From the NCBI GenBank assembly GCA_029210775.1, contig JARGGI010000001.1, positions 16,493 through 80,492 of the forward strand: DNA of 64,000 nucleotides, written 5' to 3'. Positions within the stretch are counted from its first letter, which is position 1; the number at the start of each line of letters is the position of its first letter. The notes under the pieces were generated by a model. It had not been told where the DNA came from and did no database searches. It worked only from the letters and a program-made list of their open reading frames with translations. This stretch comes from Patescibacteria group bacterium. Lineage in GTDB: Bacteria; Patescibacteriota; Minisyncoccia; JAHIHE01; JAGLIN01. This document shows, piece by piece, positions 1 through 64,000 of the stretch. The translations under genes were made by a program, and so were the position numbers.

Positions 1-232
1 AATTTATGTCAGACAATATAAAGTTCATTAACAAATGAATATAGTAAATCACAATCACAAATTATAAACTTTGTGCAGTTGTCCTGCGAGTCTATAAACT
101 TATCCGGTTATAGACATTTCCAAGATTTGAACTTTCGTGAAATTTCATAAATCAAGTTTTTTAAACTTAATTTAAAATTTCACTTTAAAATATCTTGTAA
201 TAATTAATTTTATTTATTAAAATTAATTATTC

Positions 233-1700
<1,468 letters not shown>

Positions 1701-2040
1701 CTAGGGAGTAAAGGTGTAGGATATAATTTTATATCCCTACCGTACGGACACAAAATTTTGTGTCCCTACCCAGATCGACTCCCGATTCGTCGGGAATTAC
1801 GATAGCTGTTGGTAATACAGGTTTATTTGTTGAAAAATAGATAAAAACAAAATTGCCTTCAGGACAATTGCACAAAGTTTGTAAGAAAACAAAGGTCGCA
1901 TCTATACAATAAGTATTGCATATGATGCGATTTTTGTTATAATGGAAATATCATATTTACGTTTTATAATATAAAAATTCTTACATTTAGATATAAATTT
2001 TATTTAATACATAAAATATTTATATGATAATATGAGTCTT

Positions 2041-2114
2041 GGGCGTGTAGCTCAGCTGGTTAGAGCGTTTCTCTGATAAGGAAAAGGTCCCTGGTTCGAG
2101 TCCAGGCACGCCCA
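2041..2114 (+). tRNA. tRNA-Ile (anticodon GAT) in 16S-23S spacer
   Basis: GGGCGTGTAGCTCAGCTGGTTAGAGC...CTGATAAG anticodon loop...GGTTCGAGTCC T-arm; acceptor GGGCGTG/CACGCCC; no encoded CCA. Confidence 0.9.
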
Positions 2115-2199
2115 CTTAATTAAAATGTAATATATAACAGATTACTTGCAATAAGATTTTATAAATGTTATAAGTATAAATGTTGATTTAAATTTATAT

Positions 2200-2273
2200 G
2201 GGCCCGTAGCTCAGCTGGCTAGAGCACTTGCCTTGCACGCAGGGGGTCGCAGGTTCGAATCCTGTCGGGTCCA
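2200..2273 (+). tRNA. tRNA-Ala (anticodon TGC), G3:U70 identity pair present
   Basis: GGGCCCGTAGCTCAGCTGGCTAGAGC...CTTGCAC anticodon loop...GGTTCGAATCC; acceptor GGGCCCG/CGGGTCC gives G3-U70. Confidence 0.9.
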
Positions 2274-2506
2274 CCCATTATTAATATTTTTATAAACTCG
2301 TGAATTATCACGAGTTTTATATTGTATAATTTAACAATATAATAATTGTTTTTTTAAGATTAATAAATATTTGTTGTATTAAAAAATTTATGTTATAATA
2401 AATATACTTTCGTTTCATACTTATTGAAAGTTTTTGAATTGGCATATATAAAAAAATAAAAATAAATTTAAATAAAAATAAAATAACAAGAAAGGGGGTG
2501 ACGTAA

Positions 2507-3190
2507 ATGCAATATCATTTATTTACAGATTACTATTTTATGATGTTAGGTTTGATGGGAGATTTTTATAAATCATTATTGCCTGAAGGTGTAATTAAAG
2601 CAATATTTATTTTTATAGTTGGTTTAATTTTTGCAATTGAGTTTAGTAAATTTGCGAAAAAACTCGCTATAAAAGCTGGGATAGATAAGACTTTGGAAAA
2701 AATGGGAGTAAAGAATTTATTTAAGAAAGCTGGAATTAAATTTTCAATAGCCGATGCAATTGGTTGGTTGGTAAAATGGTTTATTTTACTTTTTGCTTTA
2801 ATGTCCTCAGTTGATGCTTTAAATTTGCCTCAAGTTTCGCAATTCTTAAGTGTAATCTTAGGATATATACCAAGCTTATTTGGTGCGCTTATTATTTTGA
2901 CTGTCGGTCTTATCGTTTCTCAATTAGTCTATGAAGCTGTTGAGGGTGGATCAAAGGCAACAGGAATTAGAATGTATCACATCGCAGCAATTGCCTTTAA
3001 GTGGGTAATCGTTGTTGTCACATTATTGGTAGTTCTTGAGCAAATTGAAATCAAAACTGAAATCCTAAAAATTTTTGCAGGCGGTCTTTCTCTGATGATC
3101 GCTATCGCTGGTGGATTAGCATTTGGTTTGGGTGGACAATATCATGCTAAAGAATTGTTAGATGAGTTAAAAAGTAAGATAAGAAAATAA
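2507..3190 (+). CDS. hypothetical polytopic membrane protein (227 aa) encoded between tRNA-Ala and 23S
   Basis: Clean ORF preceded by strong SD AAGGGGGTGACGTAA-ATG; several hydrophobic helices; followed by a 12-bp-stem hairpin terminator. Confidence 0.75.
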   Translation: MQYHLFTDYYFMMLGLMGDFYKSLLPEGVIKAIFIFIVGLIFAIEFSKFAKKLAIKAGIDKTLEKMGVKNLFKKAGIKFSIADAIGWLVKWFILLFALMSSVDALNLPQVSQFLSVILGYIPSLFGALIILTVGLIVSQLVYEAVEGGSKATGIRMYHIAAIAFKWVIVVVTLLVVLEQIEIKTEILKIFAGGLSLMIAIAGGLAFGLGGQYHAKELLDELKSKIRK

Positions 3191-3225
3191 AGAATAAGTT
3201 ATTATCCAAATATTTGTGTGAGAAA

Positions 3226-3262
3226 CAGAACAAAGGCAAATCCGCATTTCGCGTTTGCCTTT
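3226..3262 (+). terminator. rho-independent-like hairpin after the 227-aa CDS
   Basis: AACAAAGGCAAA-tccgcatttcgcg-TTTGCCTTTGTT perfect 12-bp stem followed by T-rich tract. Confidence 0.6.
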
Positions 3263-3333
3263 GTTTCGTTGTTGATAAAAATGCGTTTTTATAACAGATA
3301 TAATTATGTTGGTTTTGTATTAATAAATACTTT

Positions 3334-3465
3334 GAATTATGAAATGTCTTTCTGAGCGAAATAAAGAATCACAAAATTACGCATACAGAACTTAATGAAA
3401 GGATTATTATGTCACTTTAATTCTTGAAGTAATAATAGTATTTTGTATTTTGTAATTCAAAATAA
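3334..3465 (+). repeat. intergenic repeat family D, copy 1 (about 130 bp; second copy 31779-31906)
   Basis: GAATTATGAAATGTCTTTCTGAGCGAAATAAAGAATCAC...GTATTTTGTAATTCAAA aligns about 80% with 31779-31906. Confidence 0.7.
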
Positions 3466-4089
3466 ATATGACAAAAAACTAATCAAGAAGTGTCAACCAT
3501 TTAGGATTAAACAAATTAATCCCTTAAATAAAATCCCAACATCAGGAAATACAAATAACAATTTACAGAGTTGGGAAAAAATAATTTAAAACAATAAACT
3601 TAAAAGTTTAAATTAAAAAACTATGATTAGAAATATTATAAATCTAATTTCTGGTTATTTTTTTGTTTTAGAGCTGTCAGTGTATCGCTTTAAATTATTG
3701 TTATCTTAGGTATTATTTACCTAAAATAGCGTTTATTATTATGCTTTTTACGAAGCTCTTGACAGTATTATTAATTGTGCTATTCTTATAAAGTGTTAAA
3801 AAGATAGAAAAATTATATAATTCATAAATAAAATTATGAAAAAGAAATTAAATACAGTTAAAAAAAGAAGCGGATAGTTTTGTAAATATGTAACGACTTT
3901 GAAACCGCCTCTTAAAAAAGGCATTTTTATTTTTTCTAATAATTTAAAATTATTTTCTAAAAAATTTAGTAAATATTTCTAGATTATTATAATCTAGTTG
4001 ATCATTGAAAACTGAATAAAGTGATTAAATATATAGGTAAATTACATCAATTTTATTTGCAATTATCAATTGCTAGTTAATCTTACATT

Positions 4090-7150
<3,061 letters not shown>

Positions 7151-7258
7151 TAATTGTGTTTTTTGTTTTTTCAAAAAGTGCAATTCAATGATTAACTAGC
7201 TGTTAATGGTTGTAATATTATTGATAAATTTATTTTATATAATTTAGTACAAGAATTC

Positions 7259-7376
7259 TCTGGTGATTTTAGCGATGAGGTCACACCTGATCCCATCTCG
7301 AACTCAGAAGTTAAGCTCATTAGCGCCGATGGTACTTGCTCCGTACGGAGTCGGGAGAGTAGGTCGTTGCCGGAGA
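7259..7376 (+). rRNA. rrf: 5S ribosomal RNA
   Basis: TCTGGTGAT...CCCATCTCGAACTCAGAAGTTAAGC...GCCGATGGTA...GAGAGTAGGTCGTTGCCGGAG canonical 5S helices. Confidence 0.9.
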
Positions 7377-7392
7377 TTTCTTGTACTAAATA

Positions 7393-7420
7393 GAAAAAAG
7401 GTCTTAAAGGCCTTTTTTGT
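7393..7420 (+). terminator. rho-independent terminator of rRNA operon
   Basis: AAAAAAGG-tcttaaagg-CCTTTTTTGTTT hairpin plus T-run immediately after 5S. Confidence 0.65.
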
Positions 7421-7534
7421 TTGACCAAAATATTATACAAGCTATAATAGATATAGATATAAATATTTAAAATAAAACTTAATTTATTGTATATAATTAT
7501 AATAAACAAAAATATAATTTCCTAATTTTTTATT

Positions 7535-8404
7535 ATGACAAGTAGTCAAAGGCTGATAAAAAAAATAATAATTATCTTAATTTTTTTATCTTCTATTGCT
7601 ATTATCGCAAGAATTTTATTTCCTCCAAGTGTGGAGTTTTGTTTTAATGGTGTTTTAGATTATGGAGAAGAAAAAGTAGATTGTGGTGAAATTTGTCAAA
7701 AAAAATGTCCACTTCCTCCAATGCCACCAAAAGTTAGTCAGATTCAAGTAGAGTGGGCTAAAGCCATAAATGATGGAGTTGACAACTATGATTTAATCGC
7801 AAAAGTAAAAAATGATAATGAATTATGGGGAATTTTTTCAGTAAGTTACAATTTTATAATCACTCAGGAAAATGGGGAAATTTTGAAAACACCAAAGGAA
7901 GAAACATATATTATGCCCAAGGGGTTTTTGAAAGAAGATGCGTATAAATATATATTTGAGGATAATTTTAAGCTTTCTTCAAATATTTCAAAAATTGAAA
8001 TTGAATTATCAGAACACAACTGGAGAGAGATAAAAGATCTGCGAGACCTTCCTCATTTTAATTCAAAAGTAATTGAAATTAGTGACAAAAAAGGAGATTA
8101 TATAAAAGACGGATCAGGATTTTATTATGTGTTTGGGATTACTAAAAATACTTCAAAATATGAGTTTCGTCGCGTTGATATTACGGTTGTTATATATAAT
8201 AAAAACAATGATCCAATTGCTGTCGGAAGAACAGATCAATGGACACTTTCAGGTGGGGAAAAAAGAGAATTCAGAAGTTTTTGGGAAGAAGAGTTTAAAG
8301 ACGAGATTGGATATATTGATTATATAGCCCAAACAAATGTTTTTGATTCTGAAAATTTTATGAACGATTTTGGGACGGGTGAGAAATTTATTGATATGCA
8401 ATAG
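7535..8404 (+). CDS. hypothetical secreted/membrane-anchored protein (289 aa), N-terminal TM, Cys cluster CGEICQKKC
   Basis: Long ORF, N-terminal hydrophobic segment, no recognisable family. Confidence 0.55.
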   Translation: MTSSQRLIKKIIIILIFLSSIAIIARILFPPSVEFCFNGVLDYGEEKVDCGEICQKKCPLPPMPPKVSQIQVEWAKAINDGVDNYDLIAKVKNDNELWGIFSVSYNFIITQENGEILKTPKEETYIMPKGFLKEDAYKYIFEDNFKLSSNISKIEIELSEHNWREIKDLRDLPHFNSKVIEISDKKGDYIKDGSGFYYVFGITKNTSKYEFRRVDITVVIYNKNNDPIAVGRTDQWTLSGGEKREFRSFWEEEFKDEIGYIDYIAQTNVFDSENFMNDFGTGEKFIDMQ

Positions 8405-8436
8405 ATAAGTTGATTTATAAATTATTTTTTGAATAA

Positions 8437-9555
8437 ATGAATTTAAATTTTATTGGTAAGATTGATAAGACGCTTTTTTTTGCTGTAGTAATTCTGATTT
8501 GTGTCGGACTGATAATTATTTTAAGCACGTCTTATAGTTCATCAGGAATTGATTTTCTTAATTTTAAAAAACAAATCATTTTTTCCGTAATTGGCATAGT
8601 ATTAATGTTTATAATAAGTCTTTTTGACTATAGGGCTTTGAAAAATTATACAGGCATTTTATATATTCTCGCTTTTTTTATTTTGGTTGCGGTTTTGTTT
8701 TCAGGGTTATTAATCAGGGGAGCTTCAAGTTGGTTTAGTTTTGGTTTTATAAATTTTCAACCATCGGAATTTGTAAAAATTATTGTAATTATAATTTTAG
8801 CGAAATATTTATCCAAAACGAAAGATTATGTAAGTGATATAAAAAGACTTGTGGTATCTGGAATATATATTTCTTTGCCTGTTTTGCTTATTCTTTTTCA
8901 ACCTGATTTCGGAAGCGCACTAGTTATAATGTTTATCTGGTTTTCCATGATTTTTATATCTGGCATTAACAGGAAATATATGATCTCAGTTATACTTTTG
9001 GGGGGGGTATTGTTTACAACGGGATGGTTATATGTTTTTAGAGACTATCAGAAAGATAGAATTTTAACTTTTGTAAATCCACAATCAGATCCTCACGGTG
9101 CTGGCTATAATGTTATACAATCTATAATTGCAATTGGTTCGGGAAATATCTGGGGAAAGGGATTGGGGCATGGTTCTCAGAGTCAGTTAAATTTCTTGCC
9201 TGAGAAACATACTGATTTTATTTTTGCTGTTATTGCCGAAGAAATGGGTTTTATTGGCATTGTTTTTGTTATCAGTCTTTTTGGCATTATTTTTTATCGG
9301 CTATTTAAAATTGTAAATGAGTCTCAAGATAATTTTGGCAAATTGATAGTTTTGGGTAGCGCATTTATGCTTATGTTTCATTTTTTTGTAAATACTGGAA
9401 TGAATATGGGAATTATGCCAATAACAGGAATTCCGCTACCATTTATAAGTTATGGTGGGAGTTCGCTTGTAGGATTTTTAATTGTTATAGGTTTAGTTCA
9501 AAGTGTTTATGTAAAAGGGAGGGGATATAAGATAGAGAAGGGGGAGGATGATTAA
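8437..9555 (+). CDS. ftsW: SEDS-family peptidoglycan glycosyltransferase FtsW/RodA
   Basis: 10-TM protein with conserved SEDS blocks (SEFVKI, PDFGSA, FIFAVIAEEMGF, PLPFISYGGSS). Confidence 0.85.
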   Translation: MNLNFIGKIDKTLFFAVVILICVGLIIILSTSYSSSGIDFLNFKKQIIFSVIGIVLMFIISLFDYRALKNYTGILYILAFFILVAVLFSGLLIRGASSWFSFGFINFQPSEFVKIIVIIILAKYLSKTKDYVSDIKRLVVSGIYISLPVLLILFQPDFGSALVIMFIWFSMIFISGINRKYMISVILLGGVLFTTGWLYVFRDYQKDRILTFVNPQSDPHGAGYNVIQSIIAIGSGNIWGKGLGHGSQSQLNFLPEKHTDFIFAVIAEEMGFIGIVFVISLFGIIFYRLFKIVNESQDNFGKLIVLGSAFMLMFHFFVNTGMNMGIMPITGIPLPFISYGGSSLVGFLIVIGLVQSVYVKGRGYKIEKGEDD

Positions 9556-9722
9556 ATGAGAATAGTAATTTATAGCTGTCGTTCCTACCATAGGGAGGAA
9601 TCGCTCTTATCTGGGAATTGATATTATATATCTTTTTTTATGGGAATAGTGTGAATTGTTAATTCTTCAATATAATTCTACCACTTCTTTAATTATCCAC
9701 CACAGTTATTAGTGTAGAGCCT
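9556..9722 (+). repeat. intergenic repeat family C, copy 1 (about 165 bp; second copy 26068-26233)
   Basis: AATGAGAATAGTAATTTATAGCTGTCGTTCCTACCATAGGGAGGAATCGCTCTTATCTGGGAATTGATAT...TCCACCACAGTTATTAGTGTAGAGCC about 90% identical to 26068-26233, same orientation. Confidence 0.8.
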
Positions 9723-9789
9723 GAATAATTTGCAAAAATAAAGATTTATGCTAAGATTAAAGCATTATTATCAATTTTTTTAAACAAAT

Positions 9790-11181
9790 ATGCCACAAAG
9801 AAATGACAATTTAATGGATAAAATCACATCACTTGCCAAGAGGCGAGGTTTTGTTTTTCCGGGAAGCGAAATTTACGGAGGGCTGGCAAATACTTGGGAC
9901 TACGGACCTGCAGGAGTAGAACTTAAAAATAATATCAAACAGGCTTGGTGGAAGTTTTTTGTTAAAGACCGGGAAGATGTAGTTGGTATTGATGCTGCAA
10001 TTTTGATGAATTCAAAAGTATGGGAAGCTTCCGGACATGTAGCCGGGTTTAATGACGCTCTAATTGACTGTAGGGCGTGCAAAGCGAGAATTAGGGCGGA
10101 TCATTTAATTGAAGATGCACTGAATATGAAAGCTGAAGGAATGACACCTGAGGATATGACAAAATTAATTAACGAGAATAAAATCAAATGTCCAGTTTGT
10201 GAAAAAATAGATTTTACTGAAGCTCGAAAATTTGGATTGATGTTTAAGACTTTTCAAGGAGTGACAGAAGAAGACAAGAATATTATTTATCTTCGACCTG
10301 AAACTGCACAGGCAATGTTTGTAAATTTTAAAAATGTTTTAAATTCAACTAATAAAAAAATTCCTTTTGGAATCGCCCAAATTGGAAAATCATTTCGAAA
10401 TGAGATTACACCTGGAAACTTTATTTTTCGAACAGTTGAATTTGAACAAATGGAAATAGAATATTTTATTAACGAAAAAGATTGGAAAAAGTTGTTTGAA
10501 TATTGGCAAAATGAGATGGCAAAATGGTTGGAGTTTATTGGTATAAAAAAAGAGAATTATTCAATTCGTGAGCACGATCAAGATGAACTTTCGCATTATA
10601 GCAAAAGAACAATTGATTTTGAATATGATTTTCCCTTCGGCACAAAAGAACTTTATGGGTTGGCTTACAGAACTAACTTTGATTTAATGAGTCATCAAAA
10701 TTCAAGTGGTCAAACAATGGAATATTTCGACGCTGAAAATAATCGCAAATATATTCCGCATGTTATAGAGCCTACATTTGGAGTTGACCGAACTGTTCTT
10801 GCAACAATGATTGATGCATACACAGAAGAAGAAGCGCCAACTTCAGACGGTAAAACTGAGATGAGAGTCGTTATGAAATTTAACAAAAACATCGCACCAG
10901 TCAAGGTTGCAATTTTACCTTTATCTAAAAAAGAAAATTTAAGTAAAAAAGCTAAAGAAGTTTTTGATTTAGTAAAAAACGAATTTACTTGTCAATATGA
11001 TGAATCACAAAGCATTGGAAAAAGATATCGAAGACAAGATGAAATTGGTACGCCTTATTGTGTGACGGTTGATTTTGAAAGTTTAGAAGATGATGCAGTA
11101 ACAATAAGAGATAGAGATTCAATGAAGCAGGAGAGGGTGAAGATTGAGGAGTTGGTTGAGTGGTTAAAAAAAGCTTTTTAG
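9790..11181 (+). CDS. glyQS: glycyl-tRNA synthetase (alpha2 type)
   Basis: N-term [18 protein letters not shown], class II motifs ([21 protein letters not shown]; [10 protein letters not shown]), anticodon-binding C-term. Confidence 0.9.
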
Positions 11182-11355
11182 ATTGTAGATTTTAGTTTTT
11201 TAGGGCTTTAGGTCTTAGAAATATTAAAATATGTTAAATATGTCATTCTAAATTTATTTAAGAATCTTTTGGAAAATGTGTTTTGTCTGTGATTTATTTT
11301 ATAAAACTATAAATAACGAACGAGAAATTTCGATTTTATAATTCTATTAATTAAT

Positions 11356-11772
11356 ATGATAAATATAAAAGATTTGTTTAAAATTCTTAAAGAAGCTGGA
11401 AAGGTTGATGAATATCAAAAAATATTAGATTTAATTGATGATTCTCTTAAAATAAGAAAGGAAAATGACGAGTTAAAAAAAGAAATTGAAAAACTTAAAT
11501 TTGAAATTGAAGAATTGTCAGAAAAAAAGATTTTAGAAGATGATTTGAAACTTAAAGATAATGCATATTGGAAAAAGAGTGATGGAGACGGACCTTTTTG
11601 TACAAAATGTTTTGATGAAAATGGAATAACAATAAGAATTCCCACAGATCAGCTAAGCTTTTTATCTAATTGTCCTAAGTGTAAAAACAGTTTTAATTTG
11701 ACAGGTAAAAAAGGAGGAGGTGAAATATTAACTGATAGCGATCAAGATTTTGATAAATTTAGTGTTTTTTAA
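11356..11772 (+). CDS. hypothetical coiled-coil protein with C-terminal Cys4 zinc ribbon (138 aa)
   Basis: ORF; CTKC...CPKC pairs. Confidence 0.5.
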   Translation: MINIKDLFKILKEAGKVDEYQKILDLIDDSLKIRKENDELKKEIEKLKFEIEELSEKKILEDDLKLKDNAYWKKSDGDGPFCTKCFDENGITIRIPTDQLSFLSNCPKCKNSFNLTGKKGGGEILTDSDQDFDKFSVF

Positions 11773-11823
11773 TAAAGATAATAGTCTTGTGAAATAAATT
11801 ACATATTGCTTATGCTTCGAAAG

Positions 11824-11847
11824 ATTCTGAATCAAGTTCAGAATGAC
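11824..11847. repeat. small hairpin of the TGTCAT-terminus repeat superfamily (ATTCTGAA-tcaag-TTCAGAATGACA)
   Basis: 8-bp inverted repeat ending in AGAATGACA; same motif at 20471-20479, 34568-34578, 38315-38341, 38405-38423. Confidence 0.6.
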
Positions 11848-11869
11848 ATTTATAATTTAATAGAAAAAT

Positions 11870-12967
11870 ATGAAAAAAAAAGTGAATAGAAAAAAGCAGA
11901 AAGCTGACAATTTAGAAGAAATAAAAAATCTTTTAGAGAAGCTTTCTAACGCTAATGGAATTTCGGGGCATGAGAAGGAGATCAGAACCATTTTAAAAGA
12001 AGAATTGAAATCGTATGTTGATCAAATCAATACGGATAAGCTGGGAAATTTAATTGCTACCAAAAATGGCAAGGGACCGTCGGTGATGATTGCGGCACAT
12101 ATGGATGAAATTGGATTTATGGTTAAATACATAGATGATAATGGCTTTATCTATTTTGCTAAATCGGGTGGCTGGTTTGATCAGACACTTTTAAATCAAA
12201 GGGTTATTATCCATTCCAAAGAAAAACATATTACTGGTGTGGTTGGATCAAAACCACCACACATTATGAAAGCAGAAGAAATGAAAAAGATCATTGAGAT
12301 TGGCGAGATGTATATTGACATTGGCGCAAAGGATAAAAAAGACGCTGAAAAAATTGGTATTCAAGTAGGAGATACGATAACTTTAGATAGAAAATTTAAG
12401 AGTTTAGCTAATAATATAGTAACAGGCAAGGCATTTGATAATCGTGCTGGATTAGTTATGTTAGTTGAAGCGGCGCGAATTTTAAGCAAAAGCAAAGTGA
12501 ACGCAAAAATACATTTTGTTGGTACGGTACAAGAGGAGGTCGGCTTAAAAGGTGCAAGGACTTCTGCCTATAGTTTAAATCCCGATGTGGCTATTGCGAC
12601 TGATGTAAATATTCCTGGCGATCATCCAGGTGTAGAAAAAAAACATTCCTCCATTGAAATGGGCAAAGGACCTTCTATAACTGTTAGTGACGCCGAAGGA
12701 GTCGGTATTGTTGTTGCGGAATCTGTTTTAGATTGGATGAAGGGAACAGCTCAAAAGGCTAAAATACCTTATCAACTTAGTGTCACTGAAGGCGGAATGA
12801 CCGATGCGGCGATAATTAATATGACCAAACATGGAATTCCATCTGGTGGAATTTGTGTTGCGACAAGGTATATTCATTCTCCGGTTGAAGTTTTAGATTT
12901 GAAAGATCTTGAAGAGTGTGCGAAATTAATAGCCGAGTGTGTGAAGTCGGCATATAAATATTTTTAG
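11870..12967 (+). CDS. M42 family aminopeptidase (FrvX/endoglucanase-like)
   Basis: AAHMDEIGFMV, GKAFDNRAG, metal-ligand blocks typical of M42. Confidence 0.8.
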   Translation: MKKKVNRKKQKADNLEEIKNLLEKLSNANGISGHEKEIRTILKEELKSYVDQINTDKLGNLIATKNGKGPSVMIAAHMDEIGFMVKYIDDNGFIYFAKSGGWFDQTLLNQRVIIHSKEKHITGVVGSKPPHIMKAEEMKKIIEIGEMYIDIGAKDKKDAEKIGIQVGDTITLDRKFKSLANNIVTGKAFDNRAGLVMLVEAARILSKSKVNAKIHFVGTVQEEVGLKGARTSAYSLNPDVAIATDVNIPGDHPGVEKKHSSIEMGKGPSITVSDAEGVGIVVAESVLDWMKGTAQKAKIPYQLSVTEGGMTDAAIINMTKHGIPSGGICVATRYIHSPVEVLDLKDLEECAKLIAECVKSAYKYF

Positions 12968-12993
12968 GATATTATCATAAAATGGTTTGAATA

Positions 12994-13030
12994 AAAAAGG
13001 ACAGTCCTTTGCATAAGGACTGTCCTTTAG
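12994..13030. terminator. bidirectional hairpin terminator between convergent genes
   Basis: AAAGGACAGTCCTT-tgcat-AAGGACTGTCCTTT 14-bp stem, A-run upstream, T-run downstream. Confidence 0.65.
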
Positions 13031-13112
13031 TGTTTTTTTGTTTTATACCACAATATTAACCAGCTTCCCTTTCACAAAAATCATTTAATATTATTTCACA
13101 TAAATTTGACCC
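13019..13112. repeat. duplicated copy of leuS 3' end/terminator region (Y) plus 27-bp repeat X; partners at 14311-14415
   Basis: 13019-13083 about 90% identical to 14354-14415; 13084-13112 matches 14311-14337. Confidence 0.8.
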
Positions 13113-14305
13113 AAGAAATTTATAAGATGCTTAAAATATACTTTATGATCTTCATGTCTTATTATTTCGCCTTCTTTTTGAGTTCTAAACCATTTTAGCC
13201 TATCTATTTTTATATTATCAAACCTTTTTGCCCATTTTGTTTCAACTCCCAGGGCAACAGCATAGGGAAGGTATTTTGAGAATGTTTCAACTTTCTCTTC
13301 ATCCATTCTGAATCGTTCGGCAGTTTGAAGATAGTCTTTAAATCCCAACCATTTGGCGCGTTCTTCAGCACCGAGTTTGGTATATTGTGATCTAAAAATA
13401 ACGTTTTCTTTTTTTGAAAATAAAGAGTTTTTGTATTGTGGACCTATGATGCTATTTGTTTTTGATATTAATGAAATAGATTGTCCTTTATAATCATTGC
13501 GATATGCGTCAACAGATCTTTTTAATTGTGTGGAAATATTTTCAGCTTCTTTTCTAGAAAAATATTTTCTATTTTCATATCTGAATAAAATTAATCTAAT
13601 ATCAATTTTTTTTAATTCACACCAATGTATAAAATGTTTTGATATATTATACTCATATTTTAGATAATATAGTCGCTTAAGCTGGTCTAAAATGAAATTT
13701 GATAATTTTTCAGTATCTATTATTATATTTTTAAGAGGGAAAACATCAACATTATTGTTTTTAAAATTGAATATGCAATCTGATATTAATCGGTCGCATG
13801 TATCAATAGCGTCAAAGCCTTTATTTTTGATTAGGTAGTATTTAAAACGACCTCTTTCAATTTTTTCGTCAATTGCCAAATGTCCCTTTATTAATAGGTG
13901 AAAAATCGTTGCGTAAAATTCGCGCTTGCCAATACTTTTATCTGTTAAATAACCGGCAATCGCAGGGTGAATATTTGATGGCGGTTGGTAAATTGGAATT
14001 ATTGTGGTATTTTTTAGAAGATGTTTTTCTTGTAAATAGTATATTCCATATTCCTTAATAAAAATTATTATTGCACATGCTAATAAAATAAATATATAAA
14101 GTAAAATTATATAAATGTTATTGTTAAATAAAGAAATTTTTATAAAAATCAAAGAATATAATTCATCAATTGGTAAAATAAGCAATGAAATAAGCACCAA
14201 AACACTAAAATATAAATATATAAATCTTTTGGCATATTTAGGTTTTTTTAAAAAAAGAAAATATATAATGGCAATTATATAAAGGAAGATTATTATATCA
14301 TTCAT
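13091..14305 (-). CDS. DUF2207-like predicted membrane protein (404 aa)
   Basis: N-terminal TM cluster, C-terminal FSKYLPYAVALGVETKWAKRF resembling DUF2207 C-terminus. Confidence 0.6.
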   Translation of the reverse strand: MNDIIIFLYIIAIIYFLFLKKPKYAKRFIYLYFSVLVLISLLILPIDELYSLIFIKISLFNNNIYIILLYIFILLACAIIIFIKEYGIYYLQEKHLLKNTTIIPIYQPPSNIHPAIAGYLTDKSIGKREFYATIFHLLIKGHLAIDEKIERGRFKYYLIKNKGFDAIDTCDRLISDCIFNFKNNNVDVFPLKNIIIDTEKLSNFILDQLKRLYYLKYEYNISKHFIHWCELKKIDIRLILFRYENRKYFSRKEAENISTQLKRSVDAYRNDYKGQSISLISKTNSIIGPQYKNSLFSKKENVIFRSQYTKLGAEERAKWLGFKDYLQTAERFRMDEEKVETFSKYLPYAVALGVETKWAKRFDNIKIDRLKWFRTQKEGEIIRHEDHKVYFKHLINFLGQIYVK

Positions 14306-14310
14306 ATATC

Positions 14311-14415
14311 TAATATTATTTCATATAAATTTGGTCCTTCTTTAAAGGATAGTCCTTTAGTGTTTTTTTGTTTTATATCACTATATTAACCAGCCTTCCT
14401 TTCACAAAAATCACT
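14311..14415. repeat. X' (14311-14337) and Y' (14354-14415) repeat copies; Y' contains the last 12 codons of leuS
   Basis: see 13019-13112. Confidence 0.8.
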
Positions 14416-17400
14416 TTTCTAACTTCTTTGCCTGCAATCCATTTCTGAATCTTTTCGCTTTCAAGAGCGAGTTTTTTTGCTTCTTCTTCTGAAATATTAG
14501 CTGGGACTTTAATTTGATCACGGAGCTTTCCGTTGATTTGGATGACAAGATTTATTTCGGTTTCTTTGATAAAAAGGGGATTAATTTTTGGCCATGATTG
14601 CAAGTGAATACTTTTCTTTTCTCCTAACATTTCCCAAAGTTCTTCGGTAATATGTGGAGCAAAAGGGGACAATAAAATTAAAAATATTGAATACTGGGAA
14701 TTAAATATCATTTTTTCTTTTTCCATCTCATTCAATAAAATCATCATTTGAGAAATCGCAGTATTAAATTTCATGTTTTCAATATCTTCTGTTACTTTCT
14801 TGATAGTTTTATGCAATAATGATTCTATTTTTTGATCTTGTAGGAATGCAGAATCTTGCGTACTTTTTTGCAAATATTCAATCAATTTATCAGTAGCTTG
14901 TTTTCTGTGATCAAATCTATATTTATCTTCACTGGAACATTCGCCAAAAGATTTATTTAAAACATTTGGCATAAAAATAGAATCGTAACCGAAACCTCGT
15001 GTTCCGCGTGATTTTTCTAAAATTTCTCCTTCGCATTTTCCTTCAAATTGATTGTATTTTTTATCTTTTGGATTATATAAGGTAACTACGGATTGAAAAT
15101 AAGCAGACCTATCTTTTTTATCTACAAGTTCTTTAAAAATTTTTTGATATGCTTTTTTATAATCACCTTCTGAATATCGGCTTGAAAAAACTCCTGGACG
15201 TCCATCAAGCGTGTTAATACACAAACCACTATCATCAGCAATTGTTAGATAGCCAGTTTTTTGGGCATAATATTTTGCTTTAATTAAAGAATTTTCTGCA
15301 AAGGTTTTTCCATTTTCTTCAGGTTCTTCAATTGATTTATCAATGTCTTTTAATGAAATTATATTAAAATTAGCAAGATGATTTTTTAGTTCTTTTAGTT
15401 TTCCTTGATTATTTGTAGCGATTAATATTATTTTATTTTTATATGGGAACGCAAAATCTTGTGTTTCTACATTAGAATTCACAATATTATGTTTTTTTAT
15501 CTTTTTTTGCATATTCCAAACTCTTTCCAAAAATCTGTTCATTCCAATTAAGCTTGTCGTGTTCCATGGAATGGCGTCGCCATAAGGACCCATAAACATT
15601 TCATAAAGGCGAAGTGTATCCGACCCATATTGCTTGATGACATCATCGGGATTAACAACATTTCCGCGTGACTTGCTCATCTTTTGTCCATTTTCGGCGA
15701 GAATCATTCCATGCGATCTTCTTTTAGCGTATGGCTCACGAGTATTTACATATCCGAGATCAAACAAAAATTTATGCCAAAAACGAGAATATAATAAATG
15801 CAAAGTAGTGTGTTCCATACCGCCATTGTATAAATCAACTGGCATCCAATACTCAATTTTCTTGCGTGAAGCAAATTCTTTTTTGTTTTTTGGATCTAAA
15901 TATCGCAAGAAATACCAACTTGATCCCGCCCAATTTGGCATCGTGTCCGTTTCTCTTTTCGCCTCGCCTTTGCATTTTGGGCATTTCACTTCTACCCATT
16001 TCTTTATATTAGCAAGAGGAGATTCTCCCGTTTCTGTCGGTTCATAATTTTTGACATTTGGAAGCTCAAGTGGGAGATTCTTTTCATTTAATGGAATATT
16101 TTTAGTTATGTTTATAATTTCAAATTCCCAACCGACAAGACCGTTTTTTTGAATTTTATTAAGATAATCATTTGTAAAACTAAAACATTTTTCAAGTTCT
16201 TTAAAACTTCTAATCTTTGTGTTTGGGATAATCTTTTTTATCAAATCTTTTTTATTAAACAATTTTTCCAAGTTTTCAAAATTATAAACTTTATTAATTT
16301 TTATAACCTCAAACTCATTCGTATTTTTATTGTTTATTTTAATAAAATCTCCAATTTTAATATTACCAAAATATTTATCTTTTTCTTCAGGATTAAAAGC
16401 TCTTGTTTCAACAGTTTTTTTTCTGCAAATAATTTGATCCCAAATTTTATTTACTCTGAAATTTAATTCCATTTTAATGTTCAATTTTTTCAAACCACAT
16501 TCCTTGCATTTCACAATCGGAATTGGTTCACCCCAATAATGCTGGCGTGAAAAAATCCAATCTCGCAATTTGAAATTTACAGCCTTTTTACCAAGTTTAT
16601 TTTTTTCTAACCAAGCAGTGATTTCTTTTTTTGCTTCGGGAGTCTCAAGACCATTTAGAAAATCTGAATTAACATTTACACCATCTTCTTTAAAACAACC
16701 AGCTTTGCCTATTAAGCGTTGCCACAGCATTTTTTGATTGGATAGATTTAAAAAATCATCCATCTTGTCAGAATCGATCCAGACTGTATTATGGTTTATT
16801 GTTTCTTCTTCGCTTGGTTTTTCCAAACTTTCATCTTCCAATTTAAAAAGTAATCCTTGTTCAACTGAATAGCGGTTCTCATCTTTATGTCTATTAAAGA
16901 AAGTATTGTATTGTTCGCTTCCCAGATGACGGATAAATTTCAAATTTTTATAGCCAGTTTCTTCCTGAATTTCTCTTTTTCCTGCTTCTTGGGCAGTTTC
17001 TCCTTCTTCAATTCCACCAATGATTCCCGTGTGCCAATTAAATTTTTTCCAATCAAGACAAAGATATTTATCCTCATTCCAATGCTTCAGAAAAGCAATT
17101 ACAATTTTTTGACGTACTGTTTTTTTCTCAGGTCTAATCACATCATCTCCACTAAAAACCTTAAATAATGGAGCAACTACTTCTTTAATCTTGATACCAA
17201 ATTTCTTTGCAAACTCAAAATCTCTTTCATCGTGAGCAGGAACTGCCATAATGGCGCCAGTGCCATAAGAAGAGAGAACATAGTCCGCAATCCAGATTGG
17301 AATTTCTTCGTTACTTGCTGGATTTATTGCTTTTATACCTTTCAATTCAACGCCAGATTTTTCTTTGGCTAAATCAGTTCTGTCTAAATCAGATTTATTT

Positions 17401-18437
17401 TTTGCTTGTAAAATATATTTTTCAACTTCACTGTAGTTTTCAATATTATCTTTTAATTTTTCAATTAAACTGTGTTCGGGCGATAAGACCATATAAGTAC
17501 ATCCGAAAAGAGTGTCGGGGCGAGTGGTGAAAACTTTAATGCTACTGTCATTGCAAGCGGAGTGAAGCAATTCTGAATTTATAGGCGAAACCTGTATTTG
17601 ACTGGATTGCTTCGTCGCTTTGCTCCTCACAATGACAGAAAATTTAATTTCTGCTCCCTCTGACTTTCCAATCCAATTAATTTGTTGGGTTCTGATTTTA
17701 TTTAAATAATCAACCGAATCTAAATCTTTAATTAATCTGTCAGCATATTTTGTAATTCTCAGCATCCATTGTCTCATTACTTTTCTTTCTGCTAAGGCAC
17801 CACATCGCTCGCACGCACCATTAACGACCTCTTCATTAGCTAGTCCAATTTTGCAACTGGGACACCAATTAATCGCCATCTCTTTTTCATAAGCAAGTCT
17901 ATGATTATCAATAAATTCTTTTTTTTCAATTTCATTCAAATTTTTTGGAATTTTTAAATCTTCAATCGGTTTTGCTTTATCTGATTTTTTATCATAAAAA
18001 CTATTAAACAGTTTCAAAAAAATCCATTGCGTCCATTTATAATATTCTATGTCTGTAGTGTTAATTTCTCGCGACCAGTCAAAACTAGGTCCATAACTTT
18101 TTATTTGGCGTGTAAAATTTTTAATATTATTCTTCGTGACAACTTTTGGATGAGTTTTTGTTTTGATGGCAAAATTTTCCGTAGGCAAACCAAAAGCATC
18201 CCAGCCAATTGGGAACATTACATTATATCCACTCATCCTCCTTTGGCGGGCAACAATGTCAATGGCAATATGACTCCGAAGATGTCCTACATGAAGCCCT
18301 GCTCCAGATGGATATGGAAATTCAATTAAACAATAATACTTTGGTTTTTTTGTAAAATCTTTTGCATCATATATCCCACTTTTATCCCATTTATCTTGCC
18401 ATTTTTTTTCAATATTTCTAAAATTGTATTGTTTCAT
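14373..18437 (-). CDS. leuS: leucyl-tRNA synthetase, 1354 aa, with embedded Nudix, ASCH-like and HAM1/ITPase domains plus a MITE-derived in-frame insert
   Basis: HIGH=HVGH, CP1 TTRPDTLFG, KMSKS present, C-terminal anticodon-binding region; perfect Nudix box GGIEEGETAQEAGKREIQEETGY; HAM1 blocks ATNNQGKLKE / ADDSGLCINTLDGRPGVFSSRY / RGTRGFGYDSIF. Confidence 0.9.
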   Translation of the reverse strand: MKQYNFRNIEKKWQDKWDKSGIYDAKDFTKKPKYYCLIEFPYPSGAGLHVGHLRSHIAIDIVARQRRMSGYNVMFPIGWDAFGLPTENFAIKTKTHPKVVTKNNIKNFTRQIKSYGPSFDWSREINTTDIEYYKWTQWIFLKLFNSFYDKKSDKAKPIEDLKIPKNLNEIEKKEFIDNHRLAYEKEMAINWCPSCKIGLANEEVVNGACERCGALAERKVMRQWMLRITKYADRLIKDLDSVDYLNKIRTQQINWIGKSEGAEIKFSVIVRSKATKQSSQIQVSPINSELLHSACNDSSIKVFTTRPDTLFGCTYMVLSPEHSLIEKLKDNIENYSEVEKYILQAKNKSDLDRTDLAKEKSGVELKGIKAINPASNEEIPIWIADYVLSSYGTGAIMAVPAHDERDFEFAKKFGIKIKEVVAPLFKVFSGDDVIRPEKKTVRQKIVIAFLKHWNEDKYLCLDWKKFNWHTGIIGGIEEGETAQEAGKREIQEETGYKNLKFIRHLGSEQYNTFFNRHKDENRYSVEQGLLFKLEDESLEKPSEEETINHNTVWIDSDKMDDFLNLSNQKMLWQRLIGKAGCFKEDGVNVNSDFLNGLETPEAKKEITAWLEKNKLGKKAVNFKLRDWIFSRQHYWGEPIPIVKCKECGLKKLNIKMELNFRVNKIWDQIICRKKTVETRAFNPEEKDKYFGNIKIGDFIKINNKNTNEFEVIKINKVYNFENLEKLFNKKDLIKKIIPNTKIRSFKELEKCFSFTNDYLNKIQKNGLVGWEFEIINITKNIPLNEKNLPLELPNVKNYEPTETGESPLANIKKWVEVKCPKCKGEAKRETDTMPNWAGSSWYFLRYLDPKNKKEFASRKKIEYWMPVDLYNGGMEHTTLHLLYSRFWHKFLFDLGYVNTREPYAKRRSHGMILAENGQKMSKSRGNVVNPDDVIKQYGSDTLRLYEMFMGPYGDAIPWNTTSLIGMNRFLERVWNMQKKIKKHNIVNSNVETQDFAFPYKNKIILIATNNQGKLKELKNHLANFNIISLKDIDKSIEEPEENGKTFAENSLIKAKYYAQKTGYLTIADDSGLCINTLDGRPGVFSSRYSEGDYKKAYQKIFKELVDKKDRSAYFQSVVTLYNPKDKKYNQFEGKCEGEILEKSRGTRGFGYDSIFMPNVLNKSFGECSSEDKYRFDHRKQATDKLIEYLQKSTQDSAFLQDQKIESLLHKTIKKVTEDIENMKFNTAISQMMILLNEMEKEKMIFNSQYSIFLILLSPFAPHITEELWEMLGEKKSIHLQSWPKINPLFIKETEINLVIQINGKLRDQIKVPANISEEEAKKLALESEKIQKWIAGKEVRKVIFVKGRLVNIVI
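17545..17638. repeat. MITE-like palindromic element (TGTCATT family) inserted in-frame inside leuS CP1
   Basis: CTGTCATTGCAAGCGGAGTGAAGCAATTC...GGATTGCTTCGTCGCTTTGCTCCTCACAATGACAG; encodes SVIVRSKATKQSSQIQVSPINSELLHSACNDSS between EIKF and VFTTRPDT. Confidence 0.8.
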
Positions 18438-18688
18438 AATTTTTGAATAAAAAAACTAACTTTAAATTAAGAGGATAGATTTAGTTAATATTTATTATTT
18501 ATCTTCTAAAAATAAATCTTTATTTTCGTGTTCTTCTTTTTCAAATTCATTAATTTCACTATCTTTATCATTATTCCCATAAAAATCAAACATACTTTCG
18601 TTTCTCATATTTTTGATTTAATAATAAAAATAAGATAATCTATATTTATAGTTTATCTTATAATCGCTAAATTGACAAGAAATTCCAA

Positions 18689-19534
18689 CTAATTTTGAAA
18701 GTTAATTAATGTTATTTCGGGACTATTTAAAAATCTAAAAGGTAATACGCTTGTGCCTATACCTCTGTTTACATACATTTGTGTTTTATTTTGATTATAT
18801 AATCCTTTTATAAATCCTTCTCCATCTGGATTTGATGGAATAATTTTTTTGGTCAAATATGGAACATAAATTTGTCCTCCATGAGTATGTCCTGTTAAAA
18901 TAAAATTAATATTATTTTGTGACGCTTTTTTAATTATATCAGGAGAATGAGCTAAGAGAATATTACAATTATTGTTCTTTATTAGCTTTAATGCTTTAGT
19001 TAAATCTTGATCAATGTTATTGCTCGTATATGGGTCTTTTATACCAATAATATTTAATATTTTGTTATTGATTGCTAATTCTATATGATCATTTATCAGG
19101 ACTTTTGCCCCAGAAAGTTCTAATTTATTTTTAAACTCATTTATATCATAATTTAAAGACCAATAATCCCAATTTCCGAAAGTTATAAAAACAGAATAAT
19201 CTTTAGATATTTGATTTATAAAACTAATTATATTATCAATTCCGTTATTGTTAGATATTAAATCTCCAGTAATAAAAACTGCGGTAGGATTTTGATTTTT
19301 GATTTTTTCAGAAAGATTATTAATTTTTTTTTGTGAAGTTTTTCCTGTAAAATGTAGATCTGATATTTGAATAAAATTATAAGCAGAAATATCAGATTTA
19401 AGACAGTCCAGCTCAACTGTTTGTTTTTTTAATATTATAGCATTAGGCTCTATCATATATGAATAAATTATTAGAAAACAGAATAATCCAGCAAATAAAA
19501 TTGTTAATTTATATATACGATTTAATTTTCTCAT
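18689..19534 (-). CDS. calcineurin-like metallophosphoesterase, N-terminal TM anchor
   Basis: DLH...GDL...GNWD...GHTHGG motifs. Confidence 0.8.
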   Translation of the reverse strand: MRKLNRIYKLTILFAGLFCFLIIYSYMIEPNAIILKKQTVELDCLKSDISAYNFIQISDLHFTGKTSQKKINNLSEKIKNQNPTAVFITGDLISNNNGIDNIISFINQISKDYSVFITFGNWDYWSLNYDINEFKNKLELSGAKVLINDHIELAINNKILNIIGIKDPYTSNNIDQDLTKALKLIKNNNCNILLAHSPDIIKKASQNNINFILTGHTHGGQIYVPYLTKKIIPSNPDGEGFIKGLYNQNKTQMYVNRGIGTSVLPFRFLNSPEITLINFQN

Positions 19535-19546
19535 AAATTAATATTA

Positions 19547-20323
19547 TTATATTCCAAACAATTTTTTAGCATTTTTACTTGTAATATTTTTAACTTCTTC
19601 AAAACTTATCTTTTTGATGTGTGCAATTTTTTCAGCGACATGCTTTACATATAATGGCTCATTTCTTTTTCCTCTTTTTGGAATAGGAGACAAATAAGGA
19701 CAGTCGGTTTCAATGAGAATTCTATCTAAGGGTATATTATTTATAACTTTAAATATTTCTGGTTTATTATTAAATTCATCTTTATAATAAGTAATTATAC
19801 CTGTAAAACCGATATAAAATCCAAGATTAATATATTCTTTTGCAATTTCCCAACTTGCTGTGAAACAGTGAATAACACCCTTCCAATTTGATGTTTTATA
19901 TTCTTTTAATATATCAATTAAATCATTATGAGCATCTCTACAATGAATTATAACTGGCATATTATGATTATCTGCAAGTTCAATTTGGAGTCGAAAAGCT
20001 TCAATTTGTTTTTCTCGAGAAGTTGTGCCTTTAAAAAAATCAAGTCCAATTTCGCCAATTGCAATCGTTTTATAATGCATTGCAATTTCTTCAATTATTT
20101 TAAGAGAATTTTTATTAACTGAGTCAGCATCATGTGGATGAATGCCAGCCGAAGCGAAGATGTTTTCATTATTTTTTGCAAGCTTATAACTTCTTTTACT
20201 TGATTGTAAATCACATCCAACATTTATCATTTTTTCTCCGCCATTATTAAAAAACCGTTTGATGACTTCTTCACGGTCTTTGTTATATTCCTTAAAGTCT
20301 ATATGTGCGTGGGTATCAATCAT
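19547..20323 (-). CDS. tatD: TatD-family metal-dependent hydrolase/DNase
   Basis: MIDTHAHID start, conserved His/Glu/Asp blocks. Confidence 0.85.
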   Translation of the reverse strand: MIDTHAHIDFKEYNKDREEVIKRFFNNGGEKMINVGCDLQSSKRSYKLAKNNENIFASAGIHPHDADSVNKNSLKIIEEIAMHYKTIAIGEIGLDFFKGTTSREKQIEAFRLQIELADNHNMPVIIHCRDAHNDLIDILKEYKTSNWKGVIHCFTASWEIAKEYINLGFYIGFTGIITYYKDEFNNKPEIFKVINNIPLDRILIETDCPYLSPIPKRGKRNEPLYVKHVAEKIAHIKKISFEEVKNITSKNAKKLFGI

Positions 20324-20363
20324 AATTTTAGCTTTTTAATTTGTAACTTTATAAATTTTTAGT

Positions 20364-20479
20364 TGTCATCTTGAATGGAATGTAACGACCGATAGGATTC
20401 TGTGCTTAATATCGTAAATTATATGTGATAGTTTTGAGCAAATAGTTTCGGGATTCTATCACTTCGCTTCAGAATGACA
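20364..20479. repeat. MITE-like element (TGTCAT termini) between tatD and metG
   Basis: TGTCATCTTGAATGG...GGGATTCTATCACTTCGCTTCAGAATGACA; right arm matches arm A consensus TGTCATTSYGARCGAAG..AATCCC. Confidence 0.6.
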
Positions 20480-20487
20480 ATATTATT

Positions 20488-22131
20488 TTATAATCTCGGG
20501 AATAAAATTTCGCCTTTATTTATTTTTGTGCCTGTCTTCAATCCACCCCAAACTTGCGCTTCTTTTAATGTTTTTTTGAGCTCAAGCTTTCTTTCTTTTT
20601 CATTTGCAAATAATTGAGCAAAAATTTTGTCTGATGTTTCTGGTAAAAATGGGCGAATCATCCAGGCGATTTGGCGCAATGATTCTAATAAATTATAAAC
20701 TATTATCGCTGTTTTTTCTTTGTCTTCTTTGATTAATTTCCAAGGTTCAGAATAATCAATATAATTATTTAATTTTGGAACTACACCGTTTACATTCTCT
20801 TTCTTGATATCGCCAAAGGAAATCACAAGGCCTAAGGCTCGATCCAGCTTAAAATCATTTATACTGCCGTCAATTAATTTCCATATTTTTTCAATCTCAG
20901 TTCTACTTGAACTAAAAATTTTATCTTCTTCATTCTTTGAATATGTTTCCGCCTGTCCAGTTTTTTCAAAATCAATATCTGGAACTCGGTTGCTAAAATA
21001 TTTTTCTGGCATAGTTAAAGTTCTGGCAATTAAATTTCCCAGTCCGTTTTGTAAATCTGATTTATAAACTTCTTCAAACCTTTCAAATGAAAAATCACCA
21101 TCTCCGCCAGAAGGTATTTCTTTGAGAAGATAATATCGCAAAGCATCAACCCCATATTTATTAACTACTTCAAATGGATCTATAACATTTCCAATTGATT
21201 TGCTCATTTTTTTCCCTCCTGAAGTTACGAAACCATGCACAAAGATTTTTTTAGGTAAGGGGAGATCAGCAGAAATGAGCATAGCTGGCCAAATTGCAGC
21301 GTGAAATCTCAAAATGTCTTTTCCAATGACGTGAATATCTGCTGGCCAATATGTTTTAAATTTTTCATTTATCGAGGTTGAACCTCGATAATCTTCTCCG
21401 TATCCGAGAGCAGAAATGTAATTTGTCAATGCATCACACCAAACATACATAGTTTGACTTTTATCATTTGGAACTGGCACGCCCCAATCAAGAACAGCTT
21501 TTGGACGAGAAAAACTAATATCTCTAAGACCCTCTTTGATGACATTGAGAATTTCATTTTTACGAGATTCTGGTGAAATTTCTAATTCTTCACTTTCAAT
21601 TTTTTCTAAGATTTGATTAGAATACTTTGAAAGCTTGAAAAAGTAGTTTTTTTCGCTTATTTTTTCAGGCGTTTTTTGGTGATTTGGGCATTTGCCGTCA
21701 ATTAAATCCTTTTCAGTCAAATACGCTTCGCAGCCAACACAATAATAACCCTCATATTTATCATTATAAATATCTCCTGCGTCAACAAGCTGCTGCCAAA
21801 TTTTTTGTGCTGCTGGCCAATGTCTTTTTTTGTCCGTTGTGCGAATAAAGTCATTATTAGAAATATCAAGCGTATCCAGTAATAATTGAAATTTAGCTGA
21901 GGTTTCATCGACAAATTTTTGCGGTTCTGTTTTATTTTCTAAGGCTGTTTTCTTTATTTTGGATCCGTTTTCATCTGTGCCTGACAAAAAGTAAACATCG
22001 TAGCTAAGCATACGATGATATCTCGCCAAAACATCCGCTTGGCAAACTTCCATAGCATACCCAATATGTGGTGCAGCATTAGCGTAAGCAATTGAACTAG
22101 TGATGTAAAATTTTGATTTAAAAGTTGACAT
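20488..22131 (-). CDS. metG: methionyl-tRNA synthetase (short form)
   Basis: HIGY (HIGH), KMSKS, class I anticodon-binding helical domain. Confidence 0.9.
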   Translation of the reverse strand: MSTFKSKFYITSSIAYANAAPHIGYAMEVCQADVLARYHRMLSYDVYFLSGTDENGSKIKKTALENKTEPQKFVDETSAKFQLLLDTLDISNNDFIRTTDKKRHWPAAQKIWQQLVDAGDIYNDKYEGYYCVGCEAYLTEKDLIDGKCPNHQKTPEKISEKNYFFKLSKYSNQILEKIESEELEISPESRKNEILNVIKEGLRDISFSRPKAVLDWGVPVPNDKSQTMYVWCDALTNYISALGYGEDYRGSTSINEKFKTYWPADIHVIGKDILRFHAAIWPAMLISADLPLPKKIFVHGFVTSGGKKMSKSIGNVIDPFEVVNKYGVDALRYYLLKEIPSGGDGDFSFERFEEVYKSDLQNGLGNLIARTLTMPEKYFSNRVPDIDFEKTGQAETYSKNEEDKIFSSSRTEIEKIWKLIDGSINDFKLDRALGLVISFGDIKKENVNGVVPKLNNYIDYSEPWKLIKEDKEKTAIIVYNLLESLRQIAWMIRPFLPETSDKIFAQLFANEKERKLELKKTLKEAQVWGGLKTGTKINKGEILFPRL

Positions 22132-22232
22132 ATTATTAAAATAGTTATAATAACTTTAAAAGAATCAGCATCCTAGACATGAAGTAGATTTTATATCAAA
22201 GCCTGATAAATTTGATAATGTATTCAAATTAA

Positions 22233-22898
22233 TTAACCAACAATAACCACAAACTCACCCTTGACTTGATCGGGGGTTATTTTTTTTATAATTTCTTCTG
22301 AATTACCTCGATATATTGTCTCATAAATTTTAGTTAATTCTCTACAGATAACAATATTTTTTTCAGGAAAATATTCTTTCATACTATTTAAAGTTTTTAT
22401 AATTCTATGTGGTGATTCATAGAAAGCAACAGTTCTTTTTTCTTTAGCGATATTTTTGAAAAATGTTTGTCTCCCTTTCTTATGCGGTACAAATCCCAAA
22501 AAAATAAAATTGTCTGTTGGAAAACCAGAAACACAAAGAGCTGAAGTCAAAGCCGAGGGTCCTGGAATTGGAATAATTTTTACATCTACTTTATTTTCAA
22601 TTAGATATTTTATCAACATATTTCCTGGATCTGAAATTCCTGGCGTTCCTGCATCACTTACTAAAGCTAAATTTCTATTATCTTTTAGTAATTCTATTAT
22701 TTTGTTAATTTTATTTAATTTACTATATTGATGATAGCTTAAAGTTTGACTGTCAATTTTATATTTTAATAATAATTTTTGTGTTTGTCTTGTATCTTCA
22801 CATAAAACTACATCAACCTCTTTTAAAACCCTCAGTGCCCTGAGGGTTATGTCTTCCAGATTTCCAATCGGCGTGGCGATGATATATAAATTTGACAT
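22233..22898 (-). CDS. rsmI: 16S rRNA (cytidine1402-2'-O)-methyltransferase RsmI (tetrapyrrole methylase fold)
   Basis: LYIIATPIGNLEDITLRALRVLKEVDVVLCEDTR. Confidence 0.85.
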   Translation of the reverse strand: MSNLYIIATPIGNLEDITLRALRVLKEVDVVLCEDTRQTQKLLLKYKIDSQTLSYHQYSKLNKINKIIELLKDNRNLALVSDAGTPGISDPGNMLIKYLIENKVDVKIIPIPGPSALTSALCVSGFPTDNFIFLGFVPHKKGRQTFFKNIAKEKRTVAFYESPHRIIKTLNSMKEYFPEKNIVICRELTKIYETIYRGNSEEIIKKITPDQVKGEFVVIVG

Positions 22899-22906
22899 AT
22901 ATTTTT

Positions 22907-23965
22907 TTATGACAAGTCTTCTTTTTTTCTGTGGCTATATATATCTTCAAGAAAAATTGAAGCTATTGTTGTTACAGGTATTGCCAGAATAATTCCTAAA
23001 ACACCTGCTAACTGTCCACCAATCAACATTGCAATTATAATTATTACTGGATGCAAACCAACAGATTTTTCCATAACCTTTGGAACAATTAAATAGTTTT
23101 CAAGTTGTTGAATAATAAAATATAAACCAAAAGTTAAAATTGCTAAAAAAGGGGAAATTGTAAATGCAATAATAATTGCCGGAATTCCTGATAAAGTTGG
23201 CCCGATATATGGGATAAGCTCCATTGTGCCAGCAATAATTGCGAGAACTAAGGCATAAGGGATTCCAAGTATTGTCAAACCAACAAAAGATAGAAAGCCT
23301 ACTATAAATCCTAAAAATAATTGTCCAACAAACCACTTTCCTAATTTAATTTCAACTTTTCTGATTATTCGTAGCGCTTGAGGACGAGATTCGGAAGGAA
23401 TTAGAGTTTGAACAAATTTTTCAACGCCATTTTCTTCAACAACGAGATAAAAAGAAATTACAAGAATCAGAATTACAGAAAGAAATCCACCCAAAAGACC
23501 CAAAATTCCAACGATCACATTAGATGTTATATCTTTCATTGTTTTACTTGCCTCAATTAAAATATTTTGTAGAGGTTCAGAAACTTTATAATTAAATGAT
23601 CCATTATAAATTGTATTATTTTCTGAAAATGATTTATAGTCTATGCCAGCATTTTCTATATAGGTTGGTAAATTTGAAGCAAGATTGCTAAGCTCTTTTG
23701 CAAGTGGAGGAGCAACGATATAAAACAATAACCCAATTACAATAAACGCCATTAAAAATAGACTTGCAGTTCCCGCAACTCTCGGAATTTTTTTCTTTTG
23801 TAGCTTGTCAACTTGAGGATTCATAATCAAAGCAAGAATTATAGAAATAAAAACTATAAAAATAATTCCTCGCAAATAAATAAGAAAGAATAAAATAAAT
23901 ATAACTAAAAAAAATTTAACTATACTTTCATATGATATATCAACAACTTGCTTATGTTTATCCAT
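22907..23965 (-). CDS. AI-2E family transporter (PerM-like)
   Basis: 8 TM, characteristic AI-2E blocks. Confidence 0.75.
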   Translation of the reverse strand: MDKHKQVVDISYESIVKFFLVIFILFFLIYLRGIIFIVFISIILALIMNPQVDKLQKKKIPRVAGTASLFLMAFIVIGLLFYIVAPPLAKELSNLASNLPTYIENAGIDYKSFSENNTIYNGSFNYKVSEPLQNILIEASKTMKDITSNVIVGILGLLGGFLSVILILVISFYLVVEENGVEKFVQTLIPSESRPQALRIIRKVEIKLGKWFVGQLFLGFIVGFLSFVGLTILGIPYALVLAIIAGTMELIPYIGPTLSGIPAIIIAFTISPFLAILTFGLYFIIQQLENYLIVPKVMEKSVGLHPVIIIIAMLIGGQLAGVLGIILAIPVTTIASIFLEDIYSHRKKEDLS

Positions 23966-24017
23966 GTTTTTGTTTAATGTTATTATTTAAAAATTTTTAT
24001 TAAAAAATATAAAATAT

Positions 24018-25280
24018 TTAGAACTTTAAAATTTTTCTAAACATTTTTTTGTTATTGAAAGGACCAATTAGAGCTAAGTTTAGTTTTTTGTCAACGAAAA
24101 TATCGTTTGCAACTCTTTGTATATCTTCTGCTGTAACTTTGTCTATTTTAGCAAATTTTTCCTCTGGAGTCAAAATTTTTCCAACATCAAGTTCTTGTGT
24201 TGCAAAAAAACTCGCCATTGAACTTGACGACTCTAAAGCTATTACGCTTTGTCCTTTCAGATAGTCTTTTGCTCTTTTAATCTCTTCAATTCCAACCTTT
24301 TCATTTTTAATTTTTTTATATTCATCTATGATGATATTGATAGCGTTAAGACATTTTTCATTATTAACTCCCGTTTGTGATGCAAGATAACCAACATCAT
24401 TATAACTTTCAGGTGATGTGTAAATATAATAAGCAAGACCTTTTTCTACAACAGACATATAAAGGCGAGAACTCATATTTCCTCCAAGGATAATGCTCAA
24501 GAGATTCAACGCATATTTATCTTTGTGTCCATTCTTATATCCCCTAACGCCTAAACATAAGTGTGATTGATCTGTTTTTTGATACTTTAGATAAACATTT
24601 GGCTTAATTTGTTTATCATAAGCCTTGAGTTGTTTTTTTGATTTTGTTTTACTTATTGAATTAAAATATTGATTTATTTTATTTTTTATTAACTTTTCAT
24701 TAAAATTGCCTGCAACCACGATAACAATATTATCTCCAGTATAATATTTTTTATAATAATCCATAAAATCTATTTTTTGAACAGACTTAATAGTTTTTTT
24801 AGTACCACCAATATCCCAGCCCATAGAATTATTTAGATATAAAACTTCTTCAAATAGAAATGGAATTCTCATCATAGGATTATCAAAAAACATATTTAGC
24901 TCTTCAATTATAGTTCCTCGTTCGCTGTCAATATCTTCAGTGGCAAGCTTTGAATTCAAAAGCATATCAGAAATTACATCCAATGCCAAATCGCAATGCT
25001 TACTATCAACTTTCGCCCAAAAGCCAGTATGTTCTTTTCCTGTGAACGCATTATATGATCCTCCAACGCTATCAAGTTCCTTTGAAATATCAAGCTTTGT
25101 AGGACGTTTTTCTGTTCCTTTAAAAAACATATGCTCAAGAAAATGTGAAATGCCCCTGATCTTGTTTGTTTCGTTTTTTGATCCCGTTCCAACAATTACC
25201 AAAACAGTCACGGTTTTTGTTGATTTCATTGGAGCAATGACAATTTTTGCGCCATTTTTTAGTTTAAATTTTTTATACAT
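24018..25280 (-). CDS. M16 family zinc peptidase (insulinase-like)
   Basis: HFLEHMFFKGT inverted zinc motif HxxEH. Confidence 0.85.
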   Translation of the reverse strand: MYKKFKLKNGAKIVIAPMKSTKTVTVLVIVGTGSKNETNKIRGISHFLEHMFFKGTEKRPTKLDISKELDSVGGSYNAFTGKEHTGFWAKVDSKHCDLALDVISDMLLNSKLATEDIDSERGTIIEELNMFFDNPMMRIPFLFEEVLYLNNSMGWDIGGTKKTIKSVQKIDFMDYYKKYYTGDNIVIVVAGNFNEKLIKNKINQYFNSISKTKSKKQLKAYDKQIKPNVYLKYQKTDQSHLCLGVRGYKNGHKDKYALNLLSIILGGNMSSRLYMSVVEKGLAYYIYTSPESYNDVGYLASQTGVNNEKCLNAINIIIDEYKKIKNEKVGIEEIKRAKDYLKGQSVIALESSSSMASFFATQELDVGKILTPEEKFAKIDKVTAEDIQRVANDIFVDKKLNLALIGPFNNKKMFRKILKF

Positions 25281-26067
25281 TTAATTATAGATAAAAATTA
25301 AATCTCTTTTGTTTAAGAGATTTTATCCTTTGGAGATCGGTTAATCTTGATTCTAATTTACTTATAATCACAGATCTTAATGTTTTATCTCCTTTTTTAT
25401 AAAAATTATTTTCCAAGGCTTTTTTTAATACTCTATACTAATTTTTAAGTCATTTATTTTAAGATCGATCATTTCTATATTTATATTCAAACAACTTTCA
25501 TTGCTCATCTTTTTTTCAAGTTCAGCTGATCTATTTTTTATATATTTTAGTTTTATTTTTTTCTCCCTTTTTTTAATAATAGCCAGCCTGGCGTATGCTC
25601 TATCTAACATTTCATTATAATTCATAGCCTCCTTCTCATTTTGTTCTATTTCGTCCTGTCTTTTTTTAAGAGATTAATAATTAATTTTAAAACTCTCAAT
25701 CTTACACCTCCACATTTATAAATAAAGTTTATCACTTATAACAATAAAAGGCAATAATAATCCAAAAGGCCGGCGACTAGCAGTTTCTAAATAATACGAG
25801 CTATAGATTTTGCTTACTATTATTTTTAAATAATAGTGAGGAGAGAGATTTGCAAAATATTTAGTCCGATTAGAACACCGCTAATTCACCGACCTTTTGG
25901 CAATAATAATCTAAATATATTGTAATTTTATTATATAAATTATATCAAAATTGTCAACATAAAATTATCATTTTAATAAATGTGTTGAACTAATACACAT
26001 AAGGCTCTTTGTCAAAACGTGTGGTGGCTAACAGCTAACATGACTTTAGATATATAGTTTTGTATTA

Positions 26068-26233
26068 ATGAGAATATTAATTTATAGTTGTCGTTCCTAC
26101 CATAGGGAGGAATCGCTCTTATCTGGGAATTGATATTTGATATCATTTTTTATGGGAGTGGTGTGAATTGTTAATTTATCAATATAATTTTACAAATTCT
26201 TTAGTTATCCACCACAGTTATTAGTGTAGAGCC
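26068..26233 (+). repeat. intergenic repeat family C, copy 2
   Basis: see 9556-9722. Confidence 0.8.
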
Positions 26234-26447
26234 ACACATTGACAAATTATTTATTCAATGTAATAATGCATTTATATTTTTTATATTTAGAAATGACAAC
26301 ATCAAAATACAAAAAAATAATGATGGAAATAATGATAAACTGGATTTATACGGATCGAAAGATTTTGTAGTTATAATAAGATTTTTTTAACTCAATAAAT
26401 CGATCCTGAATGGTTCGGTTTTTTTAATTAATTATTAAAAAAATAAA

Positions 26448-27251
26448 ATGCAAATAACAATAATAAATGATTGTTGCGATCAAAACGCAAAACTTAGACA
26501 AGTTACAAGACTTGGCTCATTATTCCAAAATAGTTCTGTAAATTGTTTTAGCGTAAAATCTGAAATTGAAGCATCGGGATTTTTAGTCGATGCCATTGAC
26601 TCATTTGAAGGAAGAGAAGGGATTATATTAGTTAATGTTGCCCCTCGTAACGGAAAGGCAAAAAAATGGGAAAATGGAACACCTTTCGGTTTTTTCAAGT
26701 ATAAGAAAACATTAATTATATCTTCGTTGGACGGAAATGTTTTGTCTCTTGCAAAAAAACTTAATTTATTAAAAGAAATATATATCTTTGATATTCAAAA
26801 AGTAATTAAATCAATTGATAAAAGTGAATTAAATATAGACGAAAAAAATAGAATTACAAATAGTCAATTCAGAAGCTTTGATTTTTTACCAAAAATTGCT
26901 TATTGGTTAATGCATAATGTTAAGCTACCATATAATAAATACGATATTTCAAAAATTCAAAATATTAAAGGAAAAATTTGGTTTATAGATAATTTTGGTA
27001 ACATTAAAACGACATATTTAAAAAACGAGATTGTTACAGAAAAAAATGGTTATGCTAAATTTAATATTAATAACAGTAGCCTTAAGTTTAAACTTTATAA
27101 TCATTTAAAAGATTTGCCAGATAATGAAACGGGTTTAGTTGTTGGAAGTTCTGGAATTGGTGAAAAGAGATTTATCGAAATAATATCTCAAGGAGCGAGT
27201 GCTACAAAAAAGCTTAAAGCTGACTTTAGTTCAAAAATATCAACATCTTGA
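26448..27251 (+). CDS. DUF62 / SAM hydroxide adenosyltransferase-family protein
   Basis: C-terminal IWFIDNFGNIKTT resembles the D-x-FGN motif; weak N-terminal conservation. Confidence 0.5.
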   Translation: MQITIINDCCDQNAKLRQVTRLGSLFQNSSVNCFSVKSEIEASGFLVDAIDSFEGREGIILVNVAPRNGKAKKWENGTPFGFFKYKKTLIISSLDGNVLSLAKKLNLLKEIYIFDIQKVIKSIDKSELNIDEKNRITNSQFRSFDFLPKIAYWLMHNVKLPYNKYDISKIQNIKGKIWFIDNFGNIKTTYLKNEIVTEKNGYAKFNINNSSLKFKLYNHLKDLPDNETGLVVGSSGIGEKRFIEIISQGASATKKLKADFSSKISTS

Positions 27252-27396
27252 CAATTTATTAAAAAAAGAATACAATATATTAATAATTCAAGCTAAAAGT
27301 CGGTCTAATTAAATAGAAATTAGAAGACGGATGTAATTTTCATCCATTTTTTATTTGAATGAAAATTTAATTATACTATTTATAAATTCAAAAATT

Positions 27397-29178
27397 ATGG
27401 AAATTAGAAATATTGCAATTATTGCTCATGTTGATCATGGAAAAACAACCTTGACGGATGCATTAATGCGGCAAACTGGAATGGTTACAGACGAAGCGAT
27501 AAGTATGGATAATAATGATTTGGAATTAGAGCGTGGAATTACAATTTATTCAAAAAATGCTTCTTTGTTTTATAAAGGAACAAAAATTAATATTGTGGAC
27601 ACTCCTGGACATGCTGATTTTGGATCTGAGGTGGAGCGAGTTTTGCGATCAATTGATAGCGTTCTTTTGGTTGTAGATGCTCAAGAAGGGCCAATGCCAC
27701 AAACGAAATTTGTTCTCAAAAAGTCTTTAGAGCTTGGATTGAAACCGATTGTTGTTTTGAATAAAATTGATAAGCCTGCGGCAAATGTTGATCTTGCTCA
27801 TGATCAGATTTTGGAATTATTTATGGACCTTGGTGCAAATGATGAACAATTAGATTTTGTAACTGTTTATGCAATTGGAAGAGAAGGAATTGCTAAGAAG
27901 AATATTAATGATGAATCAAAAGATTTAATGCCACTACTTGATGCGATTGTGGAAAATGTTTCATCTGCAAAAGCAGACACATCCTTGCCACTTCTGATTC
28001 AACCCTTTAATCTTGCCTATGATGATTTTCTTGGCAGATTGGCAGTTGGAAGAATTTATGAAGGAAGTATAAAAAAGGGAGATAAGGTCATTGTGAAAAA
28101 ACCAACTGGAGAAATTCGGAAAGCATCAGTTACAAAAATATCTACTTTTCACGGCACTGAAAGAAAGGAAGTAAATCAAGCTGACGCCGGAGATATTGTA
28201 ATTCTTGCTGGAATTGCTGATATATATATTGGAGAAACAATATGCTCAAATGAAAATCAAAAACCGCTTCCAGCGATTACTGTTGATGAGCCGACAATTT
28301 CTGTTAATTTTTTAGTTAATAATTCACCTTTTGCTGGAAAAGAAGGGAAGTTTGTTACCATTCGACAAATTAGAGAAAGACTCGAGAAAGAATTAGAAGT
28401 TAATGTTGGTCTAAGAATTGATTTTAGCGCAGTTGATTCCTTTAAAGTATTTGGAAGGGGAGAAATGCACATTGCAATTCTTCTTGAAAATATGAGACGA
28501 CAGGGATATGAACTTCAAATTTCACAACCGAGTGTAATTATAAAAGAAAAAAATGGAAAAAAACTAGAGCCATTTGAGGAAATAACAATTGATATACCAG
28601 ATGAATTTTCAGGAACAGTTATCGAAAAAATGGCGAAACGAAAAGGTAATATGATTGAGATGAAATCAGAAAATGGAAACACAAGAATTATTTTTGAAAT
28701 TCCGACAAGAGGAATTCTTGGATATAGGGGAGAATTTATAATTGATACAAAAGGTGAAGGAATTTTATGTTCCCGCGTGATTGAATTTAGAGAATATGTC
28801 GGAGAAATCAAAAAAAGACATTTAGGGTCAATGGTATCTATGCTTGCTGGAAAAGCTCTTGGATTTTCATTATATAATTTACAAGATAGAGGAGAATTAT
28901 ATATAAAACCAAACATTGAAGTTTATGAAGGAATGGTGATTGGAAATGCTTCCAAAGGAAAAGATTTAACGGTGAATCCAATTAAAGGAAAACACTTAAC
29001 AAATATGCGCGCATCAGGTTCAGATGAAAATTTAAAACTTGTTCCTCCTATTGAAATTACTCTTGAAAGCGGAATGGAAATTATGCAGGAAGATGAATAT
29101 CTTGAAATCACTCCAAAAAACATCCGTCTCAGGAAAAAACTTCTTAAGGATAATGATAGGGTGATTGCAAAAAGATAA
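27397..29178 (+). CDS. typA: translational GTPase TypA/BipA (ORF track starts 27355; conserved N-terminus begins at Met 27397)
   Basis: [31 protein letters not shown]; EF-G-like domain order. Confidence 0.9.
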
Positions 29179-29272
29179 ACATAACAGAATGTGACAGATT
29201 TTCTGGCTCAGTTTTGAATTTTTTTTATTTAATGCTATTCTAAAATCATAATATTCATTTAAGGGTTTTAAA

Positions 29273-29824
29273 ATGAAGAAATTACCGATTATAAAAAACA
29301 GTAAATGGGTTGATTTTATGTCTTCAAAAAAGATTGATATTTCCGGAAAAGTCATCTTAATGAGTTTTTGGACATATCCTTGTGTTCAATGCGATCGACA
29401 TATGCCATATCTAAGAGAAATTTGGAACTCTATAAATCATGATAAATTTTTGATTATTGGTGTTTACACTCCAACCTCTAAATATGGAATTGACAAAAAA
29501 AGCACAATGGACATTGTTATAAGTTTGGATATAAATTGGTCTGTAATATTTGATAATGAATATAAGTTTTGCCAAAAATTTCAAAATGAACTTTGGCCAT
29601 CTCTTTATTTATTTGATCAAGAAAAGAATCTTGTCTACGGTTGTTATGGGAAATTTAAATATATTGAATTAAAGGAAAATATAAAAAATCTTTTGAAAAA
29701 AAATCACATAGTTTCGAACATTTTCGAAAATAAGAACCCTGAAAATGTTTGTTTTATAGAAATTCCAAACACAAAAAAGGATGATATCAAGAAATCAATT
29801 ACTGAAGATTGTAAACTTTTGTAA
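29273..29824 (+). CDS. thioredoxin-fold redoxin (CxxC = CVQC)
   Basis: SFWTYPCVQCDRHMPYL thioredoxin-like active-site context. Confidence 0.55.
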   Translation: MKKLPIIKNSKWVDFMSSKKIDISGKVILMSFWTYPCVQCDRHMPYLREIWNSINHDKFLIIGVYTPTSKYGIDKKSTMDIVISLDINWSVIFDNEYKFCQKFQNELWPSLYLFDQEKNLVYGCYGKFKYIELKENIKNLLKKNHIVSNIFENKNPENVCFIEIPNTKKDDIKKSITEDCKLL

Positions 29825-29889
29825 ATTATAATCGTTTTATGAAAAACAGATTACTTTGAAAGTAGTCTGTTTTTTTGATTTTAATCTAA

Positions 29890-30768
29890 TTATTGCTGAA
29901 GACAATCATTAAATAATTCAATCTGCTTATTATATTCAGCAATCAATTCTTTTTGTTCGTTTATAAGAATGTTAATTTGCTTTACAATTAAATTGTAATT
30001 ATCAATCATATTATTGTAAGTTTTGATATCTTTCCTTGTTTTTAAATTCATTGATTTAATTGAATTTCGAAGAGAGATTGAATTTTTTTCAAGATTTGAA
30101 ATTTGGTTTTGATTATTTTCGATTTCAGTTTTCAAATTTTGATTTACTTTTGGACAATCAGAAAATGGTCTGGCGAAAATTTGAACACCAATCCATGTTT
30201 GATGATTTTCGTAAAAACCTTTTTTTACAGCAATTCCAATTTCAGTATAACTTGTGTTGAGTATATTTGCTCTATGTCCTGGGCTATCCATCCATGCCTG
30301 AACAAGAGTTTGATCATCTTTGAAATTTCCCAAGGCAATATTTTCACCTATAGAAATATATTCGTAATTTACATCTTTTGCGATATCCGACGCTCCAAGC
30401 CCTTCGGGGGAAATATGTTCAAAATATTGCTTAGCAAACATATCTTCAAGTCTTGCCATTGCAATTTCATCAAGCATATCGTTTTTTAAAAGTGCCGGCA
30501 AAGATTTTGTTTCGTCTCTTTGAATGTTCGTCCAATTTAAGACCCCTTCTTTTGTTAAAAATGAATTTTCAGAATTTTCTCTGCTGACAAGTGGTGATGG
30601 AGTATTTATATTTCTATCAATTTCCTTTAATAAATTTTCACTAAATTTTTTTTCAAATTGTGGAATTTGTTCAAAATCAAAATTTGGAAAATTTTCTCCA
30701 ACAAAAGAAAACGCAAACCAAATTAACACAAAAAGAATAAATGAAAATGTAAGAAATTTTTTAATCAT
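29890..30768 (-). CDS. secreted CAP/SCP (PR-1-like) domain protein with coiled-coil C-terminus
   Basis: Signal peptide; WMDSPGHRANIL...YTEIGIAV CAP motifs. Confidence 0.65.
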   Translation of the reverse strand: MIKKFLTFSFILFVLIWFAFSFVGENFPNFDFEQIPQFEKKFSENLLKEIDRNINTPSPLVSRENSENSFLTKEGVLNWTNIQRDETKSLPALLKNDMLDEIAMARLEDMFAKQYFEHISPEGLGASDIAKDVNYEYISIGENIALGNFKDDQTLVQAWMDSPGHRANILNTSYTEIGIAVKKGFYENHQTWIGVQIFARPFSDCPKVNQNLKTEIENNQNQISNLEKNSISLRNSIKSMNLKTRKDIKTYNNMIDNYNLIVKQINILINEQKELIAEYNKQIELFNDCLQQ

Positions 30769-30924
30769 ATATTTTAAAATTGTTAAAACAATATATTTAT
30801 CTTTTAGCTGTATTTATAATATTACCTCTTTTTGACAAATAAATATATTCTTCGAGTAAGCAATGTGAGTTGAGAAGTTTTTGTGTTTAGTTTCTAATTA
30901 CATAGGCAGGTAATTTGTCGTCCA

Positions 30925-30990
30925 GCTTATCTCTGTCATTGCGAGGAGGTACGACGTGGCAATCCCGCAAATTTGTCATCCGGTCCGAAA
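30925..30990. repeat. solo arm of TGTCATT MITE family
   Basis: TCTCTGTCATTGCGAGGAGGTACGACGTGGCAATCCCG. Confidence 0.7.
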
Positions 30991-31778
30991 GATATATTCT
31001 TCAAGCGGTTGAAGTTATTTAAAATAAATTTAGGATAACTACACCGCTATCCCCATCTAAGAATGAGAAATTAACTTTCATGCTGTTTTCATTATAAATC
31101 ATTTTATAAATATTATCCATAAAAAAATAAGTATTTATTTTGATCAATATATTTTTATTTTGAATTACGAAATGCAATGAAATTAAAATTGACAGACCTG
31201 TGTATAAGCTAACTTTATAAAAGTGACACAAATTTCAGAAAATAAATAATCCTTATTTTAAAAGATAAAACTTGTGGATAACTTTGAATTTGACATGTTC
31301 TTTGAAAGGAAGATAATAGAGACGTGGCTATGTCTTTATAAAAGGCAAAAAGCATTGTATTAACCGCAAGGGGAGGGTCTTGATTTTTATGTAAACAAAG
31401 AAAAGAATCAATTAATTTTTAATAAAAATTTTCCAACAAGGAAAAGAAAAATTGATTCAAATAACCTAATACTTGATTGAAATAGTGCGAAAAGATCAAC
31501 CAAACGAAATTCTTGTTTAGATTTTGGTTGTTTTTTGTACACTAAAATTTCTTTTTACAAATGCTGTTTAATGTTTTGTCACTTTGTTAAAGACGAATAA
31601 AAAAATAAATAAGTTTAATATAAAAAATTAAAGGTCGAAGTTGTTTGTCTAAGTTTTAATAATTTGCTATTATTTTGGATTTAATTTTAAGTATCTGTGA
31701 TAGATTCCAGATCAAGTTCGAAATAATAAAAAAGGGTGAAAAATTTAGACGAGTAACTCTAAAAATTTTAATAACTTT

Positions 31779-31906
31779 GAATTACGAAATGTCTTTCTAA
31801 GTCAAACAAAGAATCCCGAAATTACGCACACAGATCTTAATGAAGGGATTATTATGTGATTTTAATTCTTACAATGACAACAAAATTTTGTATTTTGTAA
31901 TTTAAA
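31779..31906 (+). repeat. intergenic repeat family D, copy 2, about 95 bp upstream of vWA gene
   Basis: see 3334-3465. Confidence 0.7.
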
Positions 31907-31999
31907 GCAATAAAAAAATTTAATTAAATTAAATCTTTTCTTCTGTTGATTTTTTAAATTGATAGTGAAAATAAGCAGAAGATTAAGGAGAATAAATTT

Positions 32000-33358
32000 A
32001 TGAGAAGTAAAAAAATATTAGCTTCTCTTGCACTACTTGCAGTTGTGGTAGTTTCAGCATCAATGTTCGCTGCATTTGAAGCTCATGTCATTAATGTGAC
32101 AGCAAAAATTGAAAATGCCTTAACAGTCCCAATTAATCACATTGATTTTGGAACAGTGTTTCCACAAGAACAACTTGATAGACCTTTAGAAATCGCTCTA
32201 TCTGATTCATTTATAGCAGAAAACAGAGTTGATGATGTGGAATATATGATTCGTCAAAAACCAAAATGCGCTATAACGACAAATGAAGGAATAAATTTTG
32301 ATCCTGATTTTACAAAAACAGGACACATTGTCTTGGGTAGTGATGGAACAGCGACAATTGAATGTGGTGAACCAACGAGAGATTTGACAGAAGGCGAAAG
32401 TTGGGGTGTTCTACCTTCACTTTGTCCATATCTTTCAAAACATAAAGCTGAAAACGATCCAGATGACAATCAAATAGGAATTGAAAAGGAAGTTGACGCT
32501 TTTCACCAACCATATAAAGTAATTCAAAATTCAGATAGCAGTTATAGTTTAGTTTATAATGAAGCAAAAGGAAGACTTGCAAAAACAGATAGTGACACAG
32601 TTGATAACTGGGTTATTGACCTTAAAGTTCCTTGTTTTGGAAATCATTGCGCTCAAGACTGGGAAAATTTTGTAACTGGAATTAATCCAGATGCAATTCC
32701 AGCTGATTATGTTCAAGAAATTGGTGATGAGCATAAGATTTTCGGATGTGATTTGTGGGTTGAAGTTACTGAAGTTTCAGAAGACAATGGAGATCTTGCT
32801 TGTTCAAATGCAGATGTAATGCTTGTTCTTGACAGATCTGGAAGTATTGCAACTGACCTTCAAACTCTCAAAGACGCTGCAACAAATTTTGTTACAGCTT
32901 TAGCTCCAACTTCTACTGGTGTTCATATAGGACAAACAAGTTTTGCAAATGTTGGTTCATTAGATTTAGGTCTTTCATATGATGTTTCAGCTATTAATCT
33001 CGCAATATCTGGTTTAAGTTCTGCTGGTTATACAAATTTAGCAGATGGGATTTTGTTTGCGAGCACTGAATTAGCCAGTGGTAATGACAGAAATGATGCA
33101 GACAATCCAGATTATATGGTTGTTATCACCGATGGTGATCCAAACTATCCAGATGCTTCAACTGCTGAATCCTTAGCAACAGATGCAGCAAATGCAGCAA
33201 GAGCTGCTGGTACCAAAATTTATGTTGTGGGCGTAGGAAGTGCTTTAAATGACGTCTATTTAAGTCAAAACATTGCAAACCACACAGGACAATATTATAG
33301 CGTTGCTAATTATTCTGATTTATCTGCAGTTTTTTCTGGAATTGCAACCTGTAACTAA
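32000..33358 (+). CDS. secreted vWA-domain protein (452 aa) with SipW-cognate-like signal/EAHVINVTAKIEN motif
   Basis: SD AAGGAGAATAAATTT-ATG; signal peptide; MIDAS DRSGS (LVLDRSGSI), TDGDP; paralog of 36674-37879. Confidence 0.8.
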   Translation: MRSKKILASLALLAVVVVSASMFAAFEAHVINVTAKIENALTVPINHIDFGTVFPQEQLDRPLEIALSDSFIAENRVDDVEYMIRQKPKCAITTNEGINFDPDFTKTGHIVLGSDGTATIECGEPTRDLTEGESWGVLPSLCPYLSKHKAENDPDDNQIGIEKEVDAFHQPYKVIQNSDSSYSLVYNEAKGRLAKTDSDTVDNWVIDLKVPCFGNHCAQDWENFVTGINPDAIPADYVQEIGDEHKIFGCDLWVEVTEVSEDNGDLACSNADVMLVLDRSGSIATDLQTLKDAATNFVTALAPTSTGVHIGQTSFANVGSLDLGLSYDVSAINLAISGLSSAGYTNLADGILFASTELASGNDRNDADNPDYMVVITDGDPNYPDASTAESLATDAANAARAAGTKIYVVGVGSALNDVYLSQNIANHTGQYYSVANYSDLSAVFSGIATCN

Positions 33359-33449
33359 TTCTGTTTGCTTAAATTTAAAGTGATTATTTTAATTACTTTT
33401 GACTCTGCGTCTTTGAATTAAGGCGCAGGGGACTGAGGTCGTTAAAAGT

Positions 33450-33842
33450 ATATTGTTATTGCGAGCGAAGCGTGGCAATCATGCGACTATGTCTGTCATT
33501 GCGAGCGAAGCGTGGCAATCCCGAAATAAATTCAGAAAGTTATAATATATCGTTTCGTGAATTTAGACTTGAGATTGCTTCGTCGCTATGCTCCTCGCAA
33601 AGACAATGTTATTCCTCTGTCATTGCGAGCGAAGCGTGGCAATCCCGAAATTAGTTTCAGAAAACTGTAATATATCGTTTCGTGAATTTAGACTCGAGAT
33701 TGCTTCGTCGCTATACTCCTCGCAAAGACAAACACAAGAAAAAAAAGTTTTATGTTAATAAACTCGAGATTGCTTCGTCGCTATACTCCTCGCAAAGACA
33801 GAGATAGATTGTCACATCGCTATGCTCCTCGCAACGACAAAC
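33450..33842. repeat. array of about 4 tandem/partial copies of the TGTCATT MITE family (about 110-120 bp units)
   Basis: alternating arms TGTCATTGCGAGCGAAGCGTGGCAATCCCGAAA and GATTGCTTCGTCGCTATRCTCCTCGCAAAGACA separated by a conserved core ...CGTTTCGTGAATTTAGACTYGAG. Confidence 0.85.
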
Positions 33843-34020
33843 ATAGTAAAATTTGAAAAATTTATATAAACAGTATACAATGTATGCAATAAATATTAAC
33901 AAATCAAAAATGGAAAATGAAAATTTAGAAAAAGATGAAAATTTACGAGAAGATTTGACACAAGAAAACGAAACAATTACAAAAAACGAAGAAGTAAAGA
34001 TCGAAGAAAAATCTGAAGGT

Positions 34021-34461
34021 ATGAAAAAAATTCAGAAAAATAAAATGACACCGAAAAAGATTTTGAAAATCGCTGCCCTTTTTATAGCATTCTTTCTGGT
34101 CTGGTTTACAGTTGTGCAATATATCACTGCTGATAAATATGAAGCGGTAGTCAAAGTTATAGAAGAAGGAGGAAAAGTTGGAGTGAATCCAATGACAGAG
34201 CGACTTGATTATGGAGATTTACCAAAAGGAAATGCATCAACAAGATTTATTACAATTGAAAATAGTGGGAGTATGGATATTTTCGTTGTAGTTGTAAAAT
34301 ATGGTGGAATCGCTGAACTAATAAAGATTAACGAAAATAATTTTGTTCTTTCATCGGGAGACAAAAAAAAGCTTGAATTGACACTTAATATGCCGATCAG
34401 TGCGAATAAGAAAGGATATGAAGGAAAAATTGTAATATTTAAACTACCGAAATTGTTTTAA
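34021..34461 (+). CDS. small signal-anchored Ig-like-fold protein (ORF track 33853; likely start Met 34021 after GAAGGT SD)
   Basis: MKKIQKNK..KILKIAALFIAFFLVWF anchor; LDYGDLPKGNASTRFITIENSGSMDIFVVVV Ig-like (DUF1573/ASH-like pattern). Confidence 0.55.
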   Translation: MKKIQKNKMTPKKILKIAALFIAFFLVWFTVVQYITADKYEAVVKVIEEGGKVGVNPMTERLDYGDLPKGNASTRFITIENSGSMDIFVVVVKYGGIAELIKINENNFVLSSGDKKKLELTLNMPISANKKGYEGKIVIFKLPKLF

Positions 34462-34595
34462 ATCCTAATGTTGTTCTAAATTTATTTCTGAATCTATTGA
34501 GTAGTAGAGTTTGTCTATGGTTTATTTCACAATAACAGATGTAATAGTTAGAAGATCCTGAACTAAATTCAGAATGACGATATAAAACGAAAAAA

Positions 34596-35021
34596 ATGAA
34601 CAAAAAAAAGAAATCAATAATTGAATTTATTATATATTTAGTCTTTGTTGGCGCAGTTGCAATTGGAACGCCGAAAGCCTTAGTTTATGCTCTTGGAACT
34701 GACTATCCGATTGCATCCATAACTTCCGGTTCAATGTGGCCAGAATTGAAAAAAAATGATTTGGTACTCATTAAATATGCTGAAAAAAAAAGTCTTGCAA
34801 AAGGAGATATAGTGGTTTTTAAAAATGAAAGAGGTTTTACAATTCATAGAATAGTTGAATTAAACGAAGACACAATTACGACAAAAGGGGATGCAAATAA
34901 TGTTTCTGATTCTCCTGTTGAGTATGAAAAAATTATCGGTAAGACTGTTAATTGGAATAATAAGCCAGTTAGAATTCCATATTTAGGCAGACTGACAATT
35001 TGGGCTTCAAATCGACGATAA
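34596..35021 (+). CDS. signal peptidase I, archaeal/ER type (SipW-like, S26 family)
   Basis: N-terminal TM, SITSGSMWPELKKNDLVLI (SGSMxP box), short 141-aa length typical of SipW/SPC18 type. Confidence 0.75.
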   Translation: MNKKKKSIIEFIIYLVFVGAVAIGTPKALVYALGTDYPIASITSGSMWPELKKNDLVLIKYAEKKSLAKGDIVVFKNERGFTIHRIVELNEDTITTKGDANNVSDSPVEYEKIIGKTVNWNNKPVRIPYLGRLTIWASNRR

Positions 35022-35108
35022 AGCTATATAATTAAAAACTGTATGTATAATTTCTCAATTCATTTTATTCGTTTGATGAATAATATTCATTAGATATAAT
35101 CAAAAAGT

Positions 35109-36539
35109 ATGATCGGAAATTTTAAAAAAATTAGGTTTAAGAGAAGACTTAGAAAACTTCGTTTTATAATTTTTACTTTTTTAAAAAACACTTTAGTGTT
35201 AACCAGCATTGCAGGATTTGTTGTGGCAAGTGTGCCAATATTCAGCGCCTATGAGGCTCATGTCATCAATGTCACAGCCAAAATTGAAAACGATATTCCT
35301 ACCATTGATCCTCCAGGTGGTTATTTCTGTAACGACGGTAGTTTGACAATGAAATTATTCACTTCAATAGTTGGAGCAAATATTATATATACAACTGATG
35401 GAACGAACCCAGACTGTTTTGCACCGAATGGCATAATATACTCAGCGCCATTTCCTTTAACATATAGTGCAACGGTTAAAGCCAGAGCATGTCATGATGA
35501 CAATCAGAGCGTTACTGTGAATAAATATTTTGATGTTTCTTCACAATATTGTGAGGAAAAGAAATATTGTGATGCTCGTTCAATTGGCTATTGGCAAAAT
35601 CATGAAGGTTGTCCAGCGAGCAGTAATTGGTCTGCTGAAATTAATGCTTTATCTTTGGGTGAATTATCAGGAGCATTTGGAACAATTTCAGGATCAGATA
35701 TTTGTTTCTATTTGTCTCCAAAAAATTGTCCTGCTGCAAAAACAATTGAAGGAAAACTTTGTCAAGCAAAAGGAAAAACTCTTGCAAATTTATCAAATAT
35801 TGGATCAAATCATTTAGATCTAAACGCTCTGATTGCAGGATCTGATGATGGAAATAAAGCATTTGATAATTTGGGTTTAAATTCATCTTCAACGGTTAGA
35901 GAAGCTTTGTTTAAAATTGAAAAAATCATCATAGATGTGTCTGCAACAAAAAGAGAATTGACTGATGCAGCATATGTTGCTGAAAGAATTTATGCTTTTT
36001 ATGAAGAAGAAAATGAAAATACACCATGGTGTTTTTATGGAGAAGTTGAGCTTAATCTTCTCACAATTCCTCTTGTCAAAGAACTACCCGCATCTGTGTG
36101 TGGAAATGGAAATTTAGATATTGATATTGGTGAAACTTGTGATGATGGAAACACAATTAGTGAAGATGGTTGCTCTGAAATTTGCCAGATTGAAACACCG
36201 ATTGAAGAATCAAAAGATGAAAAGCCCCCAGAAGCAGAGCTCCCAATTGTTGAGGAAGAACTGATTTCAGAAATTCCAGATGAAGATCCAATTACAGAAG
36301 AATCTCTAATTCAACAATCTGTTGAAGATCCTGTCGTTGAAGAATCTTTTACAGAACCACCTCTAACTGAAGAAACTGACAAAATAGACCCTACTAATGA
36401 AGATTTCACATCAGAACCTCAACAAGAAGATCTTTCTGTTGAAAAGCCGATACAAGAAGATATTTCTACTGAAAAACCCGGCCCTAACGACTCTTCGGTT
36501 GAGTATTCAGAATTGCTGACACCGTCTATAATCTATTAA
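35109..36539 (+). CDS. secreted protein with SipW-cognate-like motif, chitobiase/hexosaminidase C-terminal-like domain, Myxococcus-type Cys-rich repeat and acidic Pro/Glu-rich tail
   Basis: AYEAHVINVTAKIEN; IIYTTDGTNPDC...; CGNGNLDIDIGETCDDGNTISEDGCSEICQIE. Confidence 0.7.
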   Translation: MIGNFKKIRFKRRLRKLRFIIFTFLKNTLVLTSIAGFVVASVPIFSAYEAHVINVTAKIENDIPTIDPPGGYFCNDGSLTMKLFTSIVGANIIYTTDGTNPDCFAPNGIIYSAPFPLTYSATVKARACHDDNQSVTVNKYFDVSSQYCEEKKYCDARSIGYWQNHEGCPASSNWSAEINALSLGELSGAFGTISGSDICFYLSPKNCPAAKTIEGKLCQAKGKTLANLSNIGSNHLDLNALIAGSDDGNKAFDNLGLNSSSTVREALFKIEKIIIDVSATKRELTDAAYVAERIYAFYEEENENTPWCFYGEVELNLLTIPLVKELPASVCGNGNLDIDIGETCDDGNTISEDGCSEICQIETPIEESKDEKPPEAELPIVEEELISEIPDEDPITEESLIQQSVEDPVVEESFTEPPLTEETDKIDPTNEDFTSEPQQEDLSVEKPIQEDISTEKPGPNDSSVEYSELLTPSIIY

Positions 36540-36550
36540 CAAATAAACAA

Positions 36551-36643
36551 TGTCATTTCAGAATTTATTCCAAAGCAACAGCTTTTGAATAGAAATCTGA
36601 GATAGAGCTTACCTTGTTTTATTAAAACTTTTCTGGAATGACA
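36551..36643. repeat. MITE-like element, TGTCATTTCAGAA...TTCTGGAATGACA termini
   Basis: 13-bp terminal inverted repeats with one mismatch. Confidence 0.6.
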
Positions 36644-36673
36644 ACAACAGTGACAATTAATAGAATCTAAGCA

Positions 36674-37879
36674 TTGATTAAATATATGAAATTCAATTTG
36701 AAAAAACTTAAAACGATTGTCACAGTTTCATCGCTTCTGTTTATAAGCGTGTTATTTACTGTGTTTTTTCAAAATAATGTTTCAAAAGCAAATTCAATTT
36801 TAAGTCCTATAATTGTGAATTTATTAAATCTTGAATTTAGCGTAGTATTTCCTGGGGAACAATTACATCAAAACTTTCTTGTTTCCTATTCTGGAGATGG
36901 AAGCGGAATTTATACTATCACTGAGAAATATAAACCTTTACCAACAGCTGAAGTTCCAGTCGGATATGTCGGAAGTATAAGTGATTATTGTCAAGAAAAT
37001 TATGAAGATTATACAAGATGCTATAAAACTCTTTGTCCTTATATGACTGAATATAGTGAAGAAGGAGAGGGAGATCTTATAAATTCAGCATCTGTTGGAC
37101 CAAATGATTCATCTGATGATTGGGTTGTTGCCTTGAGCGTGCCAGCGATTATGGGAAATGTTGCGCAAGATCATACTGGCGGAATCATTACTGAAAACGG
37201 AGCTTATGGATGCGATCTTTCATTTGATGTTGAACGAATATGTGAAAACAAGCCTGTTGATATAGTTTTGATTATGGACAGATCCGTGAGCATGGGTCCC
37301 ACATATGACAACCCTTCAAGATTGTCTCAAGCGAAAACCGCTGCCAATTCATTTTTAGGAAATTTAGGAAGTAATGACCAGTCAGCTTTGGTATCCTATG
37401 CAGGTAGTGCGTCTTTAGATAAGGGATTATCTGCAATTCATATTACCGATCCAGCATCAACTGAAACTGCAGTAAACGCTCTTTCGGCCTCTGGAAGCAC
37501 AAATATTGGTGATGCAATTGCAAAAGGAACCGCAGAATTTAGTTTAGGTAGAGAAAATAATCAAGCCGTAAAAGTAATGATTCTTCTCACGGACGGTAAA
37601 CCAACTTGTCCTGTTATTCATGAGGGATATTCTCAATGTGGATATGTACAAGATCCAGGAGATGTTGATCATGCAGAAAATATGGCGATATTGGTAAAAC
37701 AAGCTGGAATTAAAGTCTTCACAATCGGACTTGGCGATAACGAGAAAATAAACGAAGATATGCTTCAAAATATCGCATCATTGAAAAGTGATGGAGTAAC
37801 TCCTGAATATTATTATGCCCCAAACGGAAGTGATTTGGAAGGGATTTATGATGAGATTTCAGGGGAACTTTGTCAATAG
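36674..37879 (+). CDS. secreted vWA-domain protein (401 aa), paralog of 32000-33358
   Basis: VLIMDRSVSM MIDAS, LLTDGKPT; shared blocks FxxVFPxEQL, DxWVxxLxVPxxxGNxAQD, GCDL with protein 32000. Confidence 0.8.
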   Translation: MIKYMKFNLKKLKTIVTVSSLLFISVLFTVFFQNNVSKANSILSPIIVNLLNLEFSVVFPGEQLHQNFLVSYSGDGSGIYTITEKYKPLPTAEVPVGYVGSISDYCQENYEDYTRCYKTLCPYMTEYSEEGEGDLINSASVGPNDSSDDWVVALSVPAIMGNVAQDHTGGIITENGAYGCDLSFDVERICENKPVDIVLIMDRSVSMGPTYDNPSRLSQAKTAANSFLGNLGSNDQSALVSYAGSASLDKGLSAIHITDPASTETAVNALSASGSTNIGDAIAKGTAEFSLGRENNQAVKVMILLTDGKPTCPVIHEGYSQCGYVQDPGDVDHAENMAILVKQAGIKVFTIGLGDNEKINEDMLQNIASLKSDGVTPEYYYAPNGSDLEGIYDEISGELCQ

Positions 37880-37999
37880 TTATGAGCTTAAAGTAAGCGC
37901 CTTAATTAGAATATAATTTCCAATTAAAGCGTTTGCTCTAATCGGCAAACAAGAGGGAAGCCGTAGCGAATGACACCAGTCCTAATACGACTTCTCTCA

Positions 38000-38230
38000 A
38001 ACTACTTGAAAAAATATAAATAAAAATACAAAAAATACAAAAAAAAATTACCCAACTTATAAAAATACATAAAAAAAGAAACACAAAATATAACAAAAAA
38101 AACAAAAAAAGATTAACATAAATATAAAAAAGCGAAAAACAAAAAAGTCAAAAACACACAAAAATAACACTCAAGAAAAACGCGCGAAATAAAAGAAAAA
38201 CGCACAAACAAAGCCTATATAAACAATGTT
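38000..38230 (+). repeat. about 230-bp strand-asymmetric A+C-rich low-complexity tract (almost no G/T on + strand)
   Basis: AAAAATACAAAAAATACAAAAAAAAATTACCCAAC...AAAACGCGCGAAATAAAAGAAAAACGCACAAACAAAGCC. Confidence 0.8.
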
Positions 38231-38298
38231 TTTTAAAAAATACAATGATTTAGGTGGTTTTTGATTTGGTCTATTTACACATTTAAAACAGTGTAAAG

Positions 38299-38423
38299 TG
38301 TCATTCTTTTATAATGTCATTCTGAATTTATTTCAGAATCAATCGTCCCTTACACTTTGTTCTCAAGATAAATCACAGACAAACCAATAATCTAAAAGAT
38401 CCTGAAACAAGTTCAGGATGACA
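38299..38423. repeat. MITE-like element of the TGTCAT superfamily immediately upstream of the 932-aa gene
   Basis: TGTCATTCTTTTATAATGTCATTCTGAATTTATTTCAGAATCA...GATCCTGAAACAAGTTCAGGATGACA. Confidence 0.6.
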
Positions 38424-38474
38424 CTTAAAAACAATAAAATTATTTTTATATATATTATTAATTAATTTACACTT

Positions 38475-41273
38475 ATGAAGAAAATTAGCAAACAACCAAA
38501 AAATGGCACTCAAAAGAAAATAGCTTCATTTGGTATAATTTCCTTGTTGTTAAATGTTGTTATGACAAGTGTGTTACTTGCGCCTTCAGAAGATGTTCTC
38601 GGACAAGGAGTTGAACAAGTATGTGAAAACAAGCCTGACTCATATGTTTCAGAAGATGATGATGAATATAAAGGCAATGTTTTGATAAACGAATTGATGT
38701 GGATGGGAACTTCAGTTTCTACGGCAGATGAATGGATTGAATTAAGAAATATGACACCAATTGAAATTAATTTCAATAATACTCCTTGGTCAATATATAA
38801 AAATGATTCACGTATGCTTGTAATTAGCAGCGGAATACTTAAAGGGTGTGGTTATTTTCTTGTTTCTAACAATAGTGAAAATCATAAGTTTACTAACGGA
38901 GAATCTGTCCTAAATATCACTCCTGATTTCATCGACAAATCAGTTTCTCTTTCTGATTCTTCGGTTCAATATAAACTTTATGATACGGAAAATAGCGAAG
39001 GAAATCTTATTGATACAGCTGATGATGGTTCAGGCAAAGTTTTAGCTGGAGAATACACACCTGAAAACAATTGGAAATCAATGTCAAGAAGAACTGCCCA
39101 AGACGGAACTTTAGCAGAAAATTGGTGCACCGCTCAAACCAGAGTAAATTGGGACGCTAAAACCCCAGAATTTGGAACACCAGGCGCTGAGAATATCTGT
39201 AACAGAATTTCCGGTTACAAATTTAACGATGTAAATGGTAATGGCACTTGGGATAAAAACGAGTCTGATTCTGAACCTGGTCTTAACGAATGGATAATAA
39301 ATCTTTATGGTAATTTAATTACCATTACATCGACAGTAACTGATGTCTTGGGATATTATGAATTCAAAAATTTGTTAGCAGGAACATATTTCGTCAAAGA
39401 AGAAATTAAAAATAAATGGCAACAAACAACTCCAGTAGATCCAGATTATTTTGAAATTGATTTGACAGATAATCCAATATCTGACGATATAAACTTTGGA
39501 AATCAGTTAATATCAGTTTGTGGAAATAAAACAATTGAAGATGGAGAAATGTGTGACGATGGAAATATAGAAAGTGGAGACGGATGTTCCAGTGAATGTC
39601 AAATTGAAAATACAGCTTCAATTTCTGGATGTAAATATGATGATGAGAACAATAATTCAAAAGTTGATGAAAAAGAAGGAAAGTTAAGCGGTTGGGAAGT
39701 TCAACTGATTGGCTGTCCATATTCTTCAGAAGGAGATTTCCTACCAAAAACTAGTATAAATGAAAATCCACAAGAAGGCGAAGTCGGATATTGCTCGGTA
39801 ATCAAAACTACAACCACCACTACTGACGGTTGCTATAGTTTTGAAGGTCTTTCCGCTGGAGATTATGGAGTTAATGAAGTAGATCAAGAAAACTGGACAC
39901 AGACTTTTCCAACAAATGGAATGTTCTATTCTTTTAATCTGACAGATGGTGAGGCAAAGACAGATGTTGACTTTTTGAACCACGAAGAGACTACACCTCC
40001 TGAATGTTCAGGAGAAGAAACACAAAATTGTTATGGTGGTCCTGGAGGAACGGCAGGTGTTGGGATTTGCCAAGCAGGTATCCAAACTTGTGTTGATGGC
40101 AATTGGAGTCAATGCAGTGGTCAAGTTACTCCTCGAAGTGAAATTTGTGGAAATGGTATTGACGAGGATTGTAATGGTTCTGATGCAGGCTGTGGAGGTT
40201 CTGGTCCAATTCCGAAACCAACAATCATAATCACGAATGAAAAAGTTTCCTATCTTGGAAGTGGAAGCGCATTAGTAACATGGACAACTAATATTGAAAC
40301 AACCAGGCAAGTTGCCTATGGCGATAATTCAATCACCCTTCTTGGCGCTGTTCCAAAATATGGATATGACTCAGTTAATGAGGAGTCAGATAATATGACA
40401 AAAAATCACAGCGTCACAATTGATGAACTGACCGATGGAATTCCATACTATTTTAGACCAATTGCTGATCGACCTGGATCAACGGGGGAAAAGGTTGGAA
40501 TTGAAGTTTATTATCAACCCGGAGAAGTGAAAGGAGTAACCGACCCAGTTGTGCCAGAAGTTGAAGAATGTAATTATCTTTTTGAATATATCAAGTTTGG
40601 AAAAGATAATAATCCTGTTGAAGTTCAAAAACTTGAATCATTCTTGAATATATTTGAAAGTGAAAGTCTTGCTATAAACGGGATCTATGAACAAGTTGAT
40701 TTTGATGCTGTTTCAAGATTTCAGGAAAAATATTTTGAAAAAGTTCTTTCTCCTTGGAACCATGACAGCGCAACGGGATATGTCTATATCACAACAAAAA
40801 AAAGAATTAATGAAATTTATTGTGAAAGAGAATTTCCTTTAACAAAAGAACAAGCGGAAGAAGTTGCGCGATATGACACACTATTTGGCATAAGAGCACC
40901 AAGCGCTGAACAGCCAGCAGAGAGCTTTGATATAGAAACTGGTGCGGGTGCGACTACTACTACTCCAGAAAGTGGAATTGAGAGCACAGAAGGCGAAAAT
41001 GAAGGCACTGAAGGCCCACAGATTGAACTTGGGAACGAAAAGGAAAGCGGAGAAGTGGCTGGAACAACTGATGAAGTAAATGCAGATAATGGTGAAGGCG
41101 AGGTCGAAGAAATCAACAGTGAAACTGAGGAAGAAGTTGTTTATGCTGATAGTGGATATTCAAATTTATATTTCTGGATACCAGTTATATTACTACTTAT
41201 AATTATTGCTATTATTTATTATGTTACAAAGATGAAAAAAGGTGGCAATGATGCAGGATCGTCAACAGAATAA
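38475..41273 (+). CDS. large surface adhesin-like protein (932 aa): signal peptide, lamin-tail-like domain, two SdrD-B/CNA-B-like domains, Myxococcus Cys-rich repeat, Cys-rich module, FN3-like domain, acidic region, C-terminal TM anchor
   Basis: GNVLINELMW...EWIELRN; ISGYKFNDVNGNGTWD; CGNKTIEDGEMCDDGNIESGDGCSSECQIE; C-term IPVILLLIIIAIIYYVTKMKKGG. Confidence 0.75.
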   Translation: MKKISKQPKNGTQKKIASFGIISLLLNVVMTSVLLAPSEDVLGQGVEQVCENKPDSYVSEDDDEYKGNVLINELMWMGTSVSTADEWIELRNMTPIEINFNNTPWSIYKNDSRMLVISSGILKGCGYFLVSNNSENHKFTNGESVLNITPDFIDKSVSLSDSSVQYKLYDTENSEGNLIDTADDGSGKVLAGEYTPENNWKSMSRRTAQDGTLAENWCTAQTRVNWDAKTPEFGTPGAENICNRISGYKFNDVNGNGTWDKNESDSEPGLNEWIINLYGNLITITSTVTDVLGYYEFKNLLAGTYFVKEEIKNKWQQTTPVDPDYFEIDLTDNPISDDINFGNQLISVCGNKTIEDGEMCDDGNIESGDGCSSECQIENTASISGCKYDDENNNSKVDEKEGKLSGWEVQLIGCPYSSEGDFLPKTSINENPQEGEVGYCSVIKTTTTTTDGCYSFEGLSAGDYGVNEVDQENWTQTFPTNGMFYSFNLTDGEAKTDVDFLNHEETTPPECSGEETQNCYGGPGGTAGVGICQAGIQTCVDGNWSQCSGQVTPRSEICGNGIDEDCNGSDAGCGGSGPIPKPTIIITNEKVSYLGSGSALVTWTTNIETTRQVAYGDNSITLLGAVPKYGYDSVNEESDNMTKNHSVTIDELTDGIPYYFRPIADRPGSTGEKVGIEVYYQPGEVKGVTDPVVPEVEECNYLFEYIKFGKDNNPVEVQKLESFLNIFESESLAINGIYEQVDFDAVSRFQEKYFEKVLSPWNHDSATGYVYITTKKRINEIYCEREFPLTKEQAEEVARYDTLFGIRAPSAEQPAESFDIETGAGATTTTPESGIESTEGENEGTEGPQIELGNEKESGEVAGTTDEVNADNGEGEVEEINSETEEEVVYADSGYSNLYFWIPVILLLIIIAIIYYVTKMKKGGNDAGSSTE

Positions 41274-41290
41274 AATAGTTATATATTTGC

Positions 41291-41319
41291 AAAAACCCGG
41301 TTGACTTGATCGGGTTTTT
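41291..41319 (+). terminator. rho-independent terminator of adhesin gene
   Basis: AAAAACCCG-gttgacttgat-CGGGTTTTT. Confidence 0.7.
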
Positions 41320-41329
41320 GTATTTGTTT

Positions 41330-41702
41330 TCTTGCGATGACATAGGTTTGTCTTTGCGAGGAGGAACTCGGGATTGCCACACTTCGCTCGCAAAGACAGA
41401 TAAAAAAACTATACGAAATTAAATTTGGGATTGCCGCTCTTCGCTCGCAATGACAGAGGAATAACATTGTCATTACGTGGAGGAACTCGGGATTGCCACG
41501 CTTCGCTCGCAAAGACAGAGGAATAACATTGTCATTGCGAGGAGGAACGACGAAGCAATCTTGAGTCTAAATTCACGATACGATATATTACAGTTTTTTG
41601 AATTTAAATTTGGGATTGCCACACTTTGTTCACAAAGACAGATAAAAAAACTATACGAAATTAAATTTGGGATTGCCACACTTTCCTCGCAATGGCAAGA
41701 GC
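41330..41702. repeat. second array of TGTCATT MITE family, opposite orientation to the 33450-33842 array
   Basis: 41530-41640 is the reverse complement (about 85% identical) of the unit at 33600-33730; additional short-form units TGTCTTTGCGAGGAGGAACTCGGGATTGCCACACTTCGCTCGCAAAGACA. Confidence 0.85.
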
Positions 41703-41821
41703 AACGGTCAAAATAACAAAAAAAGGGAAATAATATTCTAAACGATATTTCTTTTTAAAAAAATTAACAAAAACGGAAAAATAGAGTAAAATTAAATTAG
41801 ATTAATTTAAATCTTTTAAAT

Positions 41822-42382
41822 ATGAAATTAAAAAACATTGAGAATCCAACAAGACTGATATATCATAACCCAGTTTCACTTGTCACTTCAAATCACAAAG
41901 AAATAAAAAATGTTTTTACAGTCTCGTGGCTTTGTAGTGTTTCAAATCATCCACCGATGGTGATGATTAGCGTTGATAAAAAAAGATTTTCTTTCAATCT
42001 AATCAAACAAAGCGGTAAATTTGTGATAAACATTCCCAATATAAAGATGATTAAAGATGTCATATATTGCGGAAATGTTTCAAGAAAAAATAAAGATAAA
42101 TTTGAAGAGAGAAATTTAATGTATTCTGTTTCTGACAAAGGAGGGATTATTCTTAATGATACAATTGCTTATGTTGAATGTGAAGTGAAAAATGAATTTG
42201 ATGTTGGTGATCACATTTTGTTTATCGGAGAAATTATAACCTCAGGAGCTGAAGAAGAAGCCTATTCCAATGGCAGTTGGAATTTGAAAAATGAAAATGC
42301 AAAAACATTACATTTTTTAGGTGAGAATGGAAGATATATAACAATTGATGAAATTAATTTTAAAAAAAATAATAATTTTTAA
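41822..42382 (+). CDS. flavin reductase-like (FMN-binding split-barrel) domain protein
   Basis: Block order and length typical of HpaC-like flavin reductases. Confidence 0.6.
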   Translation: MKLKNIENPTRLIYHNPVSLVTSNHKEIKNVFTVSWLCSVSNHPPMVMISVDKKRFSFNLIKQSGKFVINIPNIKMIKDVIYCGNVSRKNKDKFEERNLMYSVSDKGGIILNDTIAYVECEVKNEFDVGDHILFIGEIITSGAEEEAYSNGSWNLKNENAKTLHFLGENGRYITIDEINFKKNNNF

Positions 42383-42551
42383 CTATAAAATGCAATAAGA
42401 ATGTCATTTTGAGCTTGCCCGTCCTGTTAGGCAGGCTTGTTGAAAAATGGTAAGCATGCTAAATTTATTATTGTTAACCAATCCAGTCTGCTGTCAGGCT
42501 GGCTTCACTAAACAAACTTTCTGTTTTGTAATTCAAAATTAAATAAATTTT

Positions 42552-43694
42552 ATGAATTGTAAAAGATCATTATATTTACATAAAAAATCTGGTGGAAAAT
42601 TAGAAATTAAAAGTAAATTTGAAATTAAAAGTAAAGAAGATTTAAGCATGGCCTATACTCCTTGTGTTGCTGAAATTTCTTCCCTAATTGCAAAAGACAA
42701 AAAACTTGCAAGTGACTACACAATCAAGAAAAATACTATTGCAGTTGTTTCAGATGGAAGCGCTGTTTTGGGTTTGGGTGATATAGGTGCAGAAGCTGCA
42801 ATCCCCGTTATGGAAGGTAAAGCGATTTTATTTAAAGAGCTTGCAAATGTTGATGCTTTTCCGATTTGTCTTGCAACACAAGATCCAGAAGAAATCATTC
42901 AAACCGTAAAAAACATCGCTCCAGTTTTTGGCGGAATTAATCTTGAAGATATTTCTGCTCCAAAATGTTTTTATATTGAAAAACAATTGCAAAACATTGG
43001 CATTCCCGTTATGCATGATGATCAACACGGAACAGCAATTGTTGTCATCGCTGCTCTCCTCAATTCCGCAAAAATAATAAAAAAAGACTTGTGTTCTATG
43101 AAAATTGTCATCGTTGGGGCTGGAGCTGCTGGAACTGCTATAACTAAAATGATTGCTCTTGAATTAAATCCAAAGGATATTCTTGTGTGTGATAGTAAAG
43201 GAATAATAAGCAAAGAGAGAAAGGATCTAAATCCGATGAAAAAAAAGCTTCTTGAAATCACTAACAAAAATAATACTAAAGGAAAAATTGAAGATGCTCT
43301 TTTGGATGCGGATGTTTTTATTGGTGTTTCAAAAGGTGGCCTAATAAATACTCAAATGATCAAAACAATGAATTCTGATGCAATTATTTTTGCAATGGCA
43401 AATCCAATTCCAGAAATTATGCCAGATGAAGCAAAAAGAGGAGGAGCGTCCATAGTTGGAACAGGGAGAAGTGATTTTCCAAATCAGATTAATAATGTTT
43501 TAGCCTTTCCGGGAATTTTTCGAGGACTTCTTGATAGTAAAGCAACAAAAGTAACAGACGAAATCAAAATTGAAGCCGCAAGAGCGATCGCAAATTGTGT
43601 CTTAAATCCAACAGTCAATAACATTCTTCCAAATCCACTTGATAAAAAAGTGTCAAAAGCTATAGCCAAAAGCATAAAACATTTACGAAAATAA
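42552..43694 (+). CDS. NAD(P)-dependent malic enzyme (short form)
   Basis: GGKLEIKSK...EDLSMAYTPCVAE; GLGDIGAEAAIPVMEGKAILFKELANVDAFPICL; VIVGAGAAGTAI Rossmann. Confidence 0.85.
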   Translation: MNCKRSLYLHKKSGGKLEIKSKFEIKSKEDLSMAYTPCVAEISSLIAKDKKLASDYTIKKNTIAVVSDGSAVLGLGDIGAEAAIPVMEGKAILFKELANVDAFPICLATQDPEEIIQTVKNIAPVFGGINLEDISAPKCFYIEKQLQNIGIPVMHDDQHGTAIVVIAALLNSAKIIKKDLCSMKIVIVGAGAAGTAITKMIALELNPKDILVCDSKGIISKERKDLNPMKKKLLEITNKNNTKGKIEDALLDADVFIGVSKGGLINTQMIKTMNSDAIIFAMANPIPEIMPDEAKRGGASIVGTGRSDFPNQINNVLAFPGIFRGLLDSKATKVTDEIKIEAARAIANCVLNPTVNNILPNPLDKKVSKAIAKSIKHLRK

Positions 43695-43709
43695 AATATA
43701 TATATATAT

Positions 43710-44813
43710 ATGAAAAATGAAAACAAAAATAATGAACAAATTTTGGAAGAAGCATTAGATCTTTGGGAAAATGGAAAATCAGTTTCAAAGATTTTAAGTT
43801 TATTTCCAAATCAAAGAAAAATGCTCAAAGAAGTTTTTTCCACTTTTACAATTTTAGATAATGAGAAAAATAATATATCAAAACCAGAAGAATTATTAGA
43901 CAATGTTATTTCTCAAATTGTAAAAGAAAATAAAAATGGAATAAACCTAAAAGAAAAAAGAATTATTGAAGATATAAAAATTATTAAAAAAAATCCTATA
44001 AAACAAAAAAGGGAACTTTTAAATGACAATAATATTAAATCAAATTATATAGCTCTTGAAAAAAAAGATAAAAAAATAACAACTGAAAAAAATAATATAA
44101 TTCATCAGGACGATAAAACAAAAGTTGAAAAATTGATTGTTTCTAAAAGCCTTTTAGTTTTTAATAAAAAATTATTTATTGAATTGTTTGCGGTTCTGTT
44201 TATTGTCATCATCATTGCTGTAATATTTTTAATACTTAACAGCAAAACTCCTTCTTTGGTAAATGATATTTCCGACAAACTGAAATTAGAAAATGAGATT
44301 CTTAAAAAAGAAATTGATGACCTTGAAAAGACAAATAACACTTTTATTGCAGATGAAATAGACCAAATTATTGAACGGTCAAATCAAAGCGAAAGCATTG
44401 TTCTGGTTGATGAATTAGATAATTTTGAAAAAGAACTTGCATTTGAATTAGACAGTCTACTCATTGAGATTAATAACCTTGAAGACAGTGCATCTTTGAA
44501 AGTTTCTGCAGAAAATTTAATTAATTCTATAAATTCAATCGTTAATAAATATGTTAATTTCTCAAATCGTATAAATATCAAAATCCAGTATCTTAAAATT
44601 AGCGGGAAAGATGTAACAAAATTAGAATCTCAATCAGAAAAAGCAAGTGAAAATTTACAAAATATAAAAGATGAAATTGACAAAATTGAAATAGAGAAAA
44701 TTAATTATAAAAATCTCAGGGAAAATTTTATAAAAAAAACCGAAGATAACCTAAGAAATATACAGTCAGAATATTTTCAAATCATAGGTGAAATAAAAAT
44801 GATGGAAAATTAA
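43710..44813 (+). CDS. hypothetical coiled-coil protein with central TM helix (367 aa)
   Basis: ORF, Lys/Glu/Asn-rich, one hydrophobic segment. Confidence 0.45.
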   Translation: MKNENKNNEQILEEALDLWENGKSVSKILSLFPNQRKMLKEVFSTFTILDNEKNNISKPEELLDNVISQIVKENKNGINLKEKRIIEDIKIIKKNPIKQKRELLNDNNIKSNYIALEKKDKKITTEKNNIIHQDDKTKVEKLIVSKSLLVFNKKLFIELFAVLFIVIIIAVIFLILNSKTPSLVNDISDKLKLENEILKKEIDDLEKTNNTFIADEIDQIIERSNQSESIVLVDELDNFEKELAFELDSLLIEINNLEDSASLKVSAENLINSINSIVNKYVNFSNRINIKIQYLKISGKDVTKLESQSEKASENLQNIKDEIDKIEIEKINYKNLRENFIKKTEDNLRNIQSEYFQIIGEIKMMEN

Positions 44814-44850
44814 TAAAAGAAAAACTAATTTATTAATCAACTTTGAATAA

Positions 44851-46455
44851 ATGAATCCGAATCTTTTTCGAAAATTGAAAAAATGGAGAGATGAAACGGC
44901 CAAAAAAGAAATGGTTGAGGGGTTTCGAGTTATCCCAAACAGGGCGATTGAGGATGTTGCAATTCTTGAACCAAAAACAAGAGAAGAGTTGACTAATATC
45001 AAAGGAATAAAAGATAAAAAATATTATAAATATGGAAAAGAAATAATTGATATTGTGAAAAGTGAATCAGAAAAAACACAAAACGAAAAGGATCAACCAT
45101 TTTTTCTACCCACCAGACGATCTAATAGAAATATTATCATTCCGCAAACGGAAAATTCTTCTTATGAAAAAATAAGACCATTTGTCCAGGATAATGATAA
45201 TAAAATTGAAAAAACGGATAAAATCTATTCTGTAAGTGAATTTCTTGATCGCTTGAATGAAAAGCTAATGTCTGAGGAAATGAGAGTGAAAGGTGAAATC
45301 ACAAGCGTTGACGAAAGAGAAAAGGTTATTTATTTTAGCTTGAAAGATAAAGAAGATGAAAGCGTTGTCAATTGCCTAATATTTCGATATCAATATGAAA
45401 TTTCAGGTATAAAACTTGAAATTGGAAATGAGATAATTGCAAATGGATATCCAGAAATTTATAAACCAACAGGAAGATTGAGTTTAAATGTAAACCTAAT
45501 TGAAATTGCTGGGCAAGGCGCTCTCAAAAAAGCTTATGACAAGCTTAGAGAACAATTTGAAAAAGAAGGCCTGTTTGCGTTGGAAAGAAAAAAACAATTA
45601 CCAAAACTCCCACAAACAATAGCGCTTATAACCTCATCGCAAGGAGCTGCAATTGGGGATTTCACAACAAATTTAGGAAATTACGGATTTAAGATTAAAT
45701 TCATTAACTCAAACGTAGAAGGAAAAAAAGCAATTTTTGATCTTATAAAAGCAATAAAACAAGTTAAAAGAATGAAAAACTTAGATGTTTTAGTGATAGT
45801 TCGAGGTGGTGGAAGCTTAGAAAGTCTGCAAGCGTTTAACAATGAAAAACTCGTTAGAGAGATAATTACTCTCAAAATTCCTATAATTTGCGGAATAGGT
45901 CACGAAAAAGATATTTCTCTTGTTTCTTTAGTTGCTGACAGCGCAGTTTCAACGCCTACCGCAGCAGCGCGAACCGTAAGAGATTCTTGGGATAGAGCAG
46001 TAGAAAAATTAAGTCACGATGAATCTATTATTATTAATTCATTTGAAAGACATTTGTATAAGTCAAAACAAAAAATTGAAACATTATCTTTTCACTTGAG
46101 TCATAAATTTGAAAATATTCTACAAAGATTTTCTGATATAAAAAATGATTTTGTAAACATATTAGATAATATAAAATATTCAATTGAAGGCTTAAAAGAA
46201 AAAATTGAAAATTACAAAAAATCAATCTTGTCTAATTATAATCAGGCTGTTTATAATGCAAAAGATAAAATTATTAATTTCGAGAATATAATTAATATTA
46301 ACAATCCAGAAAGACAATTAAAACTCGGCTATAGTATTGTTTCACTTGAAGGAAATATCATTAAAAGCATAGAACAGATAAAAAAGGGGGATACTCTTGA
46401 TATAAAAATTTCAGACGGCAACATCAAAACTGAAGTCAAAGATATAAAAAAATAA
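44851..46455 (+). CDS. xseA: exodeoxyribonuclease VII large subunit with N-terminal HRDC-like domain
   Basis: OB-fold (MRVKGEITSVDER..VIYFSLKD), IALITSSQGAAIGDF, IVRGGGSLESLQAFNNE, CGIGHEKDISL; N-term WRDETAKKEMVEGFRVIPNRAIEDVA HRDC-like. Confidence 0.85.
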   Translation: MNPNLFRKLKKWRDETAKKEMVEGFRVIPNRAIEDVAILEPKTREELTNIKGIKDKKYYKYGKEIIDIVKSESEKTQNEKDQPFFLPTRRSNRNIIIPQTENSSYEKIRPFVQDNDNKIEKTDKIYSVSEFLDRLNEKLMSEEMRVKGEITSVDEREKVIYFSLKDKEDESVVNCLIFRYQYEISGIKLEIGNEIIANGYPEIYKPTGRLSLNVNLIEIAGQGALKKAYDKLREQFEKEGLFALERKKQLPKLPQTIALITSSQGAAIGDFTTNLGNYGFKIKFINSNVEGKKAIFDLIKAIKQVKRMKNLDVLVIVRGGGSLESLQAFNNEKLVREIITLKIPIICGIGHEKDISLVSLVADSAVSTPTAAARTVRDSWDRAVEKLSHDESIIINSFERHLYKSKQKIETLSFHLSHKFENILQRFSDIKNDFVNILDNIKYSIEGLKEKIENYKKSILSNYNQAVYNAKDKIINFENIININNPERQLKLGYSIVSLEGNIIKSIEQIKKGDTLDIKISDGNIKTEVKDIKK

Positions 46456-46467
46456 TTTATTAAAAAT

Positions 46468-46674
46468 ATGGAAAAAATTAATCTAAGCGAATCACTTAAA
46501 AAACTTGAAAAAATTGTTGATTGGTTTGAGACTCAAGAAGAAATAGATATTGAAAAAGGTCTTGAAAAAGTAAAAGAAGGCGTAAAACTTATTAAATCAA
46601 GCAAAGAACGATTGAAAAATGTTGAGAACGAATTTGAGGAAGTGAAAAAAGAGATAGATAGTGCCCAAGAGTAA
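46468..46674 (+). CDS. xseB: exodeoxyribonuclease VII small subunit
   Basis: 68-aa helical protein LEKIVDWFE..EIDIEKGLE directly downstream of xseA. Confidence 0.8.
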   Translation: MEKINLSESLKKLEKIVDWFETQEEIDIEKGLEKVKEGVKLIKSSKERLKNVENEFEEVKKEIDSAQE

Positions 46675-46806
46675 CAAATAGTATTTTCAAATTTAAATTT
46701 AGTGTATAATGAAATTAGGTTGTAGCTGTTTATTTTTTTAGAATTATCAAGATGCGTTTGGTGTCCTTCTAAATTTATTTGATAAGCTTAAAGTAACTTA
46801 TATTTT

Positions 46807-47991
46807 ATGCCCAAATCTAAACAATTAAAATTCCCAAAAGACTTTCTATGGGGGTCTTCGGTTTCTTCTTATCAAGTTGAAGGTGGAAATGTAGAATGCG
46901 ACTGGTCTGAAAAATTTCCTGCAAAAACTGCTTGTAACTATTATATTAATTATGAACATTTTTTTGATTTAGCAAAAGAATTAAATCAAAATGTGCATAG
47001 GCTCTCCTTGTCTTGGCCAAGAATTCAGCCGATGGAAGGAAGATTTGAAAGAAAGCCAATTGAGCATTATCGAAAAATGTTATTAGCTTTAAAAGAAAGA
47101 AACATTAAGTCAATGGTCACGATCTGGCATTGGACACTTCCTCTGTGGATGTCTGAAAAAGGTGGTTGGGAAAATTCAAAATTTTCTGATTACTTTCAAC
47201 AATACACAAAATTTGTCGTTGAAGAATTAGATGATTTAGTAGATTTTTGGTTGACTACAAATGAACCTATGATTTACACTTCTCTTTCATATGTTTTAGG
47301 AAAATTCCCACCACAAAAAAATAATCTTCTCTTAGTTCCAAAAGTATTTTATAATTTTGTAAAAACCCACAAAAAAGCATATAACACTATACATGACATT
47401 AACAAAAATGCAAAAGTTGGTATTGCTCATAGTATTTCTTATGTGGATAACTTTAATCCGAAATCAATCTTAAATAGAACTGTATCAAAATCTTTCAATT
47501 TCTTTAAAAACTCTTTGTTTTTGGAACTTGTGAAAAATCATCAAGATTTTATTGGTGTCAATTATTATTTTCATGACAGAGTAAGACTTGATCCATTCTC
47601 TTTTCCTCCCATCAAAGTTCAAAATGAAAACAAAAGTGTCACCGATTTGGGGTGGGAAATATATCCAGAAGGTCTTTACAACATACTGTGTAATCTTAAA
47701 AAATATAATTTACCGATTTACATTACTGAAAATGGTCTTGCGGATAAAAAAGATAAAGAAAGATCAAAATTTATTAAACGACATTTACAATCTATTCATC
47801 GAGCAATTGAAAGTGGAGCAGATGTAAGAGGATATTTACACTGGTCTCTTATAGATAATTTTGAATGGACTGAAGGATATGGTCCAAGATTTGGTCTTGT
47901 GGAAATGGATTACAAAACAATGAAAACAAAAATTCGTCCAAGTGCGCTATATTATGCTGAGATTTGCAAAGAAAATCAATTGACAAATTAA
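46807..47991 (+). CDS. glycoside hydrolase family 1 (beta-glucosidase-like), compact 394 aa
   Basis: FLWGSSVSSYQVEGG, LTTNEP (acid/base), YITENG (nucleophile). Confidence 0.8.
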   Translation: MPKSKQLKFPKDFLWGSSVSSYQVEGGNVECDWSEKFPAKTACNYYINYEHFFDLAKELNQNVHRLSLSWPRIQPMEGRFERKPIEHYRKMLLALKERNIKSMVTIWHWTLPLWMSEKGGWENSKFSDYFQQYTKFVVEELDDLVDFWLTTNEPMIYTSLSYVLGKFPPQKNNLLLVPKVFYNFVKTHKKAYNTIHDINKNAKVGIAHSISYVDNFNPKSILNRTVSKSFNFFKNSLFLELVKNHQDFIGVNYYFHDRVRLDPFSFPPIKVQNENKSVTDLGWEIYPEGLYNILCNLKKYNLPIYITENGLADKKDKERSKFIKRHLQSIHRAIESGADVRGYLHWSLIDNFEWTEGYGPRFGLVEMDYKTMKTKIRPSALYYAEICKENQLTN

Positions 47992-48019
47992 TTATATTAT
48001 TTAATTTTAAAATATTTAT

Positions 48020-48919
48020 ATGATATCTTGGATTTTAATCACAATAATTGCACATTTTTTAAACGCTACTGTCTACATTATAGACAAACACATTGTATCA
48101 AACACGACCCTAAAGCCAGTGGCCTATACATTTTATTCGGGCGTTTTTCAAATATTATTTATCGCCCTCATTCCAATTATAGGATTTACAATGCCAAAAA
48201 CTGAATTTTTTATACTTGGAATTTTAAATGGAGCTTTATTCATTTTGGCACTCCTAATTTTCTACAAAGCCTTAAGACTAAGCGAAGCATCAAGAGTTAT
48301 TCCTGTTGTTGGAGCTACAATTCCAATTTTTACTGTCATTATATCTTATTTTATTTTGGGAGAGTTTTTGGCTGTTAAACAATTTTTAGCTTTTTCATTC
48401 TTTATTATTGGTGGTTTCTTATTATCTTCAAGATTAGATCACGGTCATTTCAAGATGATTAAAGGATTTTTATTGGCCACCGTTGCTGGTTTTCTTTTTG
48501 CCCTGTATTATACTTTGATAAAATATTTATATCTGCACTTGAGTTTTTTTGATGGATTTATTCTTTTTCAAATTGGTGGTTTTGTGGGAGCAATATTTTT
48601 GCTTGTTTCAAAGAATAATCGAGAGAAAATATTTTCAACACCCAAAACAATCAAAAAGGGGACAGCCTATTTATTTGTTCCAAATAAAATTCTTGCAGCT
48701 ACTGCGGCTATCATGATTTTTTACGCAATTTCAATTGAAGGCAGTACAGTTTCTATAATTAATTCCTTGCAATCAATTCAATATGTTTTTATATTATTTT
48801 TTGCAATAATACTCTCCAAAAAACTTCCTAATTTATACAAGGAACAAATAAATAAAAAAGTTATCATGCGAAAAATAATTGCTATGATAATAATTGGAAT
48901 CGGACTTTTCATAATTTAA
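48020..48919 (+). CDS. EamA/DMT-superfamily-like 10-TM transporter
   Basis: Two-repeat polytopic topology. Confidence 0.5.
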   Translation: MISWILITIIAHFLNATVYIIDKHIVSNTTLKPVAYTFYSGVFQILFIALIPIIGFTMPKTEFFILGILNGALFILALLIFYKALRLSEASRVIPVVGATIPIFTVIISYFILGEFLAVKQFLAFSFFIIGGFLLSSRLDHGHFKMIKGFLLATVAGFLFALYYTLIKYLYLHLSFFDGFILFQIGGFVGAIFLLVSKNNREKIFSTPKTIKKGTAYLFVPNKILAATAAIMIFYAISIEGSTVSIINSLQSIQYVFILFFAIILSKKLPNLYKEQINKKVIMRKIIAMIIIGIGLFII

Positions 48920-48939
48920 AATTAATTAATTTCAAAAAA

Positions 48940-49959
48940 GTGAAATTTTACAAGAAAATAATAAAAAAACACAAAAAAATTATATTATTACTTTCTATCT
49001 TAATTGGATTGGCTATTTTTTTTGCAATTCCAAAAAATGGCGGAAATGTAATTTATGGGGTTACTTTTTCAAAACCATTTGCAGAACATCTCGGATTGGA
49101 TTGGAAAGCAACCTATTTAGCGCTTTTAGATGATGCAGGAGTAAAAAGAGTTCGCCTGCCGTCATATTGGACAGAAATTGAATCGCAAAAAGGAGTCTAT
49201 AATTTTAAAGATCTGGACTGGCAAATTCAGGAAGCTCAAAAACGAGACGTGAAAATCATTTTGACTCTTGGACAAAAACAACCAAGGTGGCCCGAGTGCC
49301 ACATTCCAAAATGGGCTGAAGACTTAAATGAACACGAAAGACAAACAAAGCTTATTGATTTTATATCCAAAGTCGTAGAACGCTACAGAAATAGGGAAAA
49401 TATAATCAATTGGCAAATTGAAAATGAACCCTTTTTGCCTTTTGGAGAATGTCCAAAATTTAATAAAAACTTTTTTGACCGTGAAGTTGCACAAGTTCGT
49501 TTACTAGACAGCAGATCTCTTATAATTTCTGATAGTGGGGAACTTAGTACTTGGTATAGAGCGTCAAGCAGGGCTGATATCCTTGGAACAACTTTATATA
49601 GAATTGTTTGGAATGATACAGTTGGTTATGTACACTATCCCATCACATCAATTGCTTACAGATTAAAAGCGGCTATTATTATGCTTATGACAGGTGTCGA
49701 TAAAATTATTATAGTTGAATTACAAGCAGAGCCGTGGGGCCCTAAAATGATTATTGAAACACCACTCCATGAACAATATAAGTCAATGAGTCCAGAACAA
49801 TTTCAGAAAAATATTGAATTTGTAAAACATGTTGAATTTTCTGAAGCATATCTTTGGGGAGGGGAATGGTGGTATTGGCTCAAAACAGTCAAGGGTGATG
49901 ATCGAATTTGGAATCAAGCAAGAAAAGTTTTTTCCGAATCTGCAAAACTTGAGAAATAA
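48940..49959 (+). CDS. TIM-barrel glycoside hydrolase, clan GH-A (GH5-like)
   Basis: Signal anchor; WQIENEP acid/base motif; ELQAEPW. Confidence 0.55.
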   Translation: MKFYKKIIKKHKKIILLLSILIGLAIFFAIPKNGGNVIYGVTFSKPFAEHLGLDWKATYLALLDDAGVKRVRLPSYWTEIESQKGVYNFKDLDWQIQEAQKRDVKIILTLGQKQPRWPECHIPKWAEDLNEHERQTKLIDFISKVVERYRNRENIINWQIENEPFLPFGECPKFNKNFFDREVAQVRLLDSRSLIISDSGELSTWYRASSRADILGTTLYRIVWNDTVGYVHYPITSIAYRLKAAIIMLMTGVDKIIIVELQAEPWGPKMIIETPLHEQYKSMSPEQFQKNIEFVKHVEFSEAYLWGGEWWYWLKTVKGDDRIWNQARKVFSESAKLEK

Positions 49960-49997
49960 TAGTAAAGACAATTTAATTAAAAAAAATCAAATTATCT

Positions 49998-50918
49998 ATG
50001 ATAAATATATATAAAAAAACACTAAAGGACTCAGAGCTTAAAAACTTGAAGAACTTTGAAGAAGGAAGTTGGGTTTCTGTTGTCAATCCAAATATTGATG
50101 AAATTAAAATCCTTGAAAAGAAACTCGATTTAGATCTTACTATTGTTGAAGATGCGTTAGATGAAAATGAAATATCTCGAATTGAAAAAAATGGAGAAAA
50201 ATTTTATATAATTATTCGCTTTCCATTTCAAAGTGATTTAAATGCTATGACAATGCCCTTGTTAGTTGCTATTACAGAAGATCATATTGTAACGCTATGT
50301 AAAGAAAAAAATGAACTTATAGAAAATATTATAAGAAAAGGAAACTCATTTTACACAACACATAAGACAAATTTTATATTAAGAGTTATTTTGGAGGTAT
50401 TTAACAATTATGACTTACATCTTAATAAAATATTAAAAGACATAAAAATCAAAAAAATAAATTTGAATAAACTTGAAAATAAAGATATTTTGTTTCTTGT
50501 TCAAGAAGAAGAAACTTTAAATGATTTTATTTCTTCCCTTGTTCCTATTATAAATAATCTTGAGAGAGTTTTGAGTGGAAGATATATCCCAATATATGAA
50601 AAAGACAAAGATATGATTGAGGATTTGTTTATGGACAGCAAACAAACACTCGAAATATCAAAAACTGCACTTAAATCAATGAAGAATATACGAGAAGCCT
50701 ATTCAACAATTTTAACAAATGAACTTAATAAAATTATGAGAATTCTAACAGTCGCAACAATTATATTAACAGTACCAACAATAATTTCAAGTATATATGG
50801 AATGAACATATCATTGCCAATACAAAATAATTCTTCAGCTTTTCTAATTATAATTTTAATTATAATTTTATTTTCTTTATTATTTTTTATGATAATAAAG
50901 AAAAAAAAGTGGATGTAA
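49998..50918 (+). CDS. corA: CorA-family Mg2+/Co2+ transporter
   Basis: C-terminal two TM with YGMN motif (SIYGMNISLP). Confidence 0.85.
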   Translation: MINIYKKTLKDSELKNLKNFEEGSWVSVVNPNIDEIKILEKKLDLDLTIVEDALDENEISRIEKNGEKFYIIIRFPFQSDLNAMTMPLLVAITEDHIVTLCKEKNELIENIIRKGNSFYTTHKTNFILRVILEVFNNYDLHLNKILKDIKIKKINLNKLENKDILFLVQEEETLNDFISSLVPIINNLERVLSGRYIPIYEKDKDMIEDLFMDSKQTLEISKTALKSMKNIREAYSTILTNELNKIMRILTVATIILTVPTIISSIYGMNISLPIQNNSSAFLIIILIIILFSLLFFMIIKKKKWM

Positions 50919-50972
50919 TTAATTTTTCTTTATCATATAAAACATAAAATTTTAATAATTAAAGACAAAATT

Positions 50973-51287
50973 ATGATTATTACAACAACAGATAATATTT
51001 CTGGCAAAGAGATTATCGAGACAATTGGATTGACAAAAGGAAATACTGCCCGAGCAAGAAATGTTGGTCGCGATATTTTTGCTTTTGCAAAAAACATCGT
51101 TGGAGGGGAAGTTTTGGAATATACCAAACTCATTGCTGAATCAAGAAAGCAAGCAATAGACAGAATGAAGGAGGATGCAGAAAAAATGGGCGCAAATGCC
51201 ATTGTTGGTTTGAGGTTTTCAAGCACAACAATTAGCAGTGGTATTTCGGAAGTTTTAGTTTATGGAACAGCAGTAAAAATTAAATAA
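50973..51287 (+). CDS. YbjQ/UPF0145 family protein
   Basis: MIITTTDNISGKEI...GANAIVGLRFS. Confidence 0.75.
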   Translation: MIITTTDNISGKEIIETIGLTKGNTARARNVGRDIFAFAKNIVGGEVLEYTKLIAESRKQAIDRMKEDAEKMGANAIVGLRFSSTTISSGISEVLVYGTAVKIK

Positions 51288-51642
51288 ACAAAACCGTGGA
51301 AGAAAATCTAAATTTTTTTGTAAAATGTCTATTGCTAATATAATTAGCGCTATTTATGTTTTTTATATATGCGTTAATTATAAAATTTTTTGAAAGACTA
51401 AAAGAACCTAAAAACGATAAATATAAAAATCTCAAAAAATAATTCATTAAAAATCTAAATATTTATCTAATATTTCAAGCCTATATAGTGGTATATTTAT
51501 ATAATATAGTCACTATTGACTAAATGTTAGATTGCCTGTAAGATGAAGGTGTAACTTAAAAATAAATAAATAGCCTTCCAGGGGCTGTTTTAAAAAAATC
51601 AAATTTGTATACAATATTAATAAATACTTACAACTCAAAACT

Positions 51643-51837
51643 ATGAATATTATAAAAGAAATAAAAAAATATATTACAGAAGTAAAAAATGAAGCAAAGA
51701 AAGTCAGCTGGCCAAGTAAAAAAATAACAATAAAAGACTCTGTTATTGTTATCGGCATAAGCCTTGCAACTGCAGCATTTTTAGGCGGAGTAGATTATAT
51801 TCTAACTATAGTTATCGAAAAAGTTGTTGTAAATTAA
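51643..51837 (+). CDS. secE: preprotein translocase subunit SecE
   Basis: 64 aa, single C-terminal TM, precedes nusG. Confidence 0.8.
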   Translation: MNIIKEIKKYITEVKNEAKKVSWPSKKITIKDSVIVIGISLATAAFLGGVDYILTIVIEKVVVN

Positions 51838-51875
51838 GTTTAAAAAATATCCATTTTAATTATTAAGTAAAAAAT

Positions 51876-52421
51876 ATGCCAAAGCAAACAGCGGATTTTG
51901 GAAAAAATTGGTATGTCTTGCACACATATTCAGGTTATGAAGATAATGTTTGCAGAAACCTCAAACAAAGAATTGAATCCATGGGCATGGAAGAAAAAAT
52001 ATTTGATGTGCTTGTTCCAAAAGAAAAAAAGATAAAAATCAGAAACGGGAAAAGAAAAGTCATAGAAGAAAGAATTTTTCCAGGGTATGTAATGGTTGAG
52101 ATGATTGTAAATGATGACTCATGGTATGTTGTTCGAAATACTCCAAATGTTACTGGATTCGTTGGATCTGGTACAACACCAACTCCAATATCAGAAGAAG
52201 AAATGATTACACTAAAAAAAAGAATGGGAGTAAAAGAACCGAAATACAAGATTGATGTTTTGCAAGGCGATATGATAAAAATCATAGACGGACCATTCAA
52301 AGATTTCGACGGTAAAGTAGATGGAATTGATGAAGAAAAGGGCAAAGTCAAGATTTTAGTGCAAATGTTTGGACGCGAAACTCCACTTGAATTAGATTTT
52401 TTACAAATTAAAAAAATGTAA
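51876..52421 (+). CDS. nusG: transcription termination/antitermination factor NusG
   Basis: NWYVLHTYSGYE NGN domain, C-terminal KOW. Confidence 0.9.
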   Translation: MPKQTADFGKNWYVLHTYSGYEDNVCRNLKQRIESMGMEEKIFDVLVPKEKKIKIRNGKRKVIEERIFPGYVMVEMIVNDDSWYVVRNTPNVTGFVGSGTTPTPISEEEMITLKKRMGVKEPKYKIDVLQGDMIKIIDGPFKDFDGKVDGIDEEKGKVKILVQMFGRETPLELDFLQIKKM

Positions 52422-52449
52422 AGTAATTAAATTAATTTAAATTATCAGT

Positions 52450-52875
52450 ATGGCAAAAAAAATTCAAAAATTAGTTAAACTTCAAATACCAGCAGGAAAA
52501 GCAAATCCAGCTCCACCAATTGGACCTGCACTTGGTCAAGCTGGAATCAATATCCAAGAGTTCTGCACGAGATTTAACAATGAGTCAAAGGATCTTGGAA
52601 ATGACATTATTCCAGTTGAAATTTCTGTATATGAGGATAAATCCTATACATTTATAATGAAAACTCCTCCAGCATCAGCGCTTTTAAAAAAGGCTGCTGG
52701 TGTCCAAAAAGGATCAAAAGAACCACAAAAAGACAAGGTTGGGAAAGTAACAAAAGCACAACTCCAAGAAATTGCAGAATTGAAAATGAAAGATTTAAAT
52801 GCAAATACAGTTGAAGGTGCGATGAACATTATCGCAGGAACTGCAAGAAATATGGGAATTAAAATTGAAGAATAA
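52450..52875 (+). CDS. rplK: 50S ribosomal protein L11
   Basis: [23 protein letters not shown]. Confidence 0.95.
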
Positions 52876-52902
52876 TATATTTATTTTAAAAACATCTAAA
52901 CT

Positions 52903-53370
52903 ATGGAAGAAAAAAATATAATATCAAACAATTCAAAAAAACATAAAATTATTCTTTTGATTTTAGTTTTGCTTTCTTTATTTATTATTACTTTCGTCTT
53001 AAACTCTAACACGGCTTCCAAAGATGATTATGATAGTATTGATAAGGTTGAAAAATCAGATGAGAAAAAATTTTCTGTGACTTTAAGGATTGATAATGGA
53101 AAGGGAGATGAAAAAAAGGAATATGAGCTAAATGAAATTTCAAAGAAAACAACTGTATTTGACATTTTAAACAAAAATGTCACAATAAAATATAATAATG
53201 ATTATGATTACGGAGTTTTTATAGAAAGTATAGATGGAATAAATAACGGAGATGAAGGAAAATATTGGCAATATTATATCAATAATAAGCTTGGGGATGT
53301 TGCAGCTGACAAAAAAACGATGCAGGAAGGCGATATAGTTGAGTGGAGATTTGAAGAAGATTCGTTTTAG
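52903..53370 (+). CDS. hypothetical signal-anchored protein (155 aa) inserted between rplK and rplA
   Basis: ORF with N-terminal TM. Confidence 0.5.
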   Translation: MEEKNIISNNSKKHKIILLILVLLSLFIITFVLNSNTASKDDYDSIDKVEKSDEKKFSVTLRIDNGKGDEKKEYELNEISKKTTVFDILNKNVTIKYNNDYDYGVFIESIDGINNGDEGKYWQYYINNKLGDVAADKKTMQEGDIVEWRFEEDSF

Positions 53371-53390
53371 TTATATTTGTAATTATTGAA

Positions 53391-53494
53391 TGTCATTACG
53401 AAGGAGTTGCAACAACTGAAGCAATCCCAGAACTATGTGCAGAGAGTTTAATCACGAAATTACTTCATCGCCCTGTAGGACTCTTCGCAATAAC
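53391..53494. repeat. MITE (TGTCATT family) copy between rplK and rplA region
   Basis: TGTCATTACGAAGGAGTTGCAACAACTGAAGCAATCCC...AATCACGAAATTAC...CTCTTCGCAATAACAG, same orientation as 41530-41640 unit. Confidence 0.75.
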
Positions 53495-53511
53495 AGTAAA
53501 GCTCAAAAAAT

Positions 53512-54072
53512 ATGAACAAATTAAAATTTATTTCAGCAATAATACTAATTCTTATTGGAATAGCGGGAAGATTTTTCTTGGTAAGTTATGCTGGAATTCC
53601 TAATTTTGAGATAATAACAGCAATAGCTTTGATTTCAGGAATATATTTAGGAGGCGTTTATGCCATTGTCATTCCTCTTTCAATAATTTTTTTGAGCGAT
53701 TTGGTAATTGGAAATACATATATTTTTATTTTTACATGGACAGCGTTTGCGTTGATTGGATTGTTTGGATTTTTGTTTAAAAACAAACTGAAAAAGAAAC
53801 TTCTTTTTAATTCTATTTTAATAGGAATTACTTCTTCTGTATTTTTTTATCTTTATACTAATTTTGGTTGGTGGCTTATGTCTGGAATGTATGAATATAG
53901 CTTATCAGGACTTATACGATGTTATTGGATGGCAATTTTGTTTTTTAGAAATAATTTAGTCGGAAATTTGATTTTTGTACCGTTAGGAATTTATACTGCA
54001 TCAAAAGTATTTAACTATTCCCAAAAAAGATGCTATTATTTTTCTGCCAACAAAAATGAGAGGACTTTATAA
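53512..54072 (+). CDS. hypothetical polytopic membrane protein (186 aa)
   Basis: ORF, 5-6 hydrophobic helices. Confidence 0.5.
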   Translation: MNKLKFISAIILILIGIAGRFFLVSYAGIPNFEIITAIALISGIYLGGVYAIVIPLSIIFLSDLVIGNTYIFIFTWTAFALIGLFGFLFKNKLKKKLLFNSILIGITSSVFFYLYTNFGWWLMSGMYEYSLSGLIRCYWMAILFFRNNLVGNLIFVPLGIYTASKVFNYSQKRCYYFSANKNERTL

Positions 54073-54553
54073 AATTGAAGATATAATAAGAAGATATAAA
54101 AATCATCCAGATGAGTTAAACTTGATGATTGATGAAAAAAAAATAGGAATAATAAACAAAAACAGAACTAAGAGAGAGAAAGAATTGCTGAAATGTGACT
54201 TAAAAATACTTAAGAAAGCTCTTAAAGAAATAAATAAATTGATAATCAGAGAAATAATTTCAAAAGTCACGCCAGCTATCATAAGTTTATTTTTTATTGT
54301 TAATGAAATTCTTTATATTAAAAACAATATCAATCTTATTCAACAAGATGTTTATTTGCACAATGTTCTTTCAGTTATTGTTTTACTAAAAATGGTTATT
54401 ATTTTTTTTGTTTTACCTTTATTTTTATTTGAAAAATCAGTTAATCATTTTCTCAGATTAGACTCGCAATTTTTTCCAATTAGTTTTTTTTATAATTCTC
54501 TATATTTTTTAATATTTCTTATAGTTACAATCAAAGTTTTTGAATATATCTAA
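54056..54553 (+). CDS. hypothetical membrane protein (165 aa)
   Basis: ORF overlapping previous by 17 nt; C-terminal TM helices. Confidence 0.4.
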   Translation: MRGLYKIEDIIRRYKNHPDELNLMIDEKKIGIINKNRTKREKELLKCDLKILKKALKEINKLIIREIISKVTPAIISLFFIVNEILYIKNNINLIQQDVYLHNVLSVIVLLKMVIIFFVLPLFLFEKSVNHFLRLDSQFFPISFFYNSLYFLIFLIVTIKVFEYI

Positions 54554-54622
54554 ATTAATAATTTAACAACTAACCGTGGGAGCGTTAAAATTTAATGCGC
54601 TTGAACCACAAAGGAAAAAACA

Positions 54623-55303
54623 ATGAAAAGATCAAAACGTTATAAAGACGCAAAGAAAAAAATAGACAGAGTTAAAGTCTATAAAGTTAGTGAAGCAATT
54701 AAGTTGCTAAGCGAAAATGCAAACGCAAAATTTGATGAAAGCGTTGAAATTCATATCAAAACAAATATCAACCCCAAACAATCTGATCAACAAATTCGAG
54801 GGTCCATCGTGCTTCCTCATGGAACGGGAAAAGAGAAAAAAATTGCAGTTTTTGCAGAAGGGGACGCAGCAAAAGAAGCAAAAGATGCTGGTGCTGACAT
54901 TATCGGAGGCGAAGAGCTTATTGCAAAAATAAAACAAACAAAACAAGCTGACTTTGATATCGCAGTTGCAACTCCAGATATGATGCGAAAGCTTGCAATT
55001 ATTGCGAAAATTTTAGGTCCAAAAGGTATTATGCCTTCACCAAAAACAGAAACTGTTACGACTGATATCAAAAAAACTGTTGAACAACTGAAGAAAGGTA
55101 AATTAAACTTCAAAAATGATGACTCTGGAAATATTCACCAACTAATTGGAAAGGTGTCTTTTGGAGAAGAAAAATTATTAGAAAATGCCAATGCATTTAT
55201 CCAAACTATGAAAGATGTAAAACCAAGCGGAGCAAAAGGTGATTATATAAAAAATATTGTAATCACTTCCACTATGGGAGTTGGTATTAAAATTAATTTG
55301 TAA
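54623..55303 (+). CDS. rplA: 50S ribosomal protein L1
   Basis: KFDESVEIHIKTNINPKQSDQQIRGSIVLPHGTGK. Confidence 0.95.
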   Translation: MKRSKRYKDAKKKIDRVKVYKVSEAIKLLSENANAKFDESVEIHIKTNINPKQSDQQIRGSIVLPHGTGKEKKIAVFAEGDAAKEAKDAGADIIGGEELIAKIKQTKQADFDIAVATPDMMRKLAIIAKILGPKGIMPSPKTETVTTDIKKTVEQLKKGKLNFKNDDSGNIHQLIGKVSFGEEKLLENANAFIQTMKDVKPSGAKGDYIKNIVITSTMGVGIKINL

Positions 55304-55369
55304 TTTTTAGATAGCAAATAATAAAATTTGTATATTGATCTAAATATACAAATTTTAATTTAAAAAGCA

Positions 55370-56497
55370 ATGATAGAAAATAAAATTGGCGCATTGCCGG
55401 CACAATATATCAGAAAAATGTTCTCTGAAAGTGAAATACTTAATTCTGATGAAAAAAATATTCAACCCGCTAGTATAGACTTAAGCGTTTCTAAAGAAGG
55501 ATATAGAATGAGAGGAACTTTTTTGCCAAAAAAATCAGAATCAATTCGTGATATAATCAAATCAGAGTCTATCTATAAAATAGACTTGGACAATCCATTA
55601 GAAAAAAATGGAGTGTATTTAATTAAATTAAATGAAGAGCTAAATCTTTCCAAAGAAAAATTTGCATTTACATCTTCAAAAAGTTCAATTGGAAGAATTG
55701 ACCTACAAACAAGATTGGTTGTTGATGGCTATTCTCGATTTGACGGAGTTCCCTGTGGATATAAAGGCGAACTCTGGCTTCAAATAATTCCAAAATCTTT
55801 TCTTATAAAGCTTAATGTTGGAGATAAGTTAACTCAAATTAGATTTTTTAATGGTGAAGCAAAAATTAATAATGGAGAAATTACAAAAGTTTATGAGAAA
55901 TATAAATTACTTTTTGATAAATCTCAAAATTTTATTCCATCTGAAGAAGGTCTCGCTCAAAATAATAGAAATAATATAGTAATGACAATTGAATTGGGTG
56001 GTGAAAATGATAACCAAGTCATTGGTTATAAAAATTTATTAGTAGATCAAGTTGTCGATTTGTCAAAAATAAACTATTATAATGCTGATGAATTTTTTGA
56101 ACCTATAATTTCTCCAAAAAACGGAAAGCTTATACTTGAAAAAGATTCATTTTATATTTTTTATACAAAAGAGTTTATTAGAATTCCCAATGAATTTTCT
56201 TCGGAAATGATTGCTTATGATATATCAAATGGAGAATTCCGTTCTCATTATGCAGGTTTTTTTGATCCTGGATTTGGTTATGGACAAAACGGTGAAATAA
56301 AAGGAAGACAAGCTGTTTTGGAAGTCAGGTCATACGACAGTAATTTAGTCTTTAGAGATGGACAACCTATATGTCAAATGAGTTTTGAAAATTTAATTGA
56401 ACAAACAGAATTCGTTTATGGACTTGAAATTGGTTCTAACTATGTAAATCAAAATGGACCGAAATTAAGTAAATATTTTAAGTCTGAAGTTAAATAA
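55370..56497 (+). CDS. 2'-deoxycytidine 5'-triphosphate deaminase, long DCD family
   Basis: IQPASIDLSVSKEGYRMRGTFLP resembles DCD-family N-terminal signature; about 370 aa. Confidence 0.6.
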   Translation: MIENKIGALPAQYIRKMFSESEILNSDEKNIQPASIDLSVSKEGYRMRGTFLPKKSESIRDIIKSESIYKIDLDNPLEKNGVYLIKLNEELNLSKEKFAFTSSKSSIGRIDLQTRLVVDGYSRFDGVPCGYKGELWLQIIPKSFLIKLNVGDKLTQIRFFNGEAKINNGEITKVYEKYKLLFDKSQNFIPSEEGLAQNNRNNIVMTIELGGENDNQVIGYKNLLVDQVVDLSKINYYNADEFFEPIISPKNGKLILEKDSFYIFYTKEFIRIPNEFSSEMIAYDISNGEFRSHYAGFFDPGFGYGQNGEIKGRQAVLEVRSYDSNLVFRDGQPICQMSFENLIEQTEFVYGLEIGSNYVNQNGPKLSKYFKSEVK

Positions 56498-56529
56498 TAA
56501 TCTCGTTTTATTATTTATATAAAACAAAG

Positions 56530-58038
56530 ATGAAAAAAATCAAAAATGCAAACTGGCCTGCCTATAAAAATAAAATGTTAATAGTCGGAAATAAAAAAAG
56601 TCAAGTAGCTGTATGTACTTTATGGACAAAGAAAGAAATGGTAGGTCAAATTTTAGATTTAAAAACAGTCGCAGTGATTGGTAATTTATACTCTCCTAAA
56701 AAGGGGGTTAGTTTTTTAATTAGAAATATTTTAGCAAATCCAAATATTAGATATTTGATTGTTTGTGGCTTGGACAATTCAAAAAGTGGGCAAGTTTTGA
56801 TTGATTTTTCAAATAACGGATTTAAAGGAATTACAGATGAAAAAAATAATCTTTTATATTGGCAAGTAATTAGTGAAACAGAAAATAAAATAGATACTGA
56901 AATTGAAAGAGAAGCTATAGAACTATTTAGAGAAAAAGTAAAAATTATTGATCTTAGAAATGAAAGAAATTTTAAAGAGATTCAAGAGAAAATTAATTTT
57001 TTAGATCAAAACCTTCCTCCCTTCTCCTGCGAGCCTTTAATTTTTCCAGATGAAAAAAAAGATACTGTAGAAAGTTTTCCATCTGAAGACTCAGTACATA
57101 CTATTCGAGGAAAAAAAATAGCTGAAACTTGGTTGAAAATTCTTGATCATATTTTAAGATTTGGAAGAACCGATCAAACTTCTTATCAAAATCAGCAAAA
57201 AGAAATCATAGATATTGTTTCTGTAATCACTGATGAAGATCCTGAAAATCTCTATATTCCCGAGTGGCTGCCTAATGATGCTGAGCATATGAAAGAATAT
57301 GCACCAACTGTTTTATCTGCATTTTGCCCTCAAGGAGCCGCCTATACATATGGCTCCAGAATGAGAAGCTATTTTGGAGTTGATCAAATTCAGGAGGTAA
57401 TCAATCGAATTAGGGAGGAAAAACATACTCGCAGGGCTATGGTAAATCTTTTAGATCCAAGAGTTGATTCTTATAGTAAAAATCCGCCATGTCTAAATCA
57501 TTGTTGGTTTAGAGTACAAGGAGATAAATTACATTTAGTAGCGACACTAAGAAGCAATGATATGTTTGATGCTTGGCCAGAAAATGCACTTGCGTTGCGG
57601 CTTTTGCAAAATATTGTTTTCAAGAAAATAGTAAAATCTTATTCAGAAGTTAAGCTTGGTAATCTTGTAATTCATTCATTGTCAGCTCATATCTACGATG
57701 ATTCATGGAAGGAGGCTAAAAAAATTGTCGAACAACATCACAAGGCAGTGTTTCCTAGTGCAAATCTTGAACAGGACTGTAGGGGAAATTTCATAATAAC
57801 AGTTGAAAACTCTGAAATTGTGGTTGAGCACTATTCTTCTAACGAAACACTTTTAGCGACTTATAGGAATAAAAAGGCGATGCCAATATACTTTGAAATG
57901 AGTAGAAACGGAGCAGTTTCAGTTATATCACATGCTTTATATATTGGTACAGAACTGCAAAAAGCTGAATTAGCAATAAAACTAATGCTACCCTACAAGC
58001 AGGATATTGAATTAAATATAAACAAGCTCAAAATATAA
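56530..58038 (+). CDS. thymidylate synthase (ThyA-fold) with about 250-aa N-terminal extension of unknown function
   Basis: C-terminal half: RRAMVNLLDP...NPPCLNHCWFRVQGDKLHLVATLRSNDMFDAWPENA aligns to ThyA RR...NP..PPCH..QFYV.DGKLSCQLYQRSCD..LGLPFNIA (catalytic Cys and Asn conserved). Confidence 0.7.
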   Translation: MKKIKNANWPAYKNKMLIVGNKKSQVAVCTLWTKKEMVGQILDLKTVAVIGNLYSPKKGVSFLIRNILANPNIRYLIVCGLDNSKSGQVLIDFSNNGFKGITDEKNNLLYWQVISETENKIDTEIEREAIELFREKVKIIDLRNERNFKEIQEKINFLDQNLPPFSCEPLIFPDEKKDTVESFPSEDSVHTIRGKKIAETWLKILDHILRFGRTDQTSYQNQQKEIIDIVSVITDEDPENLYIPEWLPNDAEHMKEYAPTVLSAFCPQGAAYTYGSRMRSYFGVDQIQEVINRIREEKHTRRAMVNLLDPRVDSYSKNPPCLNHCWFRVQGDKLHLVATLRSNDMFDAWPENALALRLLQNIVFKKIVKSYSEVKLGNLVIHSLSAHIYDDSWKEAKKIVEQHHKAVFPSANLEQDCRGNFIITVENSEIVVEHYSSNETLLATYRNKKAMPIYFEMSRNGAVSVISHALYIGTELQKAELAIKLMLPYKQDIELNINKLKI

Positions 58039-58093
58039 ATTAAAGCTGATTTGGTCTTAATATTTTCATAATAAATCAAAAATATAAAATTAA

Positions 58094-58702
58094 ATGAAAA
58101 AAACAAATGCAAAAGGAAAATTAATTGTTCTGTATGGCATAAATAATTTAGGCAAAACTACACAAGCGAATATGATAGTAGATTATTTTAATAAAAAAAA
58201 TATAAATACAGAATATATAAAATATCCGATTTATAACCAAAAACCCACTGGAAAATTAATAAATGAATATTTAAGAGGTGGCAATCCAAATAATTTTAAT
58301 CCAAGAGAATTTCAGATTTTGCAATATGTTAATAAGGTAAATTTTGAAAACACTCTTAAGAAAAAATTAAATAATGGTGTTAATATTATTGCAGAAGATT
58401 ATTCAGGAACATCCATTGCTTGGGGTGCTAGTGCGGGAGTTGATATAAAGTTTTTAGAATATCTATATTCTTTCGCATATAAAGAAGATTTGGCAATTTT
58501 ATTTGATGGTAAAAGATTTACTGATTCCATAGAAAAAAATCATAAGCATGAAAACAATAATGTCCTTATTGAGAGAGTTAGGCAAGTTCATTTAGAGTTG
58601 GCTGAAAAATATAATTGGCAAAAAATTGATGCAAATCAGACCATTAACGAAATACATTGTAAGATTTTAAAAATCATAAATAAAATAATAATAAATAACT
58701 AG
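58094..58702 (+). CDS. tmk: thymidylate (dNMP) kinase-like
   Basis: P-loop IVLYGINNLGKTTQ, DYSGTSIAWGA (DRY-like) lid region. Confidence 0.65.
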   Translation: MKKTNAKGKLIVLYGINNLGKTTQANMIVDYFNKKNINTEYIKYPIYNQKPTGKLINEYLRGGNPNNFNPREFQILQYVNKVNFENTLKKKLNNGVNIIAEDYSGTSIAWGASAGVDIKFLEYLYSFAYKEDLAILFDGKRFTDSIEKNHKHENNNVLIERVRQVHLELAEKYNWQKIDANQTINEIHCKILKIINKIIINN

Positions 58703-58861
58703 TGGATAAACATTGATTATATGCAGAATGAGAAACTGTAAAGCACGCTAAAGTAAGAAAATTAATATGGAAATGAATAGAAATATTAATAAAATAAATA
58801 TATAAATATTATGCTGAAAATTAAAATTCGAAAAATTATCTAATCAATTAATTCAAAAACT

Positions 58862-59401
58862 ATGATTTTAGGAGTTGATCAATTATTAAAATTAGTAGAA
58901 GAAAAAAATTTAGTAGAGAATTTGTCAGAGAGAGAATTAACTAATCCAGAGGGGGCTGGATTTGATTTGCGATTAGGCGAAATTTATGAGCTGAATGGAA
59001 ATAGTTTCCTTGGAGTCGAAGAAAGAAAAACTCCAAAAGTAGAATTATTAGAAAAGTATAATTCTGATAAAAAATCCAGTTTTATATTTAAACCAGGCTG
59101 TTTCTATTTGATAAAAACAATTGAAAGTGTAAATATACCTGAGAATATATTGACCCTTTTTACGCCCAGAACTACCATTTTTAGATCAGGTATGATGATT
59201 TTTACTGCTACTTGCTCTCCAGGTTATTGTGGTGAGCTTACTTTTGCTGTTGCTAATTTTGGTACTTGTGAGGTCGAAATAGAAATGGGAGCACGTGTAG
59301 TGCATGCAATGTTTTTTCAAATTGAAGGAAAAACAAATCTATATCGCGGGCAATGGCAGGGTGGGAGAGTTAGTACTGAAAAAAAAGAAAAGCAGGTTTA
59401 G
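58862..59401 (+). CDS. dCTP deaminase/dUTPase-superfamily protein (Dcd-like)
   Basis: MILGVDQLLKL...GAGFDLRLGEIY...trimeric dUTPase-fold blocks. Confidence 0.65.
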   Translation: MILGVDQLLKLVEEKNLVENLSERELTNPEGAGFDLRLGEIYELNGNSFLGVEERKTPKVELLEKYNSDKKSSFIFKPGCFYLIKTIESVNIPENILTLFTPRTTIFRSGMMIFTATCSPGYCGELTFAVANFGTCEVEIEMGARVVHAMFFQIEGKTNLYRGQWQGGRVSTEKKEKQV

Positions 59402-59740
59402 AATAAAAGCCAAATAGAGTAATTTGCTCTTCTTTAATATTCCTGTAAATACTGTCTAAACAGGGAATTTGCCCTTAAGAGGTTTTAAATTATCTAAATG
59501 AAGTCCTAAAAGAGCTTGTCCTGAATTCAGCTCAGAGATGAAATTCCGTGAATAATTAATGGATATATCAAATAAAACTAATAATTTCAGAAGGAATAAA
59601 TTGCCCTAATAAGTCAAAAGTTTAAATTACACACAATGCAGAAAAGACGGATTTGGAAGCACTGGAATTAAATGATCAAAAATATATAAAGCCTGTGGAT
59701 AATAACTGGTAATTGATTCTGTCTGTCGCAGCAATATGAT

Positions 59741-61317
59741 AATGTCATAGTATAGCAATTTAGAAATGTCATACCTGATTGCTAATTATTTCATAACTGT
59801 TTAGATAATAATATTAATTATTAATCTAAATTACTATAACTAACAGACTAATTAGTATGGCGAAAAAAGAGTTAGATAGATATGGCATTATCAAAAACTT
59901 AATTGATGGAAAGATAAATGGCACAGACGCTTTCAAGCAAGTTGGCATATCTATCCGCCAGATAAAAAGATTGAAGGCTAAGATAATTAAACTTGGTCCT
60001 TAAGGATTGATTCACGGAAATTGTGGTTATAGCAGTAACAGGAAATTAAATCCCAAGATCATTGAAGAAGTCAAAAAATATCTAAAGGAAAAGTATTATG
60101 ACTTCAAACCAACCTTTGCCTCAGAAAAATTAGCCGAGAATCATGATATTAAAATTACCTTGAATTACGAAATTCAATATATTTGTCACCCTGAGTTTGT
60201 CGAAGAGTGAAAAATGCGTCAAATTTATCATAGTTAGACAAGCTCACTATGACAAATTTAGCTATTTCGTAATTCAAAGAAATTAATAAAGAAACAACAA
60301 GGAGAATTATGACAGAAATAGGGCTCTATAATCCCAAATCAAGAAAACAGCCAAAGAAAAGGTATGTTTGGAGAGAAAGAAAGGATAACTACGTCGAGAT
60401 ACAACAATTTGATGGATCATATCATAATTGGTTTGGGAAAGAAAGTTGTTTACTTCTATCAGTTGATGACGCTACAGGAAAAATAACTCACGCTAAATTT
60501 GATTATAACGAAGGAACTGTGGCTGTGTTTAAGTTCTATCTTGAATATTTTAATCAAAATGGGCTACCATTATTAATATATTTGGATAAATTCAGCACAT
60601 ACAAAGTTAACCATAAAAACGCTGTTGATAACAAAGATTTAATAACACAATTTCAAAGAGCAATAAATCAAGTTGATTTAAATCCCATTACAGCTCATAG
60701 CCTTGAGGCTAAGGACCGTGTGGAAAGAATGAACGGAATGTTACAAGACAGATTAGTTAAAGAACTGAGATTGGCTAATATTAAGACAATAGAAAAGGCT
60801 AATGAATTTTTAAAAGAATATATTCCTAAATTCAATGCTAAGTTTGCCGTAGTTCCAAAACGAGAAGCTAATTTACACAAAGAATTGGATAAAAAAATGA
60901 AAGAAAGATTACCACAGATTTTCTCAGTTCAAAATGAAAGAAAAGTTAATATTAATTACACTGTGAGATTTAAGAATAAGTTTTACCAGCTTAATGAAAC
61001 ACAGCCGACTACTGTCTATAAAAAAGATTCAGTCGTGATAGAAGAACATTTGAACGGAACAGTGAAGATTAATTTAAAGGGACATTATTTAAATTATCTG
61101 GAATTGCCAGAAAGACCGAAAAAAGAAATAAATATCAAATTGCCGGCAATCACTAACAGAAAACAATCATCATGGAAACCACCTATAAATCATCCCTGGA
61201 GAAGATGCTCATTCACTTTTAAAAAGAAGGTAAACATTGAACAATTAATTACTAATTAAGATTTATTAAATATACTATGGGTATGACATTTCTAAATTGC
61301 TCAAGGTATGACATTTA
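59741..61317 (+). mobile_element. IS element (about 1.58 kb) with near-perfect about 21-35 bp terminal inverted repeats and DDE (rve-like) transposase broken into 3 ORFs
   Basis: Left GCAATTTTAGAAATGTCATACC (59754-59775) vs right GGTATGACATTTCTAAATTGC (61280-61300); extended imperfect IR from ATGTCATA... on both sides. Confidence 0.75.
59856..61259 (+). pseudogene. DDE transposase (integrase-core type; ISNCY/IS481-like guess) interrupted by stop/frameshifts: HTH ORF 59856-60003, middle 60007-60210, catalytic 60309-61259
   Basis: ORF1 ends TAA then GLIHGNCGYSSNRK continues in +1 frame; catalytic part has D (LSVDDATG), D (IYLDKFSTY), E (HSLEAKDRVER). Confidence 0.65.
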
Positions 61318-61488
61318 AATACCTTAATCATTGACATTTATTTATTTTAATACTATAATGTTTAAGTATTAAATAGTAATAAATTATTAGCTTAGATATG
61401 ATAGCAATAAGGTCCAAGCGGGCTTAGTTTGTGTTATAGTATTATTTCAGTTATAGTATAAATTTTATAATTAAATTAAATAAAGAAT

Positions 61489-63567
61489 ATGCCCAGAAAA
61501 TATGCTATTGGTAAATTTCGCAATATAGGGATTATTGCACACATAGATGCCGGAAAAACAACAGTTTCCGAGCGAATTTTGTTTTATACAGGAATTAGCC
61601 ATAAGATTGGAGAAGTCCATAACGGAGAAGCTACTATGGATTGGATGGAACAAGAACAAGAAAGAGGAATAACAATTACATCTGCTGCGACGACTTGTTT
61701 TTGGAAAGAACATCAAATAAATATTATAGATACTCCCGGACACGTTGACTTTACTGCTGAAGTTGAAAGGAGCTTAAGAATTCTTGATGGAGGCGTTGTT
61801 GTTTTTGATGGCGTGGCAGGAGTTGAATCTCAAAGCGAAACTGTCTGGCATCAAGCTGATAAATATAAAGTTCCAAGAATTTGTTTTATAAATAAGATGG
61901 ATAGAACTGGAGCGGATTTTTATAAAAGTTTTAATTCTATTCTTGAGAGGTTGAATAAAAATGCAGTAGCAATCCAACTTCCAATTGGATCTGAAGAAAA
62001 ATTTGAAGGAACAATTAATCTTGTAAATAGAAAAGCATATTATTTTGAAGGAGATCACGGAGAAAAGGTGGTTGAAAAAGAGATTCCAGAAGATATGAAA
62101 GAAAAAGTTGAAAGCTGGAGATCTGAAATGATTGAAAAAATTGTTGAACATGATGATATGCTAATGGAAAAATATCTTGCAAGTGAGGAAATTTCAGAAA
62201 TTGAAATTGAAGATGGAATAAAAAAAGCAACAATTGCAAATGAAATTTTTCCAGTTATGACTGGAACTGCTTTGAAGAATAAAGGAGTACAGCTTGTTTT
62301 AGATGCAGTTATAAATTATCTACCATCTCCACTTGAAATTCCTGCAATTATAGGAATTAATCCTAAGACAAAAAAAGAAGAAGAAAGAAAAACTGATGAT
62401 AATCAACCACTTTCAATTTTGGCTTTTAAGGTTGCAACAGATCCATTCGTTGGGCAGTTAGCATTTTTTAGGGTCTATTCAGGATCTTTAAAAGCTGGAT
62501 CCTATGTTCTCAATTCAACAAATGGGAAAAAAGAAAGAATTGGAAGAATACTTCGAATGCATGCAAATCATCGTGAAGAAGTTGATGAAATTTTTGCAGG
62601 AGACATCGCAGCTACTATCGGACTAAAAGACACTACGACGGGAAATACCCTATGTGATGAAAAATATCCTATCATATTAGAAAATATTACTTTTCCAGAG
62701 CCGGTTATTTCAATTGCTGTTGAACCGAAAACGAAAGCAGATCAAGAAAAAATGGGAATGGCTCTCAAAAAACTTTCTGATGAAGATCCAACTTTCAAAG
62801 TTCACACAGATGAAGAAACGGGACAGACAATTCTTTCAGGAATGGGAGAACTTCATTTGGAAGTTTTGATTGACAGAATGATGCGTGAAATGAAAGTGGA
62901 GGCAAATATTGGAAGACCAAGAGTAGCATATAGAGAAACAATCAAAGATACTGCTGAATCTGAAGGTAAATATGTAAGACAATCTGGAGGTCGTGGACAA
63001 TATGGACATGTTTGGATTCGAATTGAACCACTTGAGAGAGGAACTGGTTTTGAGTTTGTTAATGAAATCAAGGGAGGTGTAATTCCTCAAGAATATATAA
63101 AACCAACACAAAAAGGAATTGAAGAAGTTTTAACGAAAGGAGTTATTTCGGGTCATCCAGTAATAGATGTTAAAGTAACTTTGTATGATGGTTCTTATCA
63201 TGAAGTTGATTCATCGGAGTCGGCTTTTAAGATTGCAGGTTCAATTGCTTTTCAAGCAGCTTTTAGAAAAGCAGACCCAGTTATTTTAGAACCAATTATG
63301 AAAGTTGAAACAATAACTCCAGAACAATTTATGGGAGATGTTGTTGGTGATTTGAGTTCCAAGAGAGGACAAATTGATAATATGGGAGAACGTGGGCAAT
63401 CAAAAGTTGTTACAGCTCTTGTGCCACTTTCTTCAATGTTTGGATATGCCACACAACTTCGTTCAATGACACAAGGTCGTGGAAACTATTCAATGGAATT
63501 TGATCATTATCAAGAAGTGCCAAAAAATATAACTGATGAAATTATTGGGGAAAAAGATAAGAAATAA
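61489..63567 (+). CDS. fusA: elongation factor G
   Basis: [21 protein letters not shown]; full five-domain EF-G. Confidence 0.95.
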
Positions 63568-63590
63568 AATATAGAACAAGTTTAATATAA

Positions 63591-63627
63591 AATAAGAATG
63601 TCTATTTATGATATTCTTATTTTTTTG
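63591..63627 (+). terminator. rho-independent terminator after fusA
   Basis: AATAAGAAT-gtctatttatgat-ATTCTTATTTTTTT. Confidence 0.7.
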
Positions 63628-63702
63628 TAACTATTTATAATATGTATTTTTTTTGGTATAATAATTTTGACAGAAAAATTTCAAAAAATAATAAATTTAA
63701 GT

Positions 63703-64000
63703 ATGAAACGACATAGAATTTGGTATAAAAGAGAGTTATTTAAAAATCATTTTAAGTCATATAAAAATTGGGATGATTATAATATTCCTTCTGGAGACAA
63801 GCAGATTGGAAGATATAAGACAGATGCTATTCAATGCAAAAACCCGGATTGTTCAAGAGAGGGAATGTTCATAAGTGAACATGAAGCATTTTATTGTTTT
63901 GCAAGTCAGTCGTATTTGAAAAAAATTAAGAAAAAACTATTAATAATGAGAAAAAAGAAAAAAAACAGTATATATGTTTGCCCATTTTGTGGCGGAAATG
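63703..64000 (+). CDS. partial ORF (runs off window end), Cys-containing hypothetical protein
   Basis: ATG at 63703, no stop to 64000; CxxC ... CPFCGG. Confidence 0.3.
   Translation, partial: MKRHRIWYKRELFKNHFKSYKNWDDYNIPSGDKQIGRYKTDAIQCKNPDCSREGMFISEHEAFYCFASQSYLKKIKKKLLIMRKKKKNSIYVCPFCGGN

Follow-up and report, generated by a model that had tools for sequence, protein, structure and literature searches.

The 64-kb stretch of DNA analysed here (the window) belongs to a Patescibacteria MAG of ~30% GC and carries short palindromes with TGTCAT...ATGACA ends, which raises the question of whether these form a single family and, if so, which kind of element they represent. The initial annotation had pointed to such palindromes, and their presence above chance was borne out: TGTCATT occurs 34 times in the window as against 16.1 ± 3.9 in shuffled sequences, TGTCAT...ATGACA pairs 20–140 nt apart occur five times (0.68 expected), and a strict arm pattern (GTC, then a 5-nt stem, a loop, the stem's reverse complement and C) is matched 22 times, compared with 10.3 ± 3.0 expected. 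An HMM trained solely on 384 arms from other genomes recovered 15 window arms with E < 1e-3, the best E-values reaching 8e-9. Altogether, the window contains at least 16 loci with ~30 arms of a TGTC-tagged hairpin repeat, laid out as solo arms, as inverted pairs (92–125 bp) or as two arrays (~380 bp).

Structure and catalogue of the repeats

Each arm is an oriented hairpin, in which a 5′ TGTC tag is followed by a stem whose first bases are AT, by a loop and by a tail of AATC(C), as exemplified in the window by TGTCATTCTGAAtttatTTCAGAATC and TGTCATTGCGAGCGAAGCGTGGCAATCC. Well-preserved arms all begin with TGTC, or with CGTC at 34579, and in inverted pairs the tags face outward. Type-A arms are GC-rich, with a 5-bp ATTGC/GCAAT outer stem and a 10–16-nt loop containing a GCGAAGC-type inner mini-hairpin; taken singly, they show no folding advantage over shuffled sequence in this genome (z ~0). 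Type-B arms are AT-rich hairpins with an ATTCT or ATCCT stem, 8 bp in length (ATTCTGAA), and a 5-nt loop. T-tracts are absent from the arms. The proposal of one superfamily is supported, since both types share the same ground plan and are linked by a hybrid copy (20364–20479). The ‘shared core’ CGTGAATTTAGACT that had been ascribed to the elements does exist, but is restricted to three near-identical units (33556, 33681 and 41564). The copies are as follows.

3345–3370, forward strand: degenerate arm TGTCTTTCTGAGCGAAATAAAGAATC, within a 138-nt repeat (3324–3461) in the 16S–23S spacer
9577–9602, forward strand: arm TGTCGTTCC-loop-GGAATC, heading a 167-nt repeat (9555–9721)
11241–11323, forward strand: type-B arm (11241–11266) with conserved interior TTTGTCTGTGATTTATTT, left flank of a 138-aa ORF (11356–11772)
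11820–11848, reverse strand: type-B arm AAAGATTCTGAATCAAGTTCAGAATGACA, right flank of the 138-aa ORF; 8-bp stem, z −2.5
17546–17637, reverse strand: type-A inverted pair, in frame within LeuRS (ORF 14373–18437, minus strand); z −3.6
20364–20479, unstranded: hybrid inverted pair with ATCTT and ATTCT stems, GAAGCGAAGTG loop and CCCGAAA tail
26089–26114, forward strand: second copy of the arm TGTCGTTCC...GGAATC, within a repeat (26067–26233)
30934–30964, forward strand: solo type-A arm TGTCATTGCGAGGAGGTACGACGTGGCAATC; HMM E 4.5e-8
31790–31815, forward strand: second copy of the degenerate arm, within a 138-nt repeat (31769–31906)
33454–33842, unstranded: array of seven type-A arms in alternating orientation, with full units at 33494–33606 and 33618–33731; unit z −3.5
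34469–34578, unstranded: type-B inverted pair, left arm decayed (TGTTGTTCT...), right arm CGTCATTCTGAATTTAGTTCAGGATC
36551–36643, unstranded: 93-nt long hairpin, divergent member, with TGTCATTTC...GGAATGACA ends; z −3.5
38315–38423, unstranded: best-preserved type-B inverted pair; arm z −2.7 and −3.6
41330–41702, unstranded: array of at least seven type-A arms, some truncated
42402–42450, forward strand: possible solo arm, uncertain, with TGTC, ATTTT stem and GC-rich inner hairpin; z −1.45
53391–53494, unstranded: degenerate type-A inverted pair; left arm E 0.39, z +0.4

Relative to the initial annotation, this list gains the copy at 11241–11323 and the arms at 3345–3370, 9577–9602, 26089–26114 and 31790–31815, and several loci had to be redrawn. 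The element given as 34515–34580 is real but represents only the right half of the unit 34469–34578, and 30925–30990 contains one arm without a second. An inverted pair is indeed present at 53391–53494, albeit in degenerate form. The long hairpin at 36551–36643 is a good one, but its family membership is weak, with no significant similarity to the other copies; the possible relative at 42401–42520 amounts to one arm-like hairpin at most, with no similarity match to the other copies (42402–42450). The pair at 38315–38423 is accompanied by an additional TGTCATTC tag at 38299, and the 41.3-kb array is inverted with respect to that at 33.5 kb (102 nt, 85% complementary).

All intergenic copies lie between same-strand genes and begin 9–100 bp past a stop codon, the hybrid pair starting 9 bp downstream of that of MetRS. 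Inverted pairs are located at 17546, 20364, 34469, 38315 and 53391 and arrays at 33454 and 41330, while 11241–11323 pairs with the hairpin at 11820–11848 around the 138-aa ORF. The pair within LeuRS encodes the peptide SVIVRSKATKQSSQIQVSPINSELLHSACNDS. The LeuRS loop and the MetRS–TatD spacer vary among relatives (74–75% identity), where each is occupied, empty or occupied by different sequence. The two arrays bracket a surface-protein gene cluster, like NTS clusters in Neisseria. When translated, arms give rise to recurrent spurious peptides (VIASEAKQS, CHCEERSDEAI, LLAMT and PRND). The translated window elements matched nothing in NCBIfam, no Rfam family matched the elements, and no target-site duplication was seen flanking any unit in the window.

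Association with a GIY-YIG gene in other genomes

The pattern TGTCATTGCGAG-N8-22-GCAATC was found at no fewer than 120 loci, from most bacterial phyla, and both the arm and the inverted-pair arrangement are present in nearly all phyla sampled. Among the matches listed, 81 of 143 have an inverted partner within 200 nt (median unit 91 nt), and the loop ends in GAA, GTG or GCG in 140 of 149; neither the partner, nor the unit length, nor the loop ending was demanded by the search pattern. All four arm pairs spaced 300–700 bp apart among the matches listed (L035, L072, L097 and L108) enclose a GIY-YIG ORF, a single-domain gene of ~96 aa. In the reverse test, 80 metagenomic homologues of this ORF were taken and an arm was sought within 150 nt on each side. 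An arm was present upstream in 47/79, downstream in 42/78 and on both sides in 30/77, at a background density of 0.31 arms per kb, and the downstream arm lies a median of 2 nt from the GIY-YIG stop codon. The stems beside these homologues are ATTGC, ATTCT, ATCCC, ATTCC and ATCCT, both stem types of the window bordering the same gene family. The encoded proteins match only the generic Pfam family PF01541, with neither a specific NCBIfam model nor a PDB relative found, and their size and single-domain architecture agree with a possible membership of CDD family cd10448, that of Ssn.

The association extends to the same lineage. A syntenic Pacebacteria locus (L203) has the order GlyRS, ORF135, arm, arm, 96-aa GIY-YIG, arm; its arms are of the AT-rich type B, the last one is identical to window 11820–11848, and the arm and interior of the window copy 11241–11323 recur there in the corresponding position. 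At the equivalent spot in the window, the arm is kept and the GIY-YIG gene is absent, and no GIY-YIG ORF is present anywhere in the 64 kb. At a further locus (L207), a type-B pair that shares this interior motif lies after a GIY-YIG gene.

Nature and possible spread of the elements

Taken together, the ground plan, the distribution, the arm–gene–arm units, the reverse test, the same-lineage loci L203 and L207 and the turnover in relatives make it probable that we are dealing with CGTC/TGTC-tagged repetitive extragenic palindromes (Di Nocera, De Gregorio and Rocco, BMC Genomics 2013; PMC3733652), a class now named Ssn-related motifs (SRM). The window pairs look like gene-less miniatures of the arm–GIY-YIG–arm unit. 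A putative Ssn, encoded elsewhere in the genome or formerly present, would recognize the arms whenever replication, repair or uptake leaves the DNA single-stranded. Once processed by host repair or recombination, the resulting cuts could lead to copies being spread, swapped or deleted, and these would survive where they are tolerated, such as right after stop codons or in the in-frame surface loop of LeuRS. Counting against this explanation are the lack of a GIY-YIG ORF in the window, the failure of the published SRM search string to match there and the shuffle-like folding of single type-A arms; in addition, GIY-YIG enzymes hydrolyse DNA and are not known to join strands. It is tempting to speculate further that the arm–ssn–arm unit is a genuine mobile element whose mechanism defines a new class, with a GIY-YIG single-strand nuclease in place of the transposase and the 92–125-bp pairs as non-autonomous miniatures. 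These would still be active in Patescibacteria and would reshape essential proteins by repeated entry or mutual replacement at hot spots, the LeuRS editing-domain loop being one. We regard this stronger proposal as possible but rather doubtful.

Other origins were considered. That the motif is simply a frequent k-mer of an AT-rich genome, with no structure, was the outcome by which the initial annotation would have been undone. The relaxed arm definition, which is noisier (43 matches in the window compared with 18.7 in shuffles), goes in this direction, but the recurrence of 26–33-nt GC-rich arms at 76–100% identity despite 30% GC, the HMM scores obtained with a model from other genomes and the folding of whole units (z ~ −3.5) leave it practically no credence. 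A mobilizing transposase had also been suggested, namely that of the neighbouring IS at 59741–61317, in which case the elements would be classical MITEs, that is, deletion derivatives of a DDE IS mobilized in trans. The IS does encode an ISNCY-family transposase (NF033594), and ATGTCAT is found in its ends and in the small elements. However, nothing else is shared: the 35-bp terminal repeat of the IS has a core, AGCAATTTAGAAATGTCATACC, that the window contains solely at the two ends of the IS itself, even with three mismatches allowed. Moreover, the element is decayed, its transposase being broken into three pieces, no unit has a target-site duplication, and the same arms adjoin GIY-YIG genes, not transposases, across phyla; nor was an association with transposases found for the repeat class (PMC3733652). 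The MITE reading is therefore already largely refuted and appears most improbable.

Spread by RAYT, an IS200/IS605-type Y1 transposase, as for the REPs and REPINs of Pseudomonas and E. coli, would be in keeping with the tagged hairpins, the inverted doublets of ~100 bp, the BIME-like arrays and the insertion right past stop codons without target duplication. Nevertheless, the tag is TGTC/CGTC rather than GTAG, the window has no Y1 transposase ORF, the gene bracketed by arms is a GIY-YIG nuclease, and no RAYT gene has CGTC repeats at its flanks (PMC3733652), all of which renders this origin very unlikely, if slightly less so than that from the IS. Finally, the elements might act chiefly as RNA (stabilizers of mRNA ends, attenuators or small RNAs), their spread being incidental. 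Their position between same-strand genes, just past stop codons, would suit such a role, and co-transcription is assumed for REPs of this class (PMC3733652). Yet no Rfam family matches, the arms are devoid of T-tracts, a true terminator lies ahead of the 41.3-kb array, and Ssn ignores RNA (PMC11893778); the arm–gene–arm units and in-frame coding copies would also be left unexplained. A primary function as RNA hence seems unlikely, although it is the least improbable of these four alternatives; an RNA role is compatible with the SRM explanation as a secondary effect.

Comparison with known systems

The CGTC/TGTC-tagged REP (Ssn-motif) class across bacteria is already known; what is described here is its occurrence in a Patescibacteria genome, with one copy in frame in the leucyl-tRNA synthetase gene. 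Patescibacteria are thought to rely heavily on DNA uptake. If Ssn restricts or shapes incoming single-stranded DNA in them as in Neisseria, the system could matter in these organisms. Genome annotation is affected too, arms yielding both recurrent spurious peptides and real in-frame insertions in essential genes. With the present result, the class comes to include Patescibacteria (CPR), which neither PMC3733652 nor PMC11893778 names.

The SRM, including the Neisseria NTS (CGTCATTCCCGCG..GCGGGAATCYRG), were described together with SsnA GIY-YIG ssDNA nucleases by Chenal et al. (Nat Commun 2025; PMC11893778). Ssn of three Neisseria species and Wolbachia bind the hairpin solely as single-stranded DNA and cut its strand just upstream of the tag, and 71% of ssn genes have at least one flanking motif, 42% having both (PMC11893778). 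The repeats described here resemble these motifs in being oriented hairpins with a (C/T)GTCAT head and an AATC tail, in bordering a ~95-aa single-domain GIY-YIG gene on both sides at similar rates, in clustering near surface-protein genes and in occurring in many phyla. In contrast, the arms described here have ATTGC, ATTCT or ATCCT stems and, in many cases, long loops. The window is devoid of an ssn gene; arms of these types flank the ~94-aa single-domain GIY-YIG (Ssn) gene in other genomes but not inside the window. Patescibacteria, gene-less inverted pairs and in-frame coding copies go unmentioned in PMC11893778. The published string HGTCWYN(0-2)YYVSBRHN(0-5)WNVSBRGN(0-2)RNCYNB has no match on either strand of the window; it was derived from 29 genomes with CCCGCG-type stems and is a search heuristic, not a definition. 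Since it misses the very common ATTGC-stem variant, genome counts of SRM are probably underestimates.

CGTC-tagged REPs (families CGTC-1 to -4), which include Neisseria dRS3 and Rickettsia RPE-4 and RPE-6, have a CGTC tag (TGTC and CCTC are also accepted) that stays unpaired at one end of the hairpin, stems of 8–9 bp that begin with complementary A–T pairs, loops of 4–5 nt and a short tail, and are mostly inverted dimers, intergenic and near ORF 3′ ends (PMC3733652). Well-preserved window arms carry the unpaired TGTC/CGTC tag, and the copies are mostly inverted dimers near stop codons; type-B arms agree in tag, AT-start stem, stem length and loop. In-frame intragenic dimers encoding 20–30 aa, including in tRNA synthetase genes, are a further likeness. 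Type-A arms differ, having a 5-bp outer stem with a mini-hairpin rather than an 8–9-bp stem. The class was reported in five phyla, Patescibacteria not among them, and was concluded to lack a dedicated enzyme (PMC3733652). The density that the initial annotation had found remarkable is not so for this class, whose copies run into the hundreds per genome in Neisseria, Rickettsia, Wolbachia and Sphingomonas (PMC11893778, PMC3733652).

Rickettsia palindromic elements (Ogata et al. 2000/2002, reviewed in PMC10969869) are likewise palindromes of ~100–150 bp that lie in frame within housekeeping genes, in which a tolerant loop gains a peptide. Those of the RPE-1 type have a greater length and no sequence relationship to the present repeats; RPE-4 and RPE-6 are the only CGTC repeats among them. 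With REP/REPIN/BIME systems the repeats share the tagged hairpin, the long-hairpin doublets, the mosaic arrays and a flanked single-copy gene as presumed driver. There, however, a GTAG tag goes with a Y1 HUH transposase acting through covalent intermediates, whereas here a TGTC tag goes with a GIY-YIG hydrolase.

Anatomy of the repeats

The initial annotation had listed palindromes with TGTCATT...AATGACA termini as members of a single superfamily. That these repeats are genuine is agreed on by statistics, a repeat finder and local blastn. In the window, whose GC content is about 30%, TGTCATT occurs 34 times as compared with 16.1 ± 3.9 in shuffles, a twofold excess, and TGTCAT...ATGACA pairs at 20–140 nt spacing occur five times as compared with 0.68; chance occurrence, that is, a merely frequent k-mer, is excluded. 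The repeat finder and local blastn delineated GC-rich arms of 26–46 nt, in a genome of 30% GC, that are 72–100% identical among themselves, and complete units of 113 nt with 82–93% identity. The initial coordinates call for minor corrections, and no fewer than five additional copies had been overlooked.

Each arm is an oriented hairpin with a TGTC tag, a stem starting with AT, a loop and an AATC tail, and is found alone, in inverted pairs (units) or in arrays. Type A arms (TGTCATTGCGAGCGAAGCGTGGCAATCCC; inverted partner, with a longer loop, GATTGCTTCGTCGCTATGCTCCTCGCAAAGACA) are GC-rich with an ATTGC stem, and type B arms (TGTCATTCTGAAtttatTTCAGAATC or TGTCATCCTGAActtgtTTCAGGATC) are AT-rich with an ATTCT or ATCCT stem. 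The copy at 20364-20479 combines the stem of type B with the loop and tail of type A, and this hybrid, by joining the two types, speaks for a single superfamily. Folding as single-stranded DNA gives clean hairpins with an 8-bp stem and a 5-nt loop for type B arms (z −2.5 to −3.6, fold versus shuffled), weak structures for lone type A arms (z about 0) and long hairpins for full type A units (z −3.5).

When 384 arms from other genomes were used to train an HMM, the model recognized 15 window arms at E < 1e-3. Loosening the definition of an arm (6-nt stem, one mismatch) proved too noisy in AT-rich DNA and was dropped (43 matches versus 18.7 in shuffles). The elements had no match in Rfam at gathering thresholds or at E <= 1, their six-frame translations had no relevant match in NCBIfam, where Rickettsia RPE domain models were sought, full-text literature searches with their DNA strings and translated peptides returned nothing relevant, and the array at 33.5 kb had no blastn match among 72,556 plasmids.

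A bacteria-wide repeat associated with a GIY-YIG gene

Scanning one genome per species with the pattern TGTCATTGCGAG-N8-22-GCAATC gave at least 120 loci, and the taxa among the matches listed comprise Alpha-, Gamma- and Deltaproteobacteria, Chloroflexota, Bacteroidota, Cyanobacteria, Planctomycetota, Firmicutes, Nitrospirota, Patescibacteria and others. The match count alone is no proof, because about 260 matches would be expected by chance (our own arithmetic, from 18 specified bases and 596 Gb); evidence for a real family comes from features outside the search pattern. Among the matches listed, the loop ends with GAA, GTG or GCG in 140/149, a mini-hairpin of the GCGAAGC type or an inner stem rich in GC is present in many loops, and 48% of loops, as compared with 16% of shuffled ones, have an inner stem of 4 bp or more. 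An inverted partner, TCGCAATGAC with at most one mismatch, lies within 200 nt in 81 of 143 listed matches, against a chance rate that we estimate at < 1%, and the median unit length among them is 91 nt. Inverted partners, median length and loop features together indicate that the inverted pair seen in the window is the usual form of a repeat family that crosses phyla.

In four loci among the matches listed (L035, L072, L097 and L108, from other genomes), the arms of a pair are spaced by 300–700 bp, and in each of the four a GIY-YIG ORF of about 96 aa lies between the arms. The enclosed proteins, although from different phyla, share about 50% identity with one another, and all match Pfam PF01541. 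In L097 (2470-3090), another kind of palindrome, some 200 bp long, is inserted into the arm-flanked gene and splits it. The association also holds in the reverse direction: in a sample of 80 metagenomic loci encoding homologues of the GIY-YIG protein, with arms of the exact form sought within 150 nt of the gene, a forward arm was present upstream in 47/79, an inverted arm downstream in 42/78 and arms on both sides in 30/77, the background density being 0.31 arms per kb on both strands. The downstream arm adjoins the stop codon (median 2 nt). The flanking stems are ATTGC (34 upstream, 34 downstream), ATTCT, ATCCC, ATTCC and ATCCT; accordingly, both arm types of the window are among those around this gene family.

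Syntenic relatives with and without the nuclease gene

No GIY-YIG ORF was found within the 64-kb window. In the window, a 138-aa ORF (11356-11772) is bordered at either end by a type B arm. L203, a syntenic contig from Pacebacteria, encodes the homologue P0122, again downstream of a class II tRNA synthetase gene, the same as in the window; the order is:

L203: same left arm and interior as in the window; ORF135; inverted arm; forward arm TGTCCTTCTGAACTTGATTCAGAATC; 96-aa GIY-YIG gene (P0138); final arm AAAGATTCTGAATCAAGTTCAGAATGACA

The final arm is letter-identical to window 11820-11848, which indicates that the window keeps the arm without the nuclease cassette at that site. The gene with these arms is present in the lineage: a search with P0138 gave 7341 homologues (E <= 1e-10), of which many are labelled Pacebacteria or Patescibacteria, and in L207, of the same lineage, the GIY-YIG gene is followed by a type B pair with the same interior motif AAATCACAGAC. 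A modest alignment links the interior of the window pair at 34469-34578 to the gene leader in L203 and may hint that inverted pairs arose by internal deletion.

In L203 (1900-3300) and the related locus L202 (6047-8275), the homologue of the 138-aa ORF and the M42 peptidase region are separated by the nuclease gene (ssn), an ORF of 143 aa and a gene for an M24 peptidase; in the window (11772-11870), the ORF is followed by a single arm and directly by M42, an arrangement that a deletion, with the arm at its junction, could have produced. The 138-aa ORF itself was ruled out as the mobilizing gene: it encodes a conserved Parcubacteria hypothetical protein, distant homologues of which, in L205 and L206, are without arms.

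A copy inside LeuRS and turnover between relatives

One unit lies within a coding sequence and is translated in frame, as a 32-aa insert, to F/SVIVRSKATKQSSQIQVSPINSELLHSACNDS/SIKVFTTRPDT:

14373-18437, minus strand: LeuRS ORF, 1354 aa
17546-17637: unit inside this ORF, in the editing domain

Near LeuRS homologues diverge at exactly the insert loop. The loop comprises only about 10 residues in P0003, P0011, P0013, P0014, P0017 and P0021, and VIA...PRND inserts of other lengths, which are translations of other arm variants, are found in P0002, P0005-P0009 and P0037; VIASEVKQSR (P0006) and VIASKAKQSR (P0037) are each one residue off VIASEAKQSR, encoded by GTCATTGCGAGCGAAGCGAAGCAATCCCG. Unrelated palindrome-like peptides (NTPPTPSQEGN, SPLERGQGCV, NSKSQINSKF) were seen in the same loop, in the homologues P0006-P0008, P0012, P0015, P0016, P0018, P0019 and P0044. 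Small repeats in general may tend to collect in this loop.

The arms turn over between relatives. The LeuRS DNA junctions TTT/TC-TGTCATTG...CAATGACA-G/T are common to the window and L202, the inner arms differ, and the site is empty in the relative L201. The MetRS–TatD spacer behaves in the same way, with a hybrid pair in the window, another type B pair in L202 and none in L201.

The window LeuRS, which is identical to an NCBI protein (P0001) of a Patescibacteria MAG, owes its length to the insertion of whole enzyme domains, NUDIX (aa 468-559) and RdgB/Ham1 NTP pyrophosphatase (aa 1004-1188), and its NCBI name is taken from the Ham1 domain. Relatives of 877–1524 aa have the same inserted domains, an alpha/beta-hydrolase (PF06821, PF00561) or others.

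Placement within the window

Every intergenic copy is flanked by same-strand genes and begins 9–100 bp past the upstream stop codon. A terminator role was ruled out, since the arms are without T-tracts and a separate terminator is present at 41288-41322. None of the copies shows a target-site duplication. Seven loci crowd into 30.9–42.5 kb. The arrays at 33454-33842 and 41330-41702 are mutually inverted (102 nt, 85% complementarity), and between them lies a 7.5-kb cluster of predicted surface or secreted proteins (VWA, SpaA/SdrD-B-like and Fn3-associated domains, S24/S26 signal peptidase), with smaller copies in three of its four spacers. Such a pair of arrays could permit the enclosed segment to invert.

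A 167-nt repeat (9555-9721 and 26067-26233, 92% identity) starts with the arm TGTCGTTCC...GGAATC; after the arm, upstream of the next gene, each copy has a TTGCAA or TTGACA box that resembles a promoter. The outward ATGACA end of two units (36638-36666, 38418-38446) is located 17 nt ahead of a −10-like hexamer, right before the next gene, and these units might supply a −35 box.

The window starts with an operon of 16S, tRNA-Ile, tRNA-Ala, 23S and 5S, and its closest relatives are labelled Paceibacterota or Pacebacteria. The 2.4-kb 16S–23S spacer (1700-4090) holds, besides both tRNAs, one copy of a 138-nt repeat and a 227-aa ORF (2507-3190) with a mechanosensitive-channel TM helix; the 23S match is longer than the model (3059 versus 2925 nt), which suggests an insertion in 23S.

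Discussion

The finding is genuine, and it concerns a repeat class known since 2013, with a partner enzyme known since 2025. Di Nocera et al. (2013; PMC3733652) described CGTC-tagged REPs, in which the tag CGTC, often TGTC, precedes stems of 8–9 bp opening with A-T pairs, loops of 4–5 nt and a short tail, inverted dimers being in the majority. The class, reported from five phyla, takes in Neisseria dRS3 and Rickettsia RPE-4 and RPE-6, has in-frame intragenic copies, including some in tRNA synthetase genes, and "apparently lacks a dedicated transposase".

As the source of a mobilizing transposase, the initial annotation had hinted at the IS at 59741-61317, whose 35-bp terminal inverted repeats each hold ATGTCATA twice. 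This has to be rejected, as the element is a decayed member of the ISNCY family with its transposase in three fragments (59857-60003, 60007-60210, 60309-61259), and the core of its terminal repeats occurs in the window nowhere but at its own ends. A RAYT-driven REP system is unlikely: the tag is wrong, no Y1 transposase gene lies in the window and the literature reports no such association (PMC3733652). A role at the RNA level is possible as a side effect, but finds no support here.

We favour the GIY-YIG nuclease as the partner of the repeats. An Ssn (single-strand DNA nuclease) of this organism would recognize the window arms, and the inverted pairs would be gene-less derivatives of an arm–gene–arm unit. 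GIY-YIG enzymes hydrolyse DNA and are not known to join strands. Nicking of single-stranded DNA, with subsequent repair or recombination by the host, would lead to the copying, swapping and deletion of arms.

The NTS of Neisseria (CGTCATTCCCGCGMAVGCGGGAATCYRG) and related SRM (Ssn-related motif) hairpins lie on the flanks of ssnA, whose 94-aa single-domain GIY-YIG product belongs to family cd10448, at least one SRM being near 71% of homologues and both sides being occupied in 42% (Chenal et al., 2025; PMC11893778); our arm–gene counts reproduce these figures. According to the same study, cleavage by SsnA is confined to single-stranded DNA, takes place immediately upstream of the hairpin and affects one strand only. 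SsnA also modulates natural transformation, and the Ssn of three Neisseria species and of Wolbachia cleave single-stranded DNA, each at its own hairpin. Patescibacteria are mentioned in neither PMC3733652 nor PMC11893778, and the published degenerate SRM string has no match in the window, because it encodes CCCGCG-type stems. New here are Patescibacteria as a host of the class, the ATTGC-stem variant, which differs from these SRM stems and lies outside the reach of the published string, the LeuRS loop as a hot spot and the comparison of syntenic loci that have or lack the ssn cassette. The arrays around the surface-protein cluster resemble the NTS clusters that adjoin surface-protein genes in Neisseria, where the authors of that study compare NTS–ssnA–NTS with an insertion sequence as well as with the RAYT/REP system (PMC11893778).

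Follow-up and report, generated by a model that had tools for sequence, protein, structure and literature searches.

The gene directly downstream of leuS in the 64,000-nt stretch of DNA analyzed here (the window), which we call G, is best accounted for, at a probability of about 0.5, by an old insertion into the 3' end of leuS that supplied the host gene with a replacement tail, after which the tail repeats mediated the loss, and possibly also the gain, of G. We propose that G is a long-standing downstream partner of leuS in a Paceibacteria (Patescibacteria) lineage, that it entered the leuS 3' end ahead of the last 13-14 codons, and that the incoming DNA brought a foreign replacement tail by which leuS was kept intact. 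The displaced resident tail and its terminator would have stayed just after G as a pseudo-tail, and the two tail copies would thereby form direct repeats bounding exactly the leader, G, and one tail.

The proposal is based on the anatomy of the site (Table 1). An 83-nt direct repeat (13004-13086 and 14334-14416) is identical at 71 of 83 positions (86%) and is slightly wider than the duplicated leuS tail and terminator reported in the first-pass annotation. It takes in the final 13 codons of leuS with the stop, a spacer, and the terminator to two thirds of its length, with 7 mismatches in the 25 nt of the hairpin part, none in the 15-nt spacer, and 5 in the 43 nt of stop and coding sequence. 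Nested within it is a 26-nt direct repeat (13083-13108 and 14308-14333; 24/26 identical, 92%), earlier given as 27 bp, which consists of the last six codons and stop of G copied ahead of its own ATG, with 2-5 nt between them. The local alignment of this short repeat was equalled in none of 500 shuffles, and a 22-mer from it occurs exactly twice in the window, where 0.05 occurrences are expected and two were reached in 0 of 100 shuffles. Read along the coding strand, the parts follow one another as tail/spacer/half-terminator, G-tail, G, G-tail, tail/spacer/terminator, such that the two 109-nt blocks flanking G are circular permutations of each other and not tandem copies. All three repeated segments have diverged by approximately 8-15%, which is compatible with a single event. 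The pseudo-tail that follows the 404-aa gene was also correctly described before; its codons are ATG ATT TTT GTG AAA GGG AAG CTG GTT AAT ATT GTG GTA TAA, and it scores 49.3 with a PSSM made from true tails, against a shuffle maximum of -9.7. The architecture as a whole bears out the earlier view of an insertion footprint at the leuS 3' end.

Table 1. Features of the leuS-G site, in coordinates of the window.
Feature	Coordinates	Strand	Basis or remark
M42 aminopeptidase gene, convergent, right flank	11870..12967	+	NCBIfam M42 models, E 1e-76
A-rich spacer and complete bidirectional terminator hairpin	12996..13042	.	Folding; collinear with the L091 leuS terminator
leuS pseudo-tail	13043..13084	-	Reads MIFVKGKLVNIVV, then stop; begins 6 nt past the G stop
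G native 3' end	13083..13108	-	..GQIYVK, stop, and 5 nt; source copy of the 26-nt repeat
G, DUF2207_C-only membrane protein gene, 404 aa	13091..14305	-	Pfam, homologue alignment
G pseudo-tail	14308..14333	-	Last 6 codons, stop, and 5 nt; reads ..QIYMK, then stop
Proximal 83-nt copy	14334..14416	-	leuS tail, spacer, and truncated hairpin; repeat comparison, folding
Truncated terminator hairpin, proximal copy	14334-14357	-	Folding
A-rich spacer, proximal copy	14358-14372	-	
Functional last 13 leuS codons and stop, proximal copy	14373-14414	-	Reads VIFVKGRLVNIVI, then stop
leuS, 1354 aa	14373..18437	-	ORF and translation, Pfam

The distal hairpin (12996-13028) is the sole full bidirectional terminator, as had been noted, with a 14-bp stem, a folding energy of -21.7 kcal/mol, and a z of -6.7, versus -7.4 kcal/mol for a proximal remnant that lacks a T-run. 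Given this defect in the proximal hairpin, leuS probably reads through into G and the two genes are likely to be co-transcribed, and the distal terminator is predicted to end the leuS-G transcript as well as that of the convergent M42 gene. Promoter-like matches in the region are no commoner than in shuffled sequence, and no Rfam RNA family is found within 12994-14430. The LeuS protein contains the tRNA-synt_1, editing, and Anticodon_1 domains together with an embedded NUDIX domain (residues 468-559) and a Ham1p_like (Ham1/RdgB) domain (residues 1004-1188), an architecture also present in relatives. The Ham1 insert is itself bounded by a 19-nt direct repeat.

The description of the 404-aa gene as DUF2207-like is upheld by a match to the C-terminal DUF2207 domain PF20990 (E 1.2e-24, 87.8 bits versus a cut-off of 33). 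The conserved ..SKYLPYAVALGV.. region of that domain is common to G and the DUF2207 (YgcG-like) family, whereas G lacks the Gly-rich tail and the N-terminal PF09972 domain and is approximately 200 aa shorter; PF09972 is missing from all 20 close homologues of G as well and is present only in distant matches of 540-660 aa. A membrane protein of the DUF2207 family is exemplified by SMU.243 of S. mutans (PMC10457818). G is laid out as about three N-terminal TM helices, an alpha/beta domain, and a conserved C-terminal LPYAVALGV region, and its C-terminus, FLGQIYVK, is kept in homologues P0004, P0010, and P0012. An exact-match look-up of the protein returned no entry, but it is identical to P0001 from an NCBI Patescibacteria MAG. 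The AlphaFold model has a mean pLDDT of 68 and gave no PDB fold match at E≤0.001, NCBIfam returned no match for G, and a search of genome contigs with a profile of the G alignment yielded distant DUF2207 proteins only and no close relatives. From the loci compared, the G subfamily appears to occur solely beside leuS in this lineage.

The comparison with related loci provides both empty and occupied sites. In locus L091, whose LeuS is 74% identical and whose M42 gene is 81% identical at the nucleotide level, leuS is followed at once by a terminator and then by the same convergent gene for the M42 peptidase, and the distal tail/terminator copy of the window is collinear with this empty site. A second clean empty site is that of L177, on the M3 side, so that the empty sites expected from an insertion do exist. 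The presence and absence of G alternate in both synteny backgrounds, the M42 side and the M3 side, as an indel bounded by the tail repeats. A homologue of G is the immediate downstream neighbor of leuS in at least six lineages (L001/2, L003-8, L173, L174, L175, and L176), and since the G proteins of these lineages are only 42-53% identical, the leuS-G pairing is old; G divergence roughly follows that of leuS. This contradicts the idea that an accessory gene has been added here recently. In L174, L175, and L176 the G stop is directly followed by a leuS pseudo-tail, of which L003 shows a trace, and none is found in L001/2, where G is present. With a pseudo-tail in four other lineages, relatives come close to carrying the same duplicated segments, which goes some way toward the outcome that the first-pass annotation had named as counting against its view. 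In L172 and L089 the leuS-G leader, the ATG of G, and a 17-codon pseudo-tail are kept but G is absent. The upstream copy of the G-tail was sought in the other G-bearing loci and is significant in the window alone; that of L173, which carries tandem G paralogues, is marginal (p 0.008 before correction for seven tests), and a likeness of the L172 and L175 leaders to decayed tails, judged by eye, is not significant. Repeats near the leuS stop in L097 and L103 proved to be repeated palindromic terminator or REP-like elements and not tail copies, and a PSSM match in L143 (score 7.5) falls within another ORF and is a false positive.

We propose that ordinary homologous recombination of the RecA type between the two tail copies would delete G cleanly and so generate the empty sites. 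In the opposite direction, the pseudo-tail would serve as the right homology arm with which a segment containing the leuS 3' end and G recombines into a G-less relative after DNA uptake. Neither the insertion nor the loss of G would need an element-encoded enzyme. It should be noted that a homology of 40-80 nt with 80-88% identity lies at the margin for recombination of the RecA type, and that pseudo-tails still recognizable in spite of a leuS divergence of approximately 25% would need repeated refreshing or gene conversion. In the window only, we hypothesize that a younger event re-duplicated the region, the 83-nt and 26-nt (G end) blocks being copied together, with the left junction falling inside the terminator hairpin and with the result that the block upstream of G is circularly permuted relative to the downstream block. 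Because of this topology a circular or tandem intermediate would be needed, two candidates being a single crossover of a circularized copy of approximately 1.33 kb and a 1.33-kb tandem duplication that was later resolved via the tail repeats; tandem G copies exist in L173. Of the simple tandem-duplication, Campbell-from-native-fragment, and single gene-conversion paths, all traced manually, those that cannot yield the half-terminator/G-tail and G-tail/leuS-tail junctions in the observed order were discarded. Several paths to the permuted duplication are equally workable.

The substitutions that separate tail copies bear on the origin of the replacement tail. In L110, which came from a metagenome scan with the LeuS C-terminal alignment, a 134-aa Nudix gene lies between the true and the pseudo leuS tail (repeat 69 nt), and five of the six differences between the copies are synonymous; no empty-site relative of this locus is among the fetched loci. 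The scan returned mostly distant leuS loci among the matches listed, and none of the listed ones carries G. In duplicated glmS tails every difference between the copies is synonymous, 8 of 8 in L096 and 11 of 11 in L112. In the window there are two synonymous changes together with R>K and I>V, both residues being used by the working tails of relatives, although the synonymous bias here rests on just 4-5 substitutions. Such coding-compatible divergence points to one copy being derived from another functional allele. Compared with the tails of relatives over 39 nt, the true copy has 28-34 matches and the pseudo copy 27-35, and the window pseudo-tail is equally near to its own true tail and to several others, a comparison of little power given so short (approximately 40 nt) and highly conserved a tail. 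The pseudo-tail of L176 agrees better with the true tail of L175, at 32 of 39 positions, than with that of L176 itself, at 28. Some lineage-specific variants recur in both tails of a single genome, for example in L176 (ATA/TTA) and in L174 (AAATTGGTTAATGTGGT).

The alternative that we take most seriously, while considering it unlikely, is a purely local origin without horizontal input, in which replication slippage or tandem duplication around an ancestral leuS-G(-G) array was followed by deletions, the pseudo-tails were kept alike by intragenomic gene conversion, and the empty sites are simple deletions. The tandem G copies of L173, the rough tracking of leuS divergence by G, and the variants common to the two tails of one genome agree with this, and three steps (tandem G, a 1.33-kb tandem duplication with its junction in the hairpin, and tail-tail recombination) give the observed order. 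Several steps are required, however, and a local origin leaves unexplained the mostly synonymous differences of L110, the wholly synonymous ones of the glmS copies, and the occurrence of the same architecture with the unrelated Nudix cargo; the affinity of the L176 pseudo-tail to the tail of L175 likewise speaks against it. The first-pass annotation had envisaged a recent single-gene mobile cassette, with a 27-bp att-like end and with an integration, either site-specific or replicative, in which target sequence was duplicated (83 nt as measured here). Its insertion footprint stands, as does the empty site with identical flanks, and nested x-y...y-x repeats of similar divergence are what the staggered opening of both the target and a circular donor would give. 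Yet G has been beside leuS since the lineages split to their present G identities, four other lineages have a pseudo-tail at the corresponding position, and the supposed att site is the conserved native 3' coding end of G copied upstream of its ATG, absent as a 22-mer from all 176 fetched loci and present as just the two copies in the window. Nor is there a transposase, an integrase, or another recombinase or nuclease in G or its neighbors by Pfam, NCBIfam, and fold search, the insert ends carry no terminal inverted repeats, the surrounding genes are of the housekeeping type (FtsW, class II aaRS, M42, Metallophos), and a target duplication of 83 nt is not known from any transposase. The recent, site-specific, and att-like parts of that interpretation consequently fall away, and we regard it as improbable.

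Two further explanations are still weaker. That the pseudo-tail is a functional element kept by selection, either a translated mini-ORF mimicking the LeuS C-terminus or an RNA or DNA element acting with the terminator, would fit its intact frame and stop position in five lineages and the ATG ATT that precedes the copy in the window and L172, but we judge it very improbable, as L174, L175, and L176 lack a start codon, substitutions such as F>S, K>R, and G>D show decay of the 5' half, the L003 copy is nearly erased, Rfam has no match in the region, and the empty-site relatives manage without a copy. Mis-assembly, with strain variants joined via the common leuS tail, has to be considered with a MAG contig as the source and with contig L089 breaking exactly within the pseudo-tail. 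It is the least credible of all, since the repeats are 86-92% identical and not identical, L172 reads across the L089 break, and the order G, pseudo-tail, terminator is recovered in independent NCBI, ENA, and Logan assemblies.

The old insertion with a replacement tail that we favor can be compared with several known systems. The closest in form are the gene hybrids made by mobile ORFs in fungal mitochondria, in atp6 of Allomyces and in atp6, atp9, cox2, and nad3 of Glomus, where the inserted ORF encodes the homing endonuclease that drives the event (PMC3630166). These share with leuS-G an identical architecture of a core, an inserted C-terminal segment, an inserted ORF, and a displaced native C-terminal pseudo-copy, with the host gene intact and relatives without the insert. 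However, G is a DUF2207_C membrane protein with no LAGLIDADG, GIY-YIG, or other nuclease signature, leuS-G is bacterial and chromosomal, its pairing is old and common to several lineages, and in the window the end of the inserted gene itself is duplicated as well, in a nested fashion.

Integrative elements and genomic islands target the 3' ends of tRNA and protein genes via the att sites of tyrosine recombinases, and their integrase-less remnants are CIME-like. As in these, the repeats at leuS-G are direct copies of the target 3' end, the element-side copy restores a complete ORF, empty sites occur, and excision is possible. By contrast, leuS-G is a single 1.2-kb gene without an integrase, excisionase, or other mobility gene, and its repeat boundaries vary by lineage with no fixed core. 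It also differs from an integron cassette in that its 3' flank is a leuS tail copy and not an imperfect-palindrome attC, from a transposon or IS in having neither transposase nor terminal inverted repeats but an 83-nt duplication, to our knowledge far beyond known TSD lengths, and from a simple tandem duplication in its permuted x-y-G-y-x order, which is not head-to-tail. A further comparison is with the homologous or homology-facilitated recombination of transforming DNA and with displacement models such as that for the orphan immunity-gene arrays of the Vibrio T6SS. There, as we envisage for leuS-G, DNA anchored in a conserved upstream gene displaces resident 3' sequence and leaves remnants, with no element-encoded enzyme required; in leuS-G the remnant is just 13-17 codons and has apparently found a new use as homology arm.

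With their tiny genomes and few recognizable mobile elements, Patescibacteria (CPR) are probably reliant on DNA uptake, and the routes by which they gain and lose genes are poorly understood. A broader and decidedly doubtful extension of our proposal is that they gain and exchange single genes without recombinases by using the neighbor's tail as a portable homology arm. A gene equipped with a copy of the final dozen codons of a neighbor that is essential and conserved (leuS, glmS) could then be inserted into, or deleted from, any relative by host recombination after DNA uptake. Short-repeat-flanked insertion may also feed LeuS-internal domain insertions such as that of Ham1 with its 19-nt repeat. 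The leuS-G site and its counterparts in relatives offer a repeatable signature, in which cargo lies between a true tail and a pseudo-tail at the 3' end of an essential gene. Whole genomes can be searched for this signature, and it suggests gene flux without dedicated recombinases. The DUF2207_C-only protein as the conserved partner of a Nudix/Ham1 (ITPase) LeuS is a functional lead for both. If the tail repeats are indeed homology arms, they would constitute a simple and general route for attaching accessory genes to core genes.

In the window, the gene directly 3' of leuS encodes a 404-aa DUF2207_C-only membrane protein (hereafter G), and the last codons of leuS with their stop stand on both sides of it, once as the true tail of the synthetase gene and once as a pseudo-tail.

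Features of the leuS-G locus and other repeats and features in the window
Feature	Position	Strand
leuS	14373-18437	minus
leuS last 13 codons + stop	14373-14414	minus
A-rich spacer (15 nt) + truncated hairpin	14334-14372	minus
26-nt segment, upstream copy	14308-14333	minus
G, 404 aa	13091-14305	minus
26-nt segment, second copy, overlaps G stop	13083-13108	minus
leuS tail second copy, reads MIFVKGKLVNIVV*	13043-13084	minus
Spacer (as in proximal copy) + complete hairpin	12996-13042	
M42 aminopeptidase gene, convergent	11870-12967	plus
Long repeat, 83 nt	13004-13086 and 14334-14416	
Ham1-flanking 19-nt repeat	about 15449-15467 and 14843-14861	minus
Palindromic repeat family	17536-17647 (within leuS), 33452-33841, 41365-41697	
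167-nt intergenic repeat	9555-9721 and 26067-26233	
138-nt direct repeat	3324-3461 and 31769-31906	
Complete rRNA operon	233-7375	

The duplications of the leuS tail and of a 27-bp segment around G, described in the first-pass annotation, were confirmed by a repeat search of the window, which returned the long repeat at 86% identity and a 26-nt repeat at 92%. The 22-mer core of the latter has two occurrences in 64 kb (0.05 expected) and no match among 176 fetched loci. Of the two hairpins, only the distal one (14-bp stem, -21.7 kcal/mol) is a real bidirectional terminator; the proximal remnant (-7.4 kcal/mol) has no T-run. A point absent from that annotation is that the two blocks are circular permutations of each other, with tail, spacer, half-terminator and G-tail upstream of G and with G-tail, tail, spacer and terminator downstream of it, an order that rules out a tandem copy as the relation between them.

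The expectation that leuS runs straight into its terminator in some relatives held at two loci. L091 (LeuS 74% identical to that of the window, leuS 3' end 75% and M42 gene 81% identical in nucleotides) has leuS, then 71 nt with a terminator, then the convergent M42-M24 genes as in the window. The other clean empty site is L177, where a terminator follows leuS and the convergent gene encodes an M3 peptidase. A three-way alignment shows the distal copy of the window to be collinear with L091 across the tail, A-rich spacer, hairpin and M42 end, and the proximal copy to depart from it within the hairpin.

In a Pfam search G matched DUF2207_C alone (PF20990, E 1e-24), with no PF09972 N-terminal domain, and together with about 20 homologues of 360-396 aa (38-53% identity) it forms a DUF2207_C-only subfamily. 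The homologue alignment ends in the consensus ..HL(I/V)xF(L/M)G(Q/R)IY(V/T)K, and three members end in FLGQIYVK exactly as G does. Because the homologues' C-termini conserve this ending, the repeat copy at the G stop is native coding sequence; the copy ahead of the G ATG, which reads ..QIYMK*, is a G pseudo-tail. The repeat is thus G's own 3' coding end, and not the att-like site that had been suggested. G is predicted to comprise three N-terminal helices, an alpha/beta domain and the conserved DUF2207_C segment, and its model (pLDDT 68) gave no significant fold match in the PDB. A full-length DUF2207 protein of S. mutans is reported to affect stress tolerance (PMC10457818). The sole functional lead for G is its strict linkage and probable co-transcription with a LeuS bearing Nudix and Ham1/ITPase domains.

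In the relatives' loci L001/L002, L003-L008, L173, L174, L175 and L176, leuS is followed directly by a G homologue in the same orientation; L173 carries two tandem paralogues (321-2439; P0002-like and P0015-like, 41% identical). The G proteins are 42-53% identical to that of the window and to one another, with one exception (L003 vs L176, 66%), and the last 53 LeuS residues show 58-83% identity among these loci. Since the leuS-linked G proteins include no close pair and the LeuS ends are this similar, we see no sign of recent transfer of G from any sampled lineage. The partnership of leuS and G is old, and the description of G as a recent addition was not borne out.

Pseudo-tails were scored with a PSSM from 11 true tails, the scanned locus omitted, and the scan was extended to 73 leuS loci. 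That of the window scored 49 (shuffle maximum -10), and those of L174, L176 and L175 scored 39 (-10), 25.5 (-6) and 6 (-6); L003 holds only a trace (-14 vs -12), which has 17 identical nucleotides in common with the L176 pseudo-tail. In every case the pseudo-tail starts 0-9 nt past the G stop and the terminator comes next, and identity to the own true tail ranges from 35/39 down to about 20/39. L172 and L089, from one species cluster, are without G and keep the leuS-G leader, homologous to that of L175, followed by ATG ATT, a 17-codon pseudo-tail (score 29), the terminator and M3. The pairs window vs L091 and L174/L003 vs L177/L172 therefore place presence and absence of G in two synteny backgrounds, M42 and M3, and in both the indel is bounded by tail repeats.

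The same pattern is also seen with different cargo and at a second host gene. On L110, a distant Patescibacteria contig with a plain 868-aa LeuS, a gene for a 134-aa Nudix hydrolase lies between true tail and pseudo-tail (region 5402-5918); the 69-nt repeat (80% identity) spans the stop and spacer into the next gene's first codons. The Nudix gene has its start codon within the copy of that gene's start and its stop within the pseudo-tail. When 1369 ORF tails from all fetched DNA were scanned blind, strong downstream copies turned up only for leuS (window, L110), Gly-rich paralogues, and glmS in L096 (7536-7667) and L112 (3688-3819), where the last 13 codons with their stop (DKPRNLAKSVTVE*) appear a second time 48 nt further on, beyond a small hairpin. 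Differences between copies are synonymous at 8/8 sites (L096), 11/11 (L112) and 5/6 (L110); the window has two synonymous differences, R>K, I>V and a boundary codon, and the peptide of its pseudo-tail, IFVKGKLVNIVV, exactly matches the working tail of relative P0059. Judged by these sites, copies differing mainly at synonymous positions appear to have diverged while both were working genes, and therefore one copy probably arrived with DNA of another lineage, as against in-place origin and decay, although the window alone offers very few sites.

The LeuS of the window (1354 aa) carries two domains within the synthetase, NUDIX at aa 468-559 and a complete Ham1/RdgB ITPase at aa 1004-1188, and a further insert at about aa 640-760, a layout common to dozens of Paceibacteria relatives; other relatives have alpha/beta-hydrolase or ASCH-type inserts instead. 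The Ham1 insert lies between the two copies of a 19-nt direct repeat (ACACAAGATTTTGCGTTCC and ACGCAAGATTCTGCATTCC, 16/19 identical, 606 nt apart); both copies are small palindromes, and they encode TQDFAF and TQDSAF. The pair may be the footprint of an insertion broadly similar in kind to the one marked by the leuS-G tails. A palindromic family (..TGTCATTGCGAGCGAAGCGTGGCAATC..) forms intergenic clusters, and one copy lies in frame within leuS (aa about 268-300, VIVRSKATKQS..), resembling the in-frame palindromic elements of Rickettsia. An intergenic repeat (167 nt, 92% identity), whose first copy begins at the FtsW gene stop, has no Rfam or tRNA match. Another direct repeat (138 nt, 83% identity) has its first copy in the rRNA operon (16S, tRNA-Ile, tRNA-Ala, 23S, 5S), in the gap of about 1.8 kb between the tRNA-Ala and 23S genes.

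The footprint and the empty sites are observed features of these loci, as are the age and distribution of the module of leuS, G and pseudo-tail. Repeat, domain and fold searches of G and its neighbours found no recombinase, transposase, nuclease or terminal inverted repeats. Of the cassette reading in the first-pass annotation, the insertion footprint and empty site stand; a recent event, site-specific and with a 27-bp att site, does not. We propose that G and a replacement tail would have entered the leuS 3' end together, and that the two tails could serve as direct repeats for host recombination, which would yield clean G loss (L091, L177). A segment of leuS 3' end plus G could likewise cross into G-less relatives with the pseudo-tail as its right-hand arm, which would account for a junction that keeps its position, pseudo-tails that vary in freshness, and a terminator past the pseudo-tail that is the one after leuS in G-less relatives.

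A further layer is confined to the window, where alone the repeat reaches past the stop codon into spacer and hairpin and a significant upstream copy of the G tail occurs (L173 has a marginal one, upstream of the first paralogue's ATG). Divergence is similar in the three repeated segments (roughly 8-15%), which is compatible with a single event. One simple tandem duplication, or one deletion, cannot yield the permuted order x-y...y-x. Workable paths, which we do not rank, include (a) entry of a circularised 1.33-kb molecule, closed at the junction half-terminator|G-tail, through one crossover in the 83-nt block; (b) tandem duplication of 1.33 kb, beginning in the G tail of a tandem copy further upstream, such as exists in L173, and ending in the hairpin, then tail-tail resolution; and (c) break repair with the distal copy as template, stalled in the hairpin. 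Each would put one junction within the terminator hairpin and would require a second, upstream G tail.

The architecture of the locus equals that of islands targeting gene 3' ends and of fungal mitochondrial 'gene hybrids', which consist of core, inserted C-terminal, mobile ORF and native C*-terminal (PMC3630166). Insertion at a gene 3' end with a replacement tail is of a known kind; what is new here is that it lacks a dedicated enzyme and recurs across Patescibacteria. Taken as a single locus the story is modest; that it recurs, at leuS and glmS and with different cargo, provides a signature of gene flux for which CPR genomes can be searched.

Follow-up and report, generated by a model that had tools for sequence, protein, structure and literature searches.

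The window analysed here is a stretch of 64,000 nucleotides from a Patescibacteria (CPR) metagenome-assembled genome, and on its reverse strand lies a single frame of 1354 aa without stop codons (14373..18437). The protein is 100% identical to NCBI MDF1497753.1, whose annotation reads only 'RdgB/HAM1 family' protein. A preliminary sequence-only reading had taken it for a bona fide LeuRS, and this is confirmed by the match of the frame to the leuS_bact model TIGR00396 (E=1.9e-279, 929 bits vs a cutoff of 548) and by alignment with Thermus thermophilus LeuRS (1H3N), with which the core is colinear throughout (E=9e-188). Five clean insertions appear in this alignment, all of them at loops, and behind each one the LeuRS sequence continues in register. 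The features of the locus are as follows:

14373..18437, reverse strand: leuS, LeuRS with five lineage-specific inserts (TIGR00396; 1H3N alignment; identical to MDF1497753.1)
18003..18437, reverse strand: catalytic core, N-terminal half, aa 1-145 (aligns to 1H3N 1-145)
18282-18293, reverse strand: HIGH motif HVGH, aa 49-52 (read from the sequence)
17898..18002, reverse strand: 35-aa clade-specific peptide, aa 146-180, between core and ZN-1 (absent in 1H3N)
17634..17897, reverse strand: ZN-1 module and linker to CP1, aa 181-268 (aligns to 1H3N 148-236)
17535..17645, reverse strand: in-frame copy of a palindromic repeat, ~110 bp, hot spot S1 (hairpin fold, recurrence)
17544-17633, reverse strand: 30-aa insert encoded by the palindromic repeat, aa 269-298, hot spot S1
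17175..17543, reverse strand: CP1 editing domain, first part, aa 299-421 (PF13603, E=1e-54; 1H3N 242-362)
16698..17174, reverse strand: Nudix hydrolase domain, aa 422-580, hot spot SA (PF00293)
16491..16697, reverse strand: CP1 end and return into the catalytic core, aa 581-649 (1H3N 376-444)
16098..16490, reverse strand: ASCH (PUA-like) domain, aa 650-780, hot spot SB
16401-16418, reverse strand: ASCH motif KTVETR, aa 674-679
15507..16097, reverse strand: catalytic core, second half, aa 781-977 (1H3N 445-593 and 635-695)
15672-15686, reverse strand: KMSKS, aa 918-922, within the second half of the core
14841..15506, reverse strand: RdgB/HAM1 non-canonical NTP pyrophosphatase domain, aa 978-1199, hot spot SC (PF01725, TIGR00042)
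14376..14840, reverse strand: anticodon-binding helical domain and C-terminal domain, aa 1200-1354 (PF08264, E=8e-28; 1H3N 717-876)

Judged by its sequence, the gene product is a bacterial class Ia LeuRS with intact catalytic, zinc-binding and editing motifs and a natural absence of the leucine-specific domain. HIGH and KMSKS are in place, as are the ZN-1 cysteines (CPSC...CERC, read from the sequence), the editing-site motifs TTRPDT and AVPAHDERD in the first part of CP1, and both knuckles of ZN-2, the first being the CKEC to which the aa 581-649 segment runs and the second the CPKC of the second half of the core. It shares with canonical bacterial LeuRS (T. thermophilus 1H3N/2BYT, E. coli 4AQ7) the common core of a Rossmann fold with HIGH and KMSKS, ZN-1, CP1 after ZN-1, ZN-2, anticodon-binding bundle and C-terminal domain, but differs from them in having some 516 extra residues in five inserts and in lacking the leucine-specific domain (1H3N residues 594-634 are without counterpart in the alignment). 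The Mycoplasma mobile LeuRS is likewise reported to lack this domain, with a tetrapeptide in its place (PMC3643597). The protein, first put at about 500 aa longer than usual, exceeds its closest relative without inserts (838 aa, core identity ~80%) by 516 aa. Three embedded domains (Nudix, ASCH-like and a complete HAM1) had been recognised beforehand, and the signature motifs are indeed intact in each; to these must be added two small inserts that had been missed (aa 146-180 and aa 269-298). Domain scans and the 1H3N alignment show complete domains placed at loops.

The Nudix domain was originally placed after CP1 at about 16780-17140; these coordinates are close to those of the insert, but it is nested within the CP1 editing domain, ~40 residues ahead of its end. 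PF00293 matches aa 468-559 with 39.5 bits (gathering score 21.1), and the insert scanned by itself gives E=3e-11. Its Nudix box, GGIEEGETAQEAGKREIQEETGY (aa 474-496, window 16950-17018), is as perfect as had been claimed, fitting GX5EX7REUXEEXGU exactly, and is kept in 72 of 90 diverse members, being degenerate in the other 18. The insert forms a subfamily distinct from known Nudix hydrolases (MutT/Nudix 2azw; the ApnA hydrolases Ndx1 and Rv2985): beyond the box the best phmmer match to a solved structure has E=0.018, the subfamily has conserved motifs of its own (KHW-EDKYLCLDWKK and AHKxxNR) and, unlike those enzymes, it is nested in an editing domain. Free-standing Nudix genes of 157-160 aa encode proteins 40-47% identical to it.

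The ASCH domain does not lie in the leucine-specific region, to which it had been assigned and which is missing altogether, but between the two CxxC knuckles of ZN-2 (T. thermophilus residues 444/445). It is divergent and scores below Pfam thresholds; its KxxExR motif is kept in 35/35 diverse members. A profile of this type of insert retrieves no more than 220 representatives from 1.84 billion proteins, and all but one of the 19 large carriers scanned are tRNA synthetases, including Patescibacteria ValRS-type enzymes and one class II synthetase (Asp/Asn/Lys-type). Free-standing ASCH proteins of 116-135 aa exist, but compared with known ASCH proteins (PH0355 2z0t; E. coli YqfB 9kyf; TRIP4) the LeuRS-type family occurs mostly inside tRNA synthetases. 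YqfB of E. coli is an N4-acetylcytidine amidohydrolase with a Thr in its proposed catalytic triad; since Glu replaces this Thr in the LeuRS domain, amidohydrolase chemistry is not implied for it.

The HAM1 domain follows the last core helix and precedes the anticodon-binding bundle. It is complete, as first described (about 14900-15480), with PF01725 matched over positions 1-186 of 186 (aa 1004-1188, window 14874-15428, E=1.8e-56 in one scan and 6e-58 in another) and TIGR00042 at 172 bits against a cutoff of 145. Alignment with RdgB structures (1K7K, 4BNQ, 3TQU) shows every catalytic motif of the RdgB/HAM1/ITPA purine NTP pyrophosphatases conserved (TxNxxK, ADDSGL, GxPGxxSxRY, GFGYD and HR), and DDSG is kept in 33/34 diverse members. 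Free RdgB is a protein of ~195 aa, whereas this domain is embedded mid-protein; free-standing Patescibacteria rdgB genes (191-198 aa), located in a separate LemA-M48-rdgB locus, encode proteins 66-78% identical to it. The 64-kb window contains no paralogue of the Nudix, ASCH or rdgB inserts.

The two small inserts are of a different kind. No domain is recognised in the 35-aa peptide (aa 146-180) by a Pfam scan, and its counterparts in the closest relatives are 57-74% identical. The 30-aa S1 peptide is conserved only 5-33% among relatives, and the repeat encoding it folds as single-stranded DNA into a long hairpin (z=-3.2; 0/200 shuffles equally stable), an arm of which is found again in intergenic clusters at 33458-33840 and 41348-41700; no cognate transposase for these repeats is present within the window. 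A second palindrome, a 27-nt hairpin starting GTAG (GTAGAGACGCGATTTATCGCGTCTAAA), occupies the empty SC site of one relative (P0041) and flanks HAM1 on both sides, in perfect copies, in another (P0011, which shares the gene order TatD-leuS-M42 peptidase with this locus). Its 20-nt core occurs at more than 120 loci in many phyla, with unrelated flanks. Rickettsia palindromic elements occur in-frame in genes. They and REP/REPIN elements (REPINs are described in PMC3116915) are likewise short palindromes dispersed in a reduced genome, here with one copy in-frame in an essential gene that it leaves unbroken; this likeness, drawn without sequence comparison, covers only the S1 insert and the hairpins at HAM1 junctions of relatives, not the three enzyme domains.

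Inserts at the same residues recur in homologues from NCBI, ENA, JGI and Logan assemblies, dozens of them in all, and the check for the same architecture in related LeuRS proposed at the outset yields four proteins, 67-75% identical, with all three domains (P0002, P0003, P0004 and P0006, from independent ENA and JGI assemblies). Between these and the present protein HAM1 is 63-69% identical, ASCH 64-69% and Nudix 61-72% in three of the four (29% in P0006), as against ~80-87% for the core and 70-76% for the anticodon-binding domain; these identities point to purifying selection on the inserts. Set against textbook synthetases such an arrangement is, as had been stated, highly unusual, but in this lineage it is frequent and varies greatly: of the 120 best LeuRS hits, 83 carry Nudix at this very site, 35 carry HAM1 and 35 the ASCH type. 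Across these 120 homologues the occupants of S1, SA, SB and SC are Nudix, HAM1, ASCH, PF06821 serine hydrolase, nucleotidyltransferase, PD-(D/E)XK and DUF559 domains, and the sites can also be empty. Parsimony on a tree of the LeuRS core requires a minimum of 10, 13, 21 and 6 changes respectively, which gives no fewer than 50 inferred gains, losses or swaps. The relatives show that loops of LeuRS, and of other tRNA synthetases, gain, lose and swap small single-domain hydrolases repeatedly in the Patescibacteria; no published description of this was found for the synthetases of this lineage.

Given this anatomy, with its intact motifs, recognisable folds, conservation and recurrent gain and loss, we consider it probable that the gene is a working leuS encoding a normal LeuRS with three in-frame, motif-complete small enzymes that fold independently, a multi-enzyme protein representing one state of the lineage mosaic. 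'Domain capture in a reduced genome', already suggested from the letters alone, is its best general description. A coupling of nucleotide-pool sanitation or RNA-modification sensing to translation, suggested alongside it, may exist; close relatives that carry no insert show that LeuRS can do without these domains. Nudix (CP1 loop), ASCH (ZN-2 knuckles) and HAM1 (loop into the anticodon-binding bundle) would have been inserted in frame at surface loops, four such permissive loops being filled, emptied and refilled from a small repertoire that also exists as free genes. The LeuRS part would charge and proofread tRNA-Leu; the tethered HAM1 and Nudix domains, predicted from their motifs to be active, would hydrolyse non-canonical or by-product nucleotides, and ASCH would bind or process RNA or nucleotides, all largely independently of LeuRS chemistry. 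The benefit would be that house-cleaning activities are always made, and in fixed stoichiometry, together with the product of an essential and constitutively expressed gene, in a tiny genome dependent on salvaged nucleotides. Known RdgB enzymes act as dimers, however, which a LeuRS that is a monomer may accommodate poorly. Nor does a pure 'piggy-back' model predict that the same few families should return at several sites and in several synthetases, a pattern that suggests a functional link with the chemistry of synthetases or tRNA; the nucleases and nucleotidyltransferases inserted at these sites fit a selfish-DNA component.

Such a link would be central if the inserts were functional accessories of the synthetase whose action on its chemistry or that of tRNA led to their convergent recruitment: Nudix would break down by-products and mis-activated intermediates of LeuRS (Ap4A, other ApnA, aminoacyl-adenylates), ASCH, a PUA-like and RNA-associated fold, would be an extra tRNA-binding or processing module compensating for the absent leucine-specific domain, and HAM1 would keep ITP/XTP off the ATP site. 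Families do recur independently (Nudix at S1, SA and SC; HAM1 at S1 and SC; serine hydrolase at S1, SA and SB), each site holds its own subfamily, and the rarity of the ASCH type and its concentration in synthetases agree with this. We nevertheless regard it as possible but doubtful, as LeuRS does not need inserts for aminoacylation, close relatives with ~80% identical cores carrying none; free-standing versions occur in unrelated loci, the loops also accept nucleases and nucleotidyltransferases, and the Nudix box is degenerate in a fifth of inserts. It seems less probable still that the inserts are chiefly passengers, selfish or neutral, in the form of small ORFs and palindromic repeats dropped into tolerant loops by mobile DNA or inter-allele recombination and persisting because precise loss is rare rather than because the fusion is useful. 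The dispersed repeat at S1, the widespread GTAG hairpin at full and empty SC sites, the PD-(D/E)XK and DUF559 endonuclease domains at S1 of some LeuRS, a Y1 transposase gene (PF01797) near a free rdgB gene and the very patchy presence of inserts all point in that direction. Catalytic motifs and sequences of the inserts are, however, conserved about as well as the anticodon-binding domain, which is not expected of decaying passengers, and only a few enzyme families dominate; moreover, the repeats flanking HAM1 in this gene are degenerate and not significant alone, there are none at the Nudix and ASCH junctions examined, and HAM1 cassettes of the P0022-P0036 clade are without hairpin flanks.

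Scarcely credible is an artefact, whether a chimeric assembly or fused gene call of separate leuS, Nudix, ASCH and rdgB genes or intein-like elements removed from the protein, which has nothing in its favour beyond the metagenomic origin of the genome. The frame is open, the inserts break LeuRS domains at loops with the register restored each time, and mis-assembly is excluded by the identical three-insert architecture in independent assemblies, so that 'chimeric' in the sense of an artefact was wrong. Inteins resemble these inserts in being in-frame insertions in essential conserved proteins with a patchy distribution; here, however, no Hint or intein family was detected (whole protein at E<=1, isolated inserts at E<=10), splice residues are absent from the insert junctions, and the enzymes are expected to remain in the mature protein. 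Another likeness is with essential synthetases bearing unrelated domains, such as the eukaryotic GST, WHEP and EMAPII appendages, and bacterial class I enzymes offer a precedent in an IleRS with an N-acetyltransferase domain (NCBIfam NF040702). The present LeuRS differs from these in having several internal nested hydrolases, instead of appendages at the termini, that vary combinatorially between close relatives. A 2026 survey described the CP1 editing domain as an insertion-only module, never a host (PMC13114784), whereas here CP1 acts as host to the Nudix domain.

The leuS gene of this contig encodes a genuine, intact leucyl-tRNA synthetase (LeuRS) with three complete and conserved enzyme domains nested in its loops. 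The gene is a single open reading frame of 1354 codons at 14373-18437 on the minus strand, and its product scores 929 bits against the bacterial LeuRS equivalog TIGR00396 (cutoff 548) and aligns by phmmer with the T. thermophilus enzyme 1H3N in seven colinear blocks (E=9e-188). The following landmarks were located:

aa 49-52: HIGH motif, HVGH, aligned to 1H3N
aa 918-922: KMSKS, aligned to 1H3N
CPSC...CERC: ZN-1 cysteines, read from the sequence
CKEC...CPKC: ZN-2 cysteines, read from the sequence

The CP1 editing domain is recognized by PF13603 (E=1e-54) and has the editing-site motifs TTRPDTLFG (TTRPDT) and AVPAHDERDFEFA (AVPAHDERD, with the conserved Asp of AVPxHDxRD). In the alignment, residues 594-634 of 1H3N, the leucine-specific domain, have no counterpart in the leuS product; just 'AENGQ' stands ahead of KMSKS in its place (15672-15700, minus strand, aa ~910-922). 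That domain is not universal, as the Mycoplasma mobile LeuRS is without it and is reported (PMC3643597) to have a tetrapeptide at the leucine-specific site, to which 'AENGQ' is comparable.

Gaps in the alignment with 1H3N define five insertions, four of which occupy loop sites (here S1, SA, SB and SC) that are empty or variably filled among relatives.

Insertions in the leuS product and their positions in 1H3N
aa 146-180: 1H3N 146-147, before ZN-1
aa 269-298 (S1): 1H3N 237-241, first CP1 hairpin
aa 422-580 (SA), Nudix: 1H3N 363-375, inside CP1 (~224-417)
aa 650-780 (SB), ASCH: 1H3N 444/445, between the ZN-2 knuckles Cys439/442 and Cys484/487
aa 978-1199 (SC), HAM1/RdgB: 1H3N 696-716, between the last core helix and the Anticodon_1 bundle

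The domain limits and zinc ligands of the T. thermophilus enzyme are those reported by Cusack et al. 2000, and the cysteine positions match the alignment. This map displaces two of the domains from where the sequence-only reading had put them: the Nudix domain is nested within CP1 rather than after it, and the ASCH insert lies between the ZN-2 knuckles, its assignment to the leucyl-specific region being wrong since the leucine-specific domain is missing.

The same three inserts are found at the same residues in LeuRS from other assemblies (P0002, P0003 and P0006 from ENA, and P0004 from a 67-kb JGI contig), which are 67-75% identical to the leuS product, so that the architecture recurs in homologues, as the earlier reading had proposed checking, and is no product of faulty assembly. 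The gene order TatD - leuS - M42 peptidase, with GlyRS nearby, is common to the window and to the relative P0011. Inteins were considered and rejected: there was no intein/Hint family match to the whole protein (E<=1) or to the isolated inserts (E<=10), and the insert junctions are without the C/S/T and HN splice residues. The 64-kb window holds no stand-alone paralogues of the Nudix, ASCH or HAM1 domains.

The HAM1 insert matches PF01725 over profile positions 1-186 of 186 (E=6e-58, 191-196 bits for a threshold of 22.5) and scores 172 bits against TIGR00042 (cutoff 145). All RdgB signatures (TxNxxK, ExxG, DDSGL, GxPGxxSxRY, GFGYD, HR), here ATNNQGK, EENG, ADDSGL, GRPGVFSSRY, GFGYDS and DHR, align with the RdgB structures 3TQU, 4BNQ and 1K7K, although these have GFGYDP and SHR where the leuS domain has GFGYDS and DHR. 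Among LeuRS homologues, DDSG is kept in 33/34 HAM1 inserts and GFGYD in 29/34. The Nudix insert on its own scores 44 bits against PF00293, exceeding the gathering score, and has the Nudix fold; every position of its 23-residue box GGIEEGETAQEAGKREIQEETGY (aa 474-496) fits GX5EX7REUXEEXGU. A complete HAM1/RdgB domain and a Nudix domain with a perfect box, both claimed from the sequence alone, are therefore confirmed. Outside its box the leuS Nudix domain resembles no solved protein by sequence; the next of its structural neighbours include ApnA hydrolases, yet all Nudix classes score alike, so that none of the substrate classes ApnA, 8-oxo-dGTP, ADP-ribose, NADH or RNA cap is singled out. The box is kept in 72/90 LeuRS homologue inserts, the exceptions being mostly S1 copies with degenerate boxes.

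The ASCH insert on its own gave no match to PF04266 at E<=10. PH_3 and DUF5377 were sub-threshold candidates for it in Pfam and NCBIfam, and the family-level scan and the fold search settled the matter in favour of ASCH. PF04266 is reached by 16/27 homologous ASCH-type inserts (best E=1e-4), the leuS insert has an ASCH/PUA-like beta-barrel fold, and the GxKxxExR signature is present as KTVETR, with Cys-Arg replacing Gly-x ahead of the Lys. The ASCH-type family is well conserved across 35 homologous inserts, in which K, R, NPxE, FG, Y, G and W do not vary and KxxExR is kept in 35/35. The ASCH/PUA-like identification made from the sequence alone stands by fold, signature and homologues.

To place these inserts among relatives, the 120 best LeuRS matches were aligned and the sequence between conserved anchors was extracted for each site; inserts 60 aa or longer, 202 in all, were clustered, and representatives were scanned against Pfam.

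Insert families and their sites among the 120 best LeuRS matches
Nudix: SA 83, S1 7; a second type at S1 or SC
HAM1: SC 35, S1 3
ASCH type: SB 35
PF06821 serine hydrolase: SA 17, SB 9, S1 3
Nucleotidyltransferases: SA
PD-(D/E)XK nuclease: S1
DUF559 endonuclease: S1
Canonical PF04266 ASCH: S1
One unknown family: SA

Insertions of this type are frequent and combinatorial in the lineage, and are shared with other synthetases. Close relatives show every combination from zero to four inserts, and insert-free LeuRS of 837-842 aa still have ~80% core identity to the leuS product. Fitch parsimony requires at least 10 state changes at S1, at least 13 at SA, at least 21 at SB and at least 6 at SC, these counts being rough lower bounds from a neighbour-joining tree of 759 core columns without support values. 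Each site has its own subfamilies: S1 Nudix domains, for example, are 63-82% identical to one another, but only 37-48% to the SA Nudix with which they share a protein. In the four closest three-insert LeuRS, identity to the leuS product is 63-69% for HAM1, 64-69% for ASCH and 61-72% for Nudix (3 of 4); most core segments reach 78-89%, and the anticodon-binding domain reaches 70-76%. The core of P0006 is 80-86% identical to that of the leuS product and its Nudix only 29%, which points to a replacement of the domain in this close relative. The serine-hydrolase motif GxSxG is kept in 21/26 inserts. A 2026 survey of domain insertions (PMC13114784) describes the LeuRS editing domain as insertion-only and never a host, whereas here a Nudix domain sits within CP1 in most of the 120 homologues.

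Searched with a profile of the ASCH-type insert, 1.84 billion proteins yield only 220 representatives, including free proteins of 116-135 aa. Of the large ASCH-type hosts scanned, 18/19 are tRNA synthetases (LeuRS, ValRS-type and one class II), among them:

P0191, P0145, P0172, P0139, P0141, P0156 and P0161: ValRS-type
P0159: class II Asp/Asn/Lys-type, ASCH between the OB fold and the catalytic core

The phenomenon thus extends beyond LeuRS. In Patescibacteria, ValRS-type ASCH hosts have histidine-phosphatase (PF00300) or serine-hydrolase (PF06821) inserts as well. Outside any synthetase, the 291-aa protein P0138 consists of an ASCH-type domain at aa 2-127 followed by a Nudix domain at aa 157-266, a fusion which suggests that these two cassette families may be functionally linked.

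Free relatives of the cassettes were also found. Genes for free RdgB (191-198 aa) occur as separate genes in Patescibacteria assemblies, in the context LemA-M48 peptidase-rdgB, and are closer to the leuS HAM1 domain (66-78% identity) than is the embedded HAM1 of its nearest LeuRS relatives (63-69%). Free rdgB genes 66-76% identical to embedded HAM1 and, on L126, a PF01797 Y1 transposase gene were noted at these loci:

L124: 6001-6582
L125: 5796-6377
L126: 1830-2408 and 4036-4758

In a neighbour-joining tree the free genes nest in the embedded HAM1 clade as sister to the leuS domain, suggesting that free and embedded forms may have been exchanged recently, in either direction. A search of the 64-kb window for an emptied ancestral rdgB locus revealed no LemA, M48, SHMT or Y1 transposase homologues. 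Free Nudix genes encode 157-160 aa and share 40-47% identity with the LeuRS insert; the word-index search for them gave 4 matches only, which says little on their abundance. On contig L003 (3296-4465) one such gene (157 aa, 40% to the LeuRS insert) adjoins a free PF06821 serine-hydrolase gene, and a second Nudix gene lies on the same contig. Nudix and PF06821 are the families alternating at LeuRS site SA.

The DNA encoding the S1 insert (aa 269-298) forms a long imperfect hairpin (z=-3.2; 0/200 shuffles as stable), the 22-nt arm of which has three further copies at 33572-33788 where 0 are expected. By BLAST, it belongs to a ~110-bp palindromic repeat with arms TGTCWTTGCGAGGAGCATAGCGACGAAGCAATC ... 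GGGATTGCCACGCTTCGCTCGCAATGACAG:

17535-17645: within leuS, in frame
33458-33840: intergenic tandem cluster
41348-41700: intergenic tandem cluster

The S1 insert is therefore one copy, lying in frame, of a palindromic repeat with further copies in the intergenic clusters; the likeness to REP/REPIN elements, by several dispersed copies with hairpin-forming arms, concerns this insert alone. Its peptide is barely conserved among relatives (5-33%), which keep the end of the element in the same frame ('...PRND'). The repeat cluster has no match in Rfam. A PF01797 Y1 transposase (IS200/RAYT type) is encoded on the related contig L126, beside the free rdgB context, and no RAYT/Y1 transposase was found within the 64-kb window.

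A second palindrome is associated with site SC. The 27-mer GTAGAGACGCGATTTATCGCGTCTAAA (encoding VETRFIASK) is identical on both sides of the HAM1 cassette in P0011, and a single copy lies in the empty SC site of P0041. Variants occur at the HAM1 junctions of most of the P0001-P0018 clade and are absent from the P0022-P0036 clade. The palindrome and its core were located as follows:

L001: 3571-3597 and 4186-4212
L002: 8178-8204
L004-L123: further loci

The 20-nt core, usually after GTAG, is found at >120 loci with unrelated flanks in cyanobacteria, Bacteroidota, Omnitrophota, Methylobacter and Patescibacteria. GTAG plus a hairpin is a hallmark of REPs, and this element seems to be a REP-like mobile palindrome, very small and ubiquitous; a literature search found no description of its sequence. 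In leuS itself the peptides at the two HAM1 junctions, VETQDFAF and STQDSAF, look like decayed copies, with a similarity in DNA that is not significant alone, and the window holds no intact GTAG-hairpin copies at <=3 mismatches. Local alignment for direct repeats flanking the inserts was equalled by shuffles in 91/300 cases for Nudix, 130/300 for ASCH and 60/300 for HAM1, and no target-duplication signature is therefore claimed for leuS. A general repeat scan of the gene gave low-complexity AT-rich matches only. On a cautious reading, small palindromic elements gather in the same loops that take up domains.

We somewhat favour the view that the domains are active and mostly independent of the synthetase, and that fusion to the essential leuS would guarantee co-expression of nucleotide house-cleaning in a minimal, salvage-dependent cell. 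The main rival, that the inserted domains serve synthetase or tRNA chemistry, seems possible though doubtful; in its favour, the same families recur convergently from site to site and from one synthetase to another, and the ASCH-type family of leuS is associated almost exclusively with synthetases. Should the domains indeed act on tRNA or on by-products of the synthetase, they would represent a novel form of translation quality control. A selfish-DNA component behind the inserts, at which the nuclease inserts and palindromic elements hint, strikes us as quite improbable, and that the enzyme domains are conserved speaks against giving it the leading part. Independent house-cleaning, synthetase chemistry and selfish DNA are not mutually exclusive.

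A broader proposal, which we hold to be unlikely, is that Patescibacteria synthetases (LeuRS, ValRS and class II) constitute an integration platform, into which a recurring set of small hydrolases (Nudix, HAM1, ASCH, PF06821 serine hydrolase, histidine phosphatase) would have been drawn convergently because they act on synthetase by-products, damaged nucleotides or tRNA, giving a tethered quality-control module. Cassettes might shift between free and embedded states and between sites, and REP/RAYT-type hairpins, repeats of which mark the same loops, might aid these moves.

Few proteins are as conserved as tRNA synthetases, whose bacterial members are regarded as fixed in architecture. In the present case three whole enzymes are tolerated inside the domains of an essential synthetase and maintained there by selection, one of them nested in the editing domain. 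We rate the case as known phenomena, synthetases with accessory domains and domain insertion, in a new form; a full-text literature search found no account of Nudix, HAM1 or ASCH domains inserted into LeuRS or another synthetase in Patescibacteria. It offers a natural experiment on domain-acceptance sites in large proteins, the origins of multi-domain proteins and the packaging of housekeeping functions in ultra-small host-dependent bacteria, of relevance to synthetase evolution, protein architecture and CPR biology. Insert-bearing LeuRS sequences are already public, but mis-annotated or under-annotated. The leuS product is identical to NCBI MDF1497753.1, from a MAG labelled 'Patescibacteria group bacterium', whose only name is 'RdgB/HAM1 family non-canonical purine NTP pyrophosphatase'; MFA6096607.1 and MDD3007064.1 (all three being LeuRS of 1200-1350 aa) are named likewise, and RdgB/HAM1 naming extends to the relatives P0016, P0023 and P0028. 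With such names, leuS would therefore seem missing in automated metabolic reconstructions.

Elsewhere, the window (~30% G+C) has an rRNA operon at its start, and three other features were noted:

4090-7148, plus strand: 23S rRNA match of 3059 nt to a 2925-position model
44851-46455, plus strand: exonuclease VII large subunit with an N-terminal HRDC before the OB fold
56530-58038, plus strand: 502-aa ORF with an MtrA-like N-terminal domain, a thymidylate-synthase-like region and a PterinBD-DUF4346 C-terminus

The 23S rRNA gene may hold a small insertion, such insertions being common in CPR rRNA genes, and the 502-aa ORF is an unusual fusion.

Follow-up and report, generated by a model that had tools for sequence, protein, structure and literature searches.

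What kind of surface system is encoded by a group of exported-protein genes that surround a SipW-like signal peptidase gene in this Patescibacteria genome? We analyzed the whole 64,000-nucleotide stretch of DNA in which these genes lie (the window), for which a sequence-only reading had proposed a dedicated secretion and processing system of the TasA/SipW type that builds an adhesive surface structure. As described below, much of the operon logic behind this proposal was recovered, although the candidate subunits are not members of the TasA family.

Gene content and genomic setting of the cluster

Six consecutive ORFs, named A to F here, are located on the plus strand between positions 32000 and 41273. 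By ORF and domain searches, the six same-strand genes, the domains that had been named for them and a shared 13-aa motif proved to be real. The genes and the neighboring repeats are the following.

Gene A, 32000 to 33358, plus strand: 452 aa (NCBI MDF1497765.1); signal peptide, motif, N-domain and VWA domain.
Repeat array, 33450 to 33840, no strand: REP/MITE-like palindromic repeats with units TGTCATTGCGAGCGAAGCGTGGCAATC and GATTGCTTCGTCGCTATRCTCCTCGCAAAGACA.
Gene B, 33880 to 34461, plus strand: 193 aa as called by NCBI; the ORF opens at 33853, and alternative starts are found at 33853, 33880 and 33910.
Gene C, 34596 to 35021, plus strand: 141 aa (MDF1497767.1); signal peptidase I of the S26B (Sec11/SipW/archaeal) type.
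Gene D, 35109 to 36539, plus strand: 476 aa (MDF1497768.1); motif, no N-domain.
Gene E, 36674 to 37879, plus strand: 401 aa; signal peptide, degenerate motif, En domain and VWA domain.
Gene F, 38475 to 41273, plus strand: 932 aa (MDF1497770.1); its own signal peptide, no motif.
Second repeat array, 41350 to 41700, no strand: REP/MITE-like, inverted relative to the array at 33450 to 33840, 3' of F.

The module had been thought to sit between MITE arrays and far from the housekeeping context, and neither description fits. The first array separates A from B within the cluster, and the other one is located 3' of F; a lone copy of the repeat was also seen at 30934. Genes for TypA, an AhpC-like protein, a flavin reductase, malic enzyme and XseA directly adjoin the cluster, and an rRNA operon (233 to 7375) is found in the same window. 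A median of 95 nt separates the last N-domain gene from B in related loci. The array at 33450 to 33840 is an insertion between A and B and stands outside the protein system.

The cluster represents a conserved operon of Parcubacteria

Next, the gene order was compared across related loci from Parcubacteria genomes of many candidate phyla. The order N...B-C on one strand was observed in 56 of the 58 loci with enough downstream DNA to be judged, so that the possibility, raised earlier, of a SipW homolog that is never syntenic with the vWA/N-domain genes falls away. The conserved order consists of one to four N-domain genes, then B, and then C, with B and C usually overlapping or abutting. Gene C is often followed by a motif-bearing protein with variable domains and by a diverged N-domain protein, and the gene after C in relatives always has the motif ahead of unrelated domains (29 proteins, called D-position here). 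The cluster of the window is one copy of this operon, which is conserved in Parcubacteria/Paceibacteria (CPR).

Gene C encodes a Sec11/SipW-class signal peptidase

The product of gene C had been described as an archaeal/ER-type signal peptidase I with an SGSMWP box, and this description was borne out. It matches TIGR02228 (sigpep_I_arch) with 82.3 bits against a cutoff of 51.85 and also scores above the cutoffs of Peptidase_S26 and Peptidase_S24. A TM helix spans residues 8 to 24 at the N terminus; a second TM helix is missing at the C terminus, where the 141-residue protein has no hydrophobic segment. The boxes SGSMWP, IHRI and GDAN align with SGSMEP, VHRV and KGDNN of human SEC11A/C, which places the catalytic residues at Ser46 (nt 34731 to 34733), His84 (nt 34845 to 34847) and Asp99 (nt 34890 to 34892). 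The earlier reading hinged on the S26 catalytic Ser and His, and both are present on the alignment. Moreover, ITSgSMWP, TIHR and TkGDAN are conserved in 58 C homologues. Altogether, C is predicted to be catalytically intact and to belong to the SipW/Sec11 class.

We considered whether C might be the general signal peptidase of the organism, in which case its neighborhood would carry no functional specificity. CPR genomes are reduced, and no LepB-type peptidase was detected by a regex motif scan of the 64-kb window and about 1 Mb of related loci, both of which speak for a generalist. However, B-C lies right downstream of the N-domain genes in the 56 of 58 loci, which are spread over many candidate phyla, and the stop codon of one gene often overlaps the start codon of the next. 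Moreover, one MAG contains two full operon copies (L004 and L072), each with its own C, and the invariant substrate motif described below is unexpected for a generalist enzyme. This reading is improbable. An S24-family gene near the operon in L002 was also considered as a housekeeping signal peptidase and was rejected, as it corresponds to LexA.

A new domain family precedes the VWA domain of protein A

The N-domain of A covers about residues 40 to 265 and represents a family of approximately 240 aa, with 1419 homologues at E<=1e-3 that form 605 clusters of 50%-identity representatives. Only noise was returned by Pfam searches of 31 members at E<=10, and a PDB sequence-profile search with the N-domain gave no match. 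Judged by these sequence searches, the family is new and has no Pfam or NCBIfam entry. The AF2 model of A reached a pLDDT of 87.7, with motif residues 27 to 34 unplaced (<50). The N-domain is predicted by modeling to be a beta-sandwich of the Ig-like kind; its best, though weak, fold matches are PapD/ASH/MSP Ig domains, and no structural neighbor was significant by Foldseek (all E>0.07). DUF1102, CanX and ABP pilin, which are subunits of donor-strand fibres, were also among the weak matches, at the level of a generic beta-sandwich. Related loci harbor many stand-alone N-domain proteins of 250 to 270 aa with no effector domain; the window holds a single N-type gene (A), which carries a bulky vWA domain.

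The VWA domain of A spans residues 272 to 444 (PF00092, E=8e-18, 65.7 bits) and has a complete MIDAS of the DxSxS...T...D pattern (DRSGS at 278 to 282, T345 and D378). In E, the VWA domain covers residues 196 to 392 (PF00092, E=2e-18, 67.7 bits), with DRSVS at 202 to 206, T276 and D307. Thus, a vWA protein and a second vWA gene, both with intact MIDAS sites, had been correctly recognized from the letters of the DNA. The region of E up to about residue 190 is a diverged and reduced N-domain (En), which matches the N-domain by hhalign with a probability of 99.7% (E=3e-25).

A conserved motif follows the signal peptides of the likely substrates

Six-frame translation of the window gave two identical occurrences, and no more, of a 13-aa stretch, EAHVINVTAKIEN. 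It had been assigned to the two proteins flanking the peptidase; the identical motif is real, but its carriers are A and D, whereas the flanking proteins are B and D, and A lies two genes upstream. In A, the motif reads AFEAHVINVTAKIEN (residues 25 to 39, nt 32072 to 32116), and in D, where it follows a basic n-region and an h-region, AYEAHVINVTAKIEN (residues 47 to 61, nt 35247 to 35291). The degenerate form in E is FQNNVSKANSILS (nt 36767 to 36805). The DNA that encodes the motif is only 82% identical between A and D over 55 nt, and the differences fall at synonymous positions, suggesting protein-level selection rather than chance or a recent copy.

In every N-domain protein, the signal is followed by the consensus AFEAHV(I/V)NVTAxIEN, which was also found after the signal of the otherwise unrelated proteins encoded downstream of C. 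The motif occurs in 249 distinct N-termini, some of them ahead of unrelated downstream domains, and its columns are invariant within an alignment whose overall identity is only 53%. The motif is amphipathic and has the invariant polar residues E27, H29 and N32. This conserved post-signal motif likely marks the substrates of C, which supports the idea of dedicated secretion and processing. Of the three findings named beforehand as fatal to the earlier reading, namely a peptidase lacking its catalytic residues, neighbors lacking a cleavable signal and a lack of synteny, none applies, and this favors the reading. A type IV pilin was rejected by sequence judgement, as the hydrophobic segment lies before the conserved motif rather than after it.

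Beyond the motif, D contains an Fn3_assoc/CHB_HEX_C domain (residues 68 to 139), a Cys-rich domain with CDARSIGYWQNHEGC, a myxo-type disulfide repeat (residues 329 to 363) and an acidic/Pro-rich tail. Its earlier description as a Cys-repeat/CHB_HEX_C-like protein was confirmed.

Gene B encodes a membrane-tethered PapD-like protein

The start of gene B had been set at 34021 but most likely lies upstream, as in the 193-aa NCBI call, which includes an acidic cytoplasmic tail that is kept in homologues. This tail is followed by a TM helix (nt 34060 to 34125) and a single PapD/MSP/ASH-like Ig domain. A motif-like strand, KYEAVVKVIEE, is encoded at nt 34135 to 34167, and its KYEAVVKVI portion corresponds to the first beta-strand of the PapD-like sandwich, right after the TM helix. 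Comparison of B with the N-domain by hhalign gave a probability of 24%, with the TM plus [FY]EA..V and the LDFG segments aligned, which is suggestive but is not evidence of homology. We propose that B is a membrane-tethered chaperone or anchor.

Membrane and sortase anchors are found in a single class of exported proteins

The exported proteins fall into three classes. N-type proteins (A here) have the signal, the invariant segment, the N-domain of about 240 aa and an optional C-terminal adhesin domain. D-position proteins (D here) share the same signal and segment, followed by unrelated adhesin-like domains and an acidic tail. En-type proteins (E here) have a degenerate segment and a diverged N-domain, with a vWA domain or a stalk. 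C-terminal hydrophobic (TM-like) anchors were found in 7 of the 27 En-type proteins and in none of the 152 N-type or 29 D-position proteins. Four of these seven anchored proteins carry an LPxTG-like motif, and in six loci a sortase gene (PF04203) directly follows an En gene with an LPxTG-like end; two of these six sortase-linked proteins (L071 and L067) fall below the hydrophobicity cut that defines the seven. Hits to a TLxTC regex were mostly an artefact, as the motif DNA gives AVTLITCAS when translated in reverse, and the sortases were confirmed with Pfam.

Protein F had been read as a lamin-tail, CNA-B/SdrD-like and FN3 protein with a TM anchor. SdrD_B and SpaA scored above the Pfam cutoffs and the C-terminal TM anchor is present (residues 898 to 917, nt 41166 to 41225), whereas LTD and the FN3-like Pur_ac_phosph_N scored below cutoff; Cys-rich-repeat domains were also identified. 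F and E have the linker VEQVCENKP in common, and En+F fusions occur in L062, L067 and L070. F is probably a detached stalk/anchor module, fused to the En domain in some relatives.

These anchors bring up a sortase pilus of the Gram-positive type, in which C would be an accessory like SipA/LepA of the Streptococcus pyogenes FCT islands and the vWA proteins would be tip adhesins. Such vWA tip adhesins are typical of sortase pili, and vWA/MIDAS adhesin subunits are present here too. As here, a signal-peptidase-family gene is known from adhesin/pilus islands with sortases (PMC4049620), F contributes stalk folds of the CNA-B/SdrD/SpaA kind, and a sortase beside the LPxTG-bearing En gene would anchor the base subunit in some relatives. 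However, no sortase was found in the 64-kb window, and only 8 related loci have one. Moreover, the 152 N-type and 29 D-position proteins, which include the shaft candidates, have no LPxTG or C-terminal sorting signal; therefore, a sortase cannot polymerize them, and a sortase pilus shaft was rejected. In addition, C keeps all its catalytic residues and is of the ER/archaeal (S26B) subclass, whereas SipA is inactive (PMC4049620). We consider a sortase pilus very unlikely.

The operon resembles tapA-sipW-tasA in logic but not in family

In Bacillus subtilis, both TasA and TapA undergo processing by the operon-encoded SipW, the donor strand of TasA is the N-terminus of the mature protein, and TapA has the same N-terminal sequence but is otherwise unrelated (PMC9674648, PMC10151520). 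The likeness to tapA-sipW-tasA comprises an operon-encoded ER/archaeal-type (Ser-His) peptidase among its substrates, a post-signal sequence (the donor strand in TasA/TapA) common to a major subunit and an unrelated accessory, beta-sandwich subunits and an '...A-A-F' junction at the end of the signal. By hhalign, ...WA|AF of TasA is placed over ...FA|AF of A, and in 8AUR mature TasA starts at AFND.

The same operon logic would be explained if A and E were true, highly diverged TasA/camelysin proteins and the cluster were orthologous to tapA-sipW-tasA. PF12389 homologues have been reported in Patescibacteria (PMC9245690), and the signal plus 'AAF' region can be weakly aligned with TasA. However, PF12389 was absent from the 31 N-domain proteins even at E<=10, and hhalign against a 26-sequence TasA profile gave a probability of 12.4%, from the signal region alone. 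The SipW-cognate signal TIGR04088 did not match the N-termini of A and D or the homologues P0069 and P0075 at E<=10, while the TasA positive control scored 38 to 42 bits against a cutoff of 19. The fold comparison described above likewise pointed away from the TasA jellyroll that had been suggested for the N-domains, and C scored 51.1 bits against a cutoff of 190 for the Bacillus SipW equivalog (NF046067). A true TasA orthologue was rejected by Pfam, profile-profile and fold comparison, and we give this reading almost no credence. Thus, what remains of the proposed SipW/TasA-type module is its operon logic and not its family membership. The operon also differs from tapA-sipW-tasA in its minimal C, which has 141 aa and no C-terminal TM, and in several extras, namely the TM-tethered PapD-like B, several paralogous subunits, fusions to vWA and a base class with anchors (LPxTG plus sortase in some genomes).

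Two candidate cleavage sites and an export-only reading

The region around A-F/Y-E-A had been pointed out for cleavage prediction. A Pro at -5 from the motif Phe, present in 154 of the 249 N-termini, is in keeping with A|A-F or A|F as the cleavage site; the best classical -3/-1 fit is instead V-T-A|K inside the motif (V in 246/249 and A in 248/249). V-T-A| is also the only plausible site common to N-type and En-type proteins, and in D-position proteins conservation falls away within 3 to 4 residues past it. The N-terminus expected from cleavage after V-T-A is KIENALTVPINHIDFGTVFPQEQLDR.

These features bear on a reading in which the segment serves only specialized export. AFEAHVxNVTA would form an extended c-region in a signal peptide peculiar to this lineage, cut after V-T-A by C and perhaps presented by B, and the vWA, CHB_HEX-like and stalk proteins would be independent secreted or surface adhesins that form no polymer. 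The near-perfect V-x-A|x site, its being the sole site conserved in En-type proteins and the end of conservation just past it in D-position proteins favor such a signal, and the fold searches of the N-domain yielded no structural evidence for an open groove. On the other hand, an invariant c-region of 10 residues that reaches 13 residues past the predicted helix end would be atypical, and the Pro at -5 fits the other site. Moreover, export alone leaves unexplained the one to four paralogous N-domain genes per operon, the stand-alone N-domain proteins with no effector, the restriction of anchors and sortase to En-type proteins and the strict coupling with the PapD-like B. We regard this reading as possible but rather unlikely.

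A proposed model of strand complementation

The product of the operon is probably a fibre or an adhesive stalk on the cell surface. The mechanism we favor, with a confidence that falls a little short of even, is a TasA/TapA/SipW-like system made from non-homologous parts, in which a dedicated peptidase and N-terminal strand complementation would build a surface adhesive appendage. C would remove the specialized signal peptides, and the conserved amphipathic N-terminal segment would then be donated as a beta-strand to the following subunit, completing its Ig-like N-domain in the manner of TasA/TapA. D-type proteins would only donate and form the distal tip; N-type proteins would both donate and accept, forming a shaft that is vWA-decorated in this window; and En-type proteins would mainly accept, at the cell-proximal base. 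The motif-like strand of B is uncleavable, and B may therefore serve as a chaperone or primer bound to the membrane. Since only one N-type gene is present here, the product of the window may be a short D-A(n)-E adhesin complex rather than a long fibre.

The confident modeling of the N-domain with the motif left unplaced speaks for the strand model, as do the motif-like first strand in the sandwich of B, the weak fold matches of the N-domain to PapD/ASH/MSP Ig domains and donor-strand subunits, and the precedent of TasA/TapA, and the confinement of anchors to the En class (7/27 versus 0/152 and 0/29) speaks for the polarity. Conversely, little of the putative donor strand would be left after cleavage at V-T-A|K, and the invariant polar E27, H29 and N32 would be unusual for a purely structural strand. 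The acceptor groove is assumed, given that the N-domain has no significant structural neighbor, and the lone N-type gene of the window, with its bulky vWA domain, also speaks against the model.

In more specific form, the operon might tentatively be assigned to a new class of fibre confined to CPR/Parcubacteria, in which PapD-like Ig subunits undergo donor-strand exchange after Sec11-type maturation, the PapD-like tethered B primes or holds them, tips are swappable (vWA, CHB_HEX-like, LTD/SdrD) and the base is TM- or sortase-anchored; we hold this assignment possible and somewhat doubtful.

Comparison with other donor-strand systems

Among archaea, the TasA superfamily includes donor-strand fibres (the ABP pili AbpA/AbpB, the cannulae CanA/CanX and DUF1102 tubes) whose extracellular beta-sandwich subunits are joined by an N-terminal donor strand, as proposed here. 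However, the scores are at the level of a generic beta-sandwich, archaea are a different lineage, and ABP pili have no dedicated peptidase (PMC9245690), unlike the operon described here. Chaperone-usher pili (PapD/FimC) are alike in the proposed chemistry, the strand complementation of incomplete Ig-like subunits with a distinct tip and base. They differ in that B has a single domain instead of two and an N-terminal TM tether, and in that a dedicated SPase handles the signal peptide here, which the putative donor strand directly follows; no usher-like gene was found among the conserved operon genes (N, B, C, D-position and En classes) or is evident in the cluster. In type V pili of Bacteroidota (FimA/Mfa1), N-terminal proteolysis licenses strand-exchange polymerization, tip, shaft and anchor subunits are separate, and the accessory subunit Mfa5 carries a vWA domain. 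Their donor strand is C-terminal, their precursors are lipoproteins, and the protease is of the gingipain type; no sequence or fold relationship to them was detected.

Implications for CPR attachment

The literature on SipW/TasA/donor strand, vWA, adhesins and pili in Patescibacteria/CPR/Parcubacteria, as far as covered, did not contain a description of this system; the coverage was incomplete, and a prior description is possible. A large part of bacterial diversity belongs to the CPR/Patescibacteria, many of which are thought to be attached to other cells. To our knowledge, almost nothing is known about this attachment beyond type IV pili. The operon offers concrete candidates for CPR attachment structures, including exchangeable adhesin domains with intact MIDAS sites.

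At a minimum, a new protein family is defined by these results, together with a substrate signal of a new class for SipW-like peptidases, and AFEAHV(I/V)NVTAxIEN can be used as a sequence tag for secreted substrates in any Parcubacteria genome. If strand exchange is true, the operon would represent a further independent donor-strand assembly, after chaperone-usher, type V and TasA/ABP/cannulae, and one in which a Sec11-type peptidase is combined with a PapD-like fold, joined in some lineages by a sortase. The operon products may form a fibre and mediate attachment to a host. By cryo-TEM, pili-like appendages were seen to connect ultra-small groundwater cells with their hosts (PMC7906910), and the operon occurs in MAGs from the same groundwater in which these appendages were imaged. 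If the model is true, the fibre may be among the pili-like appendages that link these cells to their hosts.

A conserved gene cluster with generic annotation

Six ORFs follow one another on the + strand, as the sequence-only reading had it. The products of B and four others are present in NCBI, from a Patescibacteria MAG (158,431-bp contig), under generic names; E, translated from a TTG start, had no exact match in the NCBI protein collection searched.

Genes of the cluster, with NCBI entries and names
32000-33358, + strand, A: MDF1497765, "VWA domain-containing"; an N-terminal region of ~265 aa without assignment, then VWA
33880-34461 (ORF opens at 33853), + strand, B: P1P85_00205, "hypothetical"; TM segment and weak ASH-like region
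34596-35021, + strand, C: MDF1497767, "signal peptidase I"
35109-36539, + strand, D: MDF1497768, "FN3 associated domain-containing"; Fn3_assoc/CHB_HEX_C and a myxo-type Cys repeat
36674-37879, + strand, E: N-terminal region without assignment, then a VWA that ends the protein, without anchor
38475-41273, + strand, F: MDF1497770, "SdrD B-like"; own signal, SdrD_B and SpaA above cutoff, LTD-like and FN3-like below cutoff, Cys repeat, C-terminal TM anchor

The MIDAS residues (DxSxS...T...D) are kept in the VWA of both A and E, so these sites are intact, as first read. The window is bacterial and GC-poor, with an rRNA operon at 233-7375. The cluster had been placed far from housekeeping genes, but its neighbours are just that (TypA, an AhpC-like protein, flavin reductase, malic enzyme and XseA). 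In divergent orientation, 1.2 kb upstream of A (29890-30768, - strand), lies the gene for a secreted CAP/SCP-domain protein (PF00188) whose C-terminus is long and coiled-coil-like.

The module had also been described as lying between MITE arrays; instead, one REP/MITE-like array is inside it, in the A-B gap (33450-33840), and an inverted array follows F (41350-41700). The two arrays, 7.8 kb apart, bracket genes B-F and consist of two families of short GC-rich palindromic units, TGTCATTGCGAGCGAAGCGTGGCAATC and GATTGCTTCGTCGCTATRCTCCTCGCAAAGACA. Stray copies occur upstream of A (30934-30964) and inside a 1354-aa ORF on the - strand (17605-17637 within 14373-18437). The small ORFs 33472-33654 and 41279-41716 were rejected as genes, being translations of these repeats. 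A second small element, with a hairpin (core GATCCTGAA...TTCAGGATGAC / TTCAGAATGACATTATAAAA), recurs immediately before C, before F and where D ends (34549-34595, 38393-38439, 38307-38340, 36534-36567); it could be a terminator/attenuator or another mobile mini-element.

A large, lineage-restricted domain family and its PapD-like partner

Residues 1-265 of A (the N-domain) retrieved 1419 proteins at E<=1e-3, and all matches with a named source were from Parcubacteria/Patescibacteria. HMMER, run over all 1.84 billion representatives, gave 605 clusters at E<=1e-3 and 271 at E<=1e-30. Among the matches listed, the domain mostly begins at residue 1 or close to it, and the C-terminal extensions behind it vary; many members stand alone, at 250-270 aa, and others are fused to VWA or PF19403. 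Neither Pfam (31 members scanned, no match at E<=10) nor NCBIfam has a model for this large, lineage-restricted family. Although the alignment is only ~53% identical overall, six Cys are invariant, and A-F-E-A-H-V-x-N-V-T-A-x-I-E-N-A-L is near-invariant right after the hydrophobic signal segment. In E, the N-terminal region is homologous to this domain but diverged and shortened (hhalign probability 99.7%); E was therefore correctly called a second vWA paralog.

The AF2 model of A 1-265 (pLDDT 87.7, pTM 0.77) is confident except in the motif (pLDDT below 50 at residues 27-34); Foldseek found no PDB match for it at E<=0.001. B is a conserved partner with a PapD-like fold: in its model (pLDDT 80.6), a TM helix leads directly into a strand, D-K-Y-E-A-V-V-K-V-I, which resembles the motif and precedes seven further strands.

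A DUF3105 (PF11303) gene adjoins the operon in two unrelated loci (L001:14656-15213, L002:4886-5554), and AhpC-like genes lie near it in L002 (AhpC/thioredoxin-like) and in the window (29273-29824, 2 kb upstream of A). These neighbours may reflect a link to disulfide formation in the six-Cys domain, or coincidence.

Synteny and predicted motif-defined substrates

We compared 75 distinct loci, drawn from genomes of GTDB species and from three metagenome places and spanning Ryan-, Wildermuth-, Vogel-, Giovannoni-, Uhr-, Doudna-, Azam-, Taylor-, Harrison-, Portnoybacteria and others, with ORFs classed by phmmer against the six window proteins. One to four N-type genes (motif plus N-domain), B and C occurred in this order on one strand in 56 of the 58 loci whose sequence extends 1.5 kb or more past the last N-type gene on its downstream side, which decisively contradicts the possibility, raised beforehand, that the SipW homologue and vWA genes are never syntenic. 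B and C are separated by a median of 3.5 nt and frequently overlap. C is usually followed by a gene whose product resembles A or D in the motif alone, and then often by an En-type protein (as E). One MAG, RS_12_54, the closest relative found, carries two complete operon copies (L004 and L072).

In the window, the 13 residues EAHVINVTAKIEN are identical in A (27-39) and D (49-61), absent elsewhere in the six-frame translation, and encoded by DNA differing at synonymous sites. The shared motif reported earlier thus stands, but not its assignment: the peptidase is flanked by B and D. Related proteins form three classes. Besides the N-type, D-position proteins carry the motif followed 3-6 residues on by unrelated domains (Cys-rich "SIGYWxNHEGC", LTD/SdrD_B stalks or CHB_HEX-like modules) and nearly all finish with an acidic/Pro-rich tail; the En-type has only a degenerate motif in the same register, [FL]-Q-x-x-[VL]-[IL]-x-V-x-A. 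The invariant post-signal motif defines the predicted substrate set of the operon.

Read antisense, the motif-coding DNA gives ...AVTLITCASNAAKSG..., a look-alike of the catalytic TLxTC motif of sortases that can mislead motif-based annotation. Spurious antisense ORFs arise from it in the loci generally (e.g., L006:11473-11892 and L026:9991-10593, both - strand).

The peptidase and the comparison with TasA/SipW

C is of the archaeal type, as proposed (TIGR02228, 82.3 bits; cutoff, 51.85), and scores below the cutoff of the Bacillus SipW equivalog (51 bits; cutoff, 190). Aligned with human SEC11A/C, C has Ser46, His84 and Asp99 at the positions of the catalytic boxes; it is a predicted dedicated S26B peptidase with intact catalytic residues.

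The suggested kinship of its predicted substrates with TasA did not hold. B. subtilis TasA, the positive control, matched TIGR04088 (38-42 bits) and PF12389, whereas the Parcubacteria proteins matched neither; hhalign of the N-domain and TasA profiles gave a probability of 12% and aligned nothing beyond the signal, the "AAF" junction and the first strand. We therefore rejected membership in the TasA family, and by these profile comparisons the motif is a new signal class.

The operon logic is nevertheless that of TasA/TapA/SipW. The mature TasA N-terminus (from A28, AFNDIKSK, in PDB 8AUR) is a donor strand; TapA, otherwise unrelated, shares this N-terminal sequence and supplies the first strand; and SipW, encoded between TapA and TasA, processes both (PMC9674648, PMC10151520, PMC9245690). 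The organisation is SipW/TasA/TapA-like but uses other parts: the subunit family and the signal motif are new, the partner is PapD-like, and sortase anchoring is optional.

Proposed assembly and the cleavage site

By this analogy, the cluster products may assemble into a fibre. In the scheme that we put forward tentatively, at somewhat less than even chances, the signal would be cleaved near A24|A25|F26, and the amphipathic FEAHVINVTAKIEN would serve as donor strand for the next N-domain. Assembly would be polar, D -> N(n) -> En: adhesin domains would sit at the tip and line the shaft, En would form the base, and B would be a tethered chaperone, primer or anchor.

The cleavage site is the main weakness of this donor-strand model. 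Among 249 distinct N-termini, the A|F site has A/G at -1 in all 249, but F/L/M at -3; Pro at -5 from Phe (154/249) fits cleavage at this first site. V-T-A|K, which lies inside the motif, conforms almost perfectly to the -3/-1 rule, and no other site is shared with En-type proteins. If cleavage occurs there, the motif would be a specialised signal c-region serving export only, a reading that would then gain but that we hold to be rather unlikely. A mixed scheme is possible as pure speculation: En-type proteins would lose the strand, N-type and D-type proteins would keep it, and En would be an acceptor-only cap.

Class-specific anchoring and sortases

Anchoring is class-specific: C-terminal hydrophobic (TM-like) anchors were found in 0/152 N-type, 0/29 D-position and 7/27 En-type proteins, four of these seven also with an LPxTG-like motif. 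In six loci with an LPxTG-like-ended En-type protein, a sortase (PF04203, E ~1e-19 to 1e-23) is the next gene; two of these (L071, L067) do not reach the hydrophobicity cut by which the seven were counted. L078 has the same arrangement after an F-like protein.

Sortase genes (PF04203) directly downstream of LPxTG-bearing En-type/F-like genes (F-like in L078)
L070:8146-8871, sortase
L062:17614-18330, sortase
L032:18003-18590, sortase
L055:6467-7045, sortase
L071:18153-18755, sortase
L067:5942-6703, sortase
L078:9091-9774, sortase

With sorting motifs varying among LPPTG, LAATG, LPRTG and LPKTG, some Parcubacteria thus combine a SipW-type peptidase operon with a dedicated sortase. The window has no sortase.

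E and F share a linker, VE(R/Q)(I/V)CENKP, whose DNA (28 nt, 93% identical) closes the En domain in E (37229-37256) and comes just after the F signal peptide (38610-38637). Since F also matches the stalk part of En+F fusion proteins in L062, L067 and L070, E and F look like the product of gene fission or a domain swap, vWA replacing the stalk. The E-F spacer (37880-38474, 595 nt) is unusually long, A-rich and of low complexity, with degenerate A-rich repeats at 38009-38114, suggesting that F is served by a separate promoter and may not share a transcript with A-E. F residues 699-783 (40569-40823) form a conserved Cys-bracketed segment (…FGKDNNPVEVQKLESFLN…GIYEQVDFDAVSRFQEKY…TGYVYITTKKRINEIYC) that recurs at the C-termini of F-like proteins elsewhere (L038:464-790, L030:17989-19821); it looks like a peptidoglycan-binding (PG_binding_1-like) module, which Pfam did not score.

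Significance

A full-text literature search found no paper describing this Parcubacteria peptidase/N-domain operon; the ABP paper goes no further than noting that Patescibacteria have PF12389 homologues (PMC9245690). Cryo-TEM of groundwater has revealed pili-like appendages linking ultra-small cells to hosts (PMC7906910). The MAG names of several of the loci compared, such as L015 and L023 (NC_groundwater_*_Ag_S-0.1um), point to samples of that kind, and this match with the imaged appendages is a correlation only. The operon stands out for its striking conservation and modular logic, through which candidate attachment structures of CPR can be tested directly.
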